A stretch of 64,000 nucleotides of DNA from assembly GCA_907165135.1 (NCBI GenBank), contig OU015566.1, forward strand, positions 12,958,001-13,022,000, read 5' to 3'. The notes under the pieces were generated by a model. The model was not told the origin of the DNA, searched no databases, and worked only from the letters and a program-made list of their open reading frames with translations. The number at the start of each line of letters is the position of its first letter. Within the stretch, counting starts at the first letter, position 1. Made by a program: the position numbers and the translations under genes. The stretch is from Oikopleura dioica. Taxonomy: Eukaryota; Animalia; Chordata. Below are positions 1 through 64,000 of the stretch, piece after piece.

Positions 1-1285
1 GACCCTTTCCTAACCTTTGAGAGAAATTGAAAAGAAAAATATAAACATTTGAATGAACACAAAATAAAATGATAAGTAACGCTTATCCTTGTTTACCATC
101 CTTTCTTCCCCGTAAAAATCATGAGCGATAGAGCAATATAATATAGGCTATATAGGCCATATGATATAGGCTAAATCCTTATTTTTCAGGAAAGGCCTGG
201 TTCTTCTGTAAAAGCAGAATCGATGTGGGAATCATTCACCTTTTCCAAAAAGAGTTTTGACAAATGTAGTGAAAATTCGAGACTGTATAAATATTAGCCT
301 CTAACGAAGAGGTGTGAGCGAATATTCCATAATCTATTGAATAAAGGCTTTGATGCATAAATGTTAAAATTGCCTTAGCGAAAAAGAGATGTAAAAGTAT
401 GTATTTCCTTTTGAAATGATGCCCAATCCGCATGGGATAACAGATCAGAAATAAAGATATGAAGAACAAGATTTTTTTAAATGAAACGAAAAGCAGATGT
501 TGGACTGAAGCAAATAGCCCACCAATTTAGTGGCAACGAGTATATACAATTGTTTAGGAAAAATAGAGAATAGATGATCCTTATGTATACAGTATACAGT
601 ATAAAATATATAATAAACTTGAAGAACAAAGAGGCCTTAAATTTGTTTCATTGCATCAACTCTGTATCAATGTCTGAAGCAGTTATCTCGTCCAAAAAGT
701 GTTTTGAAAAAATGTATTAAAAATAAAAATCCTCACCGCGATACACGTTCTCCTCCGTGATTACATTATTCCACAATCTTGCGGTAGCTATCAAAATCTC
801 CTTTCGAAATTCTTGCGCAAAAATCAGAAAAAAAAATCGAAAAAGTCCTCCGCGAGCGGGCGATAGCGCGCTATCGTGAGCGCTCAGCGTGCGCCGCCGC
901 GCTAAGCGCATCGTGAAGTAACGGAAGAAAAAAATTAATACGAATCAAGAAGATCTAAAATTCTATCGATTTTATTTTTTATTGCAGAAAGAAGAAGAGG
1001 ATAGCTGTGAAGAAGTTTTTGAAAGAGCAAAAAATAATTCGATCAAAGCTAAAAAAATCACTTTTTGTCTGCTGAATATTTCAAATAGAGATCGACTGCT
1101 TCGTGTCTTGATTTTGAAGGTATGATATTCATCGTCAGTAACTGATTAGCAACGAATTAAATATGAATGAGAAAGCTACCGGACTACTTAAAATATTCCG
1201 AGTTAGAAAAAACCTGAAAAAGTTATATTTTCATTTTTAAATTGCTACTTATGGCGTGAGCTTAAAAACCTGTGTAAAACGTAAT

Positions 1286-1464
1286 TCAGGGTCCTGAAAG
1301 GTTTAAATAAAAAGCCGCATAGCGGCTTAATTAATTTGAATAAACAAATTTGAATAATAGATAAAGATCGTATTTTTGGCGAAGCCGCTTTGCGGCTTCG
1401 TAATAAAAAAAGCCGCTACGCGGCTTTTGATTAAATCATTTCTGAACCCTTAGTCAGGTTTTCT
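1286..1464. mobile_element. Hairpin-rich MITE, family with (AGAAAA)CCTGACTCAGGG-type TIRs, copy 1
   Basis: TCAGGGTC...GAACCCTTAGTCAGGTTTTCT ends. Internal AAAAGCCGC-xxx-GCGGCTTTT and GAAGCCGCTTTGCGGCTTC hairpins are shared with 2502-2600 and 63096-63269; the ends are also shared with 7566-7628. Confidence 0.7.
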
Positions 1465-1784
1465 GTCAAGCCCTTATCAAACTATTTTATTCAAAGATAT
1501 ATTTTGTGCGCTAAAAAAATAACTTGATGAAACGCATTTGTCTAGATAGTAGGATCGCCCTAAGTTTTGCCAGGTGAAGAGTTGAGCGTGATTGAATTGA
1601 AAAAGACTCGGCTTTCTTTATACAATTTTGGCAGATGGATGGCAGCAATGTGAGGCCGATTAGTTCACAACTCGGGGATTGTTTGAGCGGCAGCGATTTG
1701 GAATAATAATTAAACGCATCTATCTTGTTGCGCCCCAATTTTCGCAGAAATTAGTTTCGAACAACCGTTTCTATGAAACTTTAA

Positions 1785-2448
1785 GGGGGTGGTGGTCAAG
1801 AAAATTTTTTTCGACTTTTTAAAATTTTGATATTATTTTTTGATTCCTTGATAAAAAAGGAGCATTTTTGGTCTCTAGCTTTTTTTGATTGGACCAACTT
1901 TATTTAAGAAAATTTTCGATTTTATGCTATAAAATCGCCATTTTTGGGGAATTTTGAAACGCGTTTTTTTTGCACTAAATTGATCAAAATTGATTTTTTA
2001 TTGCGAAGTTATTATTCTTGATCATATTTTAATTATAACAATCTAAAAAATTACGATTATTGTGATGTTTTCGAAAATTTCATTGAAAAAATGAGTGAAA
2101 ATGACGATTTTTCAGAAAACAACATGTTTTCATTCAATTACCAGTTTCTTTTCTAACAAGGTGAACTTTCTAAAAGTAAGCCGCCCACACGCTTAAGGGT
2201 CTAAACTTTCTTCTCAAAAAGTTTTATTTTGAAAAAAATGATAAGGGGATAGAGTTTTTTTGGTTAAGAGATGGGTCTACTTTGAAGGAATTTTTCACCA
2301 TCTTTGCGAAAAAATATTTTTTTCAGACATAGCCGCCCACATAAATTGAACCCTTTTCAACTTATTTTCAATTATAGAAAAAAAAATTTTTTTGAAAAAA
2401 TTTGAGATTTTTAGGTTGAAAAAAGTCTTAGTCTCGACCACCACCCCC
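1785..2448. mobile_element. 664-bp non-autonomous TIR element with TTAA TSD (Kolobok-like MITE)
   Basis: TTAA(1781-1784)|GGGGGTGGTGGTCAAGA ... TCTCGACCACCACCCCC|TTAA(2449-2452); AT-rich non-coding interior. Purine termini plus TTAA TSD fit Kolobok better than piggyBac (established family traits). Confidence 0.75.
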
Positions 2449-2501
2449 TTAAGGGGATAGCTTTCGTTAAAAGGGTTGATCATTTGCTTGGCAACATGTG
2501 T

Positions 2502-2600
2502 AGAAAACCTGACTCAGGGTTCGTAAAATCTCCTATGAAAAGCCGCGAAGCGGCTTTTTTCAAAACGAAGCCGCAAAGCGGCTTCGCAAAATTACTTTTG
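2502..2600. mobile_element. Hairpin-rich MITE, partial copy 2
   Basis: AGAAAACCTGACTCAGGGTTC followed by AAAAGCCGCGAAGCGGCTTTT and GAAGCCGCAAAGCGGCTTC; reverse complement of the right part of copy 1. Confidence 0.65.
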
Positions 2601-5600
2601 CAATCAATTTTCAAACTCTAATGTTTCCGAGGCCAGGATTCATATTAACGTGAAGAAAAAGATTACAGTAAGAATAAATCCCGAAAATTTGACTCGAAGT
2701 GAGCTGGTTGTCATTTTTCTCAAGAGGGCTTAAATTCTATACATCCGAAATGTTTGACACTTTGTTTGAAAAATGCGTGTTTCAGACATCTTCTTTTCTT
2801 ACTGTAAGATCAGAAAAAACGTTACGTGTTCGGAATTTGAGAATTTCATGGCCCCGGATTTCTCCAAAATCAGCTTTGTGATAAAATTTTGCGTCGTGTC
2901 CGGCCGCGGTGAAATGAAATTTCAGCTTTCAGTCATTTTTTTACCAAATTTTTGTCGAGCTAGTTCAACGTGAAAATTGATTCGATTTCAAAATCGCAAA
3001 CAAAAAAAAAATAAAATTTAGCATAATTTTAGCTTCTCAGCTCTCATTTTCTGTTGAGGCTCTATTGGAACCTTACCGTAATGCGGCAATTTTGCCTGTC
3101 TGGAAATCGCGATTTACGGTGACTTCACGTAAAAATCTAAGTAACCGCGGATTACAGACAAGAGCTTGTTCCCATTGCATTGAACGCAGATTGAACCGAA
3201 AGGTTATAAATTGGGAGCGGATGGTTCTGCACCTTAGCGGTTTGACCCGCTCCATCTTAGTCCCCACAGATGCACAGATTTTATTTTCATCACTTTCGGC
3301 GAAGATTATCGAAAAACGTGAAACTTGATAAAAGTCAAAAAATGAAAACAAAAGCATATGAATATATTGTCATTTATTTAATCATTTTAGTTTCACAGAA
3401 CAGTCTGGATTCATTTTGCCACTGGAAAATTAACATTTATAAAAACCCTTTTTGCTTCATTTTCTCATTTCTCATTTCTTATTTTTCACTTGACCGAAAG
3501 TGAAAGATCCGTGCCTTATATTCCGAAAAAAGGGTGCGCTCTTTAATTACTAGGTTTTAATAATAGATAAGTTACTGATATAGGGGCGAAAAATGTCAAG
3601 GGAAAGCGCTTATGTCAACTTTCAAAGCGGGATAATTATTTATTTTCAATTATGTGCCATTTAAAATCGAATTGAAGGGCGCACGCAAAACAGATGATCC
3701 ATCTTAGATATATTCCTGTATTTTTTAAAGATTTAGAAAATTGTTTATCGGAGCTATTTCTTTTTCAAAAAAAAATCAAATTGATTCTATTACTGGTCGC
3801 TTTTTCGTCGATTAAAAATCACTCCCCAAAACGGTTTTTTTTTTATATTTTGCCATCAAAACGCTAAATATTTTGGAAAGCAGCCGCTAAATTTTTGTTT
3901 CTGTTTTGAAATCAACAAAATCGTTCTTCGAGCAAAAGGGATTAATTTGGCGAAAGTCGATTATGTAAGCCGAGATCTGTGTGGAGCGCGATTTATGCAA
4001 GTCTTTGACATTTGGTGTTCTGAACGGATCCGGGTGTCAAAGAAATCTTGTTCCAGTCGCTTTCGGCGGCTAATCAACAGATCCACAACATGCGCAAATC
4101 TGAATTTCCTCGTCTAACTGAAAAATAATCCGCCCCAGATTCTGGCAGGTCAATTTGATCAGTTACTGTAATACTTCTCTATATAATTCCGAATAACATG
4201 GATAGACTATTCCTCGATGGATCATTTGAACTTGAACTAAGGAAACTACCGTATTTTTTCTATCGCCATCTTCATGCAGCTCGACAATCTTACTTGAATT
4301 ATCAAATGGCTGATAAATTATCAATGATAGTCCATTGAGTTGAAGCGTGTCTTTTAGAGCAATATCTTATCAATTAAAAACAAAGGGCGGCGGGCGGCCG
4401 CGGTACAAAAGTGAAATTTGTACCGCGGGTAAAAATTTTGTACAGCCACGGGCTCTCTACTACCATCATCATCACTGATGGTCCATCGGTCTCCTCCATA
4501 GTGCAAAAATCTGGTATAAAAGGCGATGATTTTCGAAATTAAGAAAAATATATAATTAAAATGATAATTTTTGAAATGAAACAAGAACAAATTTAGTTTT
4601 TCCGACACCACCATCTGCATAAGAAAAAAGCCTGTTCATGAGATGACTGATGAATAAATATAATGCTGCCAATATAATTTAATTGGTTATTTTGCAGATT
4701 TTCAGAGAGTGAGTAAACTTTTTACTAAAGCAGGTGAGAACCAAACGAAGGTTTTTTTTGTTTGTTCCAAATCGTAGTGTCCTATTTTCGTAGTCGCTCT
4801 GATAAGCGGCGAATCTCAAGTGTATTTCCTCATCATCGCCATTTTCCAAATTTTAGGAGGTGGCGATAAAAGAAGTGGTGCTCGCGCGTATAACCGCAGA
4901 GCAGCCCTTTTTTGGCTTCCTAGATTGAGCGAATTTCAGTGGCCAAGTCTCCGGTCTCGCTTTCGTAAGAATAAGAATAAGGGTGGCGCAATCATTAATC
5001 GTGAAAGCTAACAATTAGACGAGCCACAAATACTCCGCCGCGGAATGTCATTTGTTAAAGAGCTTTTAAACCGAATTTTTTTTTTGTTCAACTGGATCGT
5101 CAAATTGAGGAATTTCTAAGATCTTCGATTTCAGTCGTTTTAAAAACAGGGGAAAGTTAGAGGAACGTTTTAGAGAGAGGAAATTGCCAGCTCAGCTAGT
5201 TCCGTGGAAAATGGTTTTGCTGTAATGCCAAGAGTTAATCCTGTATCCCGTTCCACTCGATTAGTACTGATTTTGACCTTGCGTGAGAAACCGACATTCA
5301 TGAAGAGATTCACAGTTATTTTATTTTATAATTTATAAAATTTCGTGATGCAGATAATCAGTCAAAAGTAGTAAATGCGTATTGCACATATCATATGTAA
5401 CATATGATATCGAATGGTTTATGTCTATAGTATCATTTTATTGCTCATCATCATTTTTTCGTTTATATTTCTTGAAGAGTTCTACGCCCTTCTCACATCA
5501 TTTTTAATCATCATTTTTTATCTAAGAATACCTCGAAGTACTCTCGCTCGGTATTTATACCTCCCCAGAAAGCCCCCTGCTGGGCGTCATGCTCGCAAAA

Positions 5601-7565
5601 ATCATCCTCAGTCCCGGAGATTACCAGCAGGAGACATCGAATATAATCGATCAAAAATCAATATCTTTTCGTTTTTCCGTTGGTGCTTTCCTTCGTTATG
5701 ATTATTTCTTGGATGAAAATGTAGAAAGAAACGTGTATTTTGCCGGACTTCCGACTAAATTCGACGTTGATATCTCAATTAAAACTTCACTCTTGACGTT
5801 TAGACCAGTGAATTTCAGCTTTGCCGATACCACTAACTGCTATCGAGCTTACTAAAACGTCTTTCTGTAATTTACTTTAATTTTATCTTTATTTTTTTCT
5901 GGAGAGTAAAGTGGACGTTAACAATAAGCAAGAGTCGCTCTGACGTGATCCGGATGTCTGTTGGGCGGATTCGTGGAGATATCGGTGTCCATATCGGGGA
6001 TTACTAGCTCGGACAAGGGAAGAAAAAAGGGAGCAGTTTTGAAAACATCACAGAGGCTCGGAACCACGCATCATCACGCGTTCTTATCGACTCGGTCACC
6101 TTATCGTTTACGTGTTAGGCACTTATATAATACTACAACAACAATTTAAAAATTATCTGCCCAAGAAAGAAGAAGTAGTAGGTACTCTAACAGTGCGACT
6201 AAGATAATTGAGTTATCATAAGCTCCCTTCTCTTCGTCTTCAACTTCTAAGCCAGCGAAAGTCAAGTCCTAATTCATTACGCTTGATTATTCTCTATTTA
6301 TCCTTGATTCGGTGACCTGTTCCAAATCGACTTAAAAGCTTCTTCTCTGAAAAGTTTGATGATGATGGAAATATTAATTGATTTAGTACCGTGTGAGATC
6401 ATAGCTTCAATTTTCTTGTTGATAATTGGGACCCAGACAAAACTGCAAATCTGCATCTTTGATGGATTCTAGAGTGATTTTGTCAAAGTTTCGGAGAGAA
6501 AAAAATCGCTGATTTTTTGATCGTGGCGCTACACGATTTTCTGCCAAGGATGAATTATAATTGTCACGAGATAATAATTCATAAAATATATATTTATGAA
6601 AAAACTACCATAGATTATGGTTTTTGGTTATTTTTAAGTGAAAATTTAGTTTTTTACTGTCTAAAATCCGTAGCAGCATTCCAAGGGAAATACAAAGTGC
6701 TCCAATATATTGAATTATCGTATCCTTCAACTCTTTTTTATCAGTTTTTCAACAAGTTGGAAAGACGAAATTGAGTGGTGAAAGAAAGCTAGAAGAGCTA
6801 TTGTTGAAACCCGATATAAAAAAGTTGCAGAGATGTAGAACTCCAAAGGCAACTCCAAGGAGAAGGACGCTCGATCCCACCGCTGCCAAGGCTTTCATTA
6901 GTCTCACAAATGAGCGGCAACTTTTGAAACGATTTTCTTTAGACGCGTCTCTACGTGTGTGGTTGCGTAATTACGCAGCTTCATTATCGCGGAATGAACA
7001 AACCTGGCTCTTTTTTTTCAGTGAACTTTAGTTTTTCGAGACCGACCTGAACAAGGTAATCCTTAATTTTTCGATGCCTTGTGATGAACTTAAGGATCTC
7101 CCTTCCTAACGCCCTTCTCATCAAAATCTTCTTCGTCGCTTGAACCGATCTTTATCATTTTTTCTTCAGTTGCCCTAAATATGAAAGCTTGAGAAAAAAA
7201 AAACGTTCCTTTTGTGAGTTTTCTGCGGCAGCATATTTTTAGTAGTTTAGTTTTAGCGGGGATTAGGATACGAGTATTCACTTTAATCTTGTTACCGGTA
7301 ACTAAAAAGGGGCTCGAGAACTGCTAACGAATGATCTATTGGGTTATCTTTCCCGGCAAGTTAAACATTTAGAGCTTTATTGAACATCGTTCATCTACTC
7401 AAAGAATTGAGGGTTAGACATCATTGATTCCAATTTTCCACTTGGACTCATTTTTGATAAAATCCAGATTTTTTGTAAGAAACAGTATCTTCTACTCGCC
7501 AAAATATATGAAGCAATGTTTTGATTTTTGAGGGAAATACAATGCTTGGGCTTGCTAACCTGTGC

Positions 7566-7628
7566 AGAAAACCTGACTCAAGGGCTGAAAGAGCTACGCG
7601 CCTTTTCAGACCCTGACTCAGGTTTTCT
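7566..7628. mobile_element. Minimal 63-bp derivative of the hairpin MITE (essentially two TIRs)
   Basis: AGAAAACCTGACTCAAGGGCTGAAAG...CTTTTCAGACCCTGACTCAGGTTTTCT. Confidence 0.65.
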
Positions 7629-7861
7629 ACACTGAGCTCAGTGCAGTGCAACCCCCTTAATCGCTCAGCTTTTTCCTTTTAGAAGAAGATTAATTTAACC
7701 TGTTTATTTACAGTTGCTCGATGAACATGTCAAGCAAGTGCTCATTACAATATTGTGCTTGTAAGATGATTAGTTGACAGATATTCAAAACATATATTTT
7801 TCAATCCCTAAGTGCTTGAAACCCTGAAACAACATTTTCTTTTAGAGCGCCGAAAATCGCG

Positions 7862-10782
7862 ATGGCTGGTAAAAGCTTGATTTGGAATTCGCTGCTCTGG
7901 GCACTGACAGGTGCAACATTCCTGCCGAGCGACAACCGTCCCTGGAAGAGTTACAAGAGTAAGTAAACTGATGGATCAACTTTTGGTATTTTTCATTCGC
8001 TGGAATTCAATTTTTCAATCTTGCAAAGTGAAAAAATTCTAGCGCCGCGGCCATTAATTTTTACTATCTGAAATCAGTTTGATAGATCGAAATGGAGTTG
8101 TTAACGCAGCTCTAGAATTTCGCCTCGCGCTGAAGATCATTAATTAATCAGCGTTATTTTTTGATCAAGACTTCTAAACGTTTATAAGCGTCTTAAAAAG
8201 CTTCGGAGGGCGGCATGTTGAACTTTTATAAAAAATGTTAAAGGATCTTGTTTACAATCAGGGCGCGTGTTCTTACACCAGCTCAATTATTGACTGAGAA
8301 GTTTTATTTAATAAAACTCTTTAATTTAAGGAGGTAGATATCCTAAAAACAATTTTAATAAAAAAACTATTCGTAATGATAATTAAATAAAATATTTTTT
8401 AAATAATAAAATAATATTATTAATTAATATTTTTTATTTAATAATGATTTATTATTAATAAAATTAAATAATAAAAAAATAATAATAATTTAATAAAAAA
8501 TTTAGTTAAATTGATTAGTAAAAAATCAAAAAATGGCTTCATTATTAAATCCTATTTCAGAGTGTGGATACAGAACTGGATTCGAAACCATCGACGAGCC
8601 TGCCTTCAGGAAAGAGGTTGAAAAACGAATAAATCATAATTACCCAATTACGTAACGTGTCGACAATTAAGAGTATCGCGATAACTAAAAACACACTTGA
8701 GAACTCTTTGAGAATCTCAAAATCAATTTTCGGGTCCTACTCAATTTTCAACCTCGACAAAAAGCCCGAGCGAGTCCGGAAGAAAACCAAATACAAAGAT
8801 TTACAACGGACGGGGGATTTTTACGAAGGGCGAGTGGCCCTGGTTCGCTTCGATTTTGGAGTCAGGTACGGAAAGCTTTATTGATCCTAGGGTCAAATGC
8901 ATGGGAGTGCTCATCAATTGCAATACTGTTCTGACGACTGCTGCTTGTGGCAAGACTGTAAGTAAAGGAGATCAGGTAAAGATAGGCTCTCCTGTGGCGG
9001 AAAACTCGACGGTGGATCGAAAAGTCAGCCAGGTGGTCATCCATCCAGGCTTTACCACGACGCATAAAGAACATACAGTGCATTACAATAATGTGGCTGT
9101 ATTGTTCGTTGACTCGCCTGTATCGGATGATATTCTTTACGAAGAAAATATGGTCTCGCCTGTCTGCATGACTGAAGGAATGGTTCAAATCAACCTCTGT
9201 ATGACGACAATTTGAAATAATAACTGCTTGTTAAAAAACAACCAGTTATTGATTGACCTCCTCGCACGTCGACGGACTGCGCAATAATTGCCGACTCAAT
9301 CGTATTTAATGAAATTTTGGGCGGGTTTGAATTTGTGATTTTGGTTTTGGTTTTTGAATCTTGCATAAGACGCGTCTTTTCTCACCTCGAAGTGCTGGGC
9401 CCTTGGCGTCACCACGAGTCCCGGATCAACGAGCCCTCCTTATTTATCGACCGCAGTACAGGTACTGTAAACGGCTTAGACAAGTTCTGCACTTCAAACA
9501 AACACATTTAATATTCAGATGCAAGTGTCATTCTCTCGTAAAAAATGGAAAGTTTGATAAAAATGAGCGCTTTTATTTTGACTACAAAGATACCGCCATT
9601 TTCCGCTAAATCTCCTCCTTCCGATAGATCCTTAAGAACATGCTTGAAAAGGACTGTTGATGCTTCAATTCATTCAGAGTTGACATAATTCTAGAGCGCG
9701 ATTCTAGAGCGGGAAACGTGATCGCGGTCAATTGAATAAAAAACTGAATTGAAAACGGCGGTTTTCTTCGTTGATTTCAATTGCTCAAAATGTCATTTTA
9801 AAATCAGAAAATGAAACCTTGCTAGAATTCTTGCTAAAACCTCAATGTATCATTTGAAAAACCCTCTTCTTGAAAGAAATTGTTACATAAGCTCTCAATT
9901 TCCGCGAAACCGCCGCAACAAAAAAAAATCATCTGCGGCGGAATAAAATCAAATCGAAGGTTTTGCGTTATACTTTTGAGATTACCGCTTCAACGTGACA
10001 TGCCTGGGTGTATACTGTTTGTTGTGGAAGATTTGTTATTTTCAGTTGAATAATGATTATCGAACATTTGTAAATGCAATTTCAAATTGTGTTATTAATT
10101 GATCTGCTTGTTTTTAAGAACACATAAAATTGATCAAATAATCATCTAACCATGTTACCTTGTCAACGAATTAAATTCTCTTTAGCTCGATGTTGAAAGA
10201 CAGTCATTAAAGTACTGTAACGCCTTTGGATACGGAGGCGAACTGGATAAGGACCAACATGCTTGTATAAAGGCAAAATGGTCTTCTGAAAATCAAGGCT
10301 TCTGCAACCTGGCCGACAATGGGGCTCCAGTCGTCTGCAAGAGGTACAATTAATAGCAAATTGTAAGATCTTTATACTATTTTCAGAGATAACTCGCAAA
10401 ACGAATTCTTTTTGCTTGGAATGTACTCGTTCTCCGAGGGCTGTACGACTTTTCCTCGCCCTGCAATCTTCCAAAAGACAGACTTTTTGGACGAATGGAT
10501 TCAAAAGACAATCTTGAAGAATCAAAAATGCTCCTGTGTTCCTCCTCGACCCGGACCAAGACTCGATGTCCAGGTAAGAAGCTTCAGTAAATGACATCGA
10601 AAGAACTGCACTTTTAGCCTGACATGTGCTGCTTGAATTTCGCCTACAACTCTGGAATGAAAGAGTGCTGCGGTGGAAAATTGATTGAAAGGGATTCTTC
10701 ACTAGAATGCTGCTCTGGAGTTCCCTACGACAGCAATTCGCACCGCTGCTCCTCCAACGATGGCTCAATCGTCAAATTATAA
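7862..10782 (+). CDS. Secreted trypsin-fold pseudoprotease with C-terminal Cys-rich (galaxin-like CC repeat) tail; multi-exon
   Basis: Signal-peptide-like exon MAGKSLIWNSLLWALTG; GEWPW..CMGVLI..VLTTAAC (His lost), HYNNVAVL (Asp lost), NLADNGAPVVC (Ser lost), LLGMYSFSEGC..PAIF..DEWIQKTI; last exon CCLNFAYN..ECCGG..ECCSGVPYD ending TAA at 10782. Internal exon structure at 9.2-10.2 kb is uncertain. Confidence 0.75.
8350..8525. repeat. Extremely AT-rich low-complexity tract in an intron
   Basis: Nearly pure A/T (taataaaataaaat-type) run inside the first intron of the pseudoprotease gene. Confidence 0.7.
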
Positions 10783-10974
10783 CAAACACAATCCTGAAAC
10801 ATGCGCAATCTGTAAATGCTCTTCAAACCTAAAAAACCTAATCTGTAAAATCCTACAATGACCATTACTATTCAAAACTGTACATAATAAATGACGATTT
10901 GGATAGAAGGGACTCGCTCCCAATTTCTATTCAAACATAATATCATTCACGTCACGAGTTTTTGAAAGTTATTA

Positions 10975-11492
10975 ATTACGGGCCAAAGGCGATGACGGAG
11001 TTGGTTGCTTCTCGAATACTTCGTCGGGGAGAAGGGAAATGTCGTAGTTTGAGCGATATTCTTTCGGAACTGAACGCTGGTACTCTGGAACCATCTAAAA
11101 AGAACTGTATCTCTTAAACAGGGAGCATTATCCTACGTTTTCTCTGTCACAACTGAAAAACTGCCTTGAAGACATCCAAGTAGAAGTGATAGAAGCTCTC
11201 CTCGTTGATTTCCGCCTGCTAGCCTTTATAGCTCGGAAGCACTAGAATATTGCTCCAGAAAAAGAATCAGTATTTAATTTACCTTTGGAAGAACACAGCC
11301 AATAATAATAAACATAGCCAAAGCAATTGTACAGACCCACCAAGAAGAAATGCATCCAAAGAATGCTGATGTCTCGCTATCGAAGAATTTCGTACTGCAT
11401 CCCATTCCTCCCTTCTCTACTGGCGACTCTGTAGGCTTTGGCGATGGGTAAAAATCTTCGTCATCGAAATCTCCTGAGCCAGAAGCTGGCAT
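10975..11492 (-). CDS. Small single-pass membrane protein (multi-exon, boundaries approximate)
   Basis: ORF 11274-11492 has an acidic/S-P-rich ectodomain, TM helix WWVCTIALAMFIIIGCVL and a GT donor; downstream exons CFRAIKASRRK.. and VPEYQRS.. Confidence 0.45.
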
Positions 11493-12152
11493 TTGTTTCT
11501 CAAAATAGAAAAAGTTCGAGTTGCTATTTTTGAGGTTTTATAACGATTAGCCTGAACGAAACCGCAAAGTAGGATTTACAGATTACACCAAGATTTCCCT
11601 TTTCAATACTTCAGCATCTCATGCTTGAGTAGCTTTCAAGAAACTTGAAGTTTTAAAACTTTTCAGCCATCAATTTGAGAAACAATTTCCTTCAAAAATA
11701 GCCATTGCGGAAGATGAATTTCTCAAGTTTCTATTTTTTCTCTAGTGATTTTTCCGCCACGTTCTCAAATAAAAGCTATCGAGTTTTTGGATTGTTTACG
11801 CAGTGCATGCCTGAGGAATTGTGCCGTCTGTCTGTTCACCAACTATTCTTGGTAAACAAAGTCCTACGATGTGAAATTTGCAAGAAGCAAGCGCTGTTTT
11901 ACGACAGCGAATGTCTGCGGCGAGATTTGCATGTCTGCGCTCAATCAGGTGTTGAGTCTGATTGAGTGCTTCACTGGCTTTGAGAATCTTTTTGAAGTTT
12001 ATTAGAATAAACAGAACGAAAATAGAATGAAGAAAAGTGGGTCGCGAAAGAAGCATTGGAGTACGAAGTTCAGTAAAAAGTCATTTCGATAGGTAGAAAA
12101 AAGTTACGCAAAAAAAGAAAAAGGTCGTAAAAGGCTGGAAGGCGGGCTGTAG

Positions 12153-13920
12153 TTAGTCTTTTGAGTCGATAGAATGGAAGAAGATGAGCTCGGGAATCTG
12201 GCCGTCCTCGACGGAGGTGCCATTATTGTTGCAGGCTGCGTAGAAGAATGTGAAAGTGGTCTTTTTCTCGCCGACGCCGACGTGTTTGACTTGGGCGAGG
12301 CCCTTCGTGCCATACCAGCTGTCCGGGCCCTAGAAACAGTGATTATAAATCGTAACATGATGGTGATAAATACGTTTAGTGTGGCCGAGGCAGTGTAGAA
12401 CTGGTTGGGCTTGATTTCAATCGGTTCTTTGAACATGACACGGAACGTCTTTGGCGTACCATCAGGGCTACAAAAGATCTTTACCAGATCGTTTTTCTGT
12501 TGAAAACTTACCTGAATGAGACTTCATTTTGACCACAAATGTTGTTGGTTTCAGAGTGAATAATCTGCATCAAGACTCGATACTCAGTACTCGCACCACT
12601 GTGGATCGATCCATAAAGACCAAGGCCGACGACGTAGATTTTTCTTGAAACCGTGAAGCGGATCCGATCGCAGGTGCCTGAGTATCCCCATCGAGAGGCA
12701 TACTCGGAGAAGCGAGAAACCACTTCTTCTTTGCCAGTGTGACAGCATCGAGCATGATCTGGGTATGGAATTGTGGGCTAAATGGATTCAATGATTCTGT
12801 TCCTTGATTTCTGCTGATTTTACCTTAGGGTTGGGTGCTGCAAAGTGCAAGAATATATCAACAACTTCATCTTTTTCAAGAACATCAGATTGGGCCGGAC
12901 CAGCGGCGAATTCTTCGATAGTCATGAGAGGAAATCGTACTAGCTCGACTGCGCCTTCCAGAACTTTGCGCATGTTCTTCGGGTTTTTCGGTAAATCGAC
13001 TCTGGCGCATTCAGCTCCGGCCCAGCGGAGAATCGCGGAAAAGAGTCGATGCTCGCGAATGCCGAGAGAATCGCGTTTGAGAATGACGAGCAGGGTTTCA
13101 AAGTCTATATCGACGAAGCCTGAAGAAAATTTAAAACCGAATTTCACGAAAAGCTAGAGTTTACCGTCACCAGCGAGAGCTTCTTCGGTACTTTGATCAA
13201 TACATTCCATACATCTTTCAGCAAGCGCTTCTTCAGAAAATATTCTCGCTTGACTATCAAAAGTTAAAAAGATTTTCGATCGAAAAACGGTTAATTTTTC
13301 AGACTTTTTCCTAAGAAGCAAAAAGGCGTTGTCGGGGGTCAAGTTATTCTCCAAAAACTCGATGCACTGATTTTCCAAGGCAGGAACGGCATATTTCTTC
13401 GCTGTGTAGAGTGTAGTCATGACATTTTCAGGCCCAATGTCGGATTCATCGGAGTAAAGAAAACGCAGGAGAACGAGGAAGGCGGGAGACTCGATGTCTG
13501 TAATGACCACTTCCGGTTCTGTGTGACGCATATCACCGTTGAACATTGCATCAAAAACAGCTGATCCGGCAGAAAGAACTGGAAAAAAGTTGTATTGGGG
13601 AAAATGAGAACTTTCTTCTCACCGAGTTTATGAGCAGGAATCCGAAGCTCATCAGTCCCAACGATGAAATGAACATCCGCCAACGTTTCGTTATTGAAAA
13701 GATGAGAGAATCGCGCTTTCAGCGTCGTTTTCTTCTCTTGCCAATTAAACTCCGATTCATTTTTAGGCGCCTCTGAGTCGAGCGACCCTTTGGAGCTATG
13801 AATAGAAACGGCGGTGGAGAAATTTTCGGAGAGGTTTTTCAAACTGGGCGGCTTGGAAATTGTACTGGAGTTGGGACTGGGCCTTTGCGGATTAAATTTA
13901 TGCCGGATCGGGTTTGACAT
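12153..13920 (-). CDS. BTBD2: BTB-BACK-PHR protein, BTBD1/BTBD2 family
   Basis: [21 protein letters not shown]; [32 protein letters not shown]; [18 protein letters not shown]; PHR exons [51 protein letters not shown]1 versus BTBD2 cannot be resolved. Confidence 0.93.
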
Positions 13921-14175
13921 TTTTCGATGGACGATTTCACATAAACAAGGAGATCTAATGAAGGAATGTGGATTAATATGATGTGAGAGTTGTGAACTTA
14001 ATTATACTAATAAATACTGAAGAGTGTGGCTGTGTCAGGTGATTTTAAATAGTGGCAAGTTGAAAACTCAGTCGCTAGAAATTCGAGTTCAGTTGAACCC
14101 TGTTTTCGCAAAACAGTGGCGCTATTCTATCACTTTCTGCAAATCGACTCTCATTTTCTAAAAGAACATTGGTCA

Positions 14176-16774
14176 CTAAAGGAAAACTCGTAAAATCGTA
14201 CCTTTCGAGACTTTTTGCATCATTTCGCGAAGTTTCGCCAGAAGCGCTTCATTTGGTCCTCTATTTTTCTCTTTGAACAGGGTCGTTATTTGCTCCTCAT
14301 CATCGTTTTTATCGCTTTGGAATGTCCTCGTGTCTGATTTTCCTTTTTCTAAGTCCTTATAGTGCTGCAAAAGATCGCCCCACGTCTTGAATTCTGGATG
14401 AAGTTTCGCCAGCATTGCCTAAAGAAATGAAGGTTGATGAAAGGTTGAAAACAAGGGACGGTCATGTGACATAAATTGTCAAAAGAAAAACCTACCTGAG
14501 CGGCAATATGTTTTGCATTTTTCTTCGATCTTGCTCTTCCCTCTACAACGTCAGTTCCGAGGGTGTACGTAAAAGTCGTGTTGTTTGGATTCGTGCTCTT
14601 GATGTCGAGTTTTTCCTGAAAACAATCAATGAATCGATGATTCAGGTCTAATTATTTCAATCAAGGACTCACCTCGGCACCGGCGGGGCCATGAATTTTG
14701 TGAATAACGTCTTTTAGAAATTGGTACGGCGCGGGGATACCTGCTTGCGCGCAAAGTTGATGAAGACGATTGTCTGTGATCTTGAAGGGAGAATAAGAAA
14801 ATGAAATGTCTCAGGGAAATTACCGATAAGTGATTGAAATAAGCATAGTCTTGCTCCGCTCGACCCGTGAGCATGAACTTATCGTCTGGCTCAAAGTCGG
14901 GAATTAACAACTTGAGAGTCTCCAACGCCGCGATATTTTTTGCAATCGTTCGATTTGCACCTTCGCCAGAGCCATATTCTTTCCCGTCGATTTTCACTAC
15001 GTATTTACATCCATCCGCACTAAAATAAGTTATCAAAATTGCTCCCAACGTAAAATCAAGTAACGTACCCCATCAGTTCATCGCGAGCATCTTCGTATTG
15101 AGGATGAACCTTGAGGGCTCTGTTGCAGTATTCGTGGAGAATCGTCACTGTCGTCTTAAAAAAAAGATGTTTTTGAAAGAATATGGAATGAAATCCTTAC
15201 TTTTCCTTGGAGATAAAGCGTCATATTTTTGCCCGGTCTTCCCTTCAAATCCTTCGACTTGAACTCGATGCATGTTTTTACCAGCGTCGGCAAATCCTGA
15301 TCATCTCTTTCGTCCGAGTTCTCTTCTTGCCTCGCCTTCTTTCGCTGCTTTCTTTCTTCTCTATAAGTCCGCCTATTTTCCTCTCTCTCCCTTCTTCTTC
15401 GGACAATGGACATGTTGTAGGCTTCTTGATTCTTGTATCGTCGTCCTTGAATTTCAACGTACTCGAATCGCTTTTTCACGTATTCTTTTATCTGCTGATT
15501 ATCCAGTTGCTCGGCTTCTGCGTTGATGACTTTTGCTCGAATTTGACTTTCTTCCTCATTCTCATGTTCCGTTTCTTTTCCTTCAGTTACATTTTCAGGA
15601 TTTTCGGCAGTCTTTTCGCAAGTTTTTTCGACTTCAGTTTCTTCCGGTTTTGTTCTTTTTGAATAGGCTAGACACGGGATTGCGCTAAGAGGCACTTATT
15701 CAAGGTTTTTCAATGGCAAAATGTGTTGGTTCAATATATTTTTAATCCAATAAAACCTCTTTTCCTTTGTGGCTTTTCGCATTACTCGATCCGATGTAAT
15801 ACGGCCTGGACCATGTGACGATTCTGGTCTCTTTATGCATGTAAACAGGAAATCCGCTGTGATGATTAATTACCGTCCATCCATCTGGAATTGGGTCTTT
15901 TGAATCGACCCAGGTGCCGTAACGGTGACGCACAATTTCTTTCGTGTAGTATTCATATTCGACATTTTCTTCGTTCTCTTTTTCTGGCTCGTCGTTTTCG
16001 GATTCACGATCTTCATTCATTTGGTCGTCCGATTCGTTCTTTGGTTCTTGATTCGATGAGTTTTTGAAGTTAGGATTTTCAATCACTGTTCTTTGAAGCT
16101 CTCCTGTTGATGGTTCAGAGTTGACGCCTGTTGGTATGTCGATCGAGTCGACTTGAGTTGTTGACATTTGCGATTCGGTTGTTTCTGTTTCTGGGAAGGT
16201 CTCTGTTTCCGTGTCCGAAATTTCCATGTCCGAGGCTTCGGAGTTCTCCGCGGAGTACGTTTTCGAATAACATTCTTCTAACTCCTTCGCGTTCTTTTCT
16301 TCTTCTGTTCGAGGGGGTTTGGGAAGTGGAATCGGCGGTGCACCGTCACTCACTTTCATCATGTGAGGGAGAAAAGGGAGGACAACAGGGCAGGACTTTG
16401 GCTTGGGAGTGGACATTTGCGGAAGTGGCAATAGAACGGGCAGGCGAAGAGCTCCACTGACTCCGGGGACGGGGCATTTGACGGGCAGTGTTATCGGTGC
16501 TCGCATCGACGGAGACGATGATGATGGCGGCTTTGAACCTACGAATAGGAAATTCATCAAAGTAGAATTGAGTAAGCTTACTGTTGCTGGCGCTGGGAAC
16601 TTGTTCTGTGGATTTATTTCGAGAGGGAGTGGATCTGTTCAACGGAACATCATTTTCTTCGTCGGAGTCTGGAAGCTCTCCATCTTCGCGGGTTTCATCG
16701 CTTGCTGAGCTGAACTCATCCTTTTCGTCTTCCGCGAGTTTTCTTTTCTTGTTTGATGGCTCGTCCTCATTCAT
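14176..16774 (-). CDS. DGCR8: Microprocessor subunit DGCR8/Pasha (WW/Rhed + 2 dsRBD + CTT)
   Basis: PIPDGWTVINHHSGFPVYMHKETRIVTWSRPYYIG, PLSAIPCLAY, TILHEYCNRALKVHPQY, YGSGEGANRTIAKNIAALETLKLLIPDF, YFNHLSV, LHPEFKTWGDLLQHY, PNEALLAKLREMM. 3' end approximate. Confidence 0.93.
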
Positions 16775-16816
16775 TCTAAATGAAAAGTCTCTAGATAATT
16801 TGAGCATCATTAGTTC

Positions 16817-17724
16817 TTGCTCTTCAAAATTGACCATCAAAGAGGATATGCGACTAAAACGACGCCAGTCTGTAAGAAGATACCCGTTCCCTTCAGCGAG
16901 TGGATTCATAAGGGTTTAAATCTCCTTACATTGCCTGTAAGAATCCACGTCAAAGGCTGTTCGACTATCAGAAAGCTCGACCTGCGACCTGGGCTGGAAG
17001 AGAAAACTTCGTGCCTGGAAAGACTCACTCTCGTCATCTCTTGGCTCGTTATTTTCGCCTTCCCGCTATTTTTGATTACCTGTCCGCGAAGAATCAGGTC
17101 TTACCAAAAAGGAGTTCTCTTCAGATTTGGGAAATTGTACTCGAAAACACCAATTTACCCCGGATGGAAATTTACAAATGTCTTTGTCGATGATGTTTAT
17201 TTCGTCGATGCGCGACCTTTTGAAGCAAAAATGGACTCTCATAAGTTCATGACCTTAGTGACGGGCTCGTTTATCCGAGAAAAACGATTGAAAATTCAAA
17301 TCAGCCCGGATAAAGATGGAAGCATCTTGACCATGAAATCATCTATTTTCGGTGTTGTTTCTGACCCAGCACGGGCGATTTGTGAAGTTCAAGAACTCAT
17401 TCCCTCTTTACGAAGTGTTGCTTCAACGACCATCGCGGATTTGGTCGGAAGTCTTTTGGAGAACGAAGTGGTCGATAAAGTTTCAGAACTCGAAGATGAA
17501 GCATTAGAGGTAAAAAAGGTAGTTGAACATTTTCAATCAGATATGATTTTAAGATGATGGAAGTGCTCGTAGAACTGTGAGGAGTAAAGATATTCCGTAT
17601 CAAAATCGACATCATCCCTGGCCCGCGAATTATCCAAGAAAAGCCGGCGATACATTCACCAAAATCACCGAAATTTAAAATCACCGGTGCTGGAGACGGT
17701 CCACTTCTTATCACTGATCTTTAG
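16817..17724 (+). CDS. Stomatin/band-7 (SPFH) family protein with an in-frame TGA at a conserved Trp (possible pseudogene allele)
   Basis: Hairpin TM LTLVISWLVIFAFPLFL, YQKGVLFRFGKL, PGWKFTNVFVDDVYFVDAR, VVSDPARAICEV, VASTTIADLVGS; after intron 17510-17553, MMEVLVEL*GVKIFRIKID (cf. stomatin WGIKVERVEIKD). Start uncertain. Confidence 0.75.
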
Positions 17725-17881
17725 TCAGAAAAAAAATTAAACAAAAAAAGCTTGAATTGTTTTTTTTCTTTTGAAAGCAAAAGATACAGAATGAAGAGAA
17801 TATAATACTAGAGACAGGTTTTATGCTCAAATCTGGCCACTTTGACGGCTTAAATAAGTTGACATTTGAAGAAGTTTTTTT

Positions 17882-18884
17882 TTATCTAAATAAGCCAGAT
17901 TTCTTGGCGATCTCAGAATTCATCCTCGTGATGGGCTTTCCATATTTTTGATTCTGCAATCGATCCATGAAAACAAGGCCACTGGCTCTTTCTATCGCTT
18001 CTAATGGGACCATTGATTCTTTCAGGTCGTCTTCTGAGTTTGTTTCTTCGTTCGGCATCACATACGATTTTATTTGAAACTCTTTTTCATTCTCCAAAAG
18101 AAGGATTTTGAAGAAATGCGTCGGAACAGCCACTTGATTCGTCCCGATCAGCTGGTACTCGACGATCAGTTTACCTTCCTTTTCTTTAGGGAGATACAGG
18201 GGCCCAGAAAAGACATGGACGCAGTCATAGTGCTAGAAATTGGCTCATTTGAAGTTGAAAAATTGAGCATACCTTAGCAAGAGAACGAGTATAAATTTCT
18301 AGGGATTTCCAGAGCTTTCTGTTGAGTCCTGGATGCTGTGGACAAATATTTGAAAGTAAAAATGTTTCCTGAAGCACATTTGGGCTTTTTCGATGATTCG
18401 CTGCTGCGGCAAGATGTCCTCTGTCAAATCCAGAGCCTCGATAGTCCAAGTTTTCCGCGCGAAAGTATCGATGGACTTCTTTATCAGACTAAAAAGGTGA
18501 TTGAAGGAGGGAAATAGAGGGATTGAGTACCTTGAAATCGCAGTCTTTTCGATCCGCGTCGCCTTCAAGATCGTCCTTGGTGATTTTTTCATAAACCCAT
18601 TTTGGATTGCGCATTCGTTCATCGAAGGAAAGTACATAATTGTCTCGGAAAATCAGAGGTGGTGTGGCGGATTGATTCGGGTCTCCTGAACAGAGTTAAA
18701 ATTCCAATTGATTGGGGGAGGGCAAACCTAGTTTATAAATCGACTGTTGAACTGTAACTGGCATCATTTCCCTCGCAAATGTCGAGTTCGCGAAAGAAGA
18801 ATCATCATCTTTCACCCTCCATCGTCTGCCGATCATTATGCCACTCAAGCAGGCCGTTCCTGCGATTGCCAACGACCGCTGCAT
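17882..18884 (-). CDS. ENDOG: Mitochondrial endonuclease G
   Basis: N-terminal presequence MQRSLAIAGTACLSG; LGLPSP; DYRGSGFDRGHLAAAANH; TFLLSNICPQHPGLNRKLWKSLE; VAVPTHFFKILL; VPLEAIERASGLVF. Confidence 0.95.
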
Positions 18885-18931
18885 GACTTTCTGAACAAAG
18901 AATACATCAAGAATCATCAAAATATTTCTTT

Positions 18932-20451
18932 TCACATTGAGTGGAGGGGCGAAACGCCAAGCAGTGAAAACATAGTGTCCATTCTGTCCACAAACATTTC
19001 AACTAACAAAAGTCTTCGTAAAGATTCTTCCTTTGCATCGTCTATCAGTTCAAATTTGTCCCCGTGGAAGCCTGAACAGCCAGGTAAGACGCGGCATTTC
19101 GAATAAAACTTCGAAAAGGAACGGGAAAAGCGGATTATTTGATCGACGAAGCCGGAACAAAGGCAGATGTCCCGAGCTTCGATGAATCTTTTGACCGCGA
19201 AATCAGCTGTTGAAATGCTTTTTGAGGGGTTGATGGAGCGATTTATGAGGGTTTCAAAGTCGATTTTTGTCTTGAAAACCGAGAACAAATCTTTTTCTTC
19301 AAAAAAGTCGTCATAAAACAATCAACCCGTTTTCCTAAGAGCCAATTCTTCCTCAAACTCATGAATCTCCTTCCAATCAACTTTCCTTTCCAAGTCTTGT
19401 TTCTCTTTATCCACTTCCGTCTCCAACTCATTCTCCATCGTCGCCAGCACATGCCTCGCCCTTGCATATTGATACAACAAAAACTCCAACTGCATCAAGT
19501 CCGGTTTCTCTTCGACTTTCTTCGACAACCTCACCCGCAAAATCGCCAGTCGAATGAGACATTCGACCTCTGCGTCGAAATTCTTCTGAGAACTTTCTTC
19601 CCGAAATTCGAGAATTTCTTGAACTCGGTTTTTCACATTCGTTTCCAGTTTTTCCGAAGAACATGGTGCGTAGAAGATTCTTTCTTTGGCCTCTTCGACT
19701 TTGGCGTCTAGCGGCGCTAGAATCGTATCCGCTTGAGAATCTTCTGCTGGCGATTCTTCGGTGAAAGAAGTAAAGATTGACCCTTCTGACGTATAAGAAC
19801 CAGAAACGAGAAGAACGGAATTGAAGGAAAACCTGTAGATATCTGAAATGACCTTCGCCCTGATCCACGAATCCGGCTGGACGAAAACTTTCACTTTCCT
19901 GCTCCCATTTTCCTCCGCTTTCGGAAGTTGAATTTCCCTTGGAATCAGCTTTATAACATTCTCCGTCGCAACTTCAAACTTCTTCCCGTCCAACTTAACA
20001 ATTCCCAATTCTCCAAGTCGAGAAGGAATCTTCCCGAACGAAGAAAAAACGCGTTTTCCTCGTTTTTGATCATCGGTTCTTCCTTTGTGAAGCTTCACTC
20101 CCGGCTCCGCTAATTTTTCGAATAGGTACTCTTTATCCTGGTTGAAGAAGAAAACGACAAAAAGGGATTAAAAATCAATCAAGATCAAAACTCGTTTCAA
20201 CCAGGCCCATTTTGGAAATTCTCTAGCGCGCTTCTTTCCAATTTTTGTCCAATCACATCCCCGCGTAGAATCTCAATAGTTTTAATTTTCTGAGAGAGAC
20301 TTCCTCTTTTTCTTTAGTGAAGTTGCCAGTAAAGATGTTTTACCAAAGTCGAGATGGGTTTTTGATCATTGACTTCAAATTTCTTCAGGTTTGAATTTTC
20401 TCTAGTAACGGTTCGATTTTCAACTTTTTCTCTAGATTCCTTCTTTTGCAT
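18932..20451 (-). CDS. Uncharacterised multi-exon protein with helical/coiled-coil C-terminal half
   Basis: ORFs 19322-20098 and 18932-19321 are in the same frame, separated by a TGA that fits a 30-nt GT-AG intron; probable first exon MQKKESREK at 20451. Confidence 0.55.
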
Positions 20452-20600
20452 GATATCGCTGGCTATCCTGAGATTACCCGCTAAAGAATTCAGGCTAAAA
20501 AAGGACTTCAGCCCTCGAGAGATTCAGAGAACAGACTTACCAAGGTAACAGAGAGACTTTTAACTTCGCCAGCTGAAAAATCTCAATTTCAGGTTTCAAA

Positions 20601-21248
20601 ATGGACAAAAAGTCGAAGCGCAAACAACGTCCACGACCTGACCGTAAGAACCGAGTTCCGAAATTGCAGGATTTTAGCGACCCAACAAAGAGTTGGAATG
20701 ACGAAAATAAACCGATGGATAAAGAACTCGAACGCCAAATGAAGGAATACGGGAAGAAAGTCCAAAGGTCTGTGACTGTCAAAGAAGGCTGAAGGTCTAA
20801 TGATCTTTTCAGGATGGGCCGGTTTTTCAAACGCTTTTTGGAAAATCCCTCAAGCGTTGCTGTCTGGTCGGTTGCAAACACGATTCTTAATGACGTCCAC
20901 GAAAGTTGGCCTGGCATGAAGGGACGAATTGACAAGCTCGTTCCAAAGTTGGTCTTATTTTTTTATCTTCGATGCTAAGGGTTCTTCAGGGATGAAGAAG
21001 GAAAGCAAGCAGAAGAAGAGGGAAAGAAGACAGAAGAAGAGGTAAGGAAGAAAGAGGCAGAAGATACATTAGAGGAGAAATACGCAGACTACTTGGAATT
21101 GAAGCGACTTCATGAGGGCCCTCGCTCGTCCATGATGCTTCCGATGGAAAATAAGAAAATAAAGGAAGAAGCAAAGAAAAAACAGCAGCGGCAAGAAGAA
21201 GATTTGGAGGCAAAATACCAACGCTACATAAAAAATATGAAACGCTGA
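20601..21248 (+). CDS. Small charged coiled-coil protein (3 exons)
   Basis: MDKKSKRKQRPR.. exon, then RMGRFFKRFLENPSSVAVWS.., then EEGKQAEEE..KYQRYIKNMKR* (TGA 21246-21248). Confidence 0.5.
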
Positions 21249-21680
21249 TGCATATCTGCAGTATTTCCTTCCCTCTGCCAGCTGTGTCAGCTGTTTCTGT
21301 TCTATATAACTTCCTGTTGTTTTACTGAATAGAATTGGTCAGAAACAAAACTATGAGTAAGAGAGTATTTCCTTTTGAAAATGAAATTTGCTTCAAATAT
21401 CGCGAAAAGGTAAATTTTCATCGATTGCCTGAGAACTGAGAAACCTTGTTTGAGCTTTGAACTTTTGAACCTGAAAATCTGGGCCAAGATTTTCGGCCCC
21501 AGCGCGCCTCCTCCGCGATTTTCAGCCAAATTTTTATTTGCCAGTTGGATTTTTTCGATTTCGCGGAAACAGCTAAAACTTATTCTGAGAGAGTTTTCTG
21601 AATTAGAGAAAAGGGCAGAGCTTCTCGCTTTGTTTATTGCTTTTTCTTAATGAAATGAGACTTATATTCGCATTTTTCAG

Positions 21681-24600
21681 ATGAGTCGTCGGTCACGTGT
21701 CCGAGAGGACATCTCGACCTTGCTCAAAGTTGGCCGGATCGCCAAAGCACACGATCGGAAACGGAAACAAGAGCTCACCGGCGAAATCAAGTCCGCCGAA
21801 GGAATAACCTACAAATACAACAAACTTGCGCTGATCGATCCTCTCTTCGACCCAAAAGAAGGAGATACAGTGTCCTTCTCCGTAATCGAGCTTTCTCCTG
21901 GCGAGTTTATTGCGGCAGAGGTTCAGGAATGCACTCAAGAAACATACGCTGCTGGTGGAACTCCCAAGAAGACGAAACCGGCACCGTTGGCGTCGAGAAG
22001 CAGAAAAGCGCCGTTGAAAGAATCTAACCGAAATTCGCTCTCGTCAGAGATCGTCTATCGGGCAGGCAGCGGCAGACCAAAAACAGTTGTGAAAATACGA
22101 AAAACATCTGCGGAGGAAAACAGCGTCCCGAAAACGCCGAAGAACTACGGACTCAAGGAGACATTTAGCACTGAATCGCAAGATGATGGTGACGAGGAAG
22201 AAGAGGAATTCAGCGAAACATCGACGGAGGATGAGAAGAAAAACACCGTGAATGTAAGTAATTATTACAACTAATCTTATCTTAGCTCCTTTTCAGTACT
22301 CTTGGGGTGAAACAGAAGGCTATGGAACGAAAGGAAAGCTGTTCAAAAGCATCAAGTTGACATTCAAGAGCACCGTTGAAATAAAAATCGGAGAATACGC
22401 ACTTGTCCAAGACGAAGCCAGTACTGATAACTTCTTCGTTTGTCGAGTTGAGGAACTGTACGAGAGTGATGGTGAAAAATTAGCGGAAGTAACTTGGTGC
22501 CTGATGATTGATGATTATCACAAGAGCATCAGAAGATCGAGAAATAAGGATCAGTTGAGGATAAATGACTACTACGGTAAGGAAAAACTAGCGCTTGAAT
22601 CATTCTCTTATGAAATCGCAATCGACAAAAATGCTTCAGATGACGAAGTGGTGATGATTAAAGACGGTATGTTACAAACCAGGATCGACGTCGAGTCAAT
22701 CGTTTGGAAAGCCCGCGTTTTCCACGCAGATCATCGTCAGAAAATGTACGGTGATTACGGAATGAAAGACAAGCGATACTTCTGCCGCTGGGTGTACGAT
22801 GGATCGAAGGAGAAACTTTCCAATATTGATAAATGGCCAAGAGATTTGAAAAGGCTATCTGCGTTGCCGAAAAAAGAGACGGCTCCTTCGAAAAAGATGT
22901 CGAGAAAAGAAGTGATGCAGATGTTTGAAGAAAGCTCGGATGATGAGCATTCAGATGATATTCAATCACCAAAGAAGAGTAAGTTGAAGCTCAAGAAACT
23001 TCCGGATTCGGATGAAGAGAGTTCGGAAGAACTGCCTGTCGTTAGGACGAGAAAACAATCTTCAGGTACACTAACACCACCCTTTCTCTGAATAAAGCGA
23101 TTCTAGCGTCTTCATCAAGTTCTGCGAGTTCCTCGAGCTCAAGAAGATCAAGTGCTAGAAGACGATTACTCATCGACGAAGAAAAAGAAGAACCAGAGCG
23201 ACGCAGTTCGAGGAGAAAATCTGACTCCTCCGTTAGCTACAGTTCTTCAGAAAAGAAAAAGTCTTCCAAGAAATCCACACTATCTTCCATTTCCGAAACG
23301 CCTTCGAAAGCCCTTGGTCGAGAGCTTGAAAAGATGAACTTGAAAACATCTCCAAAAAGAACTCGTCGTCCGAGCACCAGAAGAAGTGTCGCAGTGGTTC
23401 AATCGACCCCGACGAAACAACAGAAAAAGACGACGAGGAAACCTTCCAAGACAGCAACGACAAGTATAGCAGAGGAACCAGCGACGCCAAGCAAAGTGCT
23501 AGCAAAAGATGTTGAAAATCTGTCGATCAGGAGGAGCTCTAGGAGAAGCGCGGCTAATGCTACCGCAGGTGAGAGGGGATGAAAAAAGATTTTGACCACG
23601 ATGGGACTCGAACCCACAACTTCCTGATTCGAAGTCAGACGCCATATCCATTAGGCCACGCGGCCGGCCGATAGAGTTCCCATTTTAGTCCACCCGTATC
23701 CCTCTCCTCAATGAATAATTTATTTTCTAGCGATAAAATTCGGCAATTACAAGGAAAAATACGAAACATTGCAGTGTAAAACAGATGAGAAACTACAGAG
23801 AGTGGAGAAGGGGTACAAACCAGAGTGCTCTTCCGATTCTAGCGAGGGTTCCAGCGGAGATACGTCGTCGGAAGTGGAGACAGATTCAGATGACGCGATC
23901 ATGAAGACTCCTAGAAAACGACCAAGAGGATGGAGAGGTGCGAAAACGCCGACCAAGACTCCTTGCAAAACTCCAAAGGTAAAACAAACACTAGAAATGC
24001 CGCTCCTAATCGGAAACTCTTCAGAAACTCGCGACAAAGACACCAATGAAAACTCCGTCGAAAAAAGGAATGGCCGATGCTGTGTACAAGAAATCCGCTG
24101 CTCCCAGTCGTCAAGTTCTTCCAGATGAAATTCTCAAATCAAACGACCTGTTATCGATCTTAGATCAAACTTCAAAACGACTTGGTAAGCCTTGATCTTC
24201 CCAACCTCCCTAAAGACATGTAGATATCAACTCTGTGCCTGAATCACTGCCGTGCCGAGAGGACCAGTACCAGAATATCTACAACTTCATCGAGGACAAA
24301 ATAAAGCACAACACAGGTGGATGCCTTTACATTTCTGGCGTCCCAGGAACTGGCAAGACAGCGACAACTCATGAAGTCATCACTGCATTGAGGGAAGAAG
24401 CCGAGAACGGAAAGCTGAAAAAATACAAGGTAATTATATTTTTTGAGATTGACTTCGTTAATATTGAATCATGAGGATCGTTTTCGAACGTTTTCGTTTA
24501 TTTAAAACATCATCAGGAAAAACTAGAAACTGTTACGACAGTAAAAAGAAAGAAAACTAACTTGGTGTGTGAGAAAGCTGGACAGATAGCTAACTGAATC

Positions 24601-25852
24601 GAATTTTCAAAAGCAGAAAACAAGTGAAAAAGGAAAACAAGCGAAAGTTAGTCGAGCGCCAAGGAGGCCCAAAAACTGTTCTATTTAAATGATGTTTTAA
24701 ATAAACGAAAACGTTCGAAAACGATCCTCATGATTCAATGCAAGGTAATTATTTTTTTCTCTAAAACTCGGACTAGAATCGCTTTTAGTTCGTCGATGTC
24801 AATGGTATGCGAATGACGACGCCAAAGCAAGTCTATTCTGCGATCTGGAGTCAACTTACTGGAGAGAAAAGAACAGCTGATCATGCATCAGAGCTTCTAG
24901 AGGCGAGATTCGCAGGGAAAGAAAATGCTCGTGGAAAAACTGAGCCAATTTTGATGCTCGTCGATGAGCTTGACCAGCTGATGACGCGGAAGCAAGACGT
25001 TTTGTACAGAATATTCGATTGGCCTCAGCGCTCAAAGGTAGGGGTAATTGGTTCCATCATAAACCTCATCGTCTTCTAGTTGATCGTGATTGCAATCGCC
25101 AATACTTTCGATCTTCCTGAGCGAGTTATGATGCGTCGAGTGGCTTCTCGTCTTGGTCTTTCTCGAGAAACTTTCAACCCGTATACTTTCAAGCAACTCG
25201 AGGAAATTATCAGAGCTCGACTTGGTCCGAATCTCTCACGGCTTTTTGAAGACACTGGTCTTGCTTTTGTATCGAGAAAGGTGGCGAGCTTATCTGGAGA
25301 TGCAAGAAGATGCTTGGAAATTTGCCGCCAGTCGGTTGAGCAATCTATTTTGAGGTAAAAAAAGATGCGATTATTTCTTCTCAAATTTGGTGTTCAGATA
25401 TGAAGAGACAAAAGATCCACGATCCGTCTACATAACTCTTGATGACATCATCAAGGCAGTCAACGCTGTCAGTTGTAACCCTGCCATTGTGATGATGAAA
25501 GCTTGCCCAACTTTTGCGCAAATTTTCTTGCGAGGCACGGTCGCTGCTTTCAGAAGTTTAGGAGTTGAAGAAGCCTCCGTTGATGATGTTATAGGAAAGG
25601 TTCTCATTTTTCCCGGTTTATTTTCAAAAGTAAAGTGCAAAAACTGAGCCTGTGAAAGATCATTCCGGTGTGATCGCCCATATGGACGGAGAACGCAAGC
25701 CAGAGTCCTTCGAGCTTCTTCAGGTTGCCGGTTACTTGGAAACAGTAGGACTTATACTCGTTGACAATCTCCAAAGTGGCATTCACGCAAAGGTTCGCCT
25801 CAACGTTTCACCAGAAGACGTACTTTTCGCACTCAACACCGAGAAAAAATAG
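21681..25852 (+). CDS. ORC1: Origin recognition complex subunit 1 (N-terminal extension, BAH, disordered linker, AAA+, winged helix)
   Basis: BAH exon ([27 protein letters not shown]); [33 protein letters not shown] (Walker A), [57 protein letters not shown]. Confidence 0.95.
23593..23665 (-). tRNA. tRNA-Arg (anticodon TCG), nested antisense in an ORC1 intron
   Basis: Reverse complement GGCCGCGTGGCCTAATGGATATGGCGTCTGACTTCGAATCAGGAAGTTGTGGGTTCGAGTCCCATCGTGGTCA folds as a cloverleaf with A/B boxes; T6 Pol III terminator just downstream (23582-23587). Confidence 0.95.
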
Positions 25853-25975
25853 ACTATCACTTCCTTATTTTTCCTTCTATAATCACTGCCCATTTATACA
25901 AAAAACAGTATTCAGACATATTTCAATAAACTCAAGCTGTAATGAATGATGCTCTTGTTGAAAAAATATATGAAT

Positions 25976-26772
25976 TTAATTTGCATCGTTGGCATTGGCA
26001 GAACTGTTGAAATTTTGAAGTGCTGATGGATGAATTTGAAAGCCGTAGAGAGTAGGAGTGTATGACGAAGTGGGTGGTTGAGGTCGGTTGGCTGGTTGAA
26101 CCATCAATGCCATTTGCTAGGGTCGAGTTTACATGTTGAAAACGGAAAGAATGTTACCGGAAAACCTGTCCCAAAGTAGGCACCATCAAGTGTACAGTAT
26201 TTTGTACTGGGGTTGAAGATATCGTTGCATTTCGGACAATACAGCTTTACTTGTTCTTTGAAGAAGGTTAATTTATTAAAATCATGAGTGTTCTTACTGT
26301 GACCAAGAATATCCGATTCTCCAACTGGCAATACATGCTCGCCCTGACAATGAACTCTTGAAGACTTTACAATAGCGCTTCTTCTTGTTAGTTACCTTGG
26401 GCATTGGCCGAAATGTCCGTCTCTCCATTTTGCCATCATCATTGCAATACCCCTGTTTGTCAAAATAAATCTTGCGTGAATTAGTCCATATAACATTTTT
26501 GCTGATCTTTGCACATCACCTGCATGGAGTTGCTCGTCTTCCATCTCATCCGAGTCGTAGTATGAATCTTGAATCATGTCCAGCGCCTAGAAAATCGGTT
26601 AGACAAAGAACATGTCGATTTGTACCTGTCTGTAATAAGGAACTTGTTCATTCAAATTCGTCAGGTTGAACTTGTCTCTTATGTAATCTTCGCTGATTTC
26701 GCAGAAGAACTCGTGCCCTCTTTGGCTACAAAACCACTGGATCCAAGTCTCATCATCGCTCGATTCGGACAT
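25976..26772 (-). CDS. CSNK2B: Casein kinase II regulatory (beta) subunit
   Basis: [84 protein letters not shown]. Confidence 0.96.
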
Positions 26773-27244
26773 TATTTGGTTCCCAATTTTGCTTTATTTT
26801 AATTTTTACGACTTGAAAATTTGAGTACTAAGCGTCGATTGAGAATATTAAAGCGCACAGCGTGTGATTTTTAAAAGCGGAAAAATGATCGCTGATCAAA
26901 TAATGGAAAGTTACAGTGATGCAGAACGGATTATTTACACACGGCGTAATCTCCTTGTTTCACTGAAACATAAATTATTCAGCTAAATTCGTAGCTGAAT
27001 TAAAAAAAAATACAATTCAATGATAAAAAAAACGTAAAAAATTGATGCCTTGTTCCTTCTTTTTGCTTAATTTCTCTGTTGCAATCGGTCCCAAGAATAT
27101 AGAATAAGGCTCAAAAAACATCTCGATATTATAATGAACTAGAAACGTTGTTTTTCTCTTATTGATTTGTCAGTAATCTTTCTCTTTCTTCATCTTGCTT
27201 TAGGTATGATATTTGAAGCACAAACCGAATTAGAAAATAATTTT

Positions 27245-27760
27245 TGACGGTATGAATGCTAGGGGTAGTCAAGACTTCTCCTTGCATTAAAACCACTTTC
27301 TTCCCTTTTTGTCTGAAAACTCCGATGCAGTAGCAATCAAGACATTTTTGTGAGAGTCAGAATTACCCGAATTTCGGAGTTTAGGCAAACGAAACCACGC
27401 TCGTAGATGAGGAGATAGGTCATCGCTTGGTCTTTTCTGACAGCTGGACACTTGGTCTCCGTTTTTTAAAGTCACATTTTCTGCTTCACCTTTTTAGCGC
27501 AGGTCAGAATAGCTTTGTCTCTTCCAGAGATCACTCGCTATGGTAAAAGAAGAAGAAAACGAAAATATCAAAAATGCGATTTTCCAAACCAGAATTCGGG
27601 TATTTTTCATCTCAAATTGAGATTCTCAACCTTAAATAAAACTAAATCATACAACAGTGTCTTGATTGCGATTGCATCGGAGTTTTGAGAAAAAAAGGGA
27701 TGAAAGTGTATTTGATGCCAGAAGACGTTTTGACTACCCGGAGCATCCATACTCAGAAAA
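27245..27760. repeat. Degenerate inverted duplication (arms ~27245-27345 and ~27658-27760)
   Basis: rc(27290-27345)=TGTCTTGATTGCTACTGCATCGGAGTTTTCAGACAAAAAGGGAAGAAAGTG versus TGTCTTGATTGCGATTGCATCGGAGTTTTGAGAAAAAAAGGGATGAAAGTG; similarity continues through TTGACTACCC..AGCAT.CATAC. Confidence 0.65.
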
Positions 27761-30700
27761 GCGATGTTATAAAACTGATTGAGAAAACGACATGGAAGAA
27801 AAAAGTGACGGCGAAAATAAGCTTGGCGAAACACGGAAACGCCACAAATCAGCAGCAGTTCAGCTATCTGACTCTTGGCAGCATATTCTGGCTCACTGTT
27901 ATGCTCATAGGTACCTTTCGAGTAATCTAATATTTTTCTTATTTTGCAAGCAAATTTCGCCTCTTTGGAGAAATCGCTCGGCGCAACGACCTTCCTAACG
28001 TCGACCTGTCACCAAAACTATAAAAAATGCGTTAAAATTTCAACAATGGACTTTTGCGGTCATCTTATGAAGCAATGCCGCGAAACCAAGGAGTTCATCC
28101 TTCCTGAGCCGGCTTCTAAGGTCGAGCATGTCAAAGCGGCGCCGCTAGTTTTTTCCGAAGAAGAAAACGAAGTGAATCTCCGCCGCTGTCAGAAGAAACG
28201 CTTTTACGACCAAAAAGTGTGTCGCCATCTCTGCTCGAACACGCTCGTTTTGAAATCAACGAGGACAAATCCGATCACGCCCTGTGAATCAATCTGCTTT
28301 GGACTGACAAGAAGCTTCGATTCTGCTGGAGAGGTGTGTCCGTTTCAGAAGTACTGTTCCAAAGGTTGTCCTTGTCCTCATTACCAGTGTGAGAAGCTGG
28401 AGTCGCCTCAAAAACTTGTTCCAGTTTTTGATTTGCGAAAATCTGAAAAAAGTTCAACGCCGATCGAGTCAACTTCAACTCAGTCGACATCAACAGGGTC
28501 GACTTTGACGACGTGGTCAACAATTGGGTCATCAACGCAGTCAACAATTTCGGCGACAACAACTCGGGCGACAACATCTCCAATAACAACCTCAACTCAG
28601 TCAACGTTGTCTTTCATCAACTCAACCGCGCACTCAAATGGCAGCACTGAACTGACTGCCGCTCATGAAGTTGAAGAACCAAATTTTACGATTCTATTGG
28701 CCGATTTCAATGGACAGAATCAACCAAAAATGACAAGCGCCTCAGATTTTTCGGACTCTTATGAACGGTTTCGATGATGAGTGTATTTTTAGCAAATTAG
28801 GTTGGAATAATGTTCGAGTCCAATTTTCAATAAAAATTATTCAAAACTAAAAAGTCGACTGGCGCTACCTTTCTGAACGGAGAGCATTACTTGGTCGATG
28901 CGATCGGAAACTTGATGAAAGTAAAAGAAAATGATGATGCTCCGACTATCATTCCGAACCCACTCAAAAACATGTAAGTTAATATGATTTTCTTAATATT
29001 TGCTAGATAAGTCGAGGCCCCTTAATTTTATTAAAAGAGGCCGCTTCGTTTTCCACTTTGGATCGTCGATTGGAACTCACCACATTGAGATTCGCCTGAA
29101 AGACAAAGATCGAAAGATTTTTCCGGTCGTTGTTATTTGAAAACGGTCAAAAATCGGATGAAAGGTAAAAGGAAAATTATGAATTTTTGACCAATAAAAG
29201 CTCCCCGGACGACCGTCCAGACAAGTGTTACTACTACGCGCCAGATTATAACCTAAACAGATTCGAAACAGCTCAAGGTAAGAATCAGCCTTCTACTTTT
29301 ACTTCTTCCTTGACATTCTAGGCTACATCGCGAGCAACCATATAAACGCTAGAACTTCTTCAATCAGCTTCGGCGGAACATTTATTTTGATGAGCTTGAG
29401 ACTCGGCAGAAACTGGATTGTTGTTTCGAAAACAGTCGCCCTGAACTCAATCCGAGCAACGGAGGAGTTGGAAAAGGGATGGAAAAAAGACGAAATAGCT
29501 GTTCCAGCTATGTTCCGAGACTTTGACCCTGTTCATGTGATTCCTTTGTTACGGATTCAATCGATATTTTCTACTTGCTCTTTCTTCTTTTTCTTTGAAT
29601 TCCAAAAAAGATCGATCTTGGTCAATTGATGCTCATTCTCGTCACTAGAAGCATCGCGCTCTCGAACACGCGGTATTCTCTTCTACTCGAAAAAGAGGGG
29701 AAATTCTTGACGCTAGGCAATGAGTGGATTGGCTCCTTGGTTCGTTACGAGCGAGAATCGCGTTGTTTCTCTGGTTTGTATGCTCCGAAAGATTACGCTT
29801 ATTCAAATGCATTTGGAACCAACAACGACGAGTGCGAGTATTTCATCAATGGCTTCATTAATAACGATCGTATTTACCTCCAGAATATTGTTTTCGACAC
29901 GACTTTTGAAATTCATTTCGACTTCGGAATGGATCATCACTATAGTTTAACTTGACTATATATAAGTTAATCCGCTAAAAAGATCACATCGAGCTCGATT
30001 TCCGTCAACAAAGTGCTGGAAACAAAATGCTTGTGACTAGCAACCCGTATTTCGAATTCCACAAAGATGTCTTTCCTTTCTTCGCCAAAAACGCTGTCAA
30101 AGAACAAATGCCTTTTCCGCAATCAGGCGAGGCTCTTGATCAAACGAGCAGAATTTTTTAATAGCAAGTCGTTACTAACGGCGATAAACAGAGCCCAAAA
30201 AGCAAGCAGTTTGTCTCCACCATATCCATTGGAAATACTGCCGGATTACCCTTTTTCGTCTTTCAATGAGTCGCTATTCCATATTTCTTCATTCGAATTG
30301 GACTTTAACGAAACGCGAAAACTCACTTTTGACATAAAGGAAAGAGTCTCAAATTTAACGCTAAATAATTAATTTAAAGTAAATTAATCGAAAAATATTC
30401 TTGACTCTCAGAAGACCAAATCGTTTCTCACAAAAGCTGCGAAAATTCTGGAATTTCGATCTTATAATGAAAAATCTATCTTCGCAATTAAAAATTACGA
30501 AAACAGCTCGATTGCGATTTCTTCCGACTTTTTCGAGGAATCGATCGTTTTGGACGACCCGTTAAGCACGAATTGGACATCTCTTGAATTCGTTTTCAAA
30601 GTCGAAGACGGCTCACTTTTTTCCCTTGTTGTGAGGAAAAAGGGCGAGGAAATAGCAACAAGGCAAATGAACGAGCTTCAAACTTTGGGAAAAAAGAGAA

Positions 30701-30843
30701 TCAGACTTTTCAAATTCGACGACGAAACCGAAATCAAGAATGTTTTTTTCTATCAAAATCAACAGAGTCAGATTCTTGTTATCTTATCTGAGCCAGCTGA
30801 GTTACCACATTCATATGCTTTGTTTGGAAATGGTTTTAAAAAC
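27685..30843 (+). pseudogene. 5' part of a secreted Cys-rich / Thr-Ser-rich / Kelch-like protein gene, interrupted by the giant transposon
   Basis: Hydrophobic leader, Cys-rich domain (C..CFG..CPFQKYCSKGCPCPHYQC), S/T-rich stalk, further exons. The last exon ..SYALFGNGFKN continues in frame at 57078 once the element and one TSD are removed. The 28.8-30.4 kb part may include other gene fragments. Confidence 0.6.
30836..30843 (+). repeat. Left target-site duplication TTAAAAAC
   Basis: Identical 8-mer immediately precedes the left terminus GAG and follows the right terminus CTC (57070-57077). Confidence 0.85.
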
Positions 30844-31558
30844 GAGGGCACCGTATTACTGTACATGTAATATTGTACAGTGGAAAATTGTATCACTGTA
30901 CTTGTATTAGTGTACAGTATCGTATCACTGTACTTTTCCCTGTGAACTCAAAAGTACAAACTTACAATGTACAGTGATACAATACTGTACACAAATACAA
31001 GTACAGTGATACAACAGCAAAAAATTTAAAATCGCGAATTTACGGGGCTAGGATTTTTTTTTTTTTAAAATTATTATTTAAAATTCAAATTTACAATATA
31101 TTTTTTTCATACAATTTTTATTTAATGCGCGCGGCGCGCGCAAATCCCTACTTTTTAATAATATAAATGAACTAAATTAAAAAAATACAATAAATTATAT
31201 ATAATTTCTTATACAATTTTTATTTAATGCGCGCGGCGCGCGCAAATCCCTACAATTTATATTCCCAAATTTAACAAAATATGGGGGGACTATATTTTGG
31301 TAGCTAGGGGCGGGGCGGGGGTAGATTACACAAGGGCTATTTAATGATGGCCTATATAGCGTTTTTCACGTTTTTTCCCAAAAGTGTGTTTTATTGTACT
31401 GCAAAAAAATAGAATTTATGCCCCAAATTCTAATAAAATAGGGGGACTATATTTTGGTAGCTAGGGGCGGGGCGGGGGTAGATTATACAAGGGCTATTTA
31501 ATGATGGCCTATATAGCGTTTTTCACGTTTTTCCAAAAGTATGTTCTTCCGTACTGCA
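30844..31558 (+). repeat. Left terminal inverted repeat (~715 bp, modular)
   Basis: Array of TACAAGTACAGTGATACAA motifs in both orientations (30850-31015); two ~100-bp AT-box+GCGCGCGGCGCGCGC units (31110, 31212); two ~185-bp units with GGGGACTATATTTTGGTAGCTAGGGGCGGGGCGGGGGTAGATT..GGCCTATATAGCG. Inverted match to 56332-57069. Confidence 0.92.
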
Positions 31559-31858
31559 GACAAAATAATAATTCCCACTTCTGACTTTCTAATAGCTATT
31601 TTTCTTTTCAATTCAACTGCAAAAATGCGATATTGTGTACTGCTGAAAATTTATTTTTTTCGTTTTAGACTAGACATGAAAGAGCAATTCTGCTGACAAA
31701 TGAAGAAAACTCGAAACAAAATTTGAAACACTTTCTATGATCTTCATAATGCTCGTTGATAATTAAAGTTCGGCCTTGGCAGAGGCTTTCGGTTCCTAGA
31801 GCAACAAATCCGATCACAAGAACTTGGTTTCTTTTGTTTATTCATTTATTCATTTTTA

Positions 31859-32408
31859 TCATTCAGGCTCATTCTCTGTCTGGCTTAAAAAGTCAGTTTC
31901 CGTAGATAACAGCACTCCACTTGTCTGCCTGAAGCGCCGTCCCATTCGCAAGTTTCTTAAACGAGATGTTATTGGTCCCCATTTCGCGCCTACCAATGAT
32001 TCATCCGATGCGTCCGGAGTCTCTTCGATCTCATAGGCTTCCAACTTCACACCTTGGCTTCCACTGTCAGTTTCCACCCGACCTTCGATTTTAATGTAGT
32101 CGCCAAACTATTTTTAGTTATAATTTGTAAATTGAACGTCTGATTACCTTGAACTCTTCGAGAAGTTCGTTTTTGCCAGTGACCTTGATTGTTTCTTCGC
32201 CATCAGTGACTACGATGGACTCGCCTCCACGTGCAATATCCCAGATCTTGCAGTACAGTATTGCAAGGTTGTCTTTGTGCTTAATAAATAGCTTAGCTTT
32301 CTCATTGAGTCTTTAATATTTTAAAATCGCCCAAATTACCTCTGCGATGTTCGCAGCGCACACAAGCTTTCGCTGCTGGAACTTCCACGATGGAATGTCA
32401 GGGAACAT
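31859..32408 (-). CDS. RPA3/RPA14-like single OB-fold ssDNA-binding protein (3 exons)
   Basis: Spliced MFPDIPSWKFQQRKLVCAANIAE-HKDNLAILYCKIWDIARGGESIVVTDGEETIKVTGKNELLEEFK-FGDYIKIEGRVETDSGSQGVKLEAYEI resembles RPA14 ([43 protein letters not shown]), alignment by eye. Confidence 0.6.
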
Positions 32409-32521
32409 TGATTGAAGATCGGCATCAGTGTTAGTCATTCTGAATATTTAATTTCAAGCGTTTTTTGTCGTCTTTCTGTTTTCAAATTTGAAGTACACGA
32501 GAAAAATTATCAGCGAAATTT

Positions 32522-33373
32522 TTACTTCTCTCTTTTTCGAAGTATTCGATGTAAGTGGCCATATCCAGGTTCGGCTGCCACCGCCAAAATTTTTGTCGAA
32601 TGACTAAGATTAATATTTTTAAATACTAGCTTTGTTTTTTTGTTTATACCTTCAGCGGTTCTTTTAATTGCAACAATCGGCTCATCTTTGTTCTCCGACG
32701 CAGCGATGACGATGTTTCCTTGGAAGATTTTTTCTGCTTGATCTTCAATTTCCATGGGCACACAGTTATGGACGTGTTGTTGTTCATGAAGCCCAGCTTC
32801 TTCCGGATCAAGGGGATACGCCGAATTGCAAAACGAAGGTGCTTCCTTTTTGCTTATCTTGAAGTTTTTCGTTACTTCTTTTTCGTCCGCAACAATGACT
32901 GCACTTGGACGGAAAATTTGAAGTGATTCAAGACCAACGCACGTCTCATTTGCGCAGCACATGAGCATTTGTTGCTTACTTAAAGAAGTTACTATCTTAA
33001 AGTCCTTTTTATTTGTGTTACCTCTGGATGTAAGCGAACGGTTTCAGAACGACCGTAAACTGATAGTTGGCGTCAGTATTTATCCATTTGCCATCAGCCG
33101 TTTCTTGGAGGTCGTAGCTGAATGCGCATCGTGGCTCCCAATCCATCGTGATCCAAGTTTCGCCCATAGACCGCTGGACATCAGGATTGATTTTGATAGT
33201 CGTAGCGAGCATTTTTTCTTTTGTGACCTAGAATTAATGGTTATTTATTTAATACAGTGATATTTTCATAGAAATTTTATATAAGGCGCGCTGCGCGCGC
33301 GATTGCGTTATCTTTTCGTTACCTTCTTCGTCTGGCGCTCCGAAACAACTGATTCGTTCTTAATTTTATCCAT
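32522..33373 (-). CDS. Orphan cargo protein (~235 aa, 3 exons)
   Basis: MDKIKNESVVSERQTKK|VTKEKMLATTIKINP..YIQS|KQQMLMCCANETC..RKREK*; in-frame GT-AG splices. Confidence 0.55.
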
Positions 33374-33420
33374 TTAAGTGTGCAATCAAACGACGTAGAA
33401 GGTGTTTTTTTTTTTCAGTT

Positions 33421-34138
33421 TCAAAGAATATAGTTTTCCAATTCGAGCATGATCACGCCCTGCAAATCGTCGAAATCCTGGGCATACTTTCGAAGCTCGG
33501 TAATTGGTCCATTCCGCGTCCCTTTATCTTTCCTTGGCTCCTAAAATTCTCTTCACTGTAAATGTATGACTGAGAGAAACGAAAAGGAGAATTTTTGCCA
33601 ATAGGTGCCTATCCTTGATCTTCTGTTTCAATTAATGCCGTAAGTCTGCTGGTCAACTCTTCCCCACTAGATAAATCTGTTAAATCGGCACTTATTTTCT
33701 GGTTATCTGATTACTTCAGCTTTTCTGCATTGACAAGCGATAGAAATACGTGAATATTCTGTCCAAGGCGTTGGATTTTTTTGCAGAGGATCTTCAGTTT
33801 CGACCACCAACCCTCTAAGAATATTAATATAGTTATTGAGGTTATCTTAAACTTTTGATTGTACTTACGGACAATATATTTAGCATCTTCAAGCTTCTTC
33901 TTTTCTTCATGGGTCATAAACTCGTTCTCGTTTTTGGTTTTGAGATGTTCTTTCGCCGAATGAACCGACTTAGCGAGTGAACATTTTTTTTTTCTCTCAG
34001 TCAATCACTTATTGAATTGAGTTCACTTTCCTCAACAACTTGTCGCATTCCGATCATGGCCGTTGACTCGGGCTCGAGTCGCGAAAGAATAAGCTTGGCA
34101 ACCACGAAACCTTCCACGTCTGGGTATGTTTCTGTCAT
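33421..34138 (-). CDS. Orphan cargo protein (multi-exon)
   Basis: Exons MTETYPDVEGFVVAKL.., KKCSLAKSVH..KFKI, GLVVETEDPLQ..CQCRKAE, EPRKDKG..ELENYIL*; splice sites partly uncertain. Confidence 0.4.
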
Positions 34139-34353
34139 AGTACTAAGAGATCAACCGCGCAAATCAGTTCTGAAAATAGGAAAGTCATTTTCTATTTTCT
34201 ATTTTTTCTTTCAACCGGTATCTTTCTATCTGTAAAGGAATTATAAGCAAGACTTGCTTATAAAATCCTTTAGATCCGTTCATAAGGGCAGTGTTACAGT
34301 TATCTTTCAACAATTCAAACGGGTTCTTTCTTGATCATAAATCGACGTTTCGA

Positions 34354-35303
34354 TTAATCCATTTCGAGTACGAAGTCAGCGATTTTGGTGGTTGTTTTCG
34401 TAAACGAGATGTGAATTTTTTCGTCGACAGTAACTGTTCCCTCCTCCGAATTTTTTGCTGCAGCGGAGAGCGACTCGGTCCACCTAAAATTTAAATTTAC
34501 TTGGTTTTATTTATCTATGCTATTTTACTTTTGATTCAATGAAAAGCTCGCATCCTTGATCGCTTTTCCATCTTTTGCGGTGATTGTCACGGATTTTACG
34601 GGTCTAGCTGGATTAAAAGTCCCGTCCAGAGCATTTCCAAGTGATTCCGAATTTGAAAAGCGGAGTTTTTGGTTACCAGAATCTACCGCGATCTTCAGGG
34701 GGAAAGCCACAGACGAAGGAAGTTGAAAGCAGTTGCTGTCGAGCTTGAATTCTCCGCTAAATACTAAGTTATCATTTTTTTTTTCTTTATGTTGCTTACG
34801 TTTGCTTTCCGTACGATGGCAGCTTGTCTTCCATTTTCACGAGAGTAAGCGGCGCCACGTGACAACTGACGAGGGCGCAAAGATTGTAATCTGCTACCAG
34901 CTCTCGTCGAAGAACCAAGTTGAAGTTCTTGTCAACAGTTACCTCCCATTTGAGGCAGCAGTGTTCACCTGATGCATTGACCGATTCGATAAGTTTCGGC
35001 GTTGAGACTGAAAGTGATTATCTTTTTATTCAATATAAAAAAAATATAAATACCTTTAACTGCGAACGTTTCGCAGCAAGTATACAGCTTGAACTGTGTC
35101 GCGTCGAGCTCGACACAAACACGATTCAAACCCGCTTCATCGCTTGTTTCGATTTTGATCCCACTTGGAGTGAAGATCATCTTAGTTTTGTACCCAATCT
35201 TCGCAATCGGTGCTAATTTTGTTCTTATTTCGACTGGTTTGTTGTAAGCAGCCAAAAACATCAGTCTAGAATAAGGAATTTCAGTCATCTTAGAGAGACT
35301 CAT
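34354..35303 (-). CDS. Divergent full-length PCNA-like sliding clamp (clamp 1; 4 exons)
   Basis: IFTPSGIKIETSDEAGLNRVCVELDATQFKLYTCCETFAVKV ~ PCNA [48 protein letters not shown] ~ VSDYEM; KLRFSNSESLGNA ~ GVKFSASGELGNG. All splices are canonical and in frame to TAA at 34354. Confidence 0.78.
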
Positions 35304-35312
35304 CGTGGATCA

Positions 35313-35968
35313 TCACAAAAGGCTTTCAAGGACATTCTGAGTGTGCACAGACGATGTAATCTCCACGACTGAAAGTTTATCGTGAAGCCTTAACAGTTTG
35401 TCAATTAGAGACGTGGCGTTATTTTTCTCCTCGAAAAGCTCAGCGAGTCGTTCAATCTTTGCTCCATCACTAGAAATTCGTCACTTTGATAAGTTTTCAT
35501 TTTAAAAAGTACGTTTTATCGCAACTCTACAGTTTAATTATTATTTCTCATACTATTTTTATTTAATGCGCGCTGCGCGCGCACTTTTACACTCAATTAG
35601 CCTATCTTTACCTTAATTGCTCGTGATGAATGAGAGACAGGAAGATGAGAAGGTTTTTCCCAAGCACGCTGGTCTCTGCACCAATTTCATCGATCTCCTT
35701 GGTGTACTTTTCTACTCTCTTTTTAGCAGCCATTTTTTCTGTCGTTAATCTTACCGAGCGAAGAAATTCCATTGTTAACTTTCTGGATGTACGAAGCTGG
35801 CTTAGATTCTGATTTCATTTGTTCAAACATTTCTTTCGCGCCTTCAATGTTGTTTTTCAAGTCTCTTCGCCTTTTAACGATATCGTTTCCGGCTGGCAAA
35901 AATTGTTTTACAATCTCGTTTGCAGTTTTCAGTCCGTCTGTCCAGTCGTATGCATTCACAGTGGCCAT
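35313..35968 (-). CDS. Orphan helical/coiled-coil cargo protein
   Basis: MATVNAYDWTDGLK.. ORF, further exons ..EIDEIGAETSVLGKNLLIF.. and ..IERLAELFEEK..ESLL*, ending 9 bp upstream of the clamp-1 ATG. Confidence 0.4.
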
Positions 35969-36331
35969 TCTGAAGATATACTCGATTATTTTTACTCAAG
36001 TTAAAATAGAAATAAAATTATCTTTTGAACTTTTGGAGTCAGATATGTGTGAAACCTTTTCAATGGCTTGCAAGTTTAAAGGTTTTCCCTTCTTTTTTTT
36101 TTCCTTTTACCGTAAAAAAAACGCACACAGTGAAAATAATAATGATCATTTGATCTTGAGGAACTTTTGGCCGAGGCAGTTGGGTGCTGAGCGTTAAGGT
36201 TTTTTTTTTTGAAAATTGCAAGCGTACAGTTTGTGCCTTTTCCGTTTATCTACCTAGGGAGTTTTTATTTCTCCGCCGTACTATAAATGAAAGAACACAA
36301 TTTAGTTTAGCTAGTGAGGAAAAAATTGGAA

Positions 36332-37072
36332 CTAATGAAGGTATGGGGTGCGGCAGACGGCGCAATATGTCCATCGCTCGATCCATCGCAATGCGCATGC
36401 TTTGTCAACCTTATGTGAGCAATTTTTGAATCGGATGAGTGGCTCCTTGAGTTCCATTTGACAAATTTGACAGATCTCTTCTTCCTGGATATTTTGAGGA
36501 GTCAAAGTGTCGCCAATCAGTCCTTCGAGCCGACCTTTGTATTCGTCCGAAGCGCGAAATTCAGCTCGCCAAAGATCGCCCAAGAGTCCTTCCATAGTTC
36601 GGCTTTCTGGATCGATTAGTGGAATATTTTGTGGATAGCTTGTTTGCGGTCGTTTGAGTTTGCTTTATTACACTCAAGCACGAAAAAGGCATATTTTTTT
36701 TTCAACTCAAAAGACCTTTCCTGTTCAATCCAAATGGATTGTTGATAATAGCTTCGTAGAAATGGTTGTAATTGCCATCATTTTGATTGTCCACCGTGCC
36801 GACAACATTCCGATCGTCGAGTTCTGGCCCTTTTCATGATTTAACAAGTCTTTTTTATGGCTAAGATCTGATAAAATTAAAAAAAAAAAGAATTCTATAT
36901 ATTGAAGTTTTGTCCTTCCTTGAAGTGGCTGTGTGGCGGTGGGCAACTCAGCAGGGTTACGAAGAACAGGTGGATCCTCTCCATGCACCTGTTGAGTGCC
37001 ATCTTCTTGATGATTCTGAGCGGGTCCATTTTCCGCCGGGATGTTTCGATTCAAGTCAAAATTATCACTCAT
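36332..37072 (-). CDS. C-terminal RING-finger protein (putative E3 ligase)
   Basis: CQICQMELKEPLIRFKNCSHKVDKACALRWIERWTYCAVCR (RING-H2-like, one ligand replaced by Asp); upstream exons from 37072. Confidence 0.7.
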
Positions 37073-37457
37073 TCCCCTTTCAAATGTCTGAATAAAAGTT
37101 CATTAGTTAAGTTCGAAATTTATCCTGGTAATATATCTTTGATCACAGTGAGCTTTGATAAGACTGAAGGATTTAAAAATTTGTTTGACTGTCATTATGC
37201 TGAGTGAACATGATGTTGTTACAGTTTTACTAACAATAAGCATAGCTTTTAGTTTGAACTTTGTTTGGCAGTTGGGCAGGGGGGGGGGAGCAGAAAATAA
37301 TCATAAAGTGAAAAGGCCGATTTACATTTCCTTGACTCACGAAGGAGAAGGCCCGACTTTAAAAACTTTATGATTTTGAAAATGGGGTTTAGAATTGGTT
37401 TTCGTATTTGGCAGTTGGTAAAAAATCGTGAGGCGCGAAAGTTTTGTTTTGAAACCT

Positions 37458-39013
37458 TTATGCGTTCTCGTCGGATTCTCGTCGAGGTCGTTTTTTGTCG
37501 CGTCGGGTCTCACGGCTGTTCTCATCCGTTTTTTTTCCTGGCGAGCACCCGGCAGAGTTGTTCTTCTCAGATGGCTCGTATTCAATGTTGTTGTTCTCGT
37601 CAGGCTTTTCATTCTCTTGTTGAGCCTTTTCGTACGCACTCATCCCGGAGTTTCGATCATCATCGCTCTCGCCTTCTAGCAATGGAGTTTTTTCCCCCTC
37701 CTGCGGCTGTGGAGTCGAAGAAGCCGTCGCGTGAACACGAATGAAACGAGTTCGTAGTTGATCATCCCATTGATCATCGCCCATTTCACCATAACAGTGC
37801 ACATCTTCGCTTGGCAGCGGTTGGGTGAAAAGAGTGGTGACCTGAATTAGTGCATTAATTACTAAATGTATGTAATACGCCGTACCGATAGACCACGAAT
37901 GCTGATTTCAATTTTCAATGGGTTATTCGCCATATCGATTGTCATTTCGATTGCCATGTCGGCTTCTTCGTTGCGGCAATACTCAGCAAGCGCTTTCGCA
38001 TATTTACGCAGGCAACTTAACTTTTGTTTTAGTTTTCTAATCGGGAAAAAGAAGAGTAAAAATTCGAGATTATGAAATAGTTTTTCTTTCAAGAGAAGAA
38101 CAAACTTAAAAAATTATTGTACAAAATGATTACACGCGAGAATAAAAGCGCTGTGCAAAGAAAATTGATCTTTGCGCGTCTCACGGTTGCATTAATGATG
38201 TATTCCTATACAATTTTTTATTTAAGCGCGCAGCGCGCGCGAGACCCTTATATTAATTCAATGCTAAAATTGAAAGCTTGCTACCTTGTGATGATATTCG
38301 CATGCGTTGAAACTCCGTCAGGAATCACTTGCACAGCCGAGTCTCCATTTGAGGCGAAGACTTTCTTGATTCGCTGTCTGGAATTTCCATCCGACATGAA
38401 TTCGAGGTTCGAAGTAATCGGAAGAATTCTAATGGTCGTAATATCGCCGCCTTCAAAAGGAAGACGATAAATGAAATTATTAACCATAAAAACGCATACC
38501 TAAACCCATTTTTTCACTGGCAGCGCAGAAGCTATTCGCTGGCATGAGTACAAGTGGGTTCGCTGGGTCTGACATTAAAGCTGGTGGCTCGCGGACTTCT
38601 TTTGTTTTCAGATAGAAAACATCTCCGGCTTCACTATCGGTTACAGAAACACGAAGGAAGCCATCAAGTGTCTCGCCAAGAACCAGTTGCACAGACTTCT
38701 CTCCTTCGTTCGCCACGAAGCCAATGAGTTTTTTAAGGTCGACTAAATTTCGTTATTTATTCTGTCTTAGTTTTCCCCTTTTAGAGAGAGAACCGGGCTT
38801 ACCTGAGAAAGAACGAATGATGAAGTTGGTGTTCTCATAGTTGAGGAGTCGGTCCTGGTGGTAGATGAGGTAACAGGCGGCGTACCTGTCTTCCTCGAAG
38901 CCAACAAAATGGAGAGAATCATGCGTCGCCATGATGTTAAGTGTATCACTTGTGCTTTCCATCAATAAAAGAGCACGATGAAATTGATGGGCACTTGGAA
39001 TGAACGCGTTCAT
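37458..39013 (-). CDS. Divergent sliding-clamp subunit with acidic disordered tail (Rad9/PCNA-like; clamp 2)
   Basis: FHRALLLMESTSDTLNIMATHDSLHFVGFEEDRYAACYLIYHQDRLLNY ~ clamp N-domain (Rad9 [26 protein letters not shown]); VLMPANSFCAASEKMG ~ PCNA [42 protein letters not shown] ~ clamp C-domain; splices in frame to the tail exon 37458-37846. Confidence 0.62.
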
Positions 39014-39107
39014 GTCTGAACTTTAAAATAGTTAATTTTCTGTTACTTGAGCTGTTTTTCTCTGTTGTTTTGAACAGATCAGCATTTTCACAATTTCTTC
39101 ATGTCTG

Positions 39108-39560
39108 TCAGTCTGATTGTTCCTCCTCGTCGTCGACTTTCTTGATAAATCCCCTTAAATTGGAAAGGATTTGCTCGCCGAGGGCGGGCTTCAACTCCAA
39201 GCTGAGCGTTCGTTTTGCTGTGTCCGCTTTACATAAAAGCCGCATAATCAACTTTTTCGCCAGCAAATAGCCTTCCCATTTTGGCCTACAAATTGTTATT
39301 AAATGAATAAGTTAGTAAGACTTACAGTTTGGAAAGAATCGCCAGCATAAATACGTAAAGTCGATAATGCGAATCGGCGTCTCGGAGCTCCTTCCATTCT
39401 ATTTTGAAGACATCGAAGCAATGATCAGCGGTCTCGCTGAACGTTACAATAATTCATCAGCATCATAAATCGATATCACATGATATTGTTCTCTTAGCTA
39501 GTCCTATTTTTGATTGACCTACTTTTTGAAGTCCTTGAGTTCTTTTAGACGATCAAACAT
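39108..39560 (-). CDS. Small orphan cargo protein
   Basis: MFDRLKELKDFK.., ..DVFKIEWKELRDADSHYRTLRIYAG.., ..LLAKKLIMRLLCK..DDEEEQSD*; lies between PriS and clamp 2. Confidence 0.4.
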
Positions 39561-39621
39561 TTTCAAGTGAGTCGTGAATCAGACAAACAATCAGATCTGA
39601 ATATTAAAAAGATGAGAAGCA

Positions 39622-41707
39622 TTAGGACGAGTAAGAAGCTTTTTTGTAGCGCTGCAAAAGAATTGTCTGAAACAGATGGACGAATTTTTCACATAGCGCT
39701 TCGGTTTTTCTGAGGTTGAAAACTGTCGGGAAACCCTTTAGGTCCAATTCCGTTGTCAGCAGGGGGTCGAAAACAACCGCGACTTAAAAAAAAAAATATA
39801 TGAGTACTTCTCGTTTCCAATGATAATTACTTACTGGCTCCTGTATCCTGGTGGACGCTAAAGGGCATTCTCAATAAATGCTTATGATTGGTAAGCACTG
39901 GCTTATCTAATTTCGGATAGAGATGTCGAAGTTTGATAACGCGCAGTGAATTTTTGTCAAGCTGGTCGTTGTTCTTTAGTCGTTGTTCGATCACATTCCA
40001 TTTCTGGTCCGTCGTCTTTTGTTCCATAATCTTTTCGACCAGACTTCTCTTGACAGACTCAGTCAGCGCTGTAAAGCTTAGCAATTTCATTATTCTTTCT
40101 TGAAGCTCCAGGAGGCCTTAATTTTCATTCAAATGAAGTTCAGAGAAAGCGATGCTCACCTTGTTTACATAAAAAGTCCACCCAAACTGTGTCGATAATT
40201 TCCTCCGCTTTTCTTAATGACGTGTGGTACAAATTGCCGTTTCCATAGTACATTCCTTCGATGTTGATATATCCGAATAACGCTCTGCGATTGTACTCAT
40301 CGGATTTTATGTATTCTTCGTCGAGGATCCAGCAATGAATGCCTTTTTTCCCGCTGAATACTTAAAAAGATTATATTGATTTTGCATGCAATACTATATT
40401 TAACGCGGCAGCGCCGCGAAATGAAAAAGGATGTAAAAGAACTTACCCCAGAAAAAATGCTTGAAACCGAAATCTTTTCGAAGGATTCTGTCCAATATTT
40501 TTGCCGCGGTTCGAAGAATAACCCAGCAACTGGAGCAAATCGTATCTTCTTTACAGCACGTCTTATATGTATATGAGCTGATATCGATGTCAAGCGTGAA
40601 CTGAACAAATATGAGTGGATAAAAGCCATAAGAAATCATTTATTCTTCTGCTTATTTTAGTTTCCCCCTTTTTTGTTCCCCTAAATTTGGCTTCTAGAAC
40701 GCAAAGAGTGGCAATTGTTTTCGTTTTACATCAGCAAAAAAGATGTTTTTGTTTTTTCAACGATCAACAAATTCTAGAATTTGATGAAGATACGAAACCA
40801 GTGCCATTTTGATAGATTTTACTGTTTTTTCTGAAATATTTCGATTAATATCGTTTAAATAGATTTCTCTTTTTTAAATAAAGGTGAAGAACTCCTCAAT
40901 TTTGTATCCTATGAGAAAGAAAATGAGTTCTGTCATTAATTTCCCCGTAAAAAAACAAAATTCCGAATTTAAAGCAAAAAATTTTAACCTTGTACGGAGT
41001 TTTTACTCTTTATTTTTAGATTATATGTTCAATCGACGTCATCTCCGGTTAATATAGAAATTTTAAAATAATCGAACCGTTGAAATTCTCAAAAACTCAC
41101 TTTTCCCGAACATTTTGAGAAGAACTGAATATTACGTAGTAATTCTAGATTCTAGAACAAAAAATGTTTTTTTTTTTTTACGTTTAACCTACCTCACGCG
41201 CCAAGAATTCATCTATGTGGATATTTCGATATTTGCCCGATGGCTTATAACATCCTCCAAGGTCGACTCTTATCGGGCGCTTCTTTCGAAGATAATCGAA
41301 GAATTTCGGCTCATCGCGGAAGATGTTTTCGTTCCGCCTCACAATACCACTTCGGTCCTTGAAACTTATGAGCCTTTTTAGCAAAGAAATTTTATCAAAA
41401 CTTACAATATATCTCTCTGGCCGATTCTAAACGTTTCGCCGCACGTAATGAACAGTGCGAGCTCATCCACTGGGCAGTGAAAGAGGTAGTATTCTTCAAG
41501 CTCCCTATCATTCGGCTCTTTTGGGCGATTGCATGCTCGTATTCCACTACTATCCTGCGAAGAGTGTTCTTTTTCGGTTGTCTTGCTATTAAAAAAGTCG
41601 TTTATTTCGGAAAAAATGCATTCGTTGATATACCTTTTGAACTTTTTTCTAAATTCTTGCGCAAGACCTCCTTTCTTCTCGCAAATTTTGTTTACAGCTG
41701 TTTCTGG
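39622..41707 (-). CDS. Archaeo-eukaryotic DNA primase small (catalytic) subunit, PRIM1-like
   Basis: LEEYYLFHCP, RPIRVDLGGCY, E|FTLDIDISSY..CCKEDTICSSCW (motif I DxD + Zn site), [21 protein letters not shown] (motif II), LYPKLD..HLLRMPFSVHQDTG (motif III); colinear with PRIM1 over the whole length. The start is uncertain (may be fused to clamp 3, up to 42564). Confidence 0.92.
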
Positions 41708-41729
41708 CATATTTCTGCTTGACTCGGGA

Positions 41730-42564
41730 GCTGTATTCTTATCGTCCTTTGAGCTTGGAGGCGGCGTTCCAGGTACCCTGAAGGGAGAATCTGTTTTTTC
41801 TTGGCGACTTGGCGAGGTGATTACATTGACGACAACGTTCTTGTTATTCGTCCCTTTTGGTTCTTCGTCGTCGCTATTGGGGTATAATTGAATACTGCAG
41901 TGATTTTCTACTAACCTTTCACCTGAAATCACTATGATGTCTGCATCGACGGTCAGACCAATTTTGTCCATTTCTTTTGCGAGAAACTCGTCATTAAAAA
42001 CGTGGAACTCGCGCTGCACTCCTCTGCTTGCGGGACGATCGTTGTCCATGCAACTAAGCACGGCTGTTAAACAGAAAAAAAAAACACAGCGAAATTAAAT
42101 TAATTTACCGTTCTAATTTTTGTTTCACAGTAGGAACAACCGGGGGCACAATAGAAGCACAGCGTTTAGGAATTTGAAGCTCTGTTTCTTGATTTTTTCC
42201 GATCGTCCTTATCATTACTTTTCCGTTTAAACTGTCTGCAGCAGTCAATTGGAGTTCTTCTTCGACGTCGCTGACTCTAAGGAACTTCCAGAAAGAATCG
42301 GCGGGCACTAGTAATTTTTTTAATGATGGGCCTTTCTAATTCACTCAATAACTTACGAATTACTGAATCTCCGATATTGTTTATAGCATAGCTTTTCATC
42401 ATGTCTTCACAAAAGAAAAATTTTCTTTCAATGTCATTTCCGCAGAGCTCATAAAGGTACAGCCCTTCATTGTGGAAAATTAGCAGGATATCGCAGTCCT
42501 CTATAATAGAGGATTCATGAGAGCCTACAAACTGAGCTATGCTTCGAAAAGCGGCGAAACTCAT
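41730..42564 (-). CDS. Third sliding-clamp-like gene (clamp 3), possibly fused to PriS
   Basis: DILLIFHNEGLYLYELCGNDIERKFFFCEDMMKSY (clamp N-domain pattern); FNDEFLAKEMDKIGLTVDADIIVISGE ~ PCNA [37 protein letters not shown] ~ GNGNIKLSQTSNVDKEE. One junction needs a non-GT donor. Confidence 0.45.
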
Positions 42565-42690
42565 GTCTTTAAAATAAGAAAATTATTTTTTTAATCTATA
42601 GGAACTATCAAGTTTTTCGCAAAAAAAAAATAAAAAAGAAAATAAAAACAGAGGGGCAGTGAACTCTCGCAGACTACATTTTACATCGTT

Positions 42691-43720
42691 TTAGTCGAGA
42701 TTGATTGTCTTCTTTCCCTTAAAAGGGGGTTAGATTACAGAGTGATGTTTAAGATTTACCTCGGAGATACATCGGGAAGATGGGCCCGGTCTATTGATGT
42801 CCTCTGCTTGAGTTTCTTCGTCAGTTGACTATAATTTTATTAGAACAGGCCCCTCTTGCTTTAAGTTTTTTGCTTTTCTCGGTTCATAAATACAAGTACA
42901 GTGATACAATACTGTACACTGATACAAGTACAGTGATACAATGGCGAAATTTTAAATCCAGATTAAATAAGATGTTTAACGCTTTTACCTGCGAGTAGCT
43001 GAGAGAAGTGTGGTCTCGAGCACCCATAGAGCGGGTCCATGGCCGGTTGGTAGTTTGAGAGCCAGTCTTATTTATCGTGTAAATATGTGATATTACATGA
43101 AGATCATACCTGATCGTTACCGCCTTCTTTTTGCTCCGCAATCTTCTTGGTTTTCGTCGTTCGAGTGTGATCTGTGACCGGGAGAACACTGTTGATCGTG
43201 GGCTGGTCGCTTGGTCTGAATTCTCGTTTATGGACGAGGAAAACGACTGACAGAAATAACACGAACGCATACCTCTTCCCTCGACCGGCAGCAGGTTTGC
43301 TTGTCAAATCGCGGATTCGCTTACGGAGTTGTTTGTTCTCCATCTCGAGGAAGCTGATGCGTCCAAGTTTTTGAGAAAACTCACTCTGTAGCCCTTAATG
43401 GGAATTATTCAGTATAAATCGCATTTTTATTTGTTCTTACCTTTCACGAGATCGTTCGCGTCTTTGTGCCATGGCAGCGACACATAATCTGCCTAGATAT
43501 AGATAAATTCGATAGTCAATGTATCAGAACTTACAAAATACGCTGCCTTGCGACAGAATGCGCACTTGATCTTGGCTTCTCTTGCTTTGCGGCATTTTTT
43601 CAAGCATTCACCGCAAAAAATTGCACCGCAGCCAGCGCACATCTTGGGATCCTTCACCGCGAAGTGAGTTGGAACCAGGCTACAATCTAAGGCAGCTTGC
43701 AGGGATGAAAACGCTTCCAT
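42691..43720 (-). CDS. RING + coiled-coil + transmembrane protein (putative membrane-anchored E3 ligase)
   Basis: LDCSLVP..CAGCGAIFCGECLKKC..KCAFCR spliced in frame (TTT|gtaagt..tag|GCA) to a heptad coil LEMENKQLRKRIRDL and TM YAFVLFLSVVFLV; further small exons end at TAA 42691. Confidence 0.65.
42886..42970 (+). repeat. Internal relic of the element's TIR (left-end orientation) inside an intron
   Basis: TACAAGTACAGTGATACAATACTGTACACTGATACAAGTACAGTGATACAATGGCGAAATTTTAAATC matches rc of 56850-56925; a weaker relic lies at 44937-44970. Confidence 0.8.
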
Positions 43721-44142
43721 TTTGAATCCGTGAAACGTTGTCGGCGGAAATCAGCTCTCTTTTTCCTGCTTTTGATTGGTTTGAAAAATCACGAGTGAGA
43801 AGTAAAAAGTCTCTCTCGATAACCTTGTTCATCTCTCGGCTCGAAATAACGACGCTTTCGGGATTGGAGTTGCAAAGTATTTTTGGCCCGAAACTACACT
43901 CACAACCATATTTTTTTTCTCTGATTTTCTAACTACTACACTCATAACTAGTTCTCATTACTACACCGCTTTTTCTAGATCAAATAAAAAGACATTTGTT
44001 TTTTTTTTACAGAAAGGTTTTATTTTGCAGCCACTTTGTGAGAAAAGGGCGCAAGAAAGATTTCTCAGACTTGACAGGAATTTACAGCTGGAAAAAAAAG
44101 ATGGTGTTGTTTCACAGCGTAAAAGTCGGTCGTTGGAGCTTT

Positions 44143-44810
44143 TTATGAAGTCCAATTCTTTCCTCGGATCTCCAATTTGCGTCCAGAAGAGCTCTGAATC
44201 ACAACGAGACATCGTTCGTTCACCAGGTCCTCGTAGAACTTTGTCGCGGGGGTGGTGTGACGAGCGATGATCCGTTCCAGGTCGGTCGCGACGCGTTCTC
44301 GGTCTTGTGGAGAGAGACCTGCGGTGAGACGCAAGAAGTACTCATCCTCTAAACAATTCGATTGATTTCGGGAACAAATAAAAAGATATAATAGGAATTA
44401 CCTGCAAAGCGGAGAGCACCACGGTTGTCGAGCTTCTCGCCATTTGGTGCGATGAAGCCAGGTTGCTGCGCAGCTGGCTCACCCTTTTTCTTCTCCTTGC
44501 CCTTGCCCTTGCCCATCCAACCTCGTGGAAGTTCGGCTGGGGGGGCTTGAAGTTGGTCAGCGCACCGTCGAAGGTCAGAAGCAGCTTTCAAAAGCGCGTT
44601 CTTCAGGGTGGTCGTTTTAGCGGCCGCGTTCTATAGACAAATTTAGTCCAAGGGGAATCAGACAATGCCACATGGGCGCTATCTTTGCAAAAAAAAAAAA
44701 AAGAAATGATTGATTACCTGGGAAACCATTTTTCGAAGTTTTGATCTTATCTCTGTTCTGAGAAAATCTAACTGAGCTGAAGGGACGCAAATGCCCAGAC
44801 GTCGAGCAAT
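44143..44810 (-). CDS. Orphan cargo exons (may be the 3' end of the repeat protein)
   Basis: NIARRLGICVP..KMVSQ|NAAAKTTTLKNALLKAASDL..LRFA|..LRLTAGLSPQDRERVA..KNWTS*. Confidence 0.4.
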
Positions 44811-45118
44811 GTTCTAGAGACTTTTTCATTAGCGAAGAAAAAGAATGCACTTTTTTTTTTATTTTGTTGGTTTCGAGACAAACAATTCTAGAAAAATTAA
44901 ATAAGCTCGATTTCTTAATTCTACGGTCAACCACTCAAGAGTACACAAATACGAATACACTGATACAAAGTCACACTAACCGAAAATTTCTAAAGATCAA
45001 TTTTTACAAAATGGGACACTTTCCCTGATAAGTTTCCTTATCAGTTGTTTGATTTTAATAAGAAGATTATTTATTACTGAAAAATATGAACTTTCAGACA
45101 AATAAAACAAGAAATAAC

Positions 45119-47580
45119 TTAATCTTCCATTTCTTCAGTCATGTCATCGTCATAGGCGACGAACATCTCGCCCAGGTTCATCGCCTTGTGGCCCTTCGTA
45201 ACCAAGAGAACGGCGAGATTTTCGTTTTGTTCCTCTTCGAGGAACTGTCGAATATTTTCAACGTATTGGTCCGAATCATTCAAGAATTCGGCGATGGCTG
45301 TCTCAACCAGCGGTGCGCCGTCGGCAACTAAACAAACCAATTAAGACGGTAGAAAAATGAAAGAGCGTACCTTGAACAAGAGGCCGAGCCCGCTGGCTGA
45401 TAACGATGCTCGAAGGGTCATCGAAACGACGCGGAACACCATCCTCGAAGACCACAGCGGCGCCTGGGCGATGATCGTGGTGGATGGCGGAAGCGAAAGC
45501 CGGGGCGAAATAGTTTCCGAAATCGGGTGAAATCGGAACAAAGCCTGCGTCTTCGCCATTCGTAGCCGTGGCATTCGATGTTCCAGCCACGGTTGCATTT
45601 GCGGACTCGTTGAACAGCCCAGAGATTCCACTAACAGTGGAGTTGGCGCGCTGCGAACCCATGCGAGCACGGTTGTTTTGGCCGGGTCGGCCAGCGATGG
45701 TGGAGTTGGCGGAGCCAGTTCCGTTGAACAGGGCGGAGATGCCACTGACGGTGGAGTTGTTTTGGCCGGGTCGGCCAGCGACGGTGGAGTTGGTGGAGCC
45801 AGTTCCGTTGAACAGGGCGGAGATGCCACTGACGGTGGAGTTGTTTTGGCCGGGTCGGCCAGCGACGGTGGAGTTGGTGGAGCCAGTTCCGTTGAACAGG
45901 GCGGAGATGCCACTGACGGTGGAGTTGTTTTGGCCGGGTCGGCCAGCGACGGTGGAGTTGGTGGAGCCAGTTCCGTTGAACAGGGCGGAGATGCCACTGA
46001 CGGTGGAGTTGTTTTGGCCGGGTCGGCCAGCGACGGTGGAGTTGGTGGAGCCAGTTCCGTTGAACAGGGCGGAGATGCCACTGACGGTGGAGTTGTTTTG
46101 GCCGGGTCGGCCAGCGACGGTGGAGTTGGTGGAGCCAGTTCCGTTGAACAGGGCGGAGATACCACTGACGGTGGAGTTGTTTTGACCGGGTCGGCCAGCG
46201 ATGGTGGAGTTGGTGAGGGGCTCGCCCAAACCGGACTCATTGTAGACGCCAGCGTCGAAGGTGGAGTCGGCTTGGTCGTCCATGGCGGAGTCGGCTTGGT
46301 CGTTGATGGTGGAGTCGGTCTGGTCGTCGTTAGACGAGTTCAAGGTGTATTCTCCCTCATGGGGATTTTCCTCGACTTCGGCGAATACCAGTCCAGAGGC
46401 GGATAAGGTGGAAATATCGCTGCCGTTGACGGTGGACATGGTATCTTCGGATGAGGACGAGTCGAGCGTCATCTCCCCTTCATAAGGATCCCGGGACACG
46501 TCGGGATCCACAAGAGTAGACTCGCCAGAACTAGTTTCTTCGTCGGTGGCGATAGAGCCATCGAACTCGTCTTGGAGGGAGCGTCCAATGGCGGAAGAAA
46601 CATTGGAGACTTCGTTGATGACGGGAGAGGGCGTGCGCTCAGGAGTGAGCTCGAACTCTGCAGTGGGCTCGTCGTTTGGAGTTAGCTCCATGGAGTCAAC
46701 GCCAGATCGACCAAGATAGTTTACTGGTCGAGGGAGGAAACCAGGTGGAGGAGGGCGGACATCACCATCGGCAGACAGGGCAGATGTTTGAGCCGTGTCA
46801 GGTTCCACTTCACCGACGACGGTGAGGGTGTCGACAGTGAAACGAGAGCCGATGGATTCGTCAGCGTGAATCGCAGAGTGTCCATTGACACTCTGGCCCA
46901 GAAGAACACTGGCGAGAAGACCAGATCGCTGTCCATTTAAGACGGAAGAGATTTCGTCGCTTCCAATCGAAGAAATCTCAGCGGGAGAGAGTGGAGGTCC
47001 ATCGGATCCAACTTGGGTAGAGTTCATTAACCCTTGGACAAGGGTCGCATTCGGCGAGGCGGTCGAAACAACAGAGGTGTTGGCTTGAGCCTCTCCTTCT
47101 TGCAAGATACTAGAAAAGAAAATAAAGAAAGGGTGTTAAAACCAGTAATATATACCTTTCCGGGAGGTTGGAGTCCGCGGGCACGTTGCGACGTTCAACA
47201 AAAACATTGCTCCATTCGCTTTCGTCGCGGATGGTGTTGCCAAGGGAAATGTCACCAAGCTGCTGCGGCTGAAGAGCGTTCGTGGCCAATTCGACTAAAA
47301 AAAAATATTTGTTTCTAGAACAATTCAAAATCATTGTTTTTGTATAATTGCTTTCTATTGCAATTAAGTTATCCATTGGCATACCAATGCCGTTATAACG
47401 ACTTGCTTAAAAGCACAAAAACCGCCATATCAATTGCATAAATAAAAACGCATAAAAAGACCATGAGCAGGTCAACTGGTGTGCCTGGTCAGCATAAAAT
47501 TGTAAAGATTTAGACTTACTTGAGGAGGGTGTTTCCACTTGAGAATCGGAACGTTGAGCCTCGAGAGAGTTGCGTGCCTG
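45119..47580 (-). CDS. Large low-complexity Ser/Thr/Asn/acidic protein with 28-aa tandem repeats
   Basis: 600-aa ORF 45303-47105 plus in-frame upstream exons (47157-47300, 47517-47580) and a downstream exon (VADGAPLVET..EMED*). True start is further upstream and uncertain. Confidence 0.7.
45675..46221. repeat. 84-bp coding minisatellite, 6 near-identical copies plus a partial
   Basis: Unit GTTCCGTTGAACAGGGCGGAGATGCCACTGACGG.. starts at 45718, 45802, 45886, 45970, 46054 and 46138; encodes STNSTVAGRPGQNNSTVSGISALFNGTG on the minus strand. Confidence 0.95.
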
Positions 47581-48116
47581 GGACTAAATGAGAATGAGGA
47601 AAAGAATGCTTATCATTTATTTTTAATTTGCATAGCATTATAACTCGAAATATAAAACGAATTTGCGCGCGCAGCGCGCACTCGATAAAAATTGTATAAG
47701 AAGTTATAGTGGATAGATAAATAATATTTTTAAATCCACTACGGAAAAGTGCTTAGGGACTTTATATCTTGCTCAACATCAATAGAGAATTTAACTCAAA
47801 AAACACAAATTAACAATCAAAAAGAAATAATTATGGTTTTCTTTATCTTAGCCTCTGGACTTGGGAACTTACTCGAGTGGTCATAGAATGACCAGTTGAG
47901 ACGATTGGGGCCATGACGTAAAGAAAGTGTCGCGCCTAAGCTGCGGATGAAAAAATTTATGAATTGACTCGTTTGAAATTGAGTCAAACACAAATGAATC
48001 CAGTTTTTTGCGAGGGGCACTCGTAGAGCCATCCTGAGCATCATTCTAGAGAATATTAGTGTGTATTTTCAAAAAAAAATAAATAAAAACAAACACATGA
48101 TCTAGAATTTTTTTTT

Positions 48117-48701
48117 TTACAATATGTATTTGTAGTCGATTGGATCGGTAGTTTCAAAAACAGTTCGATTCGAAGAGGTTTCGTTAAACGGCATGTTGGT
48201 TATGAAAGGATAAGAGGTGAGAGGCCAAGAAATGGGAACTCTACGTAAGCGCTGACACGATAAAACCCAACTAATAATGTCGTTTGATGTACCAGATCGA
48301 GGTTTGCCTTTAATTTGAATATGCATGGGGAATTTGGAAGTGAATAGAGCGAGAACGTGTATGGTCGAGGCATGAATTTCTGTATTGCAAGTCCAGACTT
48401 CGTTTGCATACGGCAAATCAGTTATCGGTTTGACAAAGTGAACGTATGCAACAAACTTATACCTGACCTCGCTAATTGACTTAGTGACATGGGTGGGAAT
48501 GATAATAAAACAACAGAATGGGAAATTCTCGGTGATATACTTGAGACGTTCGACAGTAGAGAAGTTTATCGTGATAAATTTTATATACGAAGACCTATTT
48601 TTAACGAGTAATTGTTGATTGAACAAGTATTTAAGAAAAGAACCATAATCACTCATAATCAGACGATTTTCACTAAAAAAAATCACCATAGAATGGGTCA
48701 T
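48117..48701 (-). CDS. Intronless orphan ORF; weak resemblance to a degenerate CRESS-type HUH Rep fold
   Basis: 194-aa uninterrupted ORF in AT-rich DNA; FITINF, CFII, YKFVAYVHFVKP, HIQI..SGTSNDIISW recall circovirus Rep motifs I-III, but the HUH His residues and the catalytic Tyr are absent. Confidence 0.4.
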   Translation of the reverse strand: MTHSMVIFFSENRLIMSDYGSFLKYLFNQQLLVKNRSSYIKFITINFSTVERLKYITENFPFCCFIIIPTHVTKSISEVRYKFVAYVHFVKPITDLPYANEVWTCNTEIHASTIHVLALFTSKFPMHIQIKGKPRSGTSNDIISWVLSCQRLRRVPISWPLTSYPFITNMPFNETSSNRTVFETTDPIDYKYIL

Positions 48702-51700
48702 TTTTTTCTTGCTGACCTTCGTAAAATAGGAACAGGCTTTGTGTCACATTTTTTTCCCGAAGTACTGTTGGCCCCGGCGTCGCCAGTCGGAGATTTATCA
48801 TCTTTCATACCTTCCATCTGTCGAAGATCTCGGTAATGCGCCTTCTTCGAGCGAGTTCTTGCGGGGGAAGGATCATACTTGTCAGAAGTATATGCCGGCA
48901 ACGACGAGAGAGAAGATCGCGGGGTCGACTATGAATAATGCTCCACAAACACAAAAATAAATCAGAACACTTACATTTTGATTCTTGCCACCGCCCGATC
49001 CGTTCTTGGCTGCTTCTTCCGCCTGAACTAAGCAAGCATTGTTTGCCCCGGCGTTGTCAGTTGGAGATTCATCATCTTTCATACCTTCGAGCTGTCGAAG
49101 CTCTTGGTTATGCGCCGTCTTCGAGCGAGTTCTTGCGGGGGAAGGATCATACTTGTCAGAAGTCTTGCCAGAGCCTGATCCGTTCTTGGTTGCTTCTTCC
49201 GACTGAACAACTTCTTGCTGCTAAAATAACATTTAAAACAATTCAAGAAGATCACATTACAATGGAAACTTACATTTTGAAGAGCTGGAGCTTCTGTTTC
49301 ATCGTGAGATACAGCGGTAAAATCATTAGCGACTTTGTTTTCCCGCTGTCCATCATCATCTGCGGTCAGACCACGCAAACGGGCACGTCCTTCACGCAGG
49401 TACTCTTCCATGGCTTTCTTTTTCTTGATATAATGATCAAGCTTTTCCTCACCCTCTTTTAGAATCGTATTAGGAGAGGAAGCGCGGTCTTTCTCCGAAG
49501 TATCCACTTTCTTTTTGGGCGTCCTTTTTCTTCAGAACTCTACCTTCCTTTGCGGCCTTCTCTTCTCGAGCTTTCCTTTTCTTTTCCAGGCGTTCGTGTT
49601 CAGCAAGCTTCTTCTTATTATCCCTCTCGTCATCTCTAAGAGTTTGAGCCGCTTCTCTTTCCAATCTCTCTCGTTCCAAGCATTGTTCCATTGTAGGCTC
49701 AGGTCGACCTTTATCGAGGCATTTCAGGGCAGCCCTCACGTCTTTCACAGTTTCATTTTGATTGGAATCCGTAGGCAAAGTCTTCTCGATGTCTCGAATC
49801 TGACGGATACAATCAATTTCCGACATTTTAAGGCTATAAGAGCCGGGAACAATATCATCAAGTCGAACGTTCTTCTGGGGCACATACTTAAAATACATTT
49901 ATTTAGATACTTTGAATAACAATCAATGTTACCTGGGTTTTTCGGAGCGACGCATTTTCGCGTTTCCGACGATTAAACTCATGAGAAGCAAGATCGGATT
50001 TGTTGACCAATTCAAGCGCGGTATTAAAGCCTTGATTATCTGGATTTTGTCGATCAAAAGGCTAGACAATTTTCAAAAATAGAAATAAGAGCCAAACAAA
50101 CCTTTCGTAAATCAGTGCTAGCAGGCGAAGAAAGAAAAGGTATCTTCGAGGGCAAAATACCAGCAGCGGGATCGTGAAGCGTTGGTGATGGTGGTGCATT
50201 ACCCATTGAGAAGTTATCTTCTTCAGCATCGAAACATTCCAGGTCCTATATATTGTACTGTAAAGAAAAAAAGAAAAAAAAAATACCGTATCTTCCAATC
50301 TCAGTTGAGACTGATTCAAATATTCATATCCAGGGAGATATTCAGATGATTCTAGATCCTAAGAATCATAAATAAACATATTAATCATGAAAGTAAATAC
50401 CGGATCAGTTTGTCTCAACTGAGAAAGATTCAAATAGCCGCCGGATGAATCATGCTTGGAGGAGTAAGATTGAGAACTAGTTTCATCACTCTATCCAAAA
50501 ATGACGTGATTTATTTTTTTTTTATTTAACGGAAAAAAACAACTAACACCCTACCTTCTGCATCGTTGAAGGTGCATCGTTTGTAAAAAGATGTTCCATG
50601 GGGGCGGGATGAGTCATTGATTTCTTCGTCGATTCAATGACGACGCAAGGATCGCCCACCGAACCAGTTGAAAGATTCTGATGATGCTTAGACTTCTTTG
50701 AAATCTGTGCATGCTTAGCAATCTGATGGGAAATTCCAGTTCGCCCAGAGTCGGCATTCTCTCGCGTCTTTGACTTCGGCGTCTGCAAAGTCTTCACACG
50801 AGGATCATCCACCGAATCGGATGATACATTCTGATGATCCTTTGACTTCTCAGAAGGACCAGTAGAAGCAGGCATTGGTGCTTTGGAAGTTTTGAACTTG
50901 GAAGGACCATCAGACGAAGTAGTGACGCGTGAATTAGAGGTCTTGGCAGGCTGAGTATTTCGGTTTGTGGTGTTTACAGCTGGAGTTCCCATCGCCTTTG
51001 GATCTTTTTTTTGTATGGCGCTCGTCCCGCTGGTGTTAGGTGCTTCAGTACGATCATCAGCAATATTTTTCGCGCGACGAGATTGGCTTTTCGTGCGCCG
51101 TCGAAAATTATATCGGCTAGCATCTTGATCAGTTTGGGACGAGAACATTTGATTCCAGTCGTTAATATTACTCGCAATTGAACGAGCCATCTCTTCTTGA
51201 GCAGGAATCGTAACATTGGGCACAGTCATTTCAGGATCTTGGTCAATCTCAAAATTCAACACAGGCTCGTTAATTTGCATTCGAACGTTGCCATCACCAT
51301 CACGAAGAAACTCAGAACCAATCACAACTTCGTCGTTAATCTCTTCTTGAAACTCGTTTTCTTCTTCTTTCTCGTCGTAGTCGGGCTCGATTGGGCCAGG
51401 GAGTTGCACGCTTGGATCGTGTCTATTCGCCTCGTTCTGGATATGTTCGCTCGCGGCCCCTACGAACTTCGGAGGAAGAGGAATATCCAAATTTTTCTTG
51501 AGTAAATTCATTACACGTGCACGACGGAACAAATGACGCAAATCTTTATTAATTGTCTTCTTGGACGTTCGCTTAAAAGAATGGTAATAACATAATTTCA
51601 AGTAAAAAACAATACCAAAAATTCATCGGCGCAGTTGAGGAGAAATTGATGGAAAATTTCGGGCTCCACTTTGCCGTTTTCAGGCACCTGCTCGCACAAG

Positions 51701-54700
51701 AGAAGATTCCTCTCGATAAAAGCGTCGTGAACAGTCGTGTCGTAAAGGCTGGTTCTCTCGTTGTGCGCCATCAAGTATTCTCGAGTCTTTCTCTCCATAA
51801 ACGAGTGCAGAAGCTTCAAATCAGTATCGAAACTAGCAGTAGACTAAAGCAGAAATAAGTTTAGATAGAACCCCAAGATTTACCCTGTAGAAAGACTTGC
51901 GGTACTCATTCGCAAGGCTAGAGTGAAGAACTTCGGAAGGATTGGTCGAGAGTACTACTGGAAACTGTCCAAGAAGCCGGTACTTTAGCAGCGGATAAGA
52001 ACTGAATCTTGTTCCCCAAATGGTCACGAGGACCTTTCGAACAAATGACATTAGGTACAATTTGATCCTATTGCCATAGTTTGGAGTGGGCAAAAGCACA
52101 GCGGCGAGATGAACAATCATTGAAACAACAATGTCCGGACGAATCATGGTCTAATAAATCAACTTGATTCAATAACAAAGGAAGAAAAACTTACTGTAGA
52201 CGCGATAAAAAATACCATGAATCGAATCTCTGTACAGGCCTGGCGCAGATGAAATTTGGATTTAAGACATCGGAAGATCGCTCTAAAAGTTATTATGTTA
52301 AAAGGGGAAAATGGCAAAAATAATGTACCTGATAATGTGCACTATGCATAATACACTGATAGACCGAATACCATAGACCGACATTGCTGACTCCCAGCCT
52401 TTAATGAGCGAGGTCTCCGAGTCCGATTGCATGATACACTCCTGAAAAATGTGGCCGGGATGCAAGGTAGCTAGAATTCGGTAGAAGCTGGCGAATGCTT
52501 GTTTGTAGTGGTCGGAATGCTAAATCAAATTGCTCGCGCTGCTCGCTTGTATATTAATTGTATGTGATATAATATAACACTAATAGCAAATTAATTGTTT
52601 ACCTGGGAGATTTGGTATATTGCGCCAAGCATCTCCAGCTCCTCTCCTTTCGTCAAGCTGGACACATAACCCTGGACAGTCGTCAACTGAGCAAATCCTC
52701 CTCCAGGGGTAAAAGTTCCGTCAAGCATGATGCGAAACAGGGACTTCTGTGGGATGCGCTTCAAAAGGGAGATACTGCCAACTAAACAAAAAAAAAATCA
52801 TATAATAAGTGAATCCAACGCAGCCAAATACCTATAAGGCAGCATTCATCCCGATAGAGAACCCATCGGTCTTTTATTTCAGTCCCATTGATATGGAAAC
52901 TCAAATTTGAAAGCGCCCTTGGGATCATTTCGTGGTCGGGATCTCGATTCTCGAGCTGCTTACCAGGTCGACGCTCGTTGTAATATCTTATGATAAAAAT
53001 AAAAATGCATGTCTAACTTAAAATCTCATATTACCTGGCGAACAACTTTCTTGCGTAATGAGATCGAGGATGAGCCGGGGACCATGAACCGTATCTTTCT
53101 TTCACCACTTTTTCGTAAGCTTCCACGCAGCGTGAATTAACCAAATTGTCACCATCAGCAGCAGCGCCACGGATAAATTCCTCAAATGTTTTTTCGGCGA
53201 TGTCCATGTAACCAAATGGAGTGCAGCAATGGCTAACTGTCGGCGAGTCACAAAACGCATAGTTCTAAAAGAAAGTGTCAATACAGAAAATAGTCGGATA
53301 AAATTACCCTGTAACAAGCTGGAGCTTCGGGGCGTGCATAACAGAAGAAATCTTTCCAGTACTCCTTTTTAATTTTATATTTGCCGTCCTTGTCTTCGTA
53401 AAGGATATCCTCGCAATGGATAAAAAATCGCTGTTTACCACTACAGTACGGCCGGTTGCATGTGTAATAGGCATAGAAAAGACCAAAAACCCTAAAAAAT
53501 AAGGTATTTAGCGCAGGGACTCAGGAATAATCTCACGTTTTTCTTATCTCCAGTAATCGCATGGGAAAGACAACAACCGGCCCAAGATGGTTGGTTATAG
53601 GAGCGTTGGCAAGAAGGTGCAAGTCGTAACTATTAAAAATGAATCACTACCGTTAAACAGATTATTACCGAACCAAAGCTGCTGGATTTTTTTTCGTTGA
53701 AATGTAGGCCAGCAGAACGGACACCGCACAATCGCCAGGAATATCGAAATACGTTCTTCGATCAACGATGTACTCCAGACCGTAATGAGCAGAAAACTGA
53801 CAAAAGTCAAATTGCTTCGGGTCGCCAATTGGACATACATCGATGGGAACCGGAATGAAAAACGAATTCATAACACGATGGCCATCATCGCCGACTTCGG
53901 CATCGTATAAATTCGTGTTTCTTTCAATTCCACCGTTATCATTCTCGTCATCGGACAAAGGCGAAGGAATATCAGCGAAAGAAGGCCCGGCAGATGAAGC
54001 ACTAGAACGAGTACCACCATTCGCAGGAGGAGGAGGAAGACGAGGATCATCGGAAAAGGGCGCCTTCTGACCTCGCTTGTCTTCAAAGTGGACAGACTTC
54101 GATGCAGTTTTAACTGGGCGCCCAGGCTCATTTATTCGTTTGTCACTCTTTTTATTCGCTCCATCTGCTCGTGACGGCTTGTTTTTGTCAACAAAAGTTT
54201 TTTTCTTTGGCACAACCTTCGGACGGACGTTCTTTTTTCTAGGGGGGATGTTTTCATTCTCGTCAACATCGCGAGGATTCTTTTCTTTCTTTTTCCGTTG
54301 GCCAGAATCGTCTCTTTGAGAGGTGTTGATACCAAACTGGCTTACCATTGGCATCCGTTCCTCCAACCGTCTCTGACTTTGAGTGATGCTGGGCCTAGCA
54401 GTTTTTGCATCATATTCCTTAGGTGACTTCGTGGCGTCAGCTGCGCTTACAGAGCCTGTATTGTGAGTATTGGTAGTGGGCGCATTGTTAGAACTTTGCG
54501 TGACATCCTTAAAATTAAAAATAAAAAAAAAAAAACGAATTCCAACAAGTAATTATTACCGAAAGAATGGGATGACGCGAACTAAGCTCCTCAAATGAGC
54601 TGTCGCCAGAAGAATCATCAACATTGGAAGGGGTATCGCTAGAAGGTGGGCAAGAGACGTTGGACGCTTTTTTGTTCCTTTTTGGTTTTATCTTCCGCTG

Positions 54701-56044
54701 AAAGAAAGAAAAATGAACTTGATATTGTAAACTAAATTACCTTTTTATGGAGCGTTAATTGAGAAGCAGCCTTCTTTAATTGTTCGTCGGAAACAATCCC
54801 ATTTTGATTTCCAATAACTAACATAGAGTATTGCAACTCTTTTCTATCGTCCGACTTCTTCTGAGAAGGGGTTCGCTCGTCCCCACTGTCAGTTGAAAAA
54901 AGAGGCCCAGAATTATCAGATGAAGATTGGGATTCCTGAAATTAAATTAAAAGAAGCAAATGTAAAAATTCAACCTGAAAAAGCGAAAACATTTGTGGCC
55001 TTTCATCTCGGCGAGACGACGGGGATGCAGCAGTTTTCGTGGACTGACTATCCCGGTCGTTTCTCGGGGAAAACGGTTCAACTGTAGCAATGGGACGAGA
55101 AGATTGACTATCACCCGACGGCCTTCGAGTAGGAGGAAAAACTGCTTGGGAAGGGGCAGTAGATTGTCCTTCGCCTTCGTGAATCGGTTTCGAGCCAGCA
55201 GATGTTCCAACGGACAAGTCCGAAGTTGGTCGCACGCCAGACGTAGAAGTTTTGGGAGACGAACGCATAGAAACGGCAACATCGTTCCCAGAGGCATTGA
55301 TACGAGCAGATACTGCTTTACCATCGGGCGAATGGAACACTTCTTTCGTCTGCGAAACTTTCTTAATCTGAAGAGCCGGCACATCATCAGACGGATAAAA
55401 TTTATCATTTTGAAGTATTTGATTGGCTGTAGTTTCACAGCCCGCCTTCTCGAAATACGAATCGTCAACACCCAACATAGGGTTCTTTGCCTTCCGCCGA
55501 GCACGGATGATCTTCTTCGGGCCGGAAGTCTCTGTCACTTTGCCATGGTGGCTAAGCCAGTTCAAGTGCCGCTGTTGTTCAGGCAATACTTTCTCCAGGC
55601 TTGAAGGTTTGTTGAGAACATCGTTGAAGCGAGTAGAATCACGCAAACGTTCCGCGTAAGAAACATGATCGTGACGGCGAAAGATACTAGAATCCTTGGA
55701 AAAAAATTAACTTGCGACCTGTCAAAATAGAATACCTCAGTTCGATACGATTCGTGAAATTGACGCGCGAACGGGGCAAGTGATGCATTACTCACACCAC
55801 TTCCAAGAGACAGAGGAATCGGCGTTGATGACTTAGAACGAGTGTCAACATGGTCGGCCGTAACATTTGACGAGGCAGAAGACGCGGCCTATAAATATGA
55901 GCTCAAAAATGACGGATTATTTGTAATAAATCCCTTGCACAAAACTTCAAAATATTAAACACAAACCTCATTTCTAGAACGGCCGTCTTCTCTTTGTTTC
56001 CGCCTTTCAGCAGCAAGCTTTATAATTTTATCTCGAGCACTCAT
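48698..56044 (-). CDS. Very large multi-exon MULE (Mutator) DDE transposase with long disordered N- and C-terminal extensions
   Basis: Zn-finger-like YYTCNRPYC..H.C (53.2-53.5 kb); MLDGTF (52711-52722), FAQLTTVQG, MQSDSE (~52420), CIVH (CxxH, ~52345), STNPSEVLHSSLAN (~51935). In-frame splices join these to ORF 50543-51601 and onward to 48698, and upstream to ORFs 53665-54366 and 54942-55646. Distal exons are less certain. Confidence 0.85.
48772..49208. repeat. Two-copy ~274-bp tandem duplication in the transposase C-terminal exons
   Basis: TCTTCGAGCGAGTTCTTGCGGGGGAAGGATCATACTTGTCAGAAGT at ~48844 and ~49119; encodes TSDKYDPSPARTRSK..GMKDD.SPT..AGAN twice. Confidence 0.85.
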
Positions 56045-56331
56045 GAAAAAGTCATGATTTTCCCCGGACAAAAAAGAAAGAAGTAGTAAGTTCTTTAGCC
56101 AGCCAATGAGAGAGGCGGAGCAAACGCGCGGGCGGTTTGAAAAAAAAAGGAAATGAAAAGATTACTCATGCAAGTACATACACAGCCTGGCATATAATTC
56201 ACAGCTACTGCCATAGATATAAACTATCTGACAAACGTTGTAAGTACCATGCATGTGGGCCGTCATTATGTACCCCTATTCTTCTTCTAGTTTCCGCTAG
56301 TATTATGCGGCAGAAATTCAACTTTTTCTTT

Positions 56332-57069
56332 GCAGTACAATTAAACGCACATTCGAGAAAAAACGTAAAAAACGCTATATAGGCCATCATTAAATTGCCC
56401 TTGTGTAATCTACCCCCGCCCCGCCCCTAGCTACCAAAATATAGTCCCCCTATTTTATTAGATTTTGGGGCATCAATTCTTGTTTTTTATTTCGCAGTAC
56501 AATAAAACACACTTTTGGGAAAAAACATGAAAAACGCTATATAGGCCATCATTAAATAGCCCTTGTGTAATCTACCCCCGCCCCGCCCCTAGCTACCAAA
56601 ATATAGTCCCCCCATATTTTGTTAAATTTGGGAATATAAATTGTAGGGATTTGCGCGCGCCGCGCGCATTAAATAAAAATTGTATAAGAAATTATATATA
56701 ATTTATTGTATTTTTTTAATTTAGTTCATTAATATTATTAAAAAATAGGGATTTGCGCGCGCCGCGCGCATTATATAAAAATTGTATAAAAAATAAAATA
56801 TATTTTTAAAAAAAAAATAGAAATAAAATTTATTCTAGCCCTATTAAATCTTGATTTAAAATTTCGCCATTGTATCACTGTACTTGTATTAGTGTACAGC
56901 ATTGTATCACTGTACTTGTATTAGTGAAGACAAAAAAATTGTGTTCACTATTACAAGTACAGTAAAACAGAAGTACAGTGATACAATAACGTCGAAAGTA
57001 CACTAATACAAGTACAGTGATACAATTTTCCACTGTACACAAATACAAGTACAGTAATACGGGGTACTC
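56332..57069 (-). repeat. Right terminal inverted repeat (~740 bp, modular)
   Basis: Reverse complement of 30844-31558 with the same three modules; inner modules nearly identical, terminal array more diverged. Confidence 0.92.
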
Positions 57070-57077
57070 TTAAAAAC
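57070..57077 (+). repeat. Right target-site duplication TTAAAAAC
   Basis: Directly follows the terminal ..GGGGTACTC. Confidence 0.85.
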
Positions 57078-58108
57078 GAGAATACGAAAATATATATTCC
57101 AACGATTCTTCAGAATAAAATCTACGCCTCTAAAGCTGCGCTTGTAAAAGGCCAGTTGAATATTTTCGGCGGCTATCAGAGACGGAAACTAGTAAACTGA
57201 TCTTTGAAATTCCTTATTGACTATTTTTAGATTATTGTTCTTGATGGATGCGAATTGAGGCTTCTCCCAATTCGACTTCTGAATCAATATTATGGTGGAA
57301 GCGCGGCGCTCTCAATTTCAAACGGAACTGAAGGTTCCTCGCATTAATATGTTTTTTTACAGTTTTCAGCTCTTGTTTGTTTTGATGTTTCAACGGACAA
57401 GAAGTGCGAGATTTTTAACGGCATCGCTGTAGAAGAAGTCGCATTTGAACTAAGAAAAGGACACTGGGCAGGTGGACTTGCTCATTATAAAGGACGGCCA
57501 ACAGCAGTTGCCGGAATGGATTTTCCTGACTCAAACGGAGGATACACGGAAACCTTGACTAAAGATGGCTGGGAAAAACTTCCTCCTCATCCAAGGTTAT
57601 TTTTATAAGTAAATTTTTATTGAGCGTTTTTTAGAGCAACAGAAGATGTTACTGTTGTTGGATTGCCGTCGGGATCAATCGCTACATTCGGAGGTTGGGA
57701 TGCAGATGACGCAAAAGTTTCGAAGGAGATTTTCTTGCTGAATGAATCTAAATGGACGATAATGGGAAATTTACTTCAGGTGAGTTCATTCCAGAGTATT
57801 TTCATAATCTATATTTTCAGCGTTTTCTCGGTGGATCAGTTACTCTTATCGACAAAACTATTTATGTTTTCCCTGGAGAGAGCAGAGATTCAACTCGATT
57901 GATTCAACGACTGCAACTAGGGAAGGTTGATAATTTTTTCAAGAAATTACTTTTAAAAATCTTCCGATAATCTTAGTTGAGGGGGTAGAGCAAGATTTTT
58001 CCAAAAAAAACATAGAAACTGAACTAATTGCCCTGAACGCGCTAAGTAAGAAATACAGACTGAGCGCTCTCAGCACGGCAGAACACTCCGATCGCCGATC
58101 GGGCTAAT
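57078..58108 (+). pseudogene. 3' part (Kelch-like beta-propeller exons) of the interrupted host gene
   Basis: ENTKIYIPTILQNKIYASKAALVKGQLNIFGGYQRRKL continues the frame of 30550-30843; next exons LVCFD..KCEIFNG, GLAHYKGRPTAVAG, SIATFGGWD..IFLLNESKWTIMGNL, KTIYVFPG are propeller-blade-like. Confidence 0.7.
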
Positions 58109-59131
58109 TTGGGATCTTGGGACATGAATTGTCATGTCACATGATTTCCGAAATTAAGAAACTCCTAATATTCCAACACTAGAAACATCTGGTTTTAGCC
58201 CCTTGCGGAAAAAATGATCAACTGATGTTAAAGACGGAGACAATATTGTTGCAATCGAGGTTGTTGGAGAACATGATAAAACTTATACTACACCAATTCT
58301 CTTCTTTTCGTCGTCGAATTTCTGCACTGCAAAACATGATTGACGTCCTAATCAGGGCTGGCAAATTGGAGTCCTACTATCCGTACTTACATAAAATAGG
58401 TCGGGTCACTTAAACCCCGACAGTGTCGATTTGGCCGAGTGTCAGCGCCGACCCTAGGTACTGACTCCGTACTGCCTGAAGTGCAGGCTGATAGGTCCGT
58501 CAGTCAACGTGGCTGATTCAAAAAATAATAGAAATCAGTACAGATTAGGATGAAAAAACGTCCTGACTCGTGACAAATATTAGTAAGAACCACAACCATT
58601 TTTTAAGTACGGCCGTCGACGCCCCAATTTGTCAGCCCTGGTCTTAATCAATAAAATTTTCTTTGTATAAGATGATTCTATCTATTAATCAACTGTTTCT
58701 TCAATAAGAAATCCCCCCCCCCCCCGCTAAAGTTCAATTCAACTGCTCCTTCGAGGAGATTTTTTTCGAAAAAAACCATTAATTGTCGTAAATATAACCA
58801 AAGAGTCACTTCTTGAGTTGCGAAAACTTCGATTCTTTTAGAAGATTTTGATTCATAAATGAAGAATTTTTCAATTACCAAAGTCTATGAACAAATTTTG
58901 CTAGACTTTAAAAGTTTAATCTGTCCGAGGAATTATCATTAGCTGGCACCTGTATGTCCACGTGTGAATAACGCGTTTGAGAAGATAAAGCTTATTTTAA
59001 CCAAAGCATGTGGCTTTAACAGGCTGATTGCTCTGTGATAAAGCCTTTATCGTTGCGGTTTATGCCGGCGAATGGTATAAAAAAAGCATTCAGAGCAAAG
59101 CTGTCAATCAAATTAATAAGCTTCTGAAGCT

Positions 59132-60998
59132 ATGAAGCTTCTGTCAACTTTTGTCGCTGTGAGCAATGCTTGGAGCCTCGGCAGCTGCACAACGAATGGA
59201 ACTGCCGTCGACTCCGACGTTACTTGCAGAAACAGCTGCGACTTCGACTGGATCGGTCGAGGTCCAAAAGTTGGATACAATGAGTTGGGCAAGCACGAAA
59301 ACGGGTTTCTCGCTTCGCTCAACCCTCAAAAATGGAGATTCGACTACTTGAACAAGGACGGAGCCTACGTCGGAGTTCTGCGATTCGATAGAACCTTCTG
59401 CAAACGGCCCATCTTGAAAGGTAAAATGATGCTCAGGTTCTTATTTCGGCGGACAACCTGTTTTATATATTTTTAAAAGCTCGTTTTTATTATCTCAAAT
59501 ATTTTTAAGCAATCGGCGCTGGACGAATCAACATTGAAGTCTTCGACCGAACTGAGGAAAACTACATGACTGAAGCTCAATATTGGGAGATCCCGGAAGA
59601 CGGCAGTGTCAATAAAGAAGCTGCTTTTGTGCAGTTCCGAAAAAGCGGATATCAAGCGGGGGAATTCGTGAAAAAAGGAAAAGATCGATTTATGGTCTCG
59701 ATGACTGGCATCCAGAGCGAGTTTGCCCCCTTGGACCCGCCAAACGACAACGTTGTCTACGACGACTACTATGAATGCTTTCAGAACGTTGGATTAATGA
59801 CGATGCCTGACGATGGCAAGGGAATGCTCGACTCCGACTACACCCGTTGTGCCGCTTTTCAGCGATATGGGAAAGGTGCAATCGATCGTTTAACTATCAA
59901 TTTGAATACAAATTAAACAATAACATTGAATGAAAATTATCGGCGACGATTTTCCCGTAAAAGACAAACACCGGACTGGCCCAACGGACCAGATGGACCA
60001 ACAGACCCGCCTGGACCAAATGAATGGGAAGAGGGTCCAGAAACAATGGGCTCGGTAGCAACTTGCACCACTCCAGGTGTGCCTCTTTCTGGCACAAAGA
60101 GCATCACAACTGGACCTGGAAGGCAAAGTCTTAAATATTCAGATAACTAGCGATTTTTTTTATTCAAAGGCATACATCGGATTTTATGAGACTTTTGATT
60201 AGTCGAATTGTCGGTGGACAGGCAATTCAGCAAGGTGAATGGCCATTCCTTGTTGGAATGGTTGGAGATTTCATGTGCGGAGGAACAATCATTACGAAAA
60301 ATGATGTCGGGGACGACTTCATTCTCACTGCTGCTCATTGCGTCGAAGGCATGTCAACTGTCAAGTATGCAGTTGGAGACTGGAACCAGTTTGCATCGGA
60401 GGCAAACGAATTCACTGTCACCGGAGATGTAACTATGCATCCAGGAATGGAATTCTTTTTTATATATTGACAGTATTGCCGCATAACGAGAATCCTATCA
60501 TAAGACTACGACAACAATACCTTCCGAAACGATTTGGCTGTTGTGCGAGTTCCAAACCTTTCCGCAATCAATTCTGCAGCCTTTGAACCAGCGTGCCTCC
60601 AAGCTGAGCGACCAGCTCACGGAAGTAAATGTTACACCGCTGGCTGGGGGGCTCTTGCGGATAGTCAGAACGCCGCTTCTCCCGACATTGCTCATGATGT
60701 TGCCGTGTACGTTTTCTCTGACGAGTATTGCCTCGCACACACCGACCAACCTCCCCTCGAACCAAAGCAAATGTGTGCAGGAATCCCAGATTTTGATGGA
60801 AATGGACAAACAGACGGCGGAAAAGACTCTTGCCAAGGCGATTCTGGCGGTCCGTTGATTTGCTTGAATGATGACGGAATTCCAATTCTCGCTGGAGTTG
60901 TCTCTAGCGGAATGGGATGCGCTCAACCAGGCACGACTGGCTTCTATGAATCTGTCGCCGACCATATGGACTGGGTGCTGCAGCATATCAACAACTGA
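59132..60998 (+). CDS. Secreted trypsin-like serine protease with a large N-terminal extra domain
   Basis: Signal peptide MKLLSTFVAVSNAWS; activation site R|IVGG; GEWPF, CGGTII, TAAHC, NDLAV, DSCQGDSGGP (intact triad, Asp at S1); GA-AG intron 60445-60504. Confidence 0.92.
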
Positions 60999-63095
60999 AA
61001 GTGCATCAATCACTGAAAATCAGAAGATACTTTCATGATGTTTTTCCTTTAATAAAAGCATATCCAGACGATTTATGAATGTAACCATGTGTCTCCTTTC
61101 GCCATTCATTAAATCCAGCGAAATCAATCAAGCTTATAGAGTTGATACTTTTAACAAAGAGCATATTATCGTAAAGTTATCTCATTATTCACTGCTTTTG
61201 CGTTTCAATGAGCCTCCAGAATTTACTTTTACAAAGTCTTGCTTACTTTTTTTTTCCAGGGCAACTAAAAAGTAAGTATGTATGTGAACTCTGATCAGAA
61301 TCAGTGTCATGTTTAACGAGGATCAATTTTATTGCTGGAAGAAACATGTTTTCTCTTCCCAGACGCTGATTCTTTTTAAGACTAATTAGAGATTCTGGTG
61401 AAGAAGATGAGTAAAGTTCGGTTACTGGTATGATTTAGTATTAAAAAGATTCGTTCTTCGTGCTCATCTGTCAATAATTTATTAATGTGTCATTACATCC
61501 TTCTTCGTATCAGCGCATAAGAGACTTTTAGGAATGCCATTCGACAAGCGAAGACTGGACTTTCAATTTATTCTAGGTAACTAAACATAACTAGCATATG
61601 TACGGCAAATGTCAAGGCTTGATCCAGGCAAATCCTTTATGCGAGAAAATAAGTCTTTATACCGCGTCGTAAATGAAGATGTCTGAGAAGGGTACTCAGA
61701 TCTCGCGTTTCAAAGGAGTCTTTCGATCAAGGGACAGTCAGATATTTTTACGGCCAGGAAGCGAGAGGGCTCAGTTTTTCCATTACGTTTTAAAGCTGCT
61801 AGAGATTTCGGTGATTGAGCTCATCCAGATGAGTAAAGGTACCTTAGGAATGATTTTTAACGACTGAATTAATCTCATCTAAGTTGAATGTCAAATTATT
61901 TTGGTGCAAATGGAGCATCATTTTTATTAGTTAAAAACTCATGAATTCCCCTTTTATGAGTCCTAAAGATGAAAGTCACTCCAAAAAGAATGAATTTGTT
62001 GACCGATTAAACTTTCTTTCTTCCACCTGTTGGAATCTTGTGTGATTGACTTGAGAAAATGACAAGGGAAAGGCGCTCCAAGCGCGGTGTTTGCTAAGAC
62101 ATTGTATCAAACGCTGTTTGAGGAACATTGACGATATTTGCAAATGTTATAAATGAATAGCATGCTATAGGCAGCCCATTTATTAGAGCCACGCACCGAC
62201 TCAAAGAGGCCCAGGAATTGTCCGAAATCAAAGCCAATTTTTTGCTACGAGCTTTTTGAAAACAGAGAGAGAGAGTTAGAAATAACGATAAAAAGATAGA
62301 GCTATCAAGACGTCTTAAAGAGGTAAACTGATCATTTTGTCAAAATTTCTTCCTTGATTTCAAAATTGAAATTGTGTTTTTTCATGATTCAAGTTATAGA
62401 AAAGTTCTCATCTTCAACTTGAAGACTTCAAGAGCCGTAGATTCTCTCAGAGACGTTTTATTTGAGACTGGCTTAGTAAACCGATCTTCAAAGAAAAAAT
62501 GAAGCGAAAAAATGTCTATTTGAGAACAGTTACAGTAGGCAAATTTTCTCGACAATTTCGCAAATACGAAAATGCCTGCTGCCATTTTTTAAAAACTGGA
62601 TTGTGATCTCGTAAGGAAGGAGGTGTTTGAGTGACGAGTTATTTGCCGTCTTCGTTTTGTAAAGTTTGTACAGCTGAAATGAATGTCAGTTCTCTTCTTT
62701 TTCGAATTTCTGAGCTAGAAATTGCTTAGGCCTTCCATGATAGCCTTAGACGTTCCTGCCGCCTGTCAGTAAAAATCTACGGCTAGCGGGACGCTCCAGC
62801 TGTCAATATTATCTTTGCACTTGAATTTAATTTCTTTATAAACATACGGCTCCTCTTTGACGGAGGCCGCAATTTTTAAGCGTTTATTGATAATTTCTCG
62901 GGCAATAACTTTCTTTACTTTTTTGAACTTTGCTTCGGGTACATCCACTTTTTACGAACTACGGGACATTTTGTCCGTTTTTACGGGGCATTTACGGAAC
63001 TAATTTCAGACTAATTACGCGGTTTTGCCATAAACAGATGTTTTATTCGTCAATTAACAACGGCTTTGGAAAGATTTTCTTATCAAAATCTGTAT

Positions 63096-63269
63096 AGAAA
63101 ACCTAAGTCAGGGTCTCAAAGATCTATTATAAAAAGCTGCGTAGCGGCTTCGCCAGAATTTGAAAATTGATTTGGAAGATAATTTTGCGAAGTCGATTTG
63201 CGGCTTCGTATTCAGAAAAAGCCGCTACGCGGCTTTTCATAATAGTTCTTTGAGACCCTGACTCAGGTT
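63096..63269. mobile_element. Hairpin-rich MITE, complete copy
   Basis: AACCTAAGTCAGGGTCTCAAAGA ... TCTTTGAGACCCTGACTCAGGTT TIRs with internal GCCGC/GCGGC hairpins. Confidence 0.75.
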
Positions 63270-64000
63270 ATCGATATAGGTTGCCGACCCTAACACTAAC
63301 CCTAGCCCATCAAAAAGCACTAGAAAATGCGCTTGAAAAGTCAAGATCCACGAAATGTCTTAATTACTAAGATAGCGGAGATGTATTATTTGCCAAGGAC
63401 TTACAAATTCTTGTTTATCAGAAAATGCAAATAGCTTCTTTTCCTCGCATTTCTGAGCCGTTTTTTAAGAGCTGTTAAGAATTTAAGTACCTCTGCTCAT
63501 TTTTTAAACAGTGAAAAAATGACGAAGTAAAGAATCTCTTGCGCCGATTTTTACGACTTATGGCGGGGAACGCGGACGGGGGTAAGGCTTTTGAGAGGAA
63601 CCAGCCAGGGAGAAACGAATATAACGGATATTTGGCTTGTCCGATTTTGTTCCTGTTGTAAAAATCGCTACAAAGAGAGAAAGAGAGAGAGAGTCACTCT
63701 TCGTAAACTCAATCCACATTTGTCGAAGTCGAAGAGATGATGACCCATAGAATTGTTGTCAGATCAAATAAGAGGACGTTTCAGTCAGATGCAGCCGAGG
63801 ATAATTTACCAGGTTCAATTCTTTAATCAAATCAAGCAATTTTTCGAAATTTTCTAGACGGGAAATCTGTTCAATTAGAAATTAATTTTGTCATTTAAAA
63901 TCTCAGCAACTCAGATCAATCATTTTTTTTCTCGGAACTGCGAATGGAATGCCTTGATCCCAACAAGACATCAGTAGAGAGAGAAATGAGCAGCCAGGAA

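Follow-up and report, generated by a model that had tools for sequence, protein, structure and literature searches.

It is an open question how very large DNA transposons are mobilised and copied while avoiding internal deletion; a long-standing one is by what means Mutator-like elements (MULEs) increase in copy number with no net excision. Replichore-polarised motifs, such as KOPS and Chi, are characterised by an orientation that switches together with base skew, while Polintons/Mavericks are defined by a protein-primed PolB, a retroviral-like integrase and a 6-bp target-site duplication (TSD). Here, a window of 64,000 nt from Oikopleura dioica (contig OU015566.1, positions 12,958,001 to 13,022,000) was analysed, and a 26-kb element was delineated in which motif orientation and base skew likewise switch at the same place. 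The element shares long terminal inverted repeats (TIRs), an 8-bp TSD, a DDE transposase with CxxH and W, and subterminal tandem repeats at its tips with Aedes Muta1 and foldback MULEs (excerpt of PMC5499845). Like the Arabidopsis VANDAL/VANC system, it is a MULE with an element-specific, locally co-oriented motif in introns and non-coding parts (excerpt of PMC5735166). With RSF1010 ssiA/ssiB and RepB', and with the phage G4 origin, it has in common ssDNA hairpin sites of ~40 nt, which in the element are predicted; opposite orientation on the two strands and a primase encoded in the same replicon are further likenesses to ssi/RepB' (excerpts of PMC8567376 and PMC13037366). Finally, Polintons/Mavericks and Teratorn are also large, TIR-bound elements with replication genes (excerpt of PMC6431247).

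A Mutator-type element with replication genes

The element (Table 1; 66% coding in ab initio minus-strand models) is flanked at both ends by the TSD TTAAAAAC, within the 8–10 bp that are typical of MULEs, and is bounded by TIRs of ~700 bp, where MULE TIRs exceed 100 bp; TIR alignment revealed 98% identity over a 307-bp core. All four G-rich tracts in the TIRs are located on the inward strand. Rebuilding the empty site without the element restored an open frame that spans the junction over 87 codons or more, indicative of an interrupted host frame. By eye, the transposase (public model P0001) contains LDGTF, DSETSL, CIVH 25 aa later and a W ~27 aa before SEVLH, in agreement with the MULE arrangement of DDE, (C/D)xxH 15–45 aa past the second D and W before E (excerpt of PMC5499845). 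No Pfam match to the MULE transposase domain was obtained for P0001 or the element ORFs, the protein being highly diverged. Based on the sequence of its TIRs, TSD and DDE core, the element is assigned to the Mutator-type transposons, superfamily MULE. Traces of transposition are indirect only, and consist of the intact TSD, the interrupted host frame and TIR variants in sequencing-run contigs.

Table 1. Coordinates of the element and its features (positions in the window)
Feature	Position	Strand	Basis or remarks
Mutator-like (MULE) element	30844..57069	.	26,226 bp, ends GAG...CTC; TSDs, TIR alignment, empty site
Left TSD TTAAAAAC	30836..30843	+	8 bp
Right TSD TTAAAAAC	57070..57077	+	8 bp
Left TIR	30844..31560	+	16-32-bp repeat array at tip, 2 motif copies, 2x 157-bp repeats with G-rich tracts
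Right TIR	56330..57069	-	anatomy same as left TIR
Tip-repeat block, intronic copy	42874..42969	+	96 bp, ~90% identical to right TIR, left-end orientation
Motif copy, left TIR 1 (site 31110)	31103..31145	+	consensus scan, gapped alignment
Motif copy, left TIR 2 (site 31212)	31205..31247	+	consensus scan, gapped alignment
Internal motif copy (site 33269)	33263..33304	+	predicted 85-95-nt intron
Internal motif copy (site 35551)	35544..35586	+	predicted 85-87-nt intron
Internal motif copy (site 38209)	38202..38244	+	predicted ~245-270-nt intron, PCNA-family clamp gene
Degenerate internal motif copy (site 40391)	40380..40421	+	primase intron; perfect 6-bp stem via paired changes
Internal motif copy (site 47696)	47661..47703	-	long intron or intergenic gap
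Degenerate internal motif copy (site 52575)	52529..52569	-	intron within transposase DDE core
Motif copy, right TIR 2 (site 56684)	56649..56691	-	consensus scan, gapped alignment
Motif copy, right TIR 1 (site 56786)	56751..56793	-	consensus scan, gapped alignment
Putative second clamp-fold gene, 257 aa	34354..35261	-	by eye
PCNA/9-1-1-family clamp, acidic tail	37458..39013	-	gene model; Atlas, PCNA matches
Eukaryotic primase small subunit (PriS)	39693..41600	-	DxD, SGxKGxH, RxPxS motifs in spliced model
Candidate clamp half-domain, preceding PriS or fused with it	42109..42567	-	p 0.028 vs confirmed clamp
Mutator-type transposase	48717..56044	-	public gene model P0001, 100% identical
Interval of A/T strand-bias change point	43974..45109	.	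change-point analysis

Among the cargo genes, PriS is matched by Pfam PF01896 above cutoff in three exons, by a PDB primase (E 3e-5) and, over a 310-aa alignment, by an intronless PriS (E 2.5e-19), and its sequence looks intact. Eukaryotic PriS, which requires PriL, is not known to act at specific sites, and this counts against the priming reading discussed below. The PCNA-family clamp was assigned to PCNA_N clusters in the Atlas (score 0.94) and matched PCNA (E 0.003, a value inflated by a triple-repeat construct). A second gene (34354..35261) probably encodes a further clamp fold; fold searches with its product gave no significant match, nor was sequence similarity between the two clamps significant. 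The sequence at 42109..42567, for which no Atlas match was obtained, is possibly a clamp half-domain, so that a three-subunit clamp set would comprise one supported subunit and two recognised by eye only. The two leftmost genes, which we take to resemble RPA, returned blank or chance matches in PDB searches for that identity. Single-exon structure models produced no significant fold match, with PCNA chains recurring in one search (E 0.5–1.5). No PriL, polymerase or helicase was detected by Pfam among 150 minus-strand exon ORFs. The ORF at 48 kb, previously suggested to bind the motif, is a weak candidate for that function, as it shows a sub-cutoff Pfam match only and lies in a region that P0001 treats as an intron.

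A motif of the TIRs recurs in predicted introns and points inward

The motif, a 43-bp T-rich box plus GC dyad, was found in ten copies within the element, eight strong and two degenerate. The eight strong copies (31110, 31212, 33269, 35551, 38209, 47696, 56684 and 56786) fit the consensus written in the preliminary description with 0–4 substitutions, and consensus scanning located two of them in each TIR, as claimed there. The two remaining sites of that description (~40391 and ~52530) do not fit its consensus and are detectable only by gapped alignment: with an ungapped matrix, the 40391 and 52575 copies scored −0.8 and −0.2, which is the null level (shuffled maxima mean 2.0), while gapped scores were 15.0 and 17.5, compared with shuffled maxima of 6.5–13.5. 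They were accepted as motif copies because these gapped scores exceed both shuffled scores (15 was reached in 0/40 shuffles) and the best score outside the element (11). Ungapped and gapped scans of the background control, i.e. the ~38 kb of flank within the window, yielded no copies, the regions near 42.6, 45, 50 and 54.6 kb contained no hidden ones when searched, and Rfam gave no match.

All six internal copies reside in introns of our ab initio minus-strand models, in line with the preliminary description, with independent support for two of these. The exons flanking the 40391 intron match adjoining stretches of Pfam DNA_primase_S (profile 1–46 and 47–91), and P0001 has an identical intron (52602–52520) around the 52575 copy. 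The 47696 copy is intronic in both our model and P0001, with differing boundaries, and could be intergenic or inside a 5′ intron. Placement of 33269, 35551 and 38209 is that of our ab initio models alone; two RNA runs over 30600–36800 contributed one partial read each and none on the host flank, too little to bear on expression or splicing. Non-coding placement is expected for any surviving insertion in an element that is 66% coding. Introners are whole introns that are alike end to end, with splice sites supplied by the repeat; here, likeness is limited to the internal 43-bp core and occurs in both orientations relative to the transcript, and an introner origin was rejected.

Each of the six internal copies points inward from the nearer end (P = 1/64, or 0.016, with the midpoint set beforehand; P = 7/64 with the switch point left free; P = 1/16 for the four strong internal copies alone). 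The reported flip of orientation around ~43957 is thereby upheld, the midpoint being confirmed at 43956.5. Copies on the left arm are separated by gaps of 2057, 2282, 2658 and 2178 nt (CV 0.11), an evenness with P 0.0014 relative to random introns, while gaps on the right arm measure 4.1–4.9 kb and the one across the centre 7.3 kb; regularity across the entire element reaches only P 0.06.

Conservation within the motif was concentrated in the dyad, which is unchanged at 56/56 positions of the four strong internal copies, compared with 77/96 in the T-rich box, 33/80 upstream and 37/100 downstream (Fisher ~1e-4), and its central base differs from that of the TIR in 6/6 internal copies. An ssDNA hairpin on the inward strand is predicted for six of the seven distinct copies folded (−8.3 to −10.2 kcal/mol), the 52575 copy reaching only −2.7 kcal/mol in the standard folding model. 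We read the motif as a conserved, TIR-derived signal, in which a T-rich tract is followed by a GC dyad with a predicted 6-bp hairpin. The 40391 copy retains the full stem with two pairs altered on both sides, in a slid register (chance 0.007, given two random changes per arm), and exhibits zero covariation in the register that we named; covariation, resting on this copy alone, can arise by quasi-palindrome correction. The 52575 copy carries an identical C-to-A change in both halves, with G.A mismatches on the inward strand and T.C mismatches on the opposite strand. Tandem G.A pairs are known for their stability. A literature search on that stability found no direct source, and the support in an excerpt of PMC13037366 concerns single sheared G.A pairs in mini-hairpins only. 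In the strong copies, the hairpin is symmetric and both strands fold alike, which counts against a strand-specific reading, and the degenerate copies keep different symmetries (inverted vs direct).

A/T strand bias switches near the centre

Change points of A/T bias were located at 44041, 44550 and 45080, close to the midpoint (43956). Plus-strand A/T skew in short introns was −0.13 for the left arm compared with +0.33 for the right arm (p 2e-13), with corresponding values of −0.00 and +0.37 at four-fold sites; for individual introns, T exceeded A in 20/29 informative cases on the left and A exceeded T in 21/24 on the right (p 6e-5). Given a flanking host baseline of ~ +0.05 (sense T−A), introns of both arms are enriched in T on the inward strand, and T enrichment of a strand is the direction expected from single-strand deamination. 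The switch occurs although all modelled genes lie on one strand, gene models and ORF scans in the element having covered the minus strand only. On the left arm, four-fold sites show a skew near zero instead of a reversed one, inner-left introns are also near zero, and G/C skew displays no clear change point. Since the right arm essentially consists of three genes and the switch coincides with a gene boundary, differences between genes in origin or expression could produce the same pattern. The replichore-like reading, put forward earlier from motif polarity, gains independent support from this central change in bias at intron and four-fold sites. In contrast, the suggestion that internal copies act as bidirectional origins is disfavoured by inference, because forks from each site would erase the arm-wide bias.

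Possible end-to-centre copying and its alternatives

Primase or clamp loading represents the best-supported of the three candidate roles named in the preliminary description. We tentatively prefer, without putting it at an even chance, that the motif is an ssDNA hairpin site used by the element's primase and clamp, for landing or for priming, in end-to-centre copying. Cut-and-paste excision would leave a 26-kb gap in a host lacking canonical end joining. From each broken end, synthesis would then proceed inward on the sister chromatid, with the nascent inward strand extruded in single-stranded form. Hairpins would form on the extruded strand approximately every 2.3 kb, and primase would begin the second strand beside each hairpin, via the pyrimidine-rich tract, toward the nearer end, restoring the donor copy at full length with a net copy gain. 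According to PMC11067885, O. dioica has lost c-NHEJ, and 40-nt hairpins located on opposite strands serve as priming sites for RepB′, an AEP primase (excerpt of PMC8567376). All evidence for the priming reading is derived from one element copy. A wider proposal, that of a self-copying MULE with its own primase, 9-1-1/PCNA-like clamp set and RPA-like protein, whose mirror-polarised hairpin sites constitute a mini-replichore, is doubtful; sites spaced ~2.3 kb apart would allow the 26-kb element to be re-synthesised from both ends after excision. If true, a eukaryotic-type primase would here be directed to specific priming sites, and the size limit of DNA transposons would be circumvented in a new manner.

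Alternatively, and in our estimate rather unlikely, the motif may be a site bound as dsDNA by the transposase or by some other protein that the element encodes, either compacting or looping the 26-kb element so that its ends meet, or maintaining open chromatin as VANC does on VANDAL MULEs. The presence of two copies in each TIR and an invariant dyad with a free central base are consistent with such a site, as are reports that the VANDAL21 protein binds co-oriented motif arrays in introns, intergenic and terminal non-coding DNA (excerpt of PMC5735166) and that transposition efficiency falls with long cargo (excerpt of PMC6431247). Yet a dsDNA binder alone leaves the strand-bias switch unexplained, the inverted vs direct symmetry of the two degenerate copies would be hard for one binder to accommodate, and VANC motifs form 9-bp tandem arrays rather than single 43-bp copies. 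For transposase binding, another of the roles first named and retained here as part of this rival, the separate tandem repeat at the TIR tips is the more natural site, following the Muta1 transposase-site model (excerpt of PMC5499845).

It is also conceivable, though improbable, that each internal copy is a neutral piece of TIR, left in an intron when end-to-centre repair synthesis switched templates, with polarity recording the direction of copying and the dyad persisting via quasi-palindrome self-correction. At 42874, an intron indeed contains a copied 96-bp block from another part of the TIR, oriented as at the left end, two motif copies are decaying, and the introns holding the motif are unusually long, four of them measuring 83–95 nt against a median of 47.5, i.e. 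a normal intron plus one motif length; polarised synthesis would moreover account for the skew switch without any motif function. What argues against neutral debris is that the same ~43-bp core was kept six times, with sharp edges, from a 700-bp TIR, together with the unchanged dyad and the even left-arm spacing.

That the element has captured a site for a host factor, be it an origin, an insulator or a transcription-factor site, and that forks move inward from origins in the TIRs, is very improbable: origins at both TIRs would likewise place the skew switch at the centre, and the inward-strand G-rich tracts agree with this, but the motif is absent from the 38 kb of host flank, and a bias extending over whole arms would be smeared by bidirectional origins inside the element. 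Nested growth, in which old ends are left inside a growing element, was rejected, as copies sit within the primase gene and the DDE core.

Comparison with known systems

Searches for relatives covered several collections. Exact motif scans returned no stretches in metagenome contigs and one match in viral contigs, a chance occurrence in GC-rich DNA. A PriS-exon pattern scan reduced 313 pattern matches to two loci, both intronless unrelated primases without a motif, clamp or transposase match, and a PriS exon search gave no match. Transposase searches retrieved only P0001 itself and four repetitive proteins taken as chance matches. A second element copy was thus not retrieved by motif, PriS or transposase searches; repeat libraries in paper supplements might list the family. 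Literature searches brought up no transposon in a chromosome that has a strand-bias switch of its own, possibly together with site-directed priming by a eukaryotic primase. The element presents a testable case, with a defined 43-bp site, a candidate enzyme aboard and a mutational footprint pointing to end-to-centre synthesis, and may bear on rearrangement in a host without canonical end joining.

Compared with Polintons and Teratorn, the element has an 8-bp TSD and a Mutator-type transposase, and no protein-primed PolB, retroviral integrase, capsid or herpesvirus genes were detected by Pfam among its minus-strand ORFs. At 26 kb, it exceeds the 1.4–10 kb of arthropod MULEs (excerpt of PMC13359780), and to the Muta1-type plan it adds many cargo genes with introns, primase and clamp among them, as well as TIR-derived sites that lie inside the element and are polarised. 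The motifs of the VANC system measure 9 bp, form dense tandem arrays and counter DNA methylation, whereas here single 43-bp copies ~2.3 kb apart are mirrored about the centre and do not constitute dense arrays; a VANC-like domain had no Pfam match among 150/155 minus-strand exon ORFs, single exons being insensitive queries. Unlike KOPS and Chi, the polarised sites are few and long, on a 26-kb scale, and no translocase or helicase was detected. By folding and polarity, the motif has the ~40-nt hairpin and opposite strand orientations of ssi sites, which is a resemblance only. While the plasmid and phage origins of ssi and G4 carry a single site on each strand, five per arm are present here in a chromosomal transposon, and the RepB′-type primase of the ssi system has its counterpart in a eukaryotic PriS with putative site-specific priming.

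Anatomy and family of the element

The element (see table) is bounded by GAG...CTC and flanked on both sides by a duplicated TTAAAAAC, and once the element was removed in silico, an open reading frame again spanned the junction. Repeat alignment revealed modular terminal inverted repeats (TIRs) of ~700 bp. In each, repeats of 16-32 bp form an array at the tip; the motif is present twice, at an interval of 102 bp, and a 157-bp repeat containing G-rich tracts also occurs twice. A 60-aa exon, used as query, recovered P0001, a 100% identical public Oikopleura dioica gene model, in which Mutator-type catalytic motifs (LDGTF, DSETSL, CIVH, W and E) were read by eye; P0001 had no match in a Pfam search, and database searches returned no relatives of this transposase. 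Structurally, the element qualifies as a MULE.

TIR variants and short internal-gene pieces with loose ends were observed in contigs of a DNA run (a possible source) as well as in those of a marine metagenome produced in a different study. On this evidence the element, known here from one full copy, seems to be a member of a small family. In the DNA sequencing run X1, loose ends of 255 nt at 32404 and 36021 suggest diverged cargo-gene relatives within the same DNA sample. The insertion site is a host gene from a multi-copy family, and the left flank is covered by many variant contigs. In the freely accessible literature, supplements aside, neither combinations of Oikopleura with Mutator, MULE, primase or Maverick nor reports of giant transposons with primase and PCNA yielded a description of the element. 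The main text of the genome paper, in which 44% of repeats are unclassified, contains neither 'Mutator' nor 'MULE'.

Features of the element and its surroundings
Feature	Position	Strand	Length	Remark
Element	30844-57069		26,226 bp	
Internal motif copies, strong	33269, 35551, 38209	+		
Internal motif copy, strong	47696	-		
40391 motif copy, degenerate	40380-40421	+		
52575 motif copy, degenerate	52529-52569	-		
Tip-repeat block	42874-42969	+	96 bp	intronic
Further tip-repeat copy	44941-44969	+		
G-quadruplex-like TIR tracts	31283, 31441	+		
G-quadruplex-like TIR tracts	56613, 56450	-		
Two small RPA-like genes (by eye)	31859-33358	-		
RING-type zinc finger	36332-36664	-		above Pfam cutoff
RING-type zinc finger	43496-43720	-		weak
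Possible clamp-primase fusion	42567-39693	-		
Tandem-repeat gene	45119-47135	-		seven 84-bp repeats
Host gene	26900-30843, 57070-61000	+		
Inverted-repeat pair, possibly MITE	27221-27781			145-bp arms
Inverted-repeat pair, possibly MITE	63087-63282			78-bp arms

Cargo genes

All modelled element genes are located on the minus strand. Judged by its sequence, one is firmly assigned to the eukaryotic primase small subunit (PriS), its catalytic motifs being legible in the spliced gene model. One PCNA-family clamp is supported; two further regions are clamp-like by eye, which sequence and structure searches did not confirm. In the gene model, a clamp-like half-domain appears to be followed in frame by a disordered linker and PriS, representing a possible fusion. 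Two small genes resemble the RPA OB-fold by eye, one with a CxxxxC/CxxH-like zinc motif, and PDB searches with both were blank. The tandem-repeat gene, encoding a glycine-rich and N-x-S/T-rich unit of 28 aa, is joined to the transposase in the public model. Among 150 of the 155 minus-strand ORFs of at least 42 aa, none was identified as a polymerase, helicase, PriL or capsid gene, the other five being alternative frames over the repeat gene. Intronless eukaryotic-type PriS genes, unrelated to the element, were observed in two gene-dense metagenome contigs, possibly of giant-virus DNA (L002 and L003, 9329-11080).

Location, orientation and spacing of the motif

Eight of the ten copies listed in the preliminary description match the consensus; the degenerate 40380 and 52569 copies fail an ungapped matrix, and in gapped alignment both score above 40/40 shuffles. 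No copy was found in the 38 kb of the window flanking the element. The proposed intronic location was borne out for all six internal copies in ab initio minus-strand gene models, with independent support for two of these introns (Pfam contiguity in PriS; public model), while the copy at 47.7 kb could be intergenic. A non-coding location, taken alone, says little. The motif introns measure 83, 86, 87, 95, 269 and 578 nt, compared with a median of 47.5 nt for the other 70 (P=1.8e-4 for all six being at least 80 nt) and a reported O. dioica median of 48-51 nt (PMC8008620). Four of the six resemble a normal intron plus one motif length; it is thus probable that pre-existing introns received the motif by insertion.

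The claimed inward polarity likewise holds for 6/6 internal copies (P=1/64 with the midpoint fixed, 7/64 with the switch point free). Gaps in the left arm are 2057, 2282, 2658 and 2178 nt (P=0.0014 versus random introns) and those in the right arm 4.1 and 4.9 kb, regularity across the whole element giving P=0.06. The 42874 tip-repeat block, a second kind of TIR fragment, has left-end orientation, yet is closest (about 90% identity) to the right TIR. When this block and the 44941 copy are counted, the ~2.1-2.8-kb spacing extends from 31.2 to 47.7 kb. All four G-quadruplex-like tracts, which lie within the 157-bp repeats, are on the inward strand (that pointing from the nearer end to the midpoint), each followed by a TATA-like palindrome.

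Constraint on the dyad

In the four strong internal copies, 56/56 dyad positions are unchanged from the TIR copy, compared with 77/96 in the T-rich box and 33/80 and 37/100 in the flanks; the central base, which separates the two half-dyads, is not the TIR base in any of the six internal copies. As single-stranded DNA, the dyad is predicted to fold into a hairpin with a 6-7-bp stem and a 3-nt loop. The 40391 copy carries changes in both arms with the stem still perfect; its count of two both-sided changes is positive in the slid register only (0 in the originally named register), so that the paired-change evidence comes from one copy. Tandem G.A pairs are stable in DNA. The 52575 copy bears an identical C-to-A change in both halves, which breaks the duplex dyad symmetry and yields a fold of only -2.7 kcal/mol; the resulting oppositions are G.A on the inward strand but T.C on its complement.

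Strand bias

A/T bias provides an independent polarity signal, for it differs between the arms even though every modelled gene lies on the minus strand. The A/T bias of short introns is -0.13 in the left arm versus +0.33 in the right, and that of four-fold sites -0.00 versus +0.37; six host genes in the flanks, modelled only roughly, gave a baseline near +0.05. T exceeds A in 20/29 left introns and A exceeds T in 21/24 right introns. By gene segment, intron bias ranges from -0.11 to -0.45 (outer-left, six segments), -0.05 to +0.19 (inner-left, four) and +0.26 to +0.49 (right arm, five). Change points were placed at 44041 for non-coding, 44550 for four-fold and 45080 for pooled sites, with intron sites alone giving 42069 over a wide range. 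The signal is limited by its switch falling at a gene boundary, by left-arm four-fold sites that are flat, not reversed, and by weak G/C bias. Nevertheless, host replication of an insertion whose orientation changes would not be expected to produce mirror-image bias; the pattern suggests that the element has often been copied, either inward from both ends or outward from the centre.

Possible function of the motif

We tentatively favour a motif acting on single-stranded DNA, and infer every step beyond the sequence anatomy. Excision would leave a donor gap, and the sister chromatid would be copied inward from both gap ends; O. dioica is reported to lack canonical end joining (PMC11067885). Sites consisting of a T-tract and a hairpin would then be exposed every ~2.3 kb on the extruded inward strand, allowing the element primase and clamp to start the second strand there. 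Polarity, spacing, hairpin constraint, inward-strand T enrichment and cargo are together accounted for by this model. The main alternative, that the transposase or a VANC-like protein binds the motif as duplex DNA, has a precedent in VANC (PMC5735166) and is less likely; the transposase-site precedent of Muta1 suits the tip repeats better (PMC5499845). Less probable again are copies representing neutral TIR fragments whose orientation was set by polarised repair, which would explain the polarity and the 42874 block while leaving constraint and spacing unexplained, and a host-factor site is improbable.

A review of giant transposons notes that a primase could allow far larger elements, and the excerpted text of that review gives no MULE example (PMC6431247). 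For the favoured model, the closest working analogue is priming by RepB' at ssiA/ssiB (PMC8567376).

Follow-up and report, generated by a model that had tools for sequence, protein, structure and literature searches.

Transposases are known to use the clamps of their hosts (PMC5371812, PMC9690074). The excision of Mutator-like elements (MULEs) leaves a break, and the donor sites are mended by host gap repair (PMC5499845, PMC9690074). MULEs are characterized by long terminal inverted repeats (TIRs) and a target-site duplication (TSD) of 8-11 bp (PMC6446971), and the transposases of MULEs and hAT elements contain a DDE triad, with a W preceding the E and (C/D)xxH located 15-45 aa downstream of the second D (PMC5499845). 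Transposition becomes less efficient once the cargo exceeds about 6 kb, and the giant-transposon review in which this is stated mentions PCNA or a clamp 0 times (PMC6431247). Among viral clamps, a raised pI and a missing loader have been linked to direct, non-ring binding of DNA, and Hus1 is also basic (PMC3201878). The genome of Oikopleura dioica contains few transposons, has lost NHEJ, and is heavily rearranged (PMC12426944, PMC4122922); 44% of the repeats in an assembly of this species are unclassified (PMC8008620). Our literature searches turned up no DNA transposon of a eukaryote with clamp genes of its own, although the element described here may already be listed in larvacean repeat libraries or subscription papers.

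Transposons that borrow the clamp of the host are known; the element described here appears to carry clamp-like genes itself. The window, i.e., the whole stretch of 64,000 nucleotides analyzed (O. dioica assembly GCA_907165135.1, contig OU015566.1, positions 12,958,001 to 13,022,000 of the forward strand), contains clamp 1 at 34354..35303 on the minus strand, which, judging from sequence and structural modeling, is an orphan clamp-fold gene carried by an unusual Mutator-like element of 26 kb whose cargo includes replication genes. The element has the following features:

30844..57069, no strand assigned: Mutator-like element carrying clamp 1, 26,226 bp
30836..30843, plus strand: left copy of the target-site duplication TTAAAAAC, 8 bp; readable as 11 bp, with GAG after both copies
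30844..31565, plus strand: left TIR, identical to the right TIR in 645 of 695 aligned columns
51884..53264, minus strand: putative transposase catalytic core, 370 codons with no stop and five GT-AG introns; D..D..E, CxxH, and W
56324..57069, minus strand: right TIR, inverted repeat
57070..57077, plus strand: right copy of the target-site duplication TTAAAAAC, the same 8 bp

The TIRs are about 720 bp long, well beyond the 100 bp taken as the threshold for a MULE, and 92.8% identical. By motif reading, CxxH lies 25 aa past the second D of the transposase core and W lies 28 aa ahead of the E; none of the five core exons (51-88 aa), scanned singly, matches a transposase family, and the whole transposase gene probably spans about 56044-49470. 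The assignment to the Mutator-like elements rests on motifs and ends, the long TIRs favoring a MULE over hAT. The element is known from one copy and contains at least ten modeled genes, with all modeled cargo genes on the minus strand. It splits a host coding exon (30388-30843 and from 57078, plus strand), and when it is excised in silico, the host frame (from 30388, plus strand) continues for 40 codons; the host gene allele is probably disrupted by the element. A provirus was considered and set aside, as Pfam scans of the longer ORFs and chosen exons gave no sign of a capsid, terminase, or polymerase.

A TIR motif, consisting of a TATA-like AT stretch beside a GC palindrome, recurs inside the element at 33276, 35558, about 38215, and 47665. 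It has 7 matches in the window versus 0 in 100 shuffles, and some of the copies lie within introns or immediately 5' of genes, where they could possibly be transposase sites or promoters. In addition, the 22-nt repeat unit from the very end of the TIR is found again within the element at 42869-42969 and 44941-44969, which suggests a nested end or a composite history. A search with the 20-nt TIR unit gave one metagenome match (23 nt only, judged to be chance) and 0 viral matches. Ordinary host genes flank the element at 8712-23088 and 59120-60995 (trypsin-like proteases, BTB, dsRBD/WW, Band 7, DNA/RNA non-specific endonuclease, and BAH), and the host flanks hold MITE-like small inverted-repeat families at 1375-2619, 7550-7583, and 63080-63303; at 24463-24739; and at 27221-27781.

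Clamp 1 itself is composed of four exons and three GT-AG introns in a frame without an internal stop:

35054..35303, minus strand: exon 1, beginning with the ATG at 35303, although translation likely starts at Met15 (35261); encodes strands and the first helix of the N-domain, basic
35008..35053, minus strand: intron 1, 46 nt, GT-AG, GC 0.15
34800..35007, minus strand: exon 2, remainder of the N-domain and interdomain loop
34757..34799, minus strand: intron 2, 43 nt, GT-AG
34529..34756, minus strand: exon 3, C-domain; first C-domain helix shortened and without basic residues
34484..34528, minus strand: intron 3, 45 nt, GT-AG
34354..34483, minus strand: exon 4, includes the stop; the PCNA C-terminal Leu-Ala-Pro motif is absent

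The gene is real. Its region attains a simple gene-model score of 122.8 over 271 codons, compared with 24.6 ± 10.0 (maximum 62.4; longest model 147 codons) for 300 dinucleotide shuffles of the same region, none of which attains 257 codons. The last 259 residues of a public annotation, P0001 (label 'Oidioi...chr1.g3558, Oikopleura dioica'), are identical to the model, which means that the same three introns are used; the splicing was read from the DNA and this annotation, not from RNA. GC is 0.15-0.21 in the introns versus 0.42-0.49 in the exons, and the intron sizes fit the median of 48-51 nt for O. dioica (PMC8008620). When four RNA runs were compared with 29200-35450, the sole match was 33 nt in a host gene (two of the four runs); the lineage is apparently absent from these runs.

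The first-pass annotation had described four canonically spliced exons of a full-length gene encoding ~290 aa. The splicing is borne out by the GT-AG introns, the open frame, and the identical introns of P0001, and the full length by the intact frame and a predicted fold that covers both clamp domains. The size has to be corrected, as the model gives 271 aa if translation begins with the ATG at 35303 and 257 aa if it begins with Met15, and the 299 aa of P0001 are due to an upstream exon starting at 35733, which supplies the first 40 residues and overlaps a neighboring frame. The likely product is that of 257 aa since, in the alignment, residue 1 of PCNA falls on Met15, which is preceded by an AG 4 bases upstream. 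Trans-splicing at this AG is a guess, by analogy with the operons that occur in O. dioica (PMC4122922).

Sequence searches of clamp 1 against Pfam (0 families), the PDB, and PHROGs returned no match, and phmmer against 1.84 billion representatives recovered nothing but its own annotation. Likewise, P0001 was the only relative among the 14 candidates of a protein search with exon 1, and no relative was present in 196 pattern stretches of metagenome contigs, 23 of viral contigs, or the phage collection.

On the strength of one external predicted model and weak profiles, we regard it as very probable that clamp 1 has a clamp fold. The ESM Atlas model of the protein has a pTM of 0.68 and a pLDDT of 0.66, and all 10 of the structure neighbors listed are PCNA/Rad1-type clamp clusters (TM 0.66-0.73), a RAD1-like cluster having the top TM by query (0.73). 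These matches extend over 239-258 residues, beginning at residue ~43 and running to the C-terminus, and include both domains. The feature neighbors in the Atlas are divergent, mostly viral PCNA clusters scoring 0.92-0.94, the best of which (0.94) has 199 of 256 features in common with clamp 1; the structure and feature searches count as one source.

For the profiles, giant-virus PCNAs were fetched by a short motif, and 47 of 76 ORFs were kept after near-duplicate removal. An HMM of these 47 sequences gives clamp 1 a score of 12.6 bits, which is reached by 0 of 200 shuffles and, in a second run, by 0 of 500. Compared with 46 viral PCNAs, the N-domain attains a z of 7.0 (0/100 shuffles) and the C-domain a weak z of 2.3 (2/100 shuffles), so that the alignment to PCNA along its length, as originally claimed, holds by sequence for the N-domain and weakly for the C-domain, both domains being covered in the Atlas matches. 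The sole NCBIfam match is the archaeal sliding clamp (E 0.012, 15.1 bits versus a cut-off of 207). With hhalign, the probabilities were low (3% and 14%). The single-sequence AlphaFold model of P0001 was of low confidence (pLDDT 39); Foldseek returned no match for it at E ≤ 0.001, and the best VIA hit (Z 7.2) was a generic sheet, with no clamp among the best 50 rows. The Atlas TM values, the viral HMM, the NCBIfam match, and the N-domain z support the full-length clamp fold of extreme divergence that had been described, at ~14% identity.

Clamp 1 is not a canonical PCNA. It falls below all PCNA family cut-offs (Pfam, NCBIfam), its gap-free alignment to residues 7-91 of a PDB PCNA chain contains 12 identical residues out of 85 by eye count (~14%), and its identity to the 46 viral PCNAs is 14% on average and 17% at most. 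Its net charge is +2 and its pI is 8.04, compared with a charge of -20 ± 5 and a pI of 4.35-5.97 for those 46 proteins; the basic residues are concentrated N-terminally, with 6 K/R versus 1 D/E in residues 1-30 from Met15. Among the inner-ring basic residues of PCNA (K13, K14, K20, K77, and K80), only position 13 is basic in clamp 1, and positions 15 and 21 are Lys. The region of K164, the ubiquitination site of PCNA, is a loop with a two-residue insertion, in which one Lys is located two places off.

The PDB chain used as a reference falls in the same score class as 1AXC, which is treated as human PCNA (PMC8191301). The human PIP pocket is formed by H44, V45, L47, V48, I128, Q131, Y133, A208, P234, Y250, A252, and P253 (PMC8191301), and with the C-domain register set by eye, clamp 1 is identical at 1 of these 12 positions (V48) and conservative at ~3. 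H44 is replaced by Gly, V45 by Leu, and L47 by Arg, and outside the pocket list M40 is replaced by Ser; in the same by-eye register, Pro234 and P253 are absent, and Y250-L-A-P is replaced by Val-Leu-Glu-Met. All 47 of the 47 viral PCNAs contain Leu-Ala-Pro, which is partly due to the fetching pattern, and also in 8 of 8 viral PCNAs fetched by the N-terminal pattern alone. Clamp 1 should therefore, by its residues, bind PIP boxes poorly, and it is unlikely to lure away the PIP-box proteins of the host as a decoy, as the first-pass annotation had suggested, because most PIP-pocket residues are replaced and both Leu-Ala-Pro and Pro234 are absent.

Clamp 1 is accompanied by further cargo genes, among which are two more clamp-like genes, one of them apparently joined to a primase:

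31859..33212, minus strand: 360-aa gene; C-terminal part OB-fold-like, by eye only
36332..36595, minus strand: small RING-finger protein, Pfam zf-C3HC4 at 24.1 bits (cut-off 21)
37458..39013, minus strand: clamp 2, five exons, intact 380 aa; two putative clamp domains and an acidic tail of ~118 aa with a basic stretch at the end
39622..42564, minus strand: putative fusion of a clamp-3 N-domain to a PRIM1-type primase, eight exons, seven GT-AG introns, linker, intact 674 aa
42884..43720, minus strand: second RING-like gene, below Pfam cut-offs, best E 0.007-0.02

The domains of clamp 2 attain z values of 3.7 and 3.1 against the viral PCNAs. In the Atlas, every one of its structure rows is a clamp, and Rad9 clusters make up 22 of its 30 feature hits (best 0.92); clamp 2 thus appears Rad9-like by language-model features, a call that may be driven by its tail. 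Its only relative among 138 candidates is its own annotation, and none is found in six viral stretches (0/6). The third clamp is, according to the exon model, not a separate gene but an in-frame fusion to the primase: its C-part, the linker, and the start of the primase are contained in one exon (42053-41406), and the fusion depends on that model. Its N-domain has a z of 3.5 and its C-part, with a z of -0.2, has no clamp signal; by HMM the N-domain signal is weaker, 29 of 500 shuffles reaching the score. A heterotrimer of clamp 1 with clamps 2 and 3, as had been envisaged, is doubtful because clamp 3 shows a signal in the N-domain only. When clamp 1 is compared with clamp 2 or 3, between 73 and 473 of 500 shuffles reach the score; the three clamps are no more alike than shuffles and are not recent duplicates.

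The primase part of the fusion retains the DxD motif, the zinc cysteines, and the region of the third Asp, and its best PDB hits are eukaryotic primase small subunits (E 1e-10). A search with a primase exon gave no public protein (three candidates) and one weak viral locus without PCNA. Two introns are unusually long for this genome, namely 41192-40601 (592 nt) in the primase gene and 38284-38016 (269 nt) in clamp 2, the latter holding a copy of the TIR motif. The 360-aa gene has no significant Pfam match on the scanned exons and is not clamp-like, 96 of 200 shuffles reaching its score. A low-complexity protein of ~720 aa with 84-nt tandem repeats is found at 45119-47382 (minus strand). The stretch 48249-48656 (minus strand) resembles by eye a rolling-circle Rep (HUH) fold without its catalytic residues; the resemblance gained no support, with no Pfam or PDB match and an AlphaFold pLDDT of 37.

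A loader or helicase motif was not found in any modeled frame of the element. Walker A has two matches in the six frames, neither of which is in a modeled coding frame, and three motifs of family-B polymerases have 0 matches, intron-split motifs being liable to be missed in both searches. The element proteins contain no recognizable clamp-binding motif and no canonical PIP box.

We propose, with slightly less than even confidence, that clamp 1 is not a second host PCNA but a clamp subunit private to the element, which binds DNA and supports DNA synthesis primed by the element. The private processivity clamp suggested by the first-pass annotation is plausible in this form, being favored by the apparent in-frame fusion of a clamp domain to a primase and by the basic pI. 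Whereas the loss of the PIP pocket argues against host PIP clients, the fusion of a clamp domain with a primase suggests partners within the element. An open frame at ~14% identity would imply long selection on the clamp 1 protein. In the proposed mechanism, clamp 1 would grip DNA via its basic N-domain helix, either alone or paired with clamp 2 or with the clamp domain of the primase fusion; it could be assembled into a closed mixed ring with the help of the host loader or act as an open, loader-free clamp. The clamp would hold the primase of the element on single-stranded element DNA exposed in transposition or donor-gap repair, and host polymerases would then copy the 26-kb element from those primers. 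Such primed synthesis on long single-stranded element DNA might raise the copy number of the element. A bolder reading, which we consider rather unlikely, is that the locus represents a new giant self-priming DDE transposon in an animal, in which a Mutator-type transposase is combined with a private heteromeric sliding clamp, with the primase in one subunit, priming copy-out or gap-filling without a polymerase, loader, or capsid of its own.

Clamp 1, as a Hus1-like subunit, and clamp 2, as a Rad9-like subunit, could instead form or poison a ring of the 9-1-1 type or tie up the host loader, whereby damage signaling would be damped or repair would be steered at transposase breaks, with the RING proteins adding ubiquitin control. 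The Rad9 clusters among the feature hits of clamp 2 (22 of 30, best 0.92) and the RAD1-like cluster at the top TM of clamp 1 (0.73) fit this role, as do the raised positive charge of Hus1 and Rad9 (PMC3201878), the direction by 9-1-1 of MMEJ, on which O. dioica relies (PMC12426944), and the anti-host genes, e.g., vanC, that are carried by MULEs (PMC6446971). Charge does not separate a private clamp from a 9-1-1 mimic because Hus1 is basic as well. However, neither P0001 nor P0002 has a Pfam match to Rad1, Hus1, or Rad9 (HMMER filters drop weak matches), most feature hits of clamp 1 belong to PCNA-like viral clusters and the signal in its sequence is of the PCNA type, the Rad9 call for clamp 2 may come from its tail, the third clamp has no detectable second domain, and the intact primase is left unexplained. 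Checkpoint mimicry is, in our view, unlikely.

It is quite improbable that clamp 1 is a passenger that contributes nothing to the mobility of the element, whether as a gene captured long ago (from the host or from a virus) or as a piece of another, nested element. Gene capture is known for MULEs (PMC6431247, PMC6446971), and the TIR-derived motifs inside the element, at 33276, 35558, 47665, and 42889-42942, suggest a mosaic history; however, the cargo of Pack-MULEs consists mostly of gene fragments in elements under 7 kb (PMC6431247), whereas here no stop interrupts the transposase core, the primase, or any of the three clamp-like genes, all of which have canonical introns, and the cargo is enriched for one process. 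A neutral copy would, we infer, break long before reaching 14% identity. Finally, a canonical homotrimeric PCNA that confers processivity on host Pol delta via PIP boxes, or a decoy for PIP-box proteins, would agree with the full PCNA length and with the gap-free N-domain, in which D41, F57, Y60, and C62 are retained, and with a Leu-Pro near the position of I128-P129, but is very unlikely given the changes of M40 to Ser, H44 to Gly, and L47 to Arg, the absence of Pro234 and Leu-Ala-Pro, and the lost acidic surface. The remaining probability is reserved for roles that we have not thought of.

An animal cut-and-paste element with clamps and a primase of its own would represent another means of overcoming the limit that size sets to DDE transposition. 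Clamp 1 also offers a natural clamp, by its predicted fold, from which the PIP pocket has been dropped, and both clamp 1 and the clamp-primase fusion are easy to express and test.

Compared with known systems, clamp 1 resembles PCNA (Pfam PF00705 and PF02747; PDB 1AXC type) in its length, its predicted two-domain fold, and its gap-free N-domain. However, it differs from PCNA in its ~14% identity, its replaced PIP pocket and C-terminal motif, its pI of 8.0, and its location in a transposon. The loader-less viral PCNAs (Asfar/Irido-Asco/Marseillevirus, PMC3201878) and the herpesviral UL42, UL44, and BMRF1 share with it the clamp fold (predicted here), the raised pI, and, at the level of the element, the lack of a loader motif, and the nearest Atlas feature clusters of clamp 1 are mostly viral divergent PCNAs; the element differs from them in that neither a motif of a cognate DNA polymerase nor a virion gene was found and in its host-type introns and cellular-type primase partner. 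The 9-1-1 clamp (Rad9-Hus1-Rad1) is paralleled by three mutually unalignable genes of putative clamp fold, one long-tailed and Rad9-like and one basic. Contrary to 9-1-1, the genes of the element have no Pfam match, the third clamp consists of one supported domain fused to a primase, and all are located in a mobile element.

Giant DNA transposons such as Polinton/Maverick, Teratorn, and Helitron (PMC6431247) also combine an integrating enzyme with DNA-replication cargo, and Teratorn has a primase; the present element differs from these in its Mutator-type DDE enzyme, and no polB, helicase, or capsid was found in it. With MULEs, including Pack-MULEs, VANDAL/Hiun, and the RING-bearing Ghost clade, it shares long TIRs, a TSD of 8-11 bp, a DDE enzyme with CxxH and W, and extra ORFs, among them one for a RING protein. 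Unlike these, it extends over 26.2 kb, compared with 1.4-10 kb in 322 arthropod MULEs (PMC13359780), and comprises at least ten modeled genes, in which replication genes are carried whole and not as fragments.

Follow-up and report, generated by a model that had tools for sequence, protein, structure and literature searches.

A divergent eukaryotic-type primase small subunit gene as probable cargo of a 26.2-kb inverted-repeat DNA transposon

We propose that a 26.2-kb DNA transposon with long inverted repeats carries, as cargo, an intact and spliced gene for a very divergent primase small subunit of the eukaryotic type (PriS). We assign this reading a probability of roughly 0.6. The primase gene sits within a transposon-like insertion at positions 30844..57069 of the window, by which we mean the whole 64-kb stretch of DNA analysed here, and it is from this one copy that the element is known.

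Results

Structure of the primase gene

The PriS/PRIM1-like gene occupies positions 39622..42049 on the minus strand. It comprises six exons (42049-41406, 41373-41193, 40600-40447, 40360-40160, 40116-39835 and 39782-39622), which join without breaks into 540 codons plus a stop. All five introns, of 32, 592, 86, 43 and 52 nt, run from GT to AG in our check of the splice model. The coding length is divisible by three, and neither an internal stop nor a frameshift was found.

A sequence-only reading of this DNA had placed the gene at 39622-41707. The first of these limits holds, as the stop codon falls on 39624-39622. The second adjoins an internal ATG (41710-41708) and is probably too short. The open frame reaches upstream past 41707 to a first ATG at 42049, and the gene thus probably extends over 39622-42049.

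Exon 1 (41406..42049, minus strand) begins with an N-terminal extension of ~170 residues, after which the PriS fold starts. Pfam recognises no domain in this extension, and a structure prediction for exon 1 alone was uninformative (mean pLDDT 33.8). Pfam also gave no match on the opposite strand or within the large primase intron.

Family membership and active site

Exons 3, 4 and 5 each matched the Pfam family DNA_primase_S (PF01896) separately, scoring 40.1, 28.4 and 31.6 bits (E-values of 6e-10, 2e-6 and 3e-7), all above the gathering score of 26.8 bits. They cover profile positions 1-46, 47-91 and 86-155 in succession, and the match is far beyond chance. Exon 5 also matched TIGR00335 (primase_sml) with E = 4.5e-8. 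In the PDB, the primase exons found only eukaryotic PriS chains (E ~3e-11), an archaeal chain being far weaker. Here, exon 3 aligned to the human and Xenopus PriS chains with E ~3e-11 and ~46% identity, and both aspartates and all four cysteines were matched. From the tail of exon 1 through exon 6, the gene tiles an alignment of 57 PRIM1 relatives without gap or overlap; on one relative, the successive exons fall on 93-150, 153-204, 206-267, 284-394 and 399-421.

The motifs that the sequence-only reading had listed as present and colinear with PRIM1 were all located on the minus strand and aligned, in three separate stop-free stretches. Motif I (LDIDIS, 40577-40594), which contains the DxD, and the four-cysteine zinc motif (CC..C..C) that follows it share exon 3 (40447..40600, minus strand). 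The nucleotide-binding motif II (SGKKGIH, 40335-40355) lies in exon 4 (40160..40360, minus strand). Motif III (PKLD, 39905-39916), which provides the third catalytic aspartate, lies in exon 5 (39835..40116, minus strand) and is followed by a ..PFSVH motif. The acidic triad formed by the DxD of motif I and the aspartate of motif III is therefore present, and it aligns residue by residue with solved eukaryotic PriS. We take these residues to be catalytic after the published human and yeast PriS structures. In motif II, the SGxxGxH pattern is present, with a K-K pair in place of an R-R pair whose conservation among relatives is at least 90%, so that the charge is kept.

These comparisons confirm, at the level of sequence, that 39622-42049 is predicted to encode a eukaryotic-type primase small subunit, PriS/PRIM1, of the AEP superfamily. 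Its active-site residues are intact, as had been claimed before.

Divergence, relatives and selection

Set against 57 cellular PRIM1 representatives, the primase is the most divergent sequence, with a mean identity of 26% (the lowest value among the members is 28.8% and the median 38%). It covers 43 of the 45 columns that are at least 90% conserved in this set, and is identical in 35 of those 43. The remaining eight carry conservative changes (R to K four times, K to R, W to F, E to D and M to E). Because near-invariant columns are kept despite the low overall identity, we infer selection rather than decay, and the primase would be a working enzyme that selection has maintained. We consider it extremely unlikely that the gene is a decaying pseudogene or that the similarity arose by chance. 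The low overall identity would fit such an origin, and nothing else does. The uninterrupted 540 codons, the five canonical introns, the retention of near-invariant columns and the colinear order of three above-threshold Pfam matches all argue against it.

A search of 1.84 billion protein representatives returned 478 matches, none of them at E <= 1e-10. The best relatives are 54-57% identical in the most conserved exon of the primase, and scores fall smoothly. The nearest named relatives are cellular PRIM1s from unrelated phyla, there are no viral names among the 20 that were checked, and the primase shows no affinity to any single phylum. Word-index protein searches with primase exon 5 and with the single-exon element ORF at 48120-48701 gave no match, and an exact look-up of three window ORFs among public contigs gave no record.

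Boundaries of the element

The insertion ends in terminal inverted repeats of ~720-750 nt. The left repeat (30844..31567, plus strand, ~720 nt) contains 1.9 copies of a 157-nt unit, and the right repeat (56322..57069) lies on the minus strand. The two arms are 87% identical overall and 98% identical over 307 nt. Outside them lies a target-site duplication, with a left copy at 30836..30843 and a right copy at 57070..57077. Eight base pairs of it are certain; three further bases are identical on both sides and possibly belong to the inverted repeats, which gives a duplication of 8-11 bp. Relative to this duplication, the open stretches that flank the element on either side share one phase. Together, the duplication and the in-phase flanking frames show that the 26 kb came in as one piece.

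Each arm holds four copies of a 14-mer subterminal repeat, which is confined to 30.8-57.1 kb, and only the two outer ends have an exact copy of the terminal 14-mer. An internal block of the subterminal repeat at 42869..42969, ~300 nt upstream of the cluster that contains the primase, is devoid of the terminal 14-mer. A second element-specific sequence is a 40-nt motif composed of an AT-rich stretch and a GC hairpin. Its eight copies all lie inside the element, with cores at 31127, 31229, 33286, 35568, 38226..38238, 47667, 56655 and 56757. A scan for the motif gave 12 matches against 0.03 expected, and none in the 38 kb of flanks. The copy at 38226..38238 is found ~45 nt beyond the gene that closes the primase cluster, and an AATAAA follows it on the minus strand.

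We also considered that two small elements, independent of each other, might lie on either side of a stretch of host DNA. We rejected this arrangement, as only the outer ends show an exact terminal 14-mer, a single duplication brackets the whole, copies of the hairpin motif are present in the interior too and the arms have no inner termini.

In the flanks, Rfam and tRNA scans detected one tRNA-Arg, which was their only hit. A Band_7 exon in the flanking host DNA has one homologue, at 60% identity, and none in the PDB.

These boundaries bear on whether the gene could be the sole PRIM1 of the host, located in a block that was moved or flanked by transposon ends, with its divergence due to a fast-evolving lineage. 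The host lineage is poorly sampled, as the single homologue of the Band_7 exon illustrates, and this would be in keeping with such an explanation. However, the hairpin motif is shared by the interior and the inverted ends and missing from the 38 kb of flanks, the arms without inner termini do not represent two separate small elements, and the evidence for arrival in a single piece concerns the entire 26 kb. Moreover, the primase bears its long N-terminal extension and has changed residues that are invariant elsewhere. We therefore regard a sole host PRIM1 as very improbable.

Gene content of the element

The primase belongs to a cluster of four genes on the same strand. Upstream, 55 nt separate the end of a two-exon gene of 136 codons (42105..42564, minus strand) from the primase ATG. 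Downstream, a small gene (39108..39560, minus strand) has its ATG 61 nt past the primase stop, and a three-exon, beta-rich gene (38281..39013, minus strand) is the last of the cluster. Pfam matched no known domain in these three neighbours. A likeness to sliding clamps had been suspected for 38281-39013 and for 34528-35309, and found no support in Pfam.

The element carries a dozen or more other open genes. Across the ~70 stop-free stretches scanned inside it, PriS and RING fingers were the only domain matches. The sequence-only reading had noted that no large primase subunit (PriL) is recognisable in the element. Our scan bears this out, with no PriL domain recognised in ~80 stop-free stretches, ~70 of which are inside the element. 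Within these ~70, polymerases and helicases were likewise not recognised, and protein-primed PolB, retroviral-type integrase, capsid, packaging ATPase and protease went unmatched; strong divergence could hide them. No herpesvirus family was significant: DUF1314, in low-complexity sequence, stayed at 18 bits, below its cut-off of 25, and was taken as a chance match.

A candidate transposase gene spans 50543..53562 on the minus strand. Its ten exons encode 858 codons plus a stop without breaks, and its nine GT..AG introns of 40-83 nt are all compatible in phase, with no internal stop. The last exon is long and of low complexity. The gene (53562-50543) contains D / D..CxxH / E-like motifs, which we take to recall those of Mutator-like DDE transposases. 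Single exons of the gene returned nothing from Pfam, NCBIfam, a PDB sequence search or tblastn against plasmids; introns would split the domain.

Target duplications in the Mutator superfamily are typically 9-11 bp long, and 8 bp would fit other superfamilies. Long terminal inverted repeats together with subterminal repeats are a Mutator-like trait that the element displays. The ends are long and inverted and have subterminal repeats, the range of possible duplication lengths includes 9-11 bp, and the ten-exon candidate gene with its D / D..CxxH / E-like motifs is intact. On these grounds, we infer that the element may be an autonomous, or recently autonomous, Mutator-like cut-and-paste transposon. 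Of the earlier description as a DDE cut-and-paste element, the insertion with long inverted repeats and a target duplication is upheld, whereas profile and sequence searches with single exons of the candidate gene lend the DDE class no support.

Alternatively, the insertion might be an integrated virus-like element. In this case, the inverted ends would be genome termini, the primase a replication enzyme and the transposase-like gene an integrase, while the same-strand array and the shared intergenic hairpin would belong to a viral transcription programme. Such an origin is consistent with the size of 26 kb, the long inverted ends, the common orientation of all recognised genes and the element-specific intergenic motif. 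It would also agree with one of the encoded proteins, a repeat protein that is mucin-like and has a hydrophobic tail, and with the fact that the element proteins are all orphans. Nevertheless, we find a virus-like origin improbable. Capsid, packaging ATPase, protease, polymerase and integrase families found no match in the ~70 element stretches, and the element genes have many short spliceosomal introns. In addition, the primase belongs to the cellular PriS type, whereas such viruses usually have a primase-helicase.

Discussion

In the reading that we prefer, a primase carried by a DNA transposon, the enzyme would serve the element by laying primers on element DNA, so that copying is linked to movement. 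This is the weakest step of the proposed mechanism. Possible priming sites would be the eight copies of the hairpin-plus-AT motif. Since eukaryotic PriS needs PriL for initiation and the element has no recognisable PriL, the partner of the primase may be borrowed, in the form of host PriL and polymerase alpha, or may be an unrecognised protein from the four-gene cluster. A host PRIM1 is assumed to exist elsewhere. To our knowledge, cut-and-paste transposition as currently understood requires no primase, which counts against this reading, as do the single known copy, the lack of search matches for single exons of the transposase candidate and the lysine pair in motif II.

As a separate observation that also speaks against it, no replication-module partner, be it a polymerase, a helicase or PriL, was found in the ~70 stretches scanned inside the element.

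This absence would suit a scenario in which the primase is a passenger. Here, a cellular PRIM1 was captured whole and is expressed and constrained, but plays no part in the propagation of the element. Its role might, for example, be that of a spare or regulatory subunit, in competition with the host subunit for PriL. The intron-rich structure of the gene and its splice signals, which are like those of the other element genes, point in the same direction, as do the cellular identity of the closest relatives and the lack of viral names among the 20 checked. On the other hand, the divergence of the primase beyond all 57 cellular representatives and its lack of affinity to any phylum make a recent capture from the host unlikely, and full-length capture by DNA transposons has been called exceptionally rare (PMC6431247). 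Overall, we view a passenger role as a rather unlikely outcome.

It is conceivable, if doubtful, that the element is a cut-and-paste transposon with a replication-priming module of its own, made up of PriS and unrecognised partners from the cluster, with the hairpins as priming or control sites. If true, a transposon with such a module would be part-way to self-replication, an intermediate of a kind on which a review of giant transposons only speculated (PMC6431247). Our literature search found no paper on cut-and-paste transposons that bear this type of primase gene.

The broader interest of our proposal lies in what such an element would carry. Cut-and-paste DNA transposons are thought to depend on their host for all replication and repair, and they normally contain a transposase only, plus gene fragments in those that capture genes. 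A full-length, constrained primase catalytic subunit of the cellular type in a 26-kb element with intact ends and an intact candidate transposase would be a new type of cargo, and might connect transposons with elements that replicate themselves, among them Polintons, plasmids and viruses. If the primase pairs with the host large subunit, this would be a mobile element that plugs into the host replisome. The primase itself is a natural, extremely divergent PriS that keeps its catalytic core, has lysines at several near-invariant arginine positions and is informative on how much change the primase fold tolerates.

Comparison with known systems

The primase resembles cellular PRIM1 (Pri1, p49) in its fold family, which is shared over the full length, and in the order of its motifs. 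It differs in its N-terminal extension of up to ~170 residues, in a shorter C-terminus and in four near-invariant arginines that are lysines here. Unlike its cellular counterparts, it is found inside a mobile insertion, with no PriL gene nearby. In baculoviruses, which are large DNA viruses, the LEF-1 / LEF-2 primase pairs a small catalytic subunit of the AEP type with an accessory subunit that is also viral. The likeness to this pair is by description only, and no search with window exons gave a named match to either protein.

Polintons or Mavericks, Polinton-like viruses and virophages measure 15-40 kb and have long inverted ends and their own replication proteins. The element is similar to them in its size and ends. 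Some Polinton-like viruses are reported to encode primase-helicases of the AEP type. In contrast, the primase described here has no helicase fused to it, the element has intron-rich genes, and no protein-primed PolB, retroviral-type integrase, capsid, ATPase or protease was found in it.

Pack-MULEs are non-autonomous elements of at most ~7 kb that contain captured gene fragments (PMC6431247). The element shares with such Mutator-like capture its long inverted ends, a duplication compatible with 9-11 bp and the presence of foreign genes. It differs in its size of 26 kb, its full-length constrained gene and its candidate transposase, and its membership in the Mutator superfamily is putative.

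Teratorn, a fusion of ~180 kb between a piggyBac-like transposon and a fish herpesvirus, has recognisable herpesvirus genes and is another element with a primase gene (PMC6431247). Both cases combine a primase with a transposase, a candidate one in the element presented here, which in contrast to Teratorn has no recognisable viral gene. Insertion of piggyBac-type elements duplicates a TTAA target, and the primases of herpesviruses are not known to belong to the cellular PriS type. The element differs in both respects, with a duplication of 8-11 bp and a PriS of cellular type, a contrast that for Teratorn is drawn by description only.

Lastly, PriS-PriL fusions of archaeal plasmids and Nanoarchaeum, such as PolpTN2, work without a separate large subunit (PMC3973330, PMC10250227). 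They are PriS-family enzymes that belong to mobile elements or, in one case, are monomeric. Their single chain also includes a PriL-like domain, whereas none is recognisable in the primase of the element. They nonetheless set a precedent for a PriS that is independent of the host PriL.

An intact PriS gene within the insertion

A transposon-like insertion of 26.2 kb (30844-57069), bounded by inverted repeats and a target-site duplication, holds an intact and constrained PriS gene. The primase motifs claimed in the sequence-only reading were all found on the minus strand, in the order of primase small subunits: motif I (LDIDIS, 40577-40594), a CC..C..C motif directly after it, motif II (SGKKGIH, 40335-40355) and motif III (PKLD, 39905-39916). 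They are spread over three separate stop-free stretches, each of which alone exceeds the curated threshold of Pfam PF01896 (DNA_primase_S), and together they run along the profile in order (positions 1-46, 47-91 and 86-155). This is far beyond what chance would produce and confirms the presence of the motifs.

A GT..AG reading of the minus strand gives six exons (42049-41406, 41373-41193, 40600-40447, 40360-40160, 40116-39835 and 39782-39622). The introns (32, 592, 86, 43 and 52 nt) are canonical, with GT..AG exactly at the frame changes; introns in the window are mostly 40-90 nt, and no part of the window is similar to human sequence. The gene was originally placed at 39622-41707. Its lower bound stood, while the upper bound of 41707 adjoins an internal ATG; the open frame extends further, as far as the ATG at 42049. 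Counting the stop, the gene comprises 541 codons, and a script check of each exon and each junction codon revealed no internal stops or frameshifts. That it is a pseudogene is scarcely credible.

Primase sequence searches were run per exon on the predicted exons. In BLASTP against 150 PRIM1-family proteins, consecutive exons match abutting segments of the same proteins, and as separate fragments on an alignment of 57 full-length relatives the exons tile without gap or overlap. Both results support the six-exon model.

Conservation and relatives of the primase

In a PDB sequence search, exons 3, 4 and 5 matched only eukaryotic PriS chains (best E 3e-11, 1e-5 and 5e-5, respectively), apart from an archaeal chain that matched far more weakly. 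The alignments match both motif I aspartates, all four zinc cysteines, the serine, glycine and histidine of motif II, and the motif III aspartate with the histidine after it. We take these to be the catalytic and zinc residues, in keeping with the published human and yeast primase structures. Judged by its sequence, the protein belongs to the PriS family and displays every sequence-level feature for which we looked.

With identities added up exon by exon, the protein is on average 26% identical to 57 cellular PRIM1 representatives. These representatives are all closer to one another than the element primase is to them (lowest 28.8%, median 38%). Of 45 family columns conserved to at least 90%, the primase covers 43 and is identical in 35; the remaining eight all differ conservatively (R->K four times, K->R, W->F, E->D and M->E). 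Both motif II arginines are among the four replaced by lysine. Across exons 3-5 (40600-39835, minus strand), basic residues near the nucleotide-binding site have been exchanged systematically, four times R->K and once K->R. With its invariant core retained despite high divergence, the sequence bears the mark of long purifying selection on catalysis and not that of decay. The PriS fold is preceded by an N-terminal region of about 170 residues, which has no family match in Pfam and whose single-sequence structure model is uninformative (pLDDT 33.8).

Scanned in full by HMMER with the most conserved exon as query, 1.84 billion cluster representatives yielded 478 proteins at E <= 0.001 and none at E <= 1e-10, with a best identity of 54-57%. 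The scores fall smoothly, so no subfamily stands out. Those of the best matches that carry a name are typical cellular PRIM1s from lineages unrelated to one another (foraminiferan, amoebozoan, Rhodelphis, chytrid, beetle, cricket and nematode) and, judged by these, the primase has no affinity to any phylum. No viral names occur among the 20 matches checked. Word-index protein searches returned nothing for primase exon 5 or for a further ORF of the element, and three ORFs of the window have no record in public contigs. The host lineage is poorly sampled; for a divergent Band_7/SPFH exon in the host flank (16817-17554, plus strand), a single homologue was found, at 60% identity. Full-text literature searches found no paper in which a eukaryotic cut-and-paste transposon carries a PriS-type primase.

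Ends and insertion site of the element

The inverted ends span ~720-750 nt; their overall identity is 87%, rising to 98% across 307 nt. Exact copies of the terminal 14-mer stand at the two outer ends only, so the arms are not two self-contained small elements. Each end is directly flanked by the same 8-11 bases, eight of them certain (30836-30843 and 57070-57077) and three ambiguous; they are a target-site duplication. Two open stretches abut the element, 30388-30843 (+) and 57072-57197 (+). Compared separately, they share one phase with respect to the duplication, so the element seems to have landed inside a host coding exon; neither stretch matched a Pfam family. One copy of the element was observed, within the 64-kb window.

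A 14-mer is repeated four times per arm and three more times at 42896-42941. The latter lie in an internal copy of the subterminal repeat block (42869-42969), just upstream of the primase cluster, which lacks the terminal 14-mer; it may have been left behind by a rearrangement or have a function of its own. A second motif of ~40 nt is made up of an AT-rich stretch and, after it, a GC hairpin of 6-7 bp whose central base varies. It occurs twice per arm and four times between genes, with 13-nt cores at 31127, 31229, 33286, 35568, 38226, 47667, 56655 and 56757, and 24 columns are invariant in these eight copies. A search for the motif gave 12 matches against 0.03 expected, and none in 38 kb of flanks. 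The five left copies are oriented opposite to the three right copies. The motif may serve as a terminator, a promoter, or a binding or priming site.

The host flanks contain short inverted-repeat structures of their own (24463-24739, 27221-27781 and 1375-2591), in one of which 175 nt separate perfect arms of 51 nt, and a repeat family common to both window ends (2472-2619 and 63155-63303). All of these are probably small non-autonomous transposons that have no relation to the 26-kb element. The host flank also holds a tRNA-Arg(TCG) (23593-23665, minus strand) and a BAH-domain exon (22357-23091, plus strand).

Other genes of the element

All recognisable element genes lie on the minus strand, and the primase comes second in a tight cluster of them: a gene of 136 codons ends 55 nt before its ATG, and 61 nt separate its stop from the start of a small gene, followed by a three-exon gene with a hairpin motif and AATAAA on its 3' side. 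The gaps (42105-42049, 39622-39560 and 39108-39013, minus strand) leave just 55-94 nt between genes, and a pyrimidine-rich stretch ending in AG lies within 2-35 nt upstream of each cluster ATG. Together, these features of the sequence suggest that this organism transcribes such genes polycistronically, with trans-splicing.

The transposase candidate (53562-50543, minus strand; splice model checked) has ten exons and 858 codons. Its nine GT..AG introns (40-83 nt) are compatible in all phases, without a stop or frame break. Three of its exons carry motifs that may correspond to those of Mutator-like transposases (D, D..CxxH and E). Single exons found nothing in Pfam, NCBIfam, a PDB sequence search or tblastn, possibly because the domain is split by introns.

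The sequence-only reading had seen no recognisable PriL in the element, and a Pfam scan of ~80 stop-free stretches bears this out. In the ~70 stretches inside the element, the scan likewise revealed no polymerase, helicase, integrase, capsid or packaging ATPase. An integrated virus-like element is an improbable reading of the insertion. Besides the primase, the Pfam matches inside the element are RING fingers only, one above the zf-C3HC4 threshold (36335-36664, minus strand) and one weak (43496-43750, minus strand). A 610-codon open frame rich in Ser/Thr/Asn (45306-47135, minus strand) contains 6.5 repeats of an 84-nt unit (98% identical) and many N-x-S/T sites, and its C-terminus is hydrophobic; its predicted product looks like a mucin-like membrane protein. 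Two beta-rich genes (38281-39013 and 34528-35309, both minus strand) are, to our eye, reminiscent of sliding-clamp-like proteins, with no sliding-clamp family match in Pfam.

Proposed role and comparison with known systems

We are most confident that the protein would be an active primase. With less confidence, we propose an autonomous cut-and-paste transposon, probably of Mutator-like type, as what the element is now or was until recently. Most tentatively, the primase would prime synthesis on element DNA and so serve the element, its partner being either the host large subunit with polymerase alpha or an unrecognised protein from its own cluster. Alternatively, the constrained gene may be a passenger without a role in propagation; we consider this unlikely. 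That it is the host's only PRIM1, carried in a moved block, appears very improbable.

The element resembles giant transposons with cargo, yet matches no named kind. Teratorn would make TTAA duplications. It carries recognisable herpesvirus genes (PMC6431247), whereas none is recognisable here. Polintons encode a protein-primed polymerase, an integrase and capsid proteins, unlike the element, in which none of these genes is recognisable. The PriS enzymes of archaeal plasmids have a fused PriL-like domain (PMC3973330), whereas no PriL was recognised in the element. Finally, Pack-MULEs are short and carry gene fragments (PMC6431247), whereas this element extends over 26.2 kb and carries an intact primase gene.
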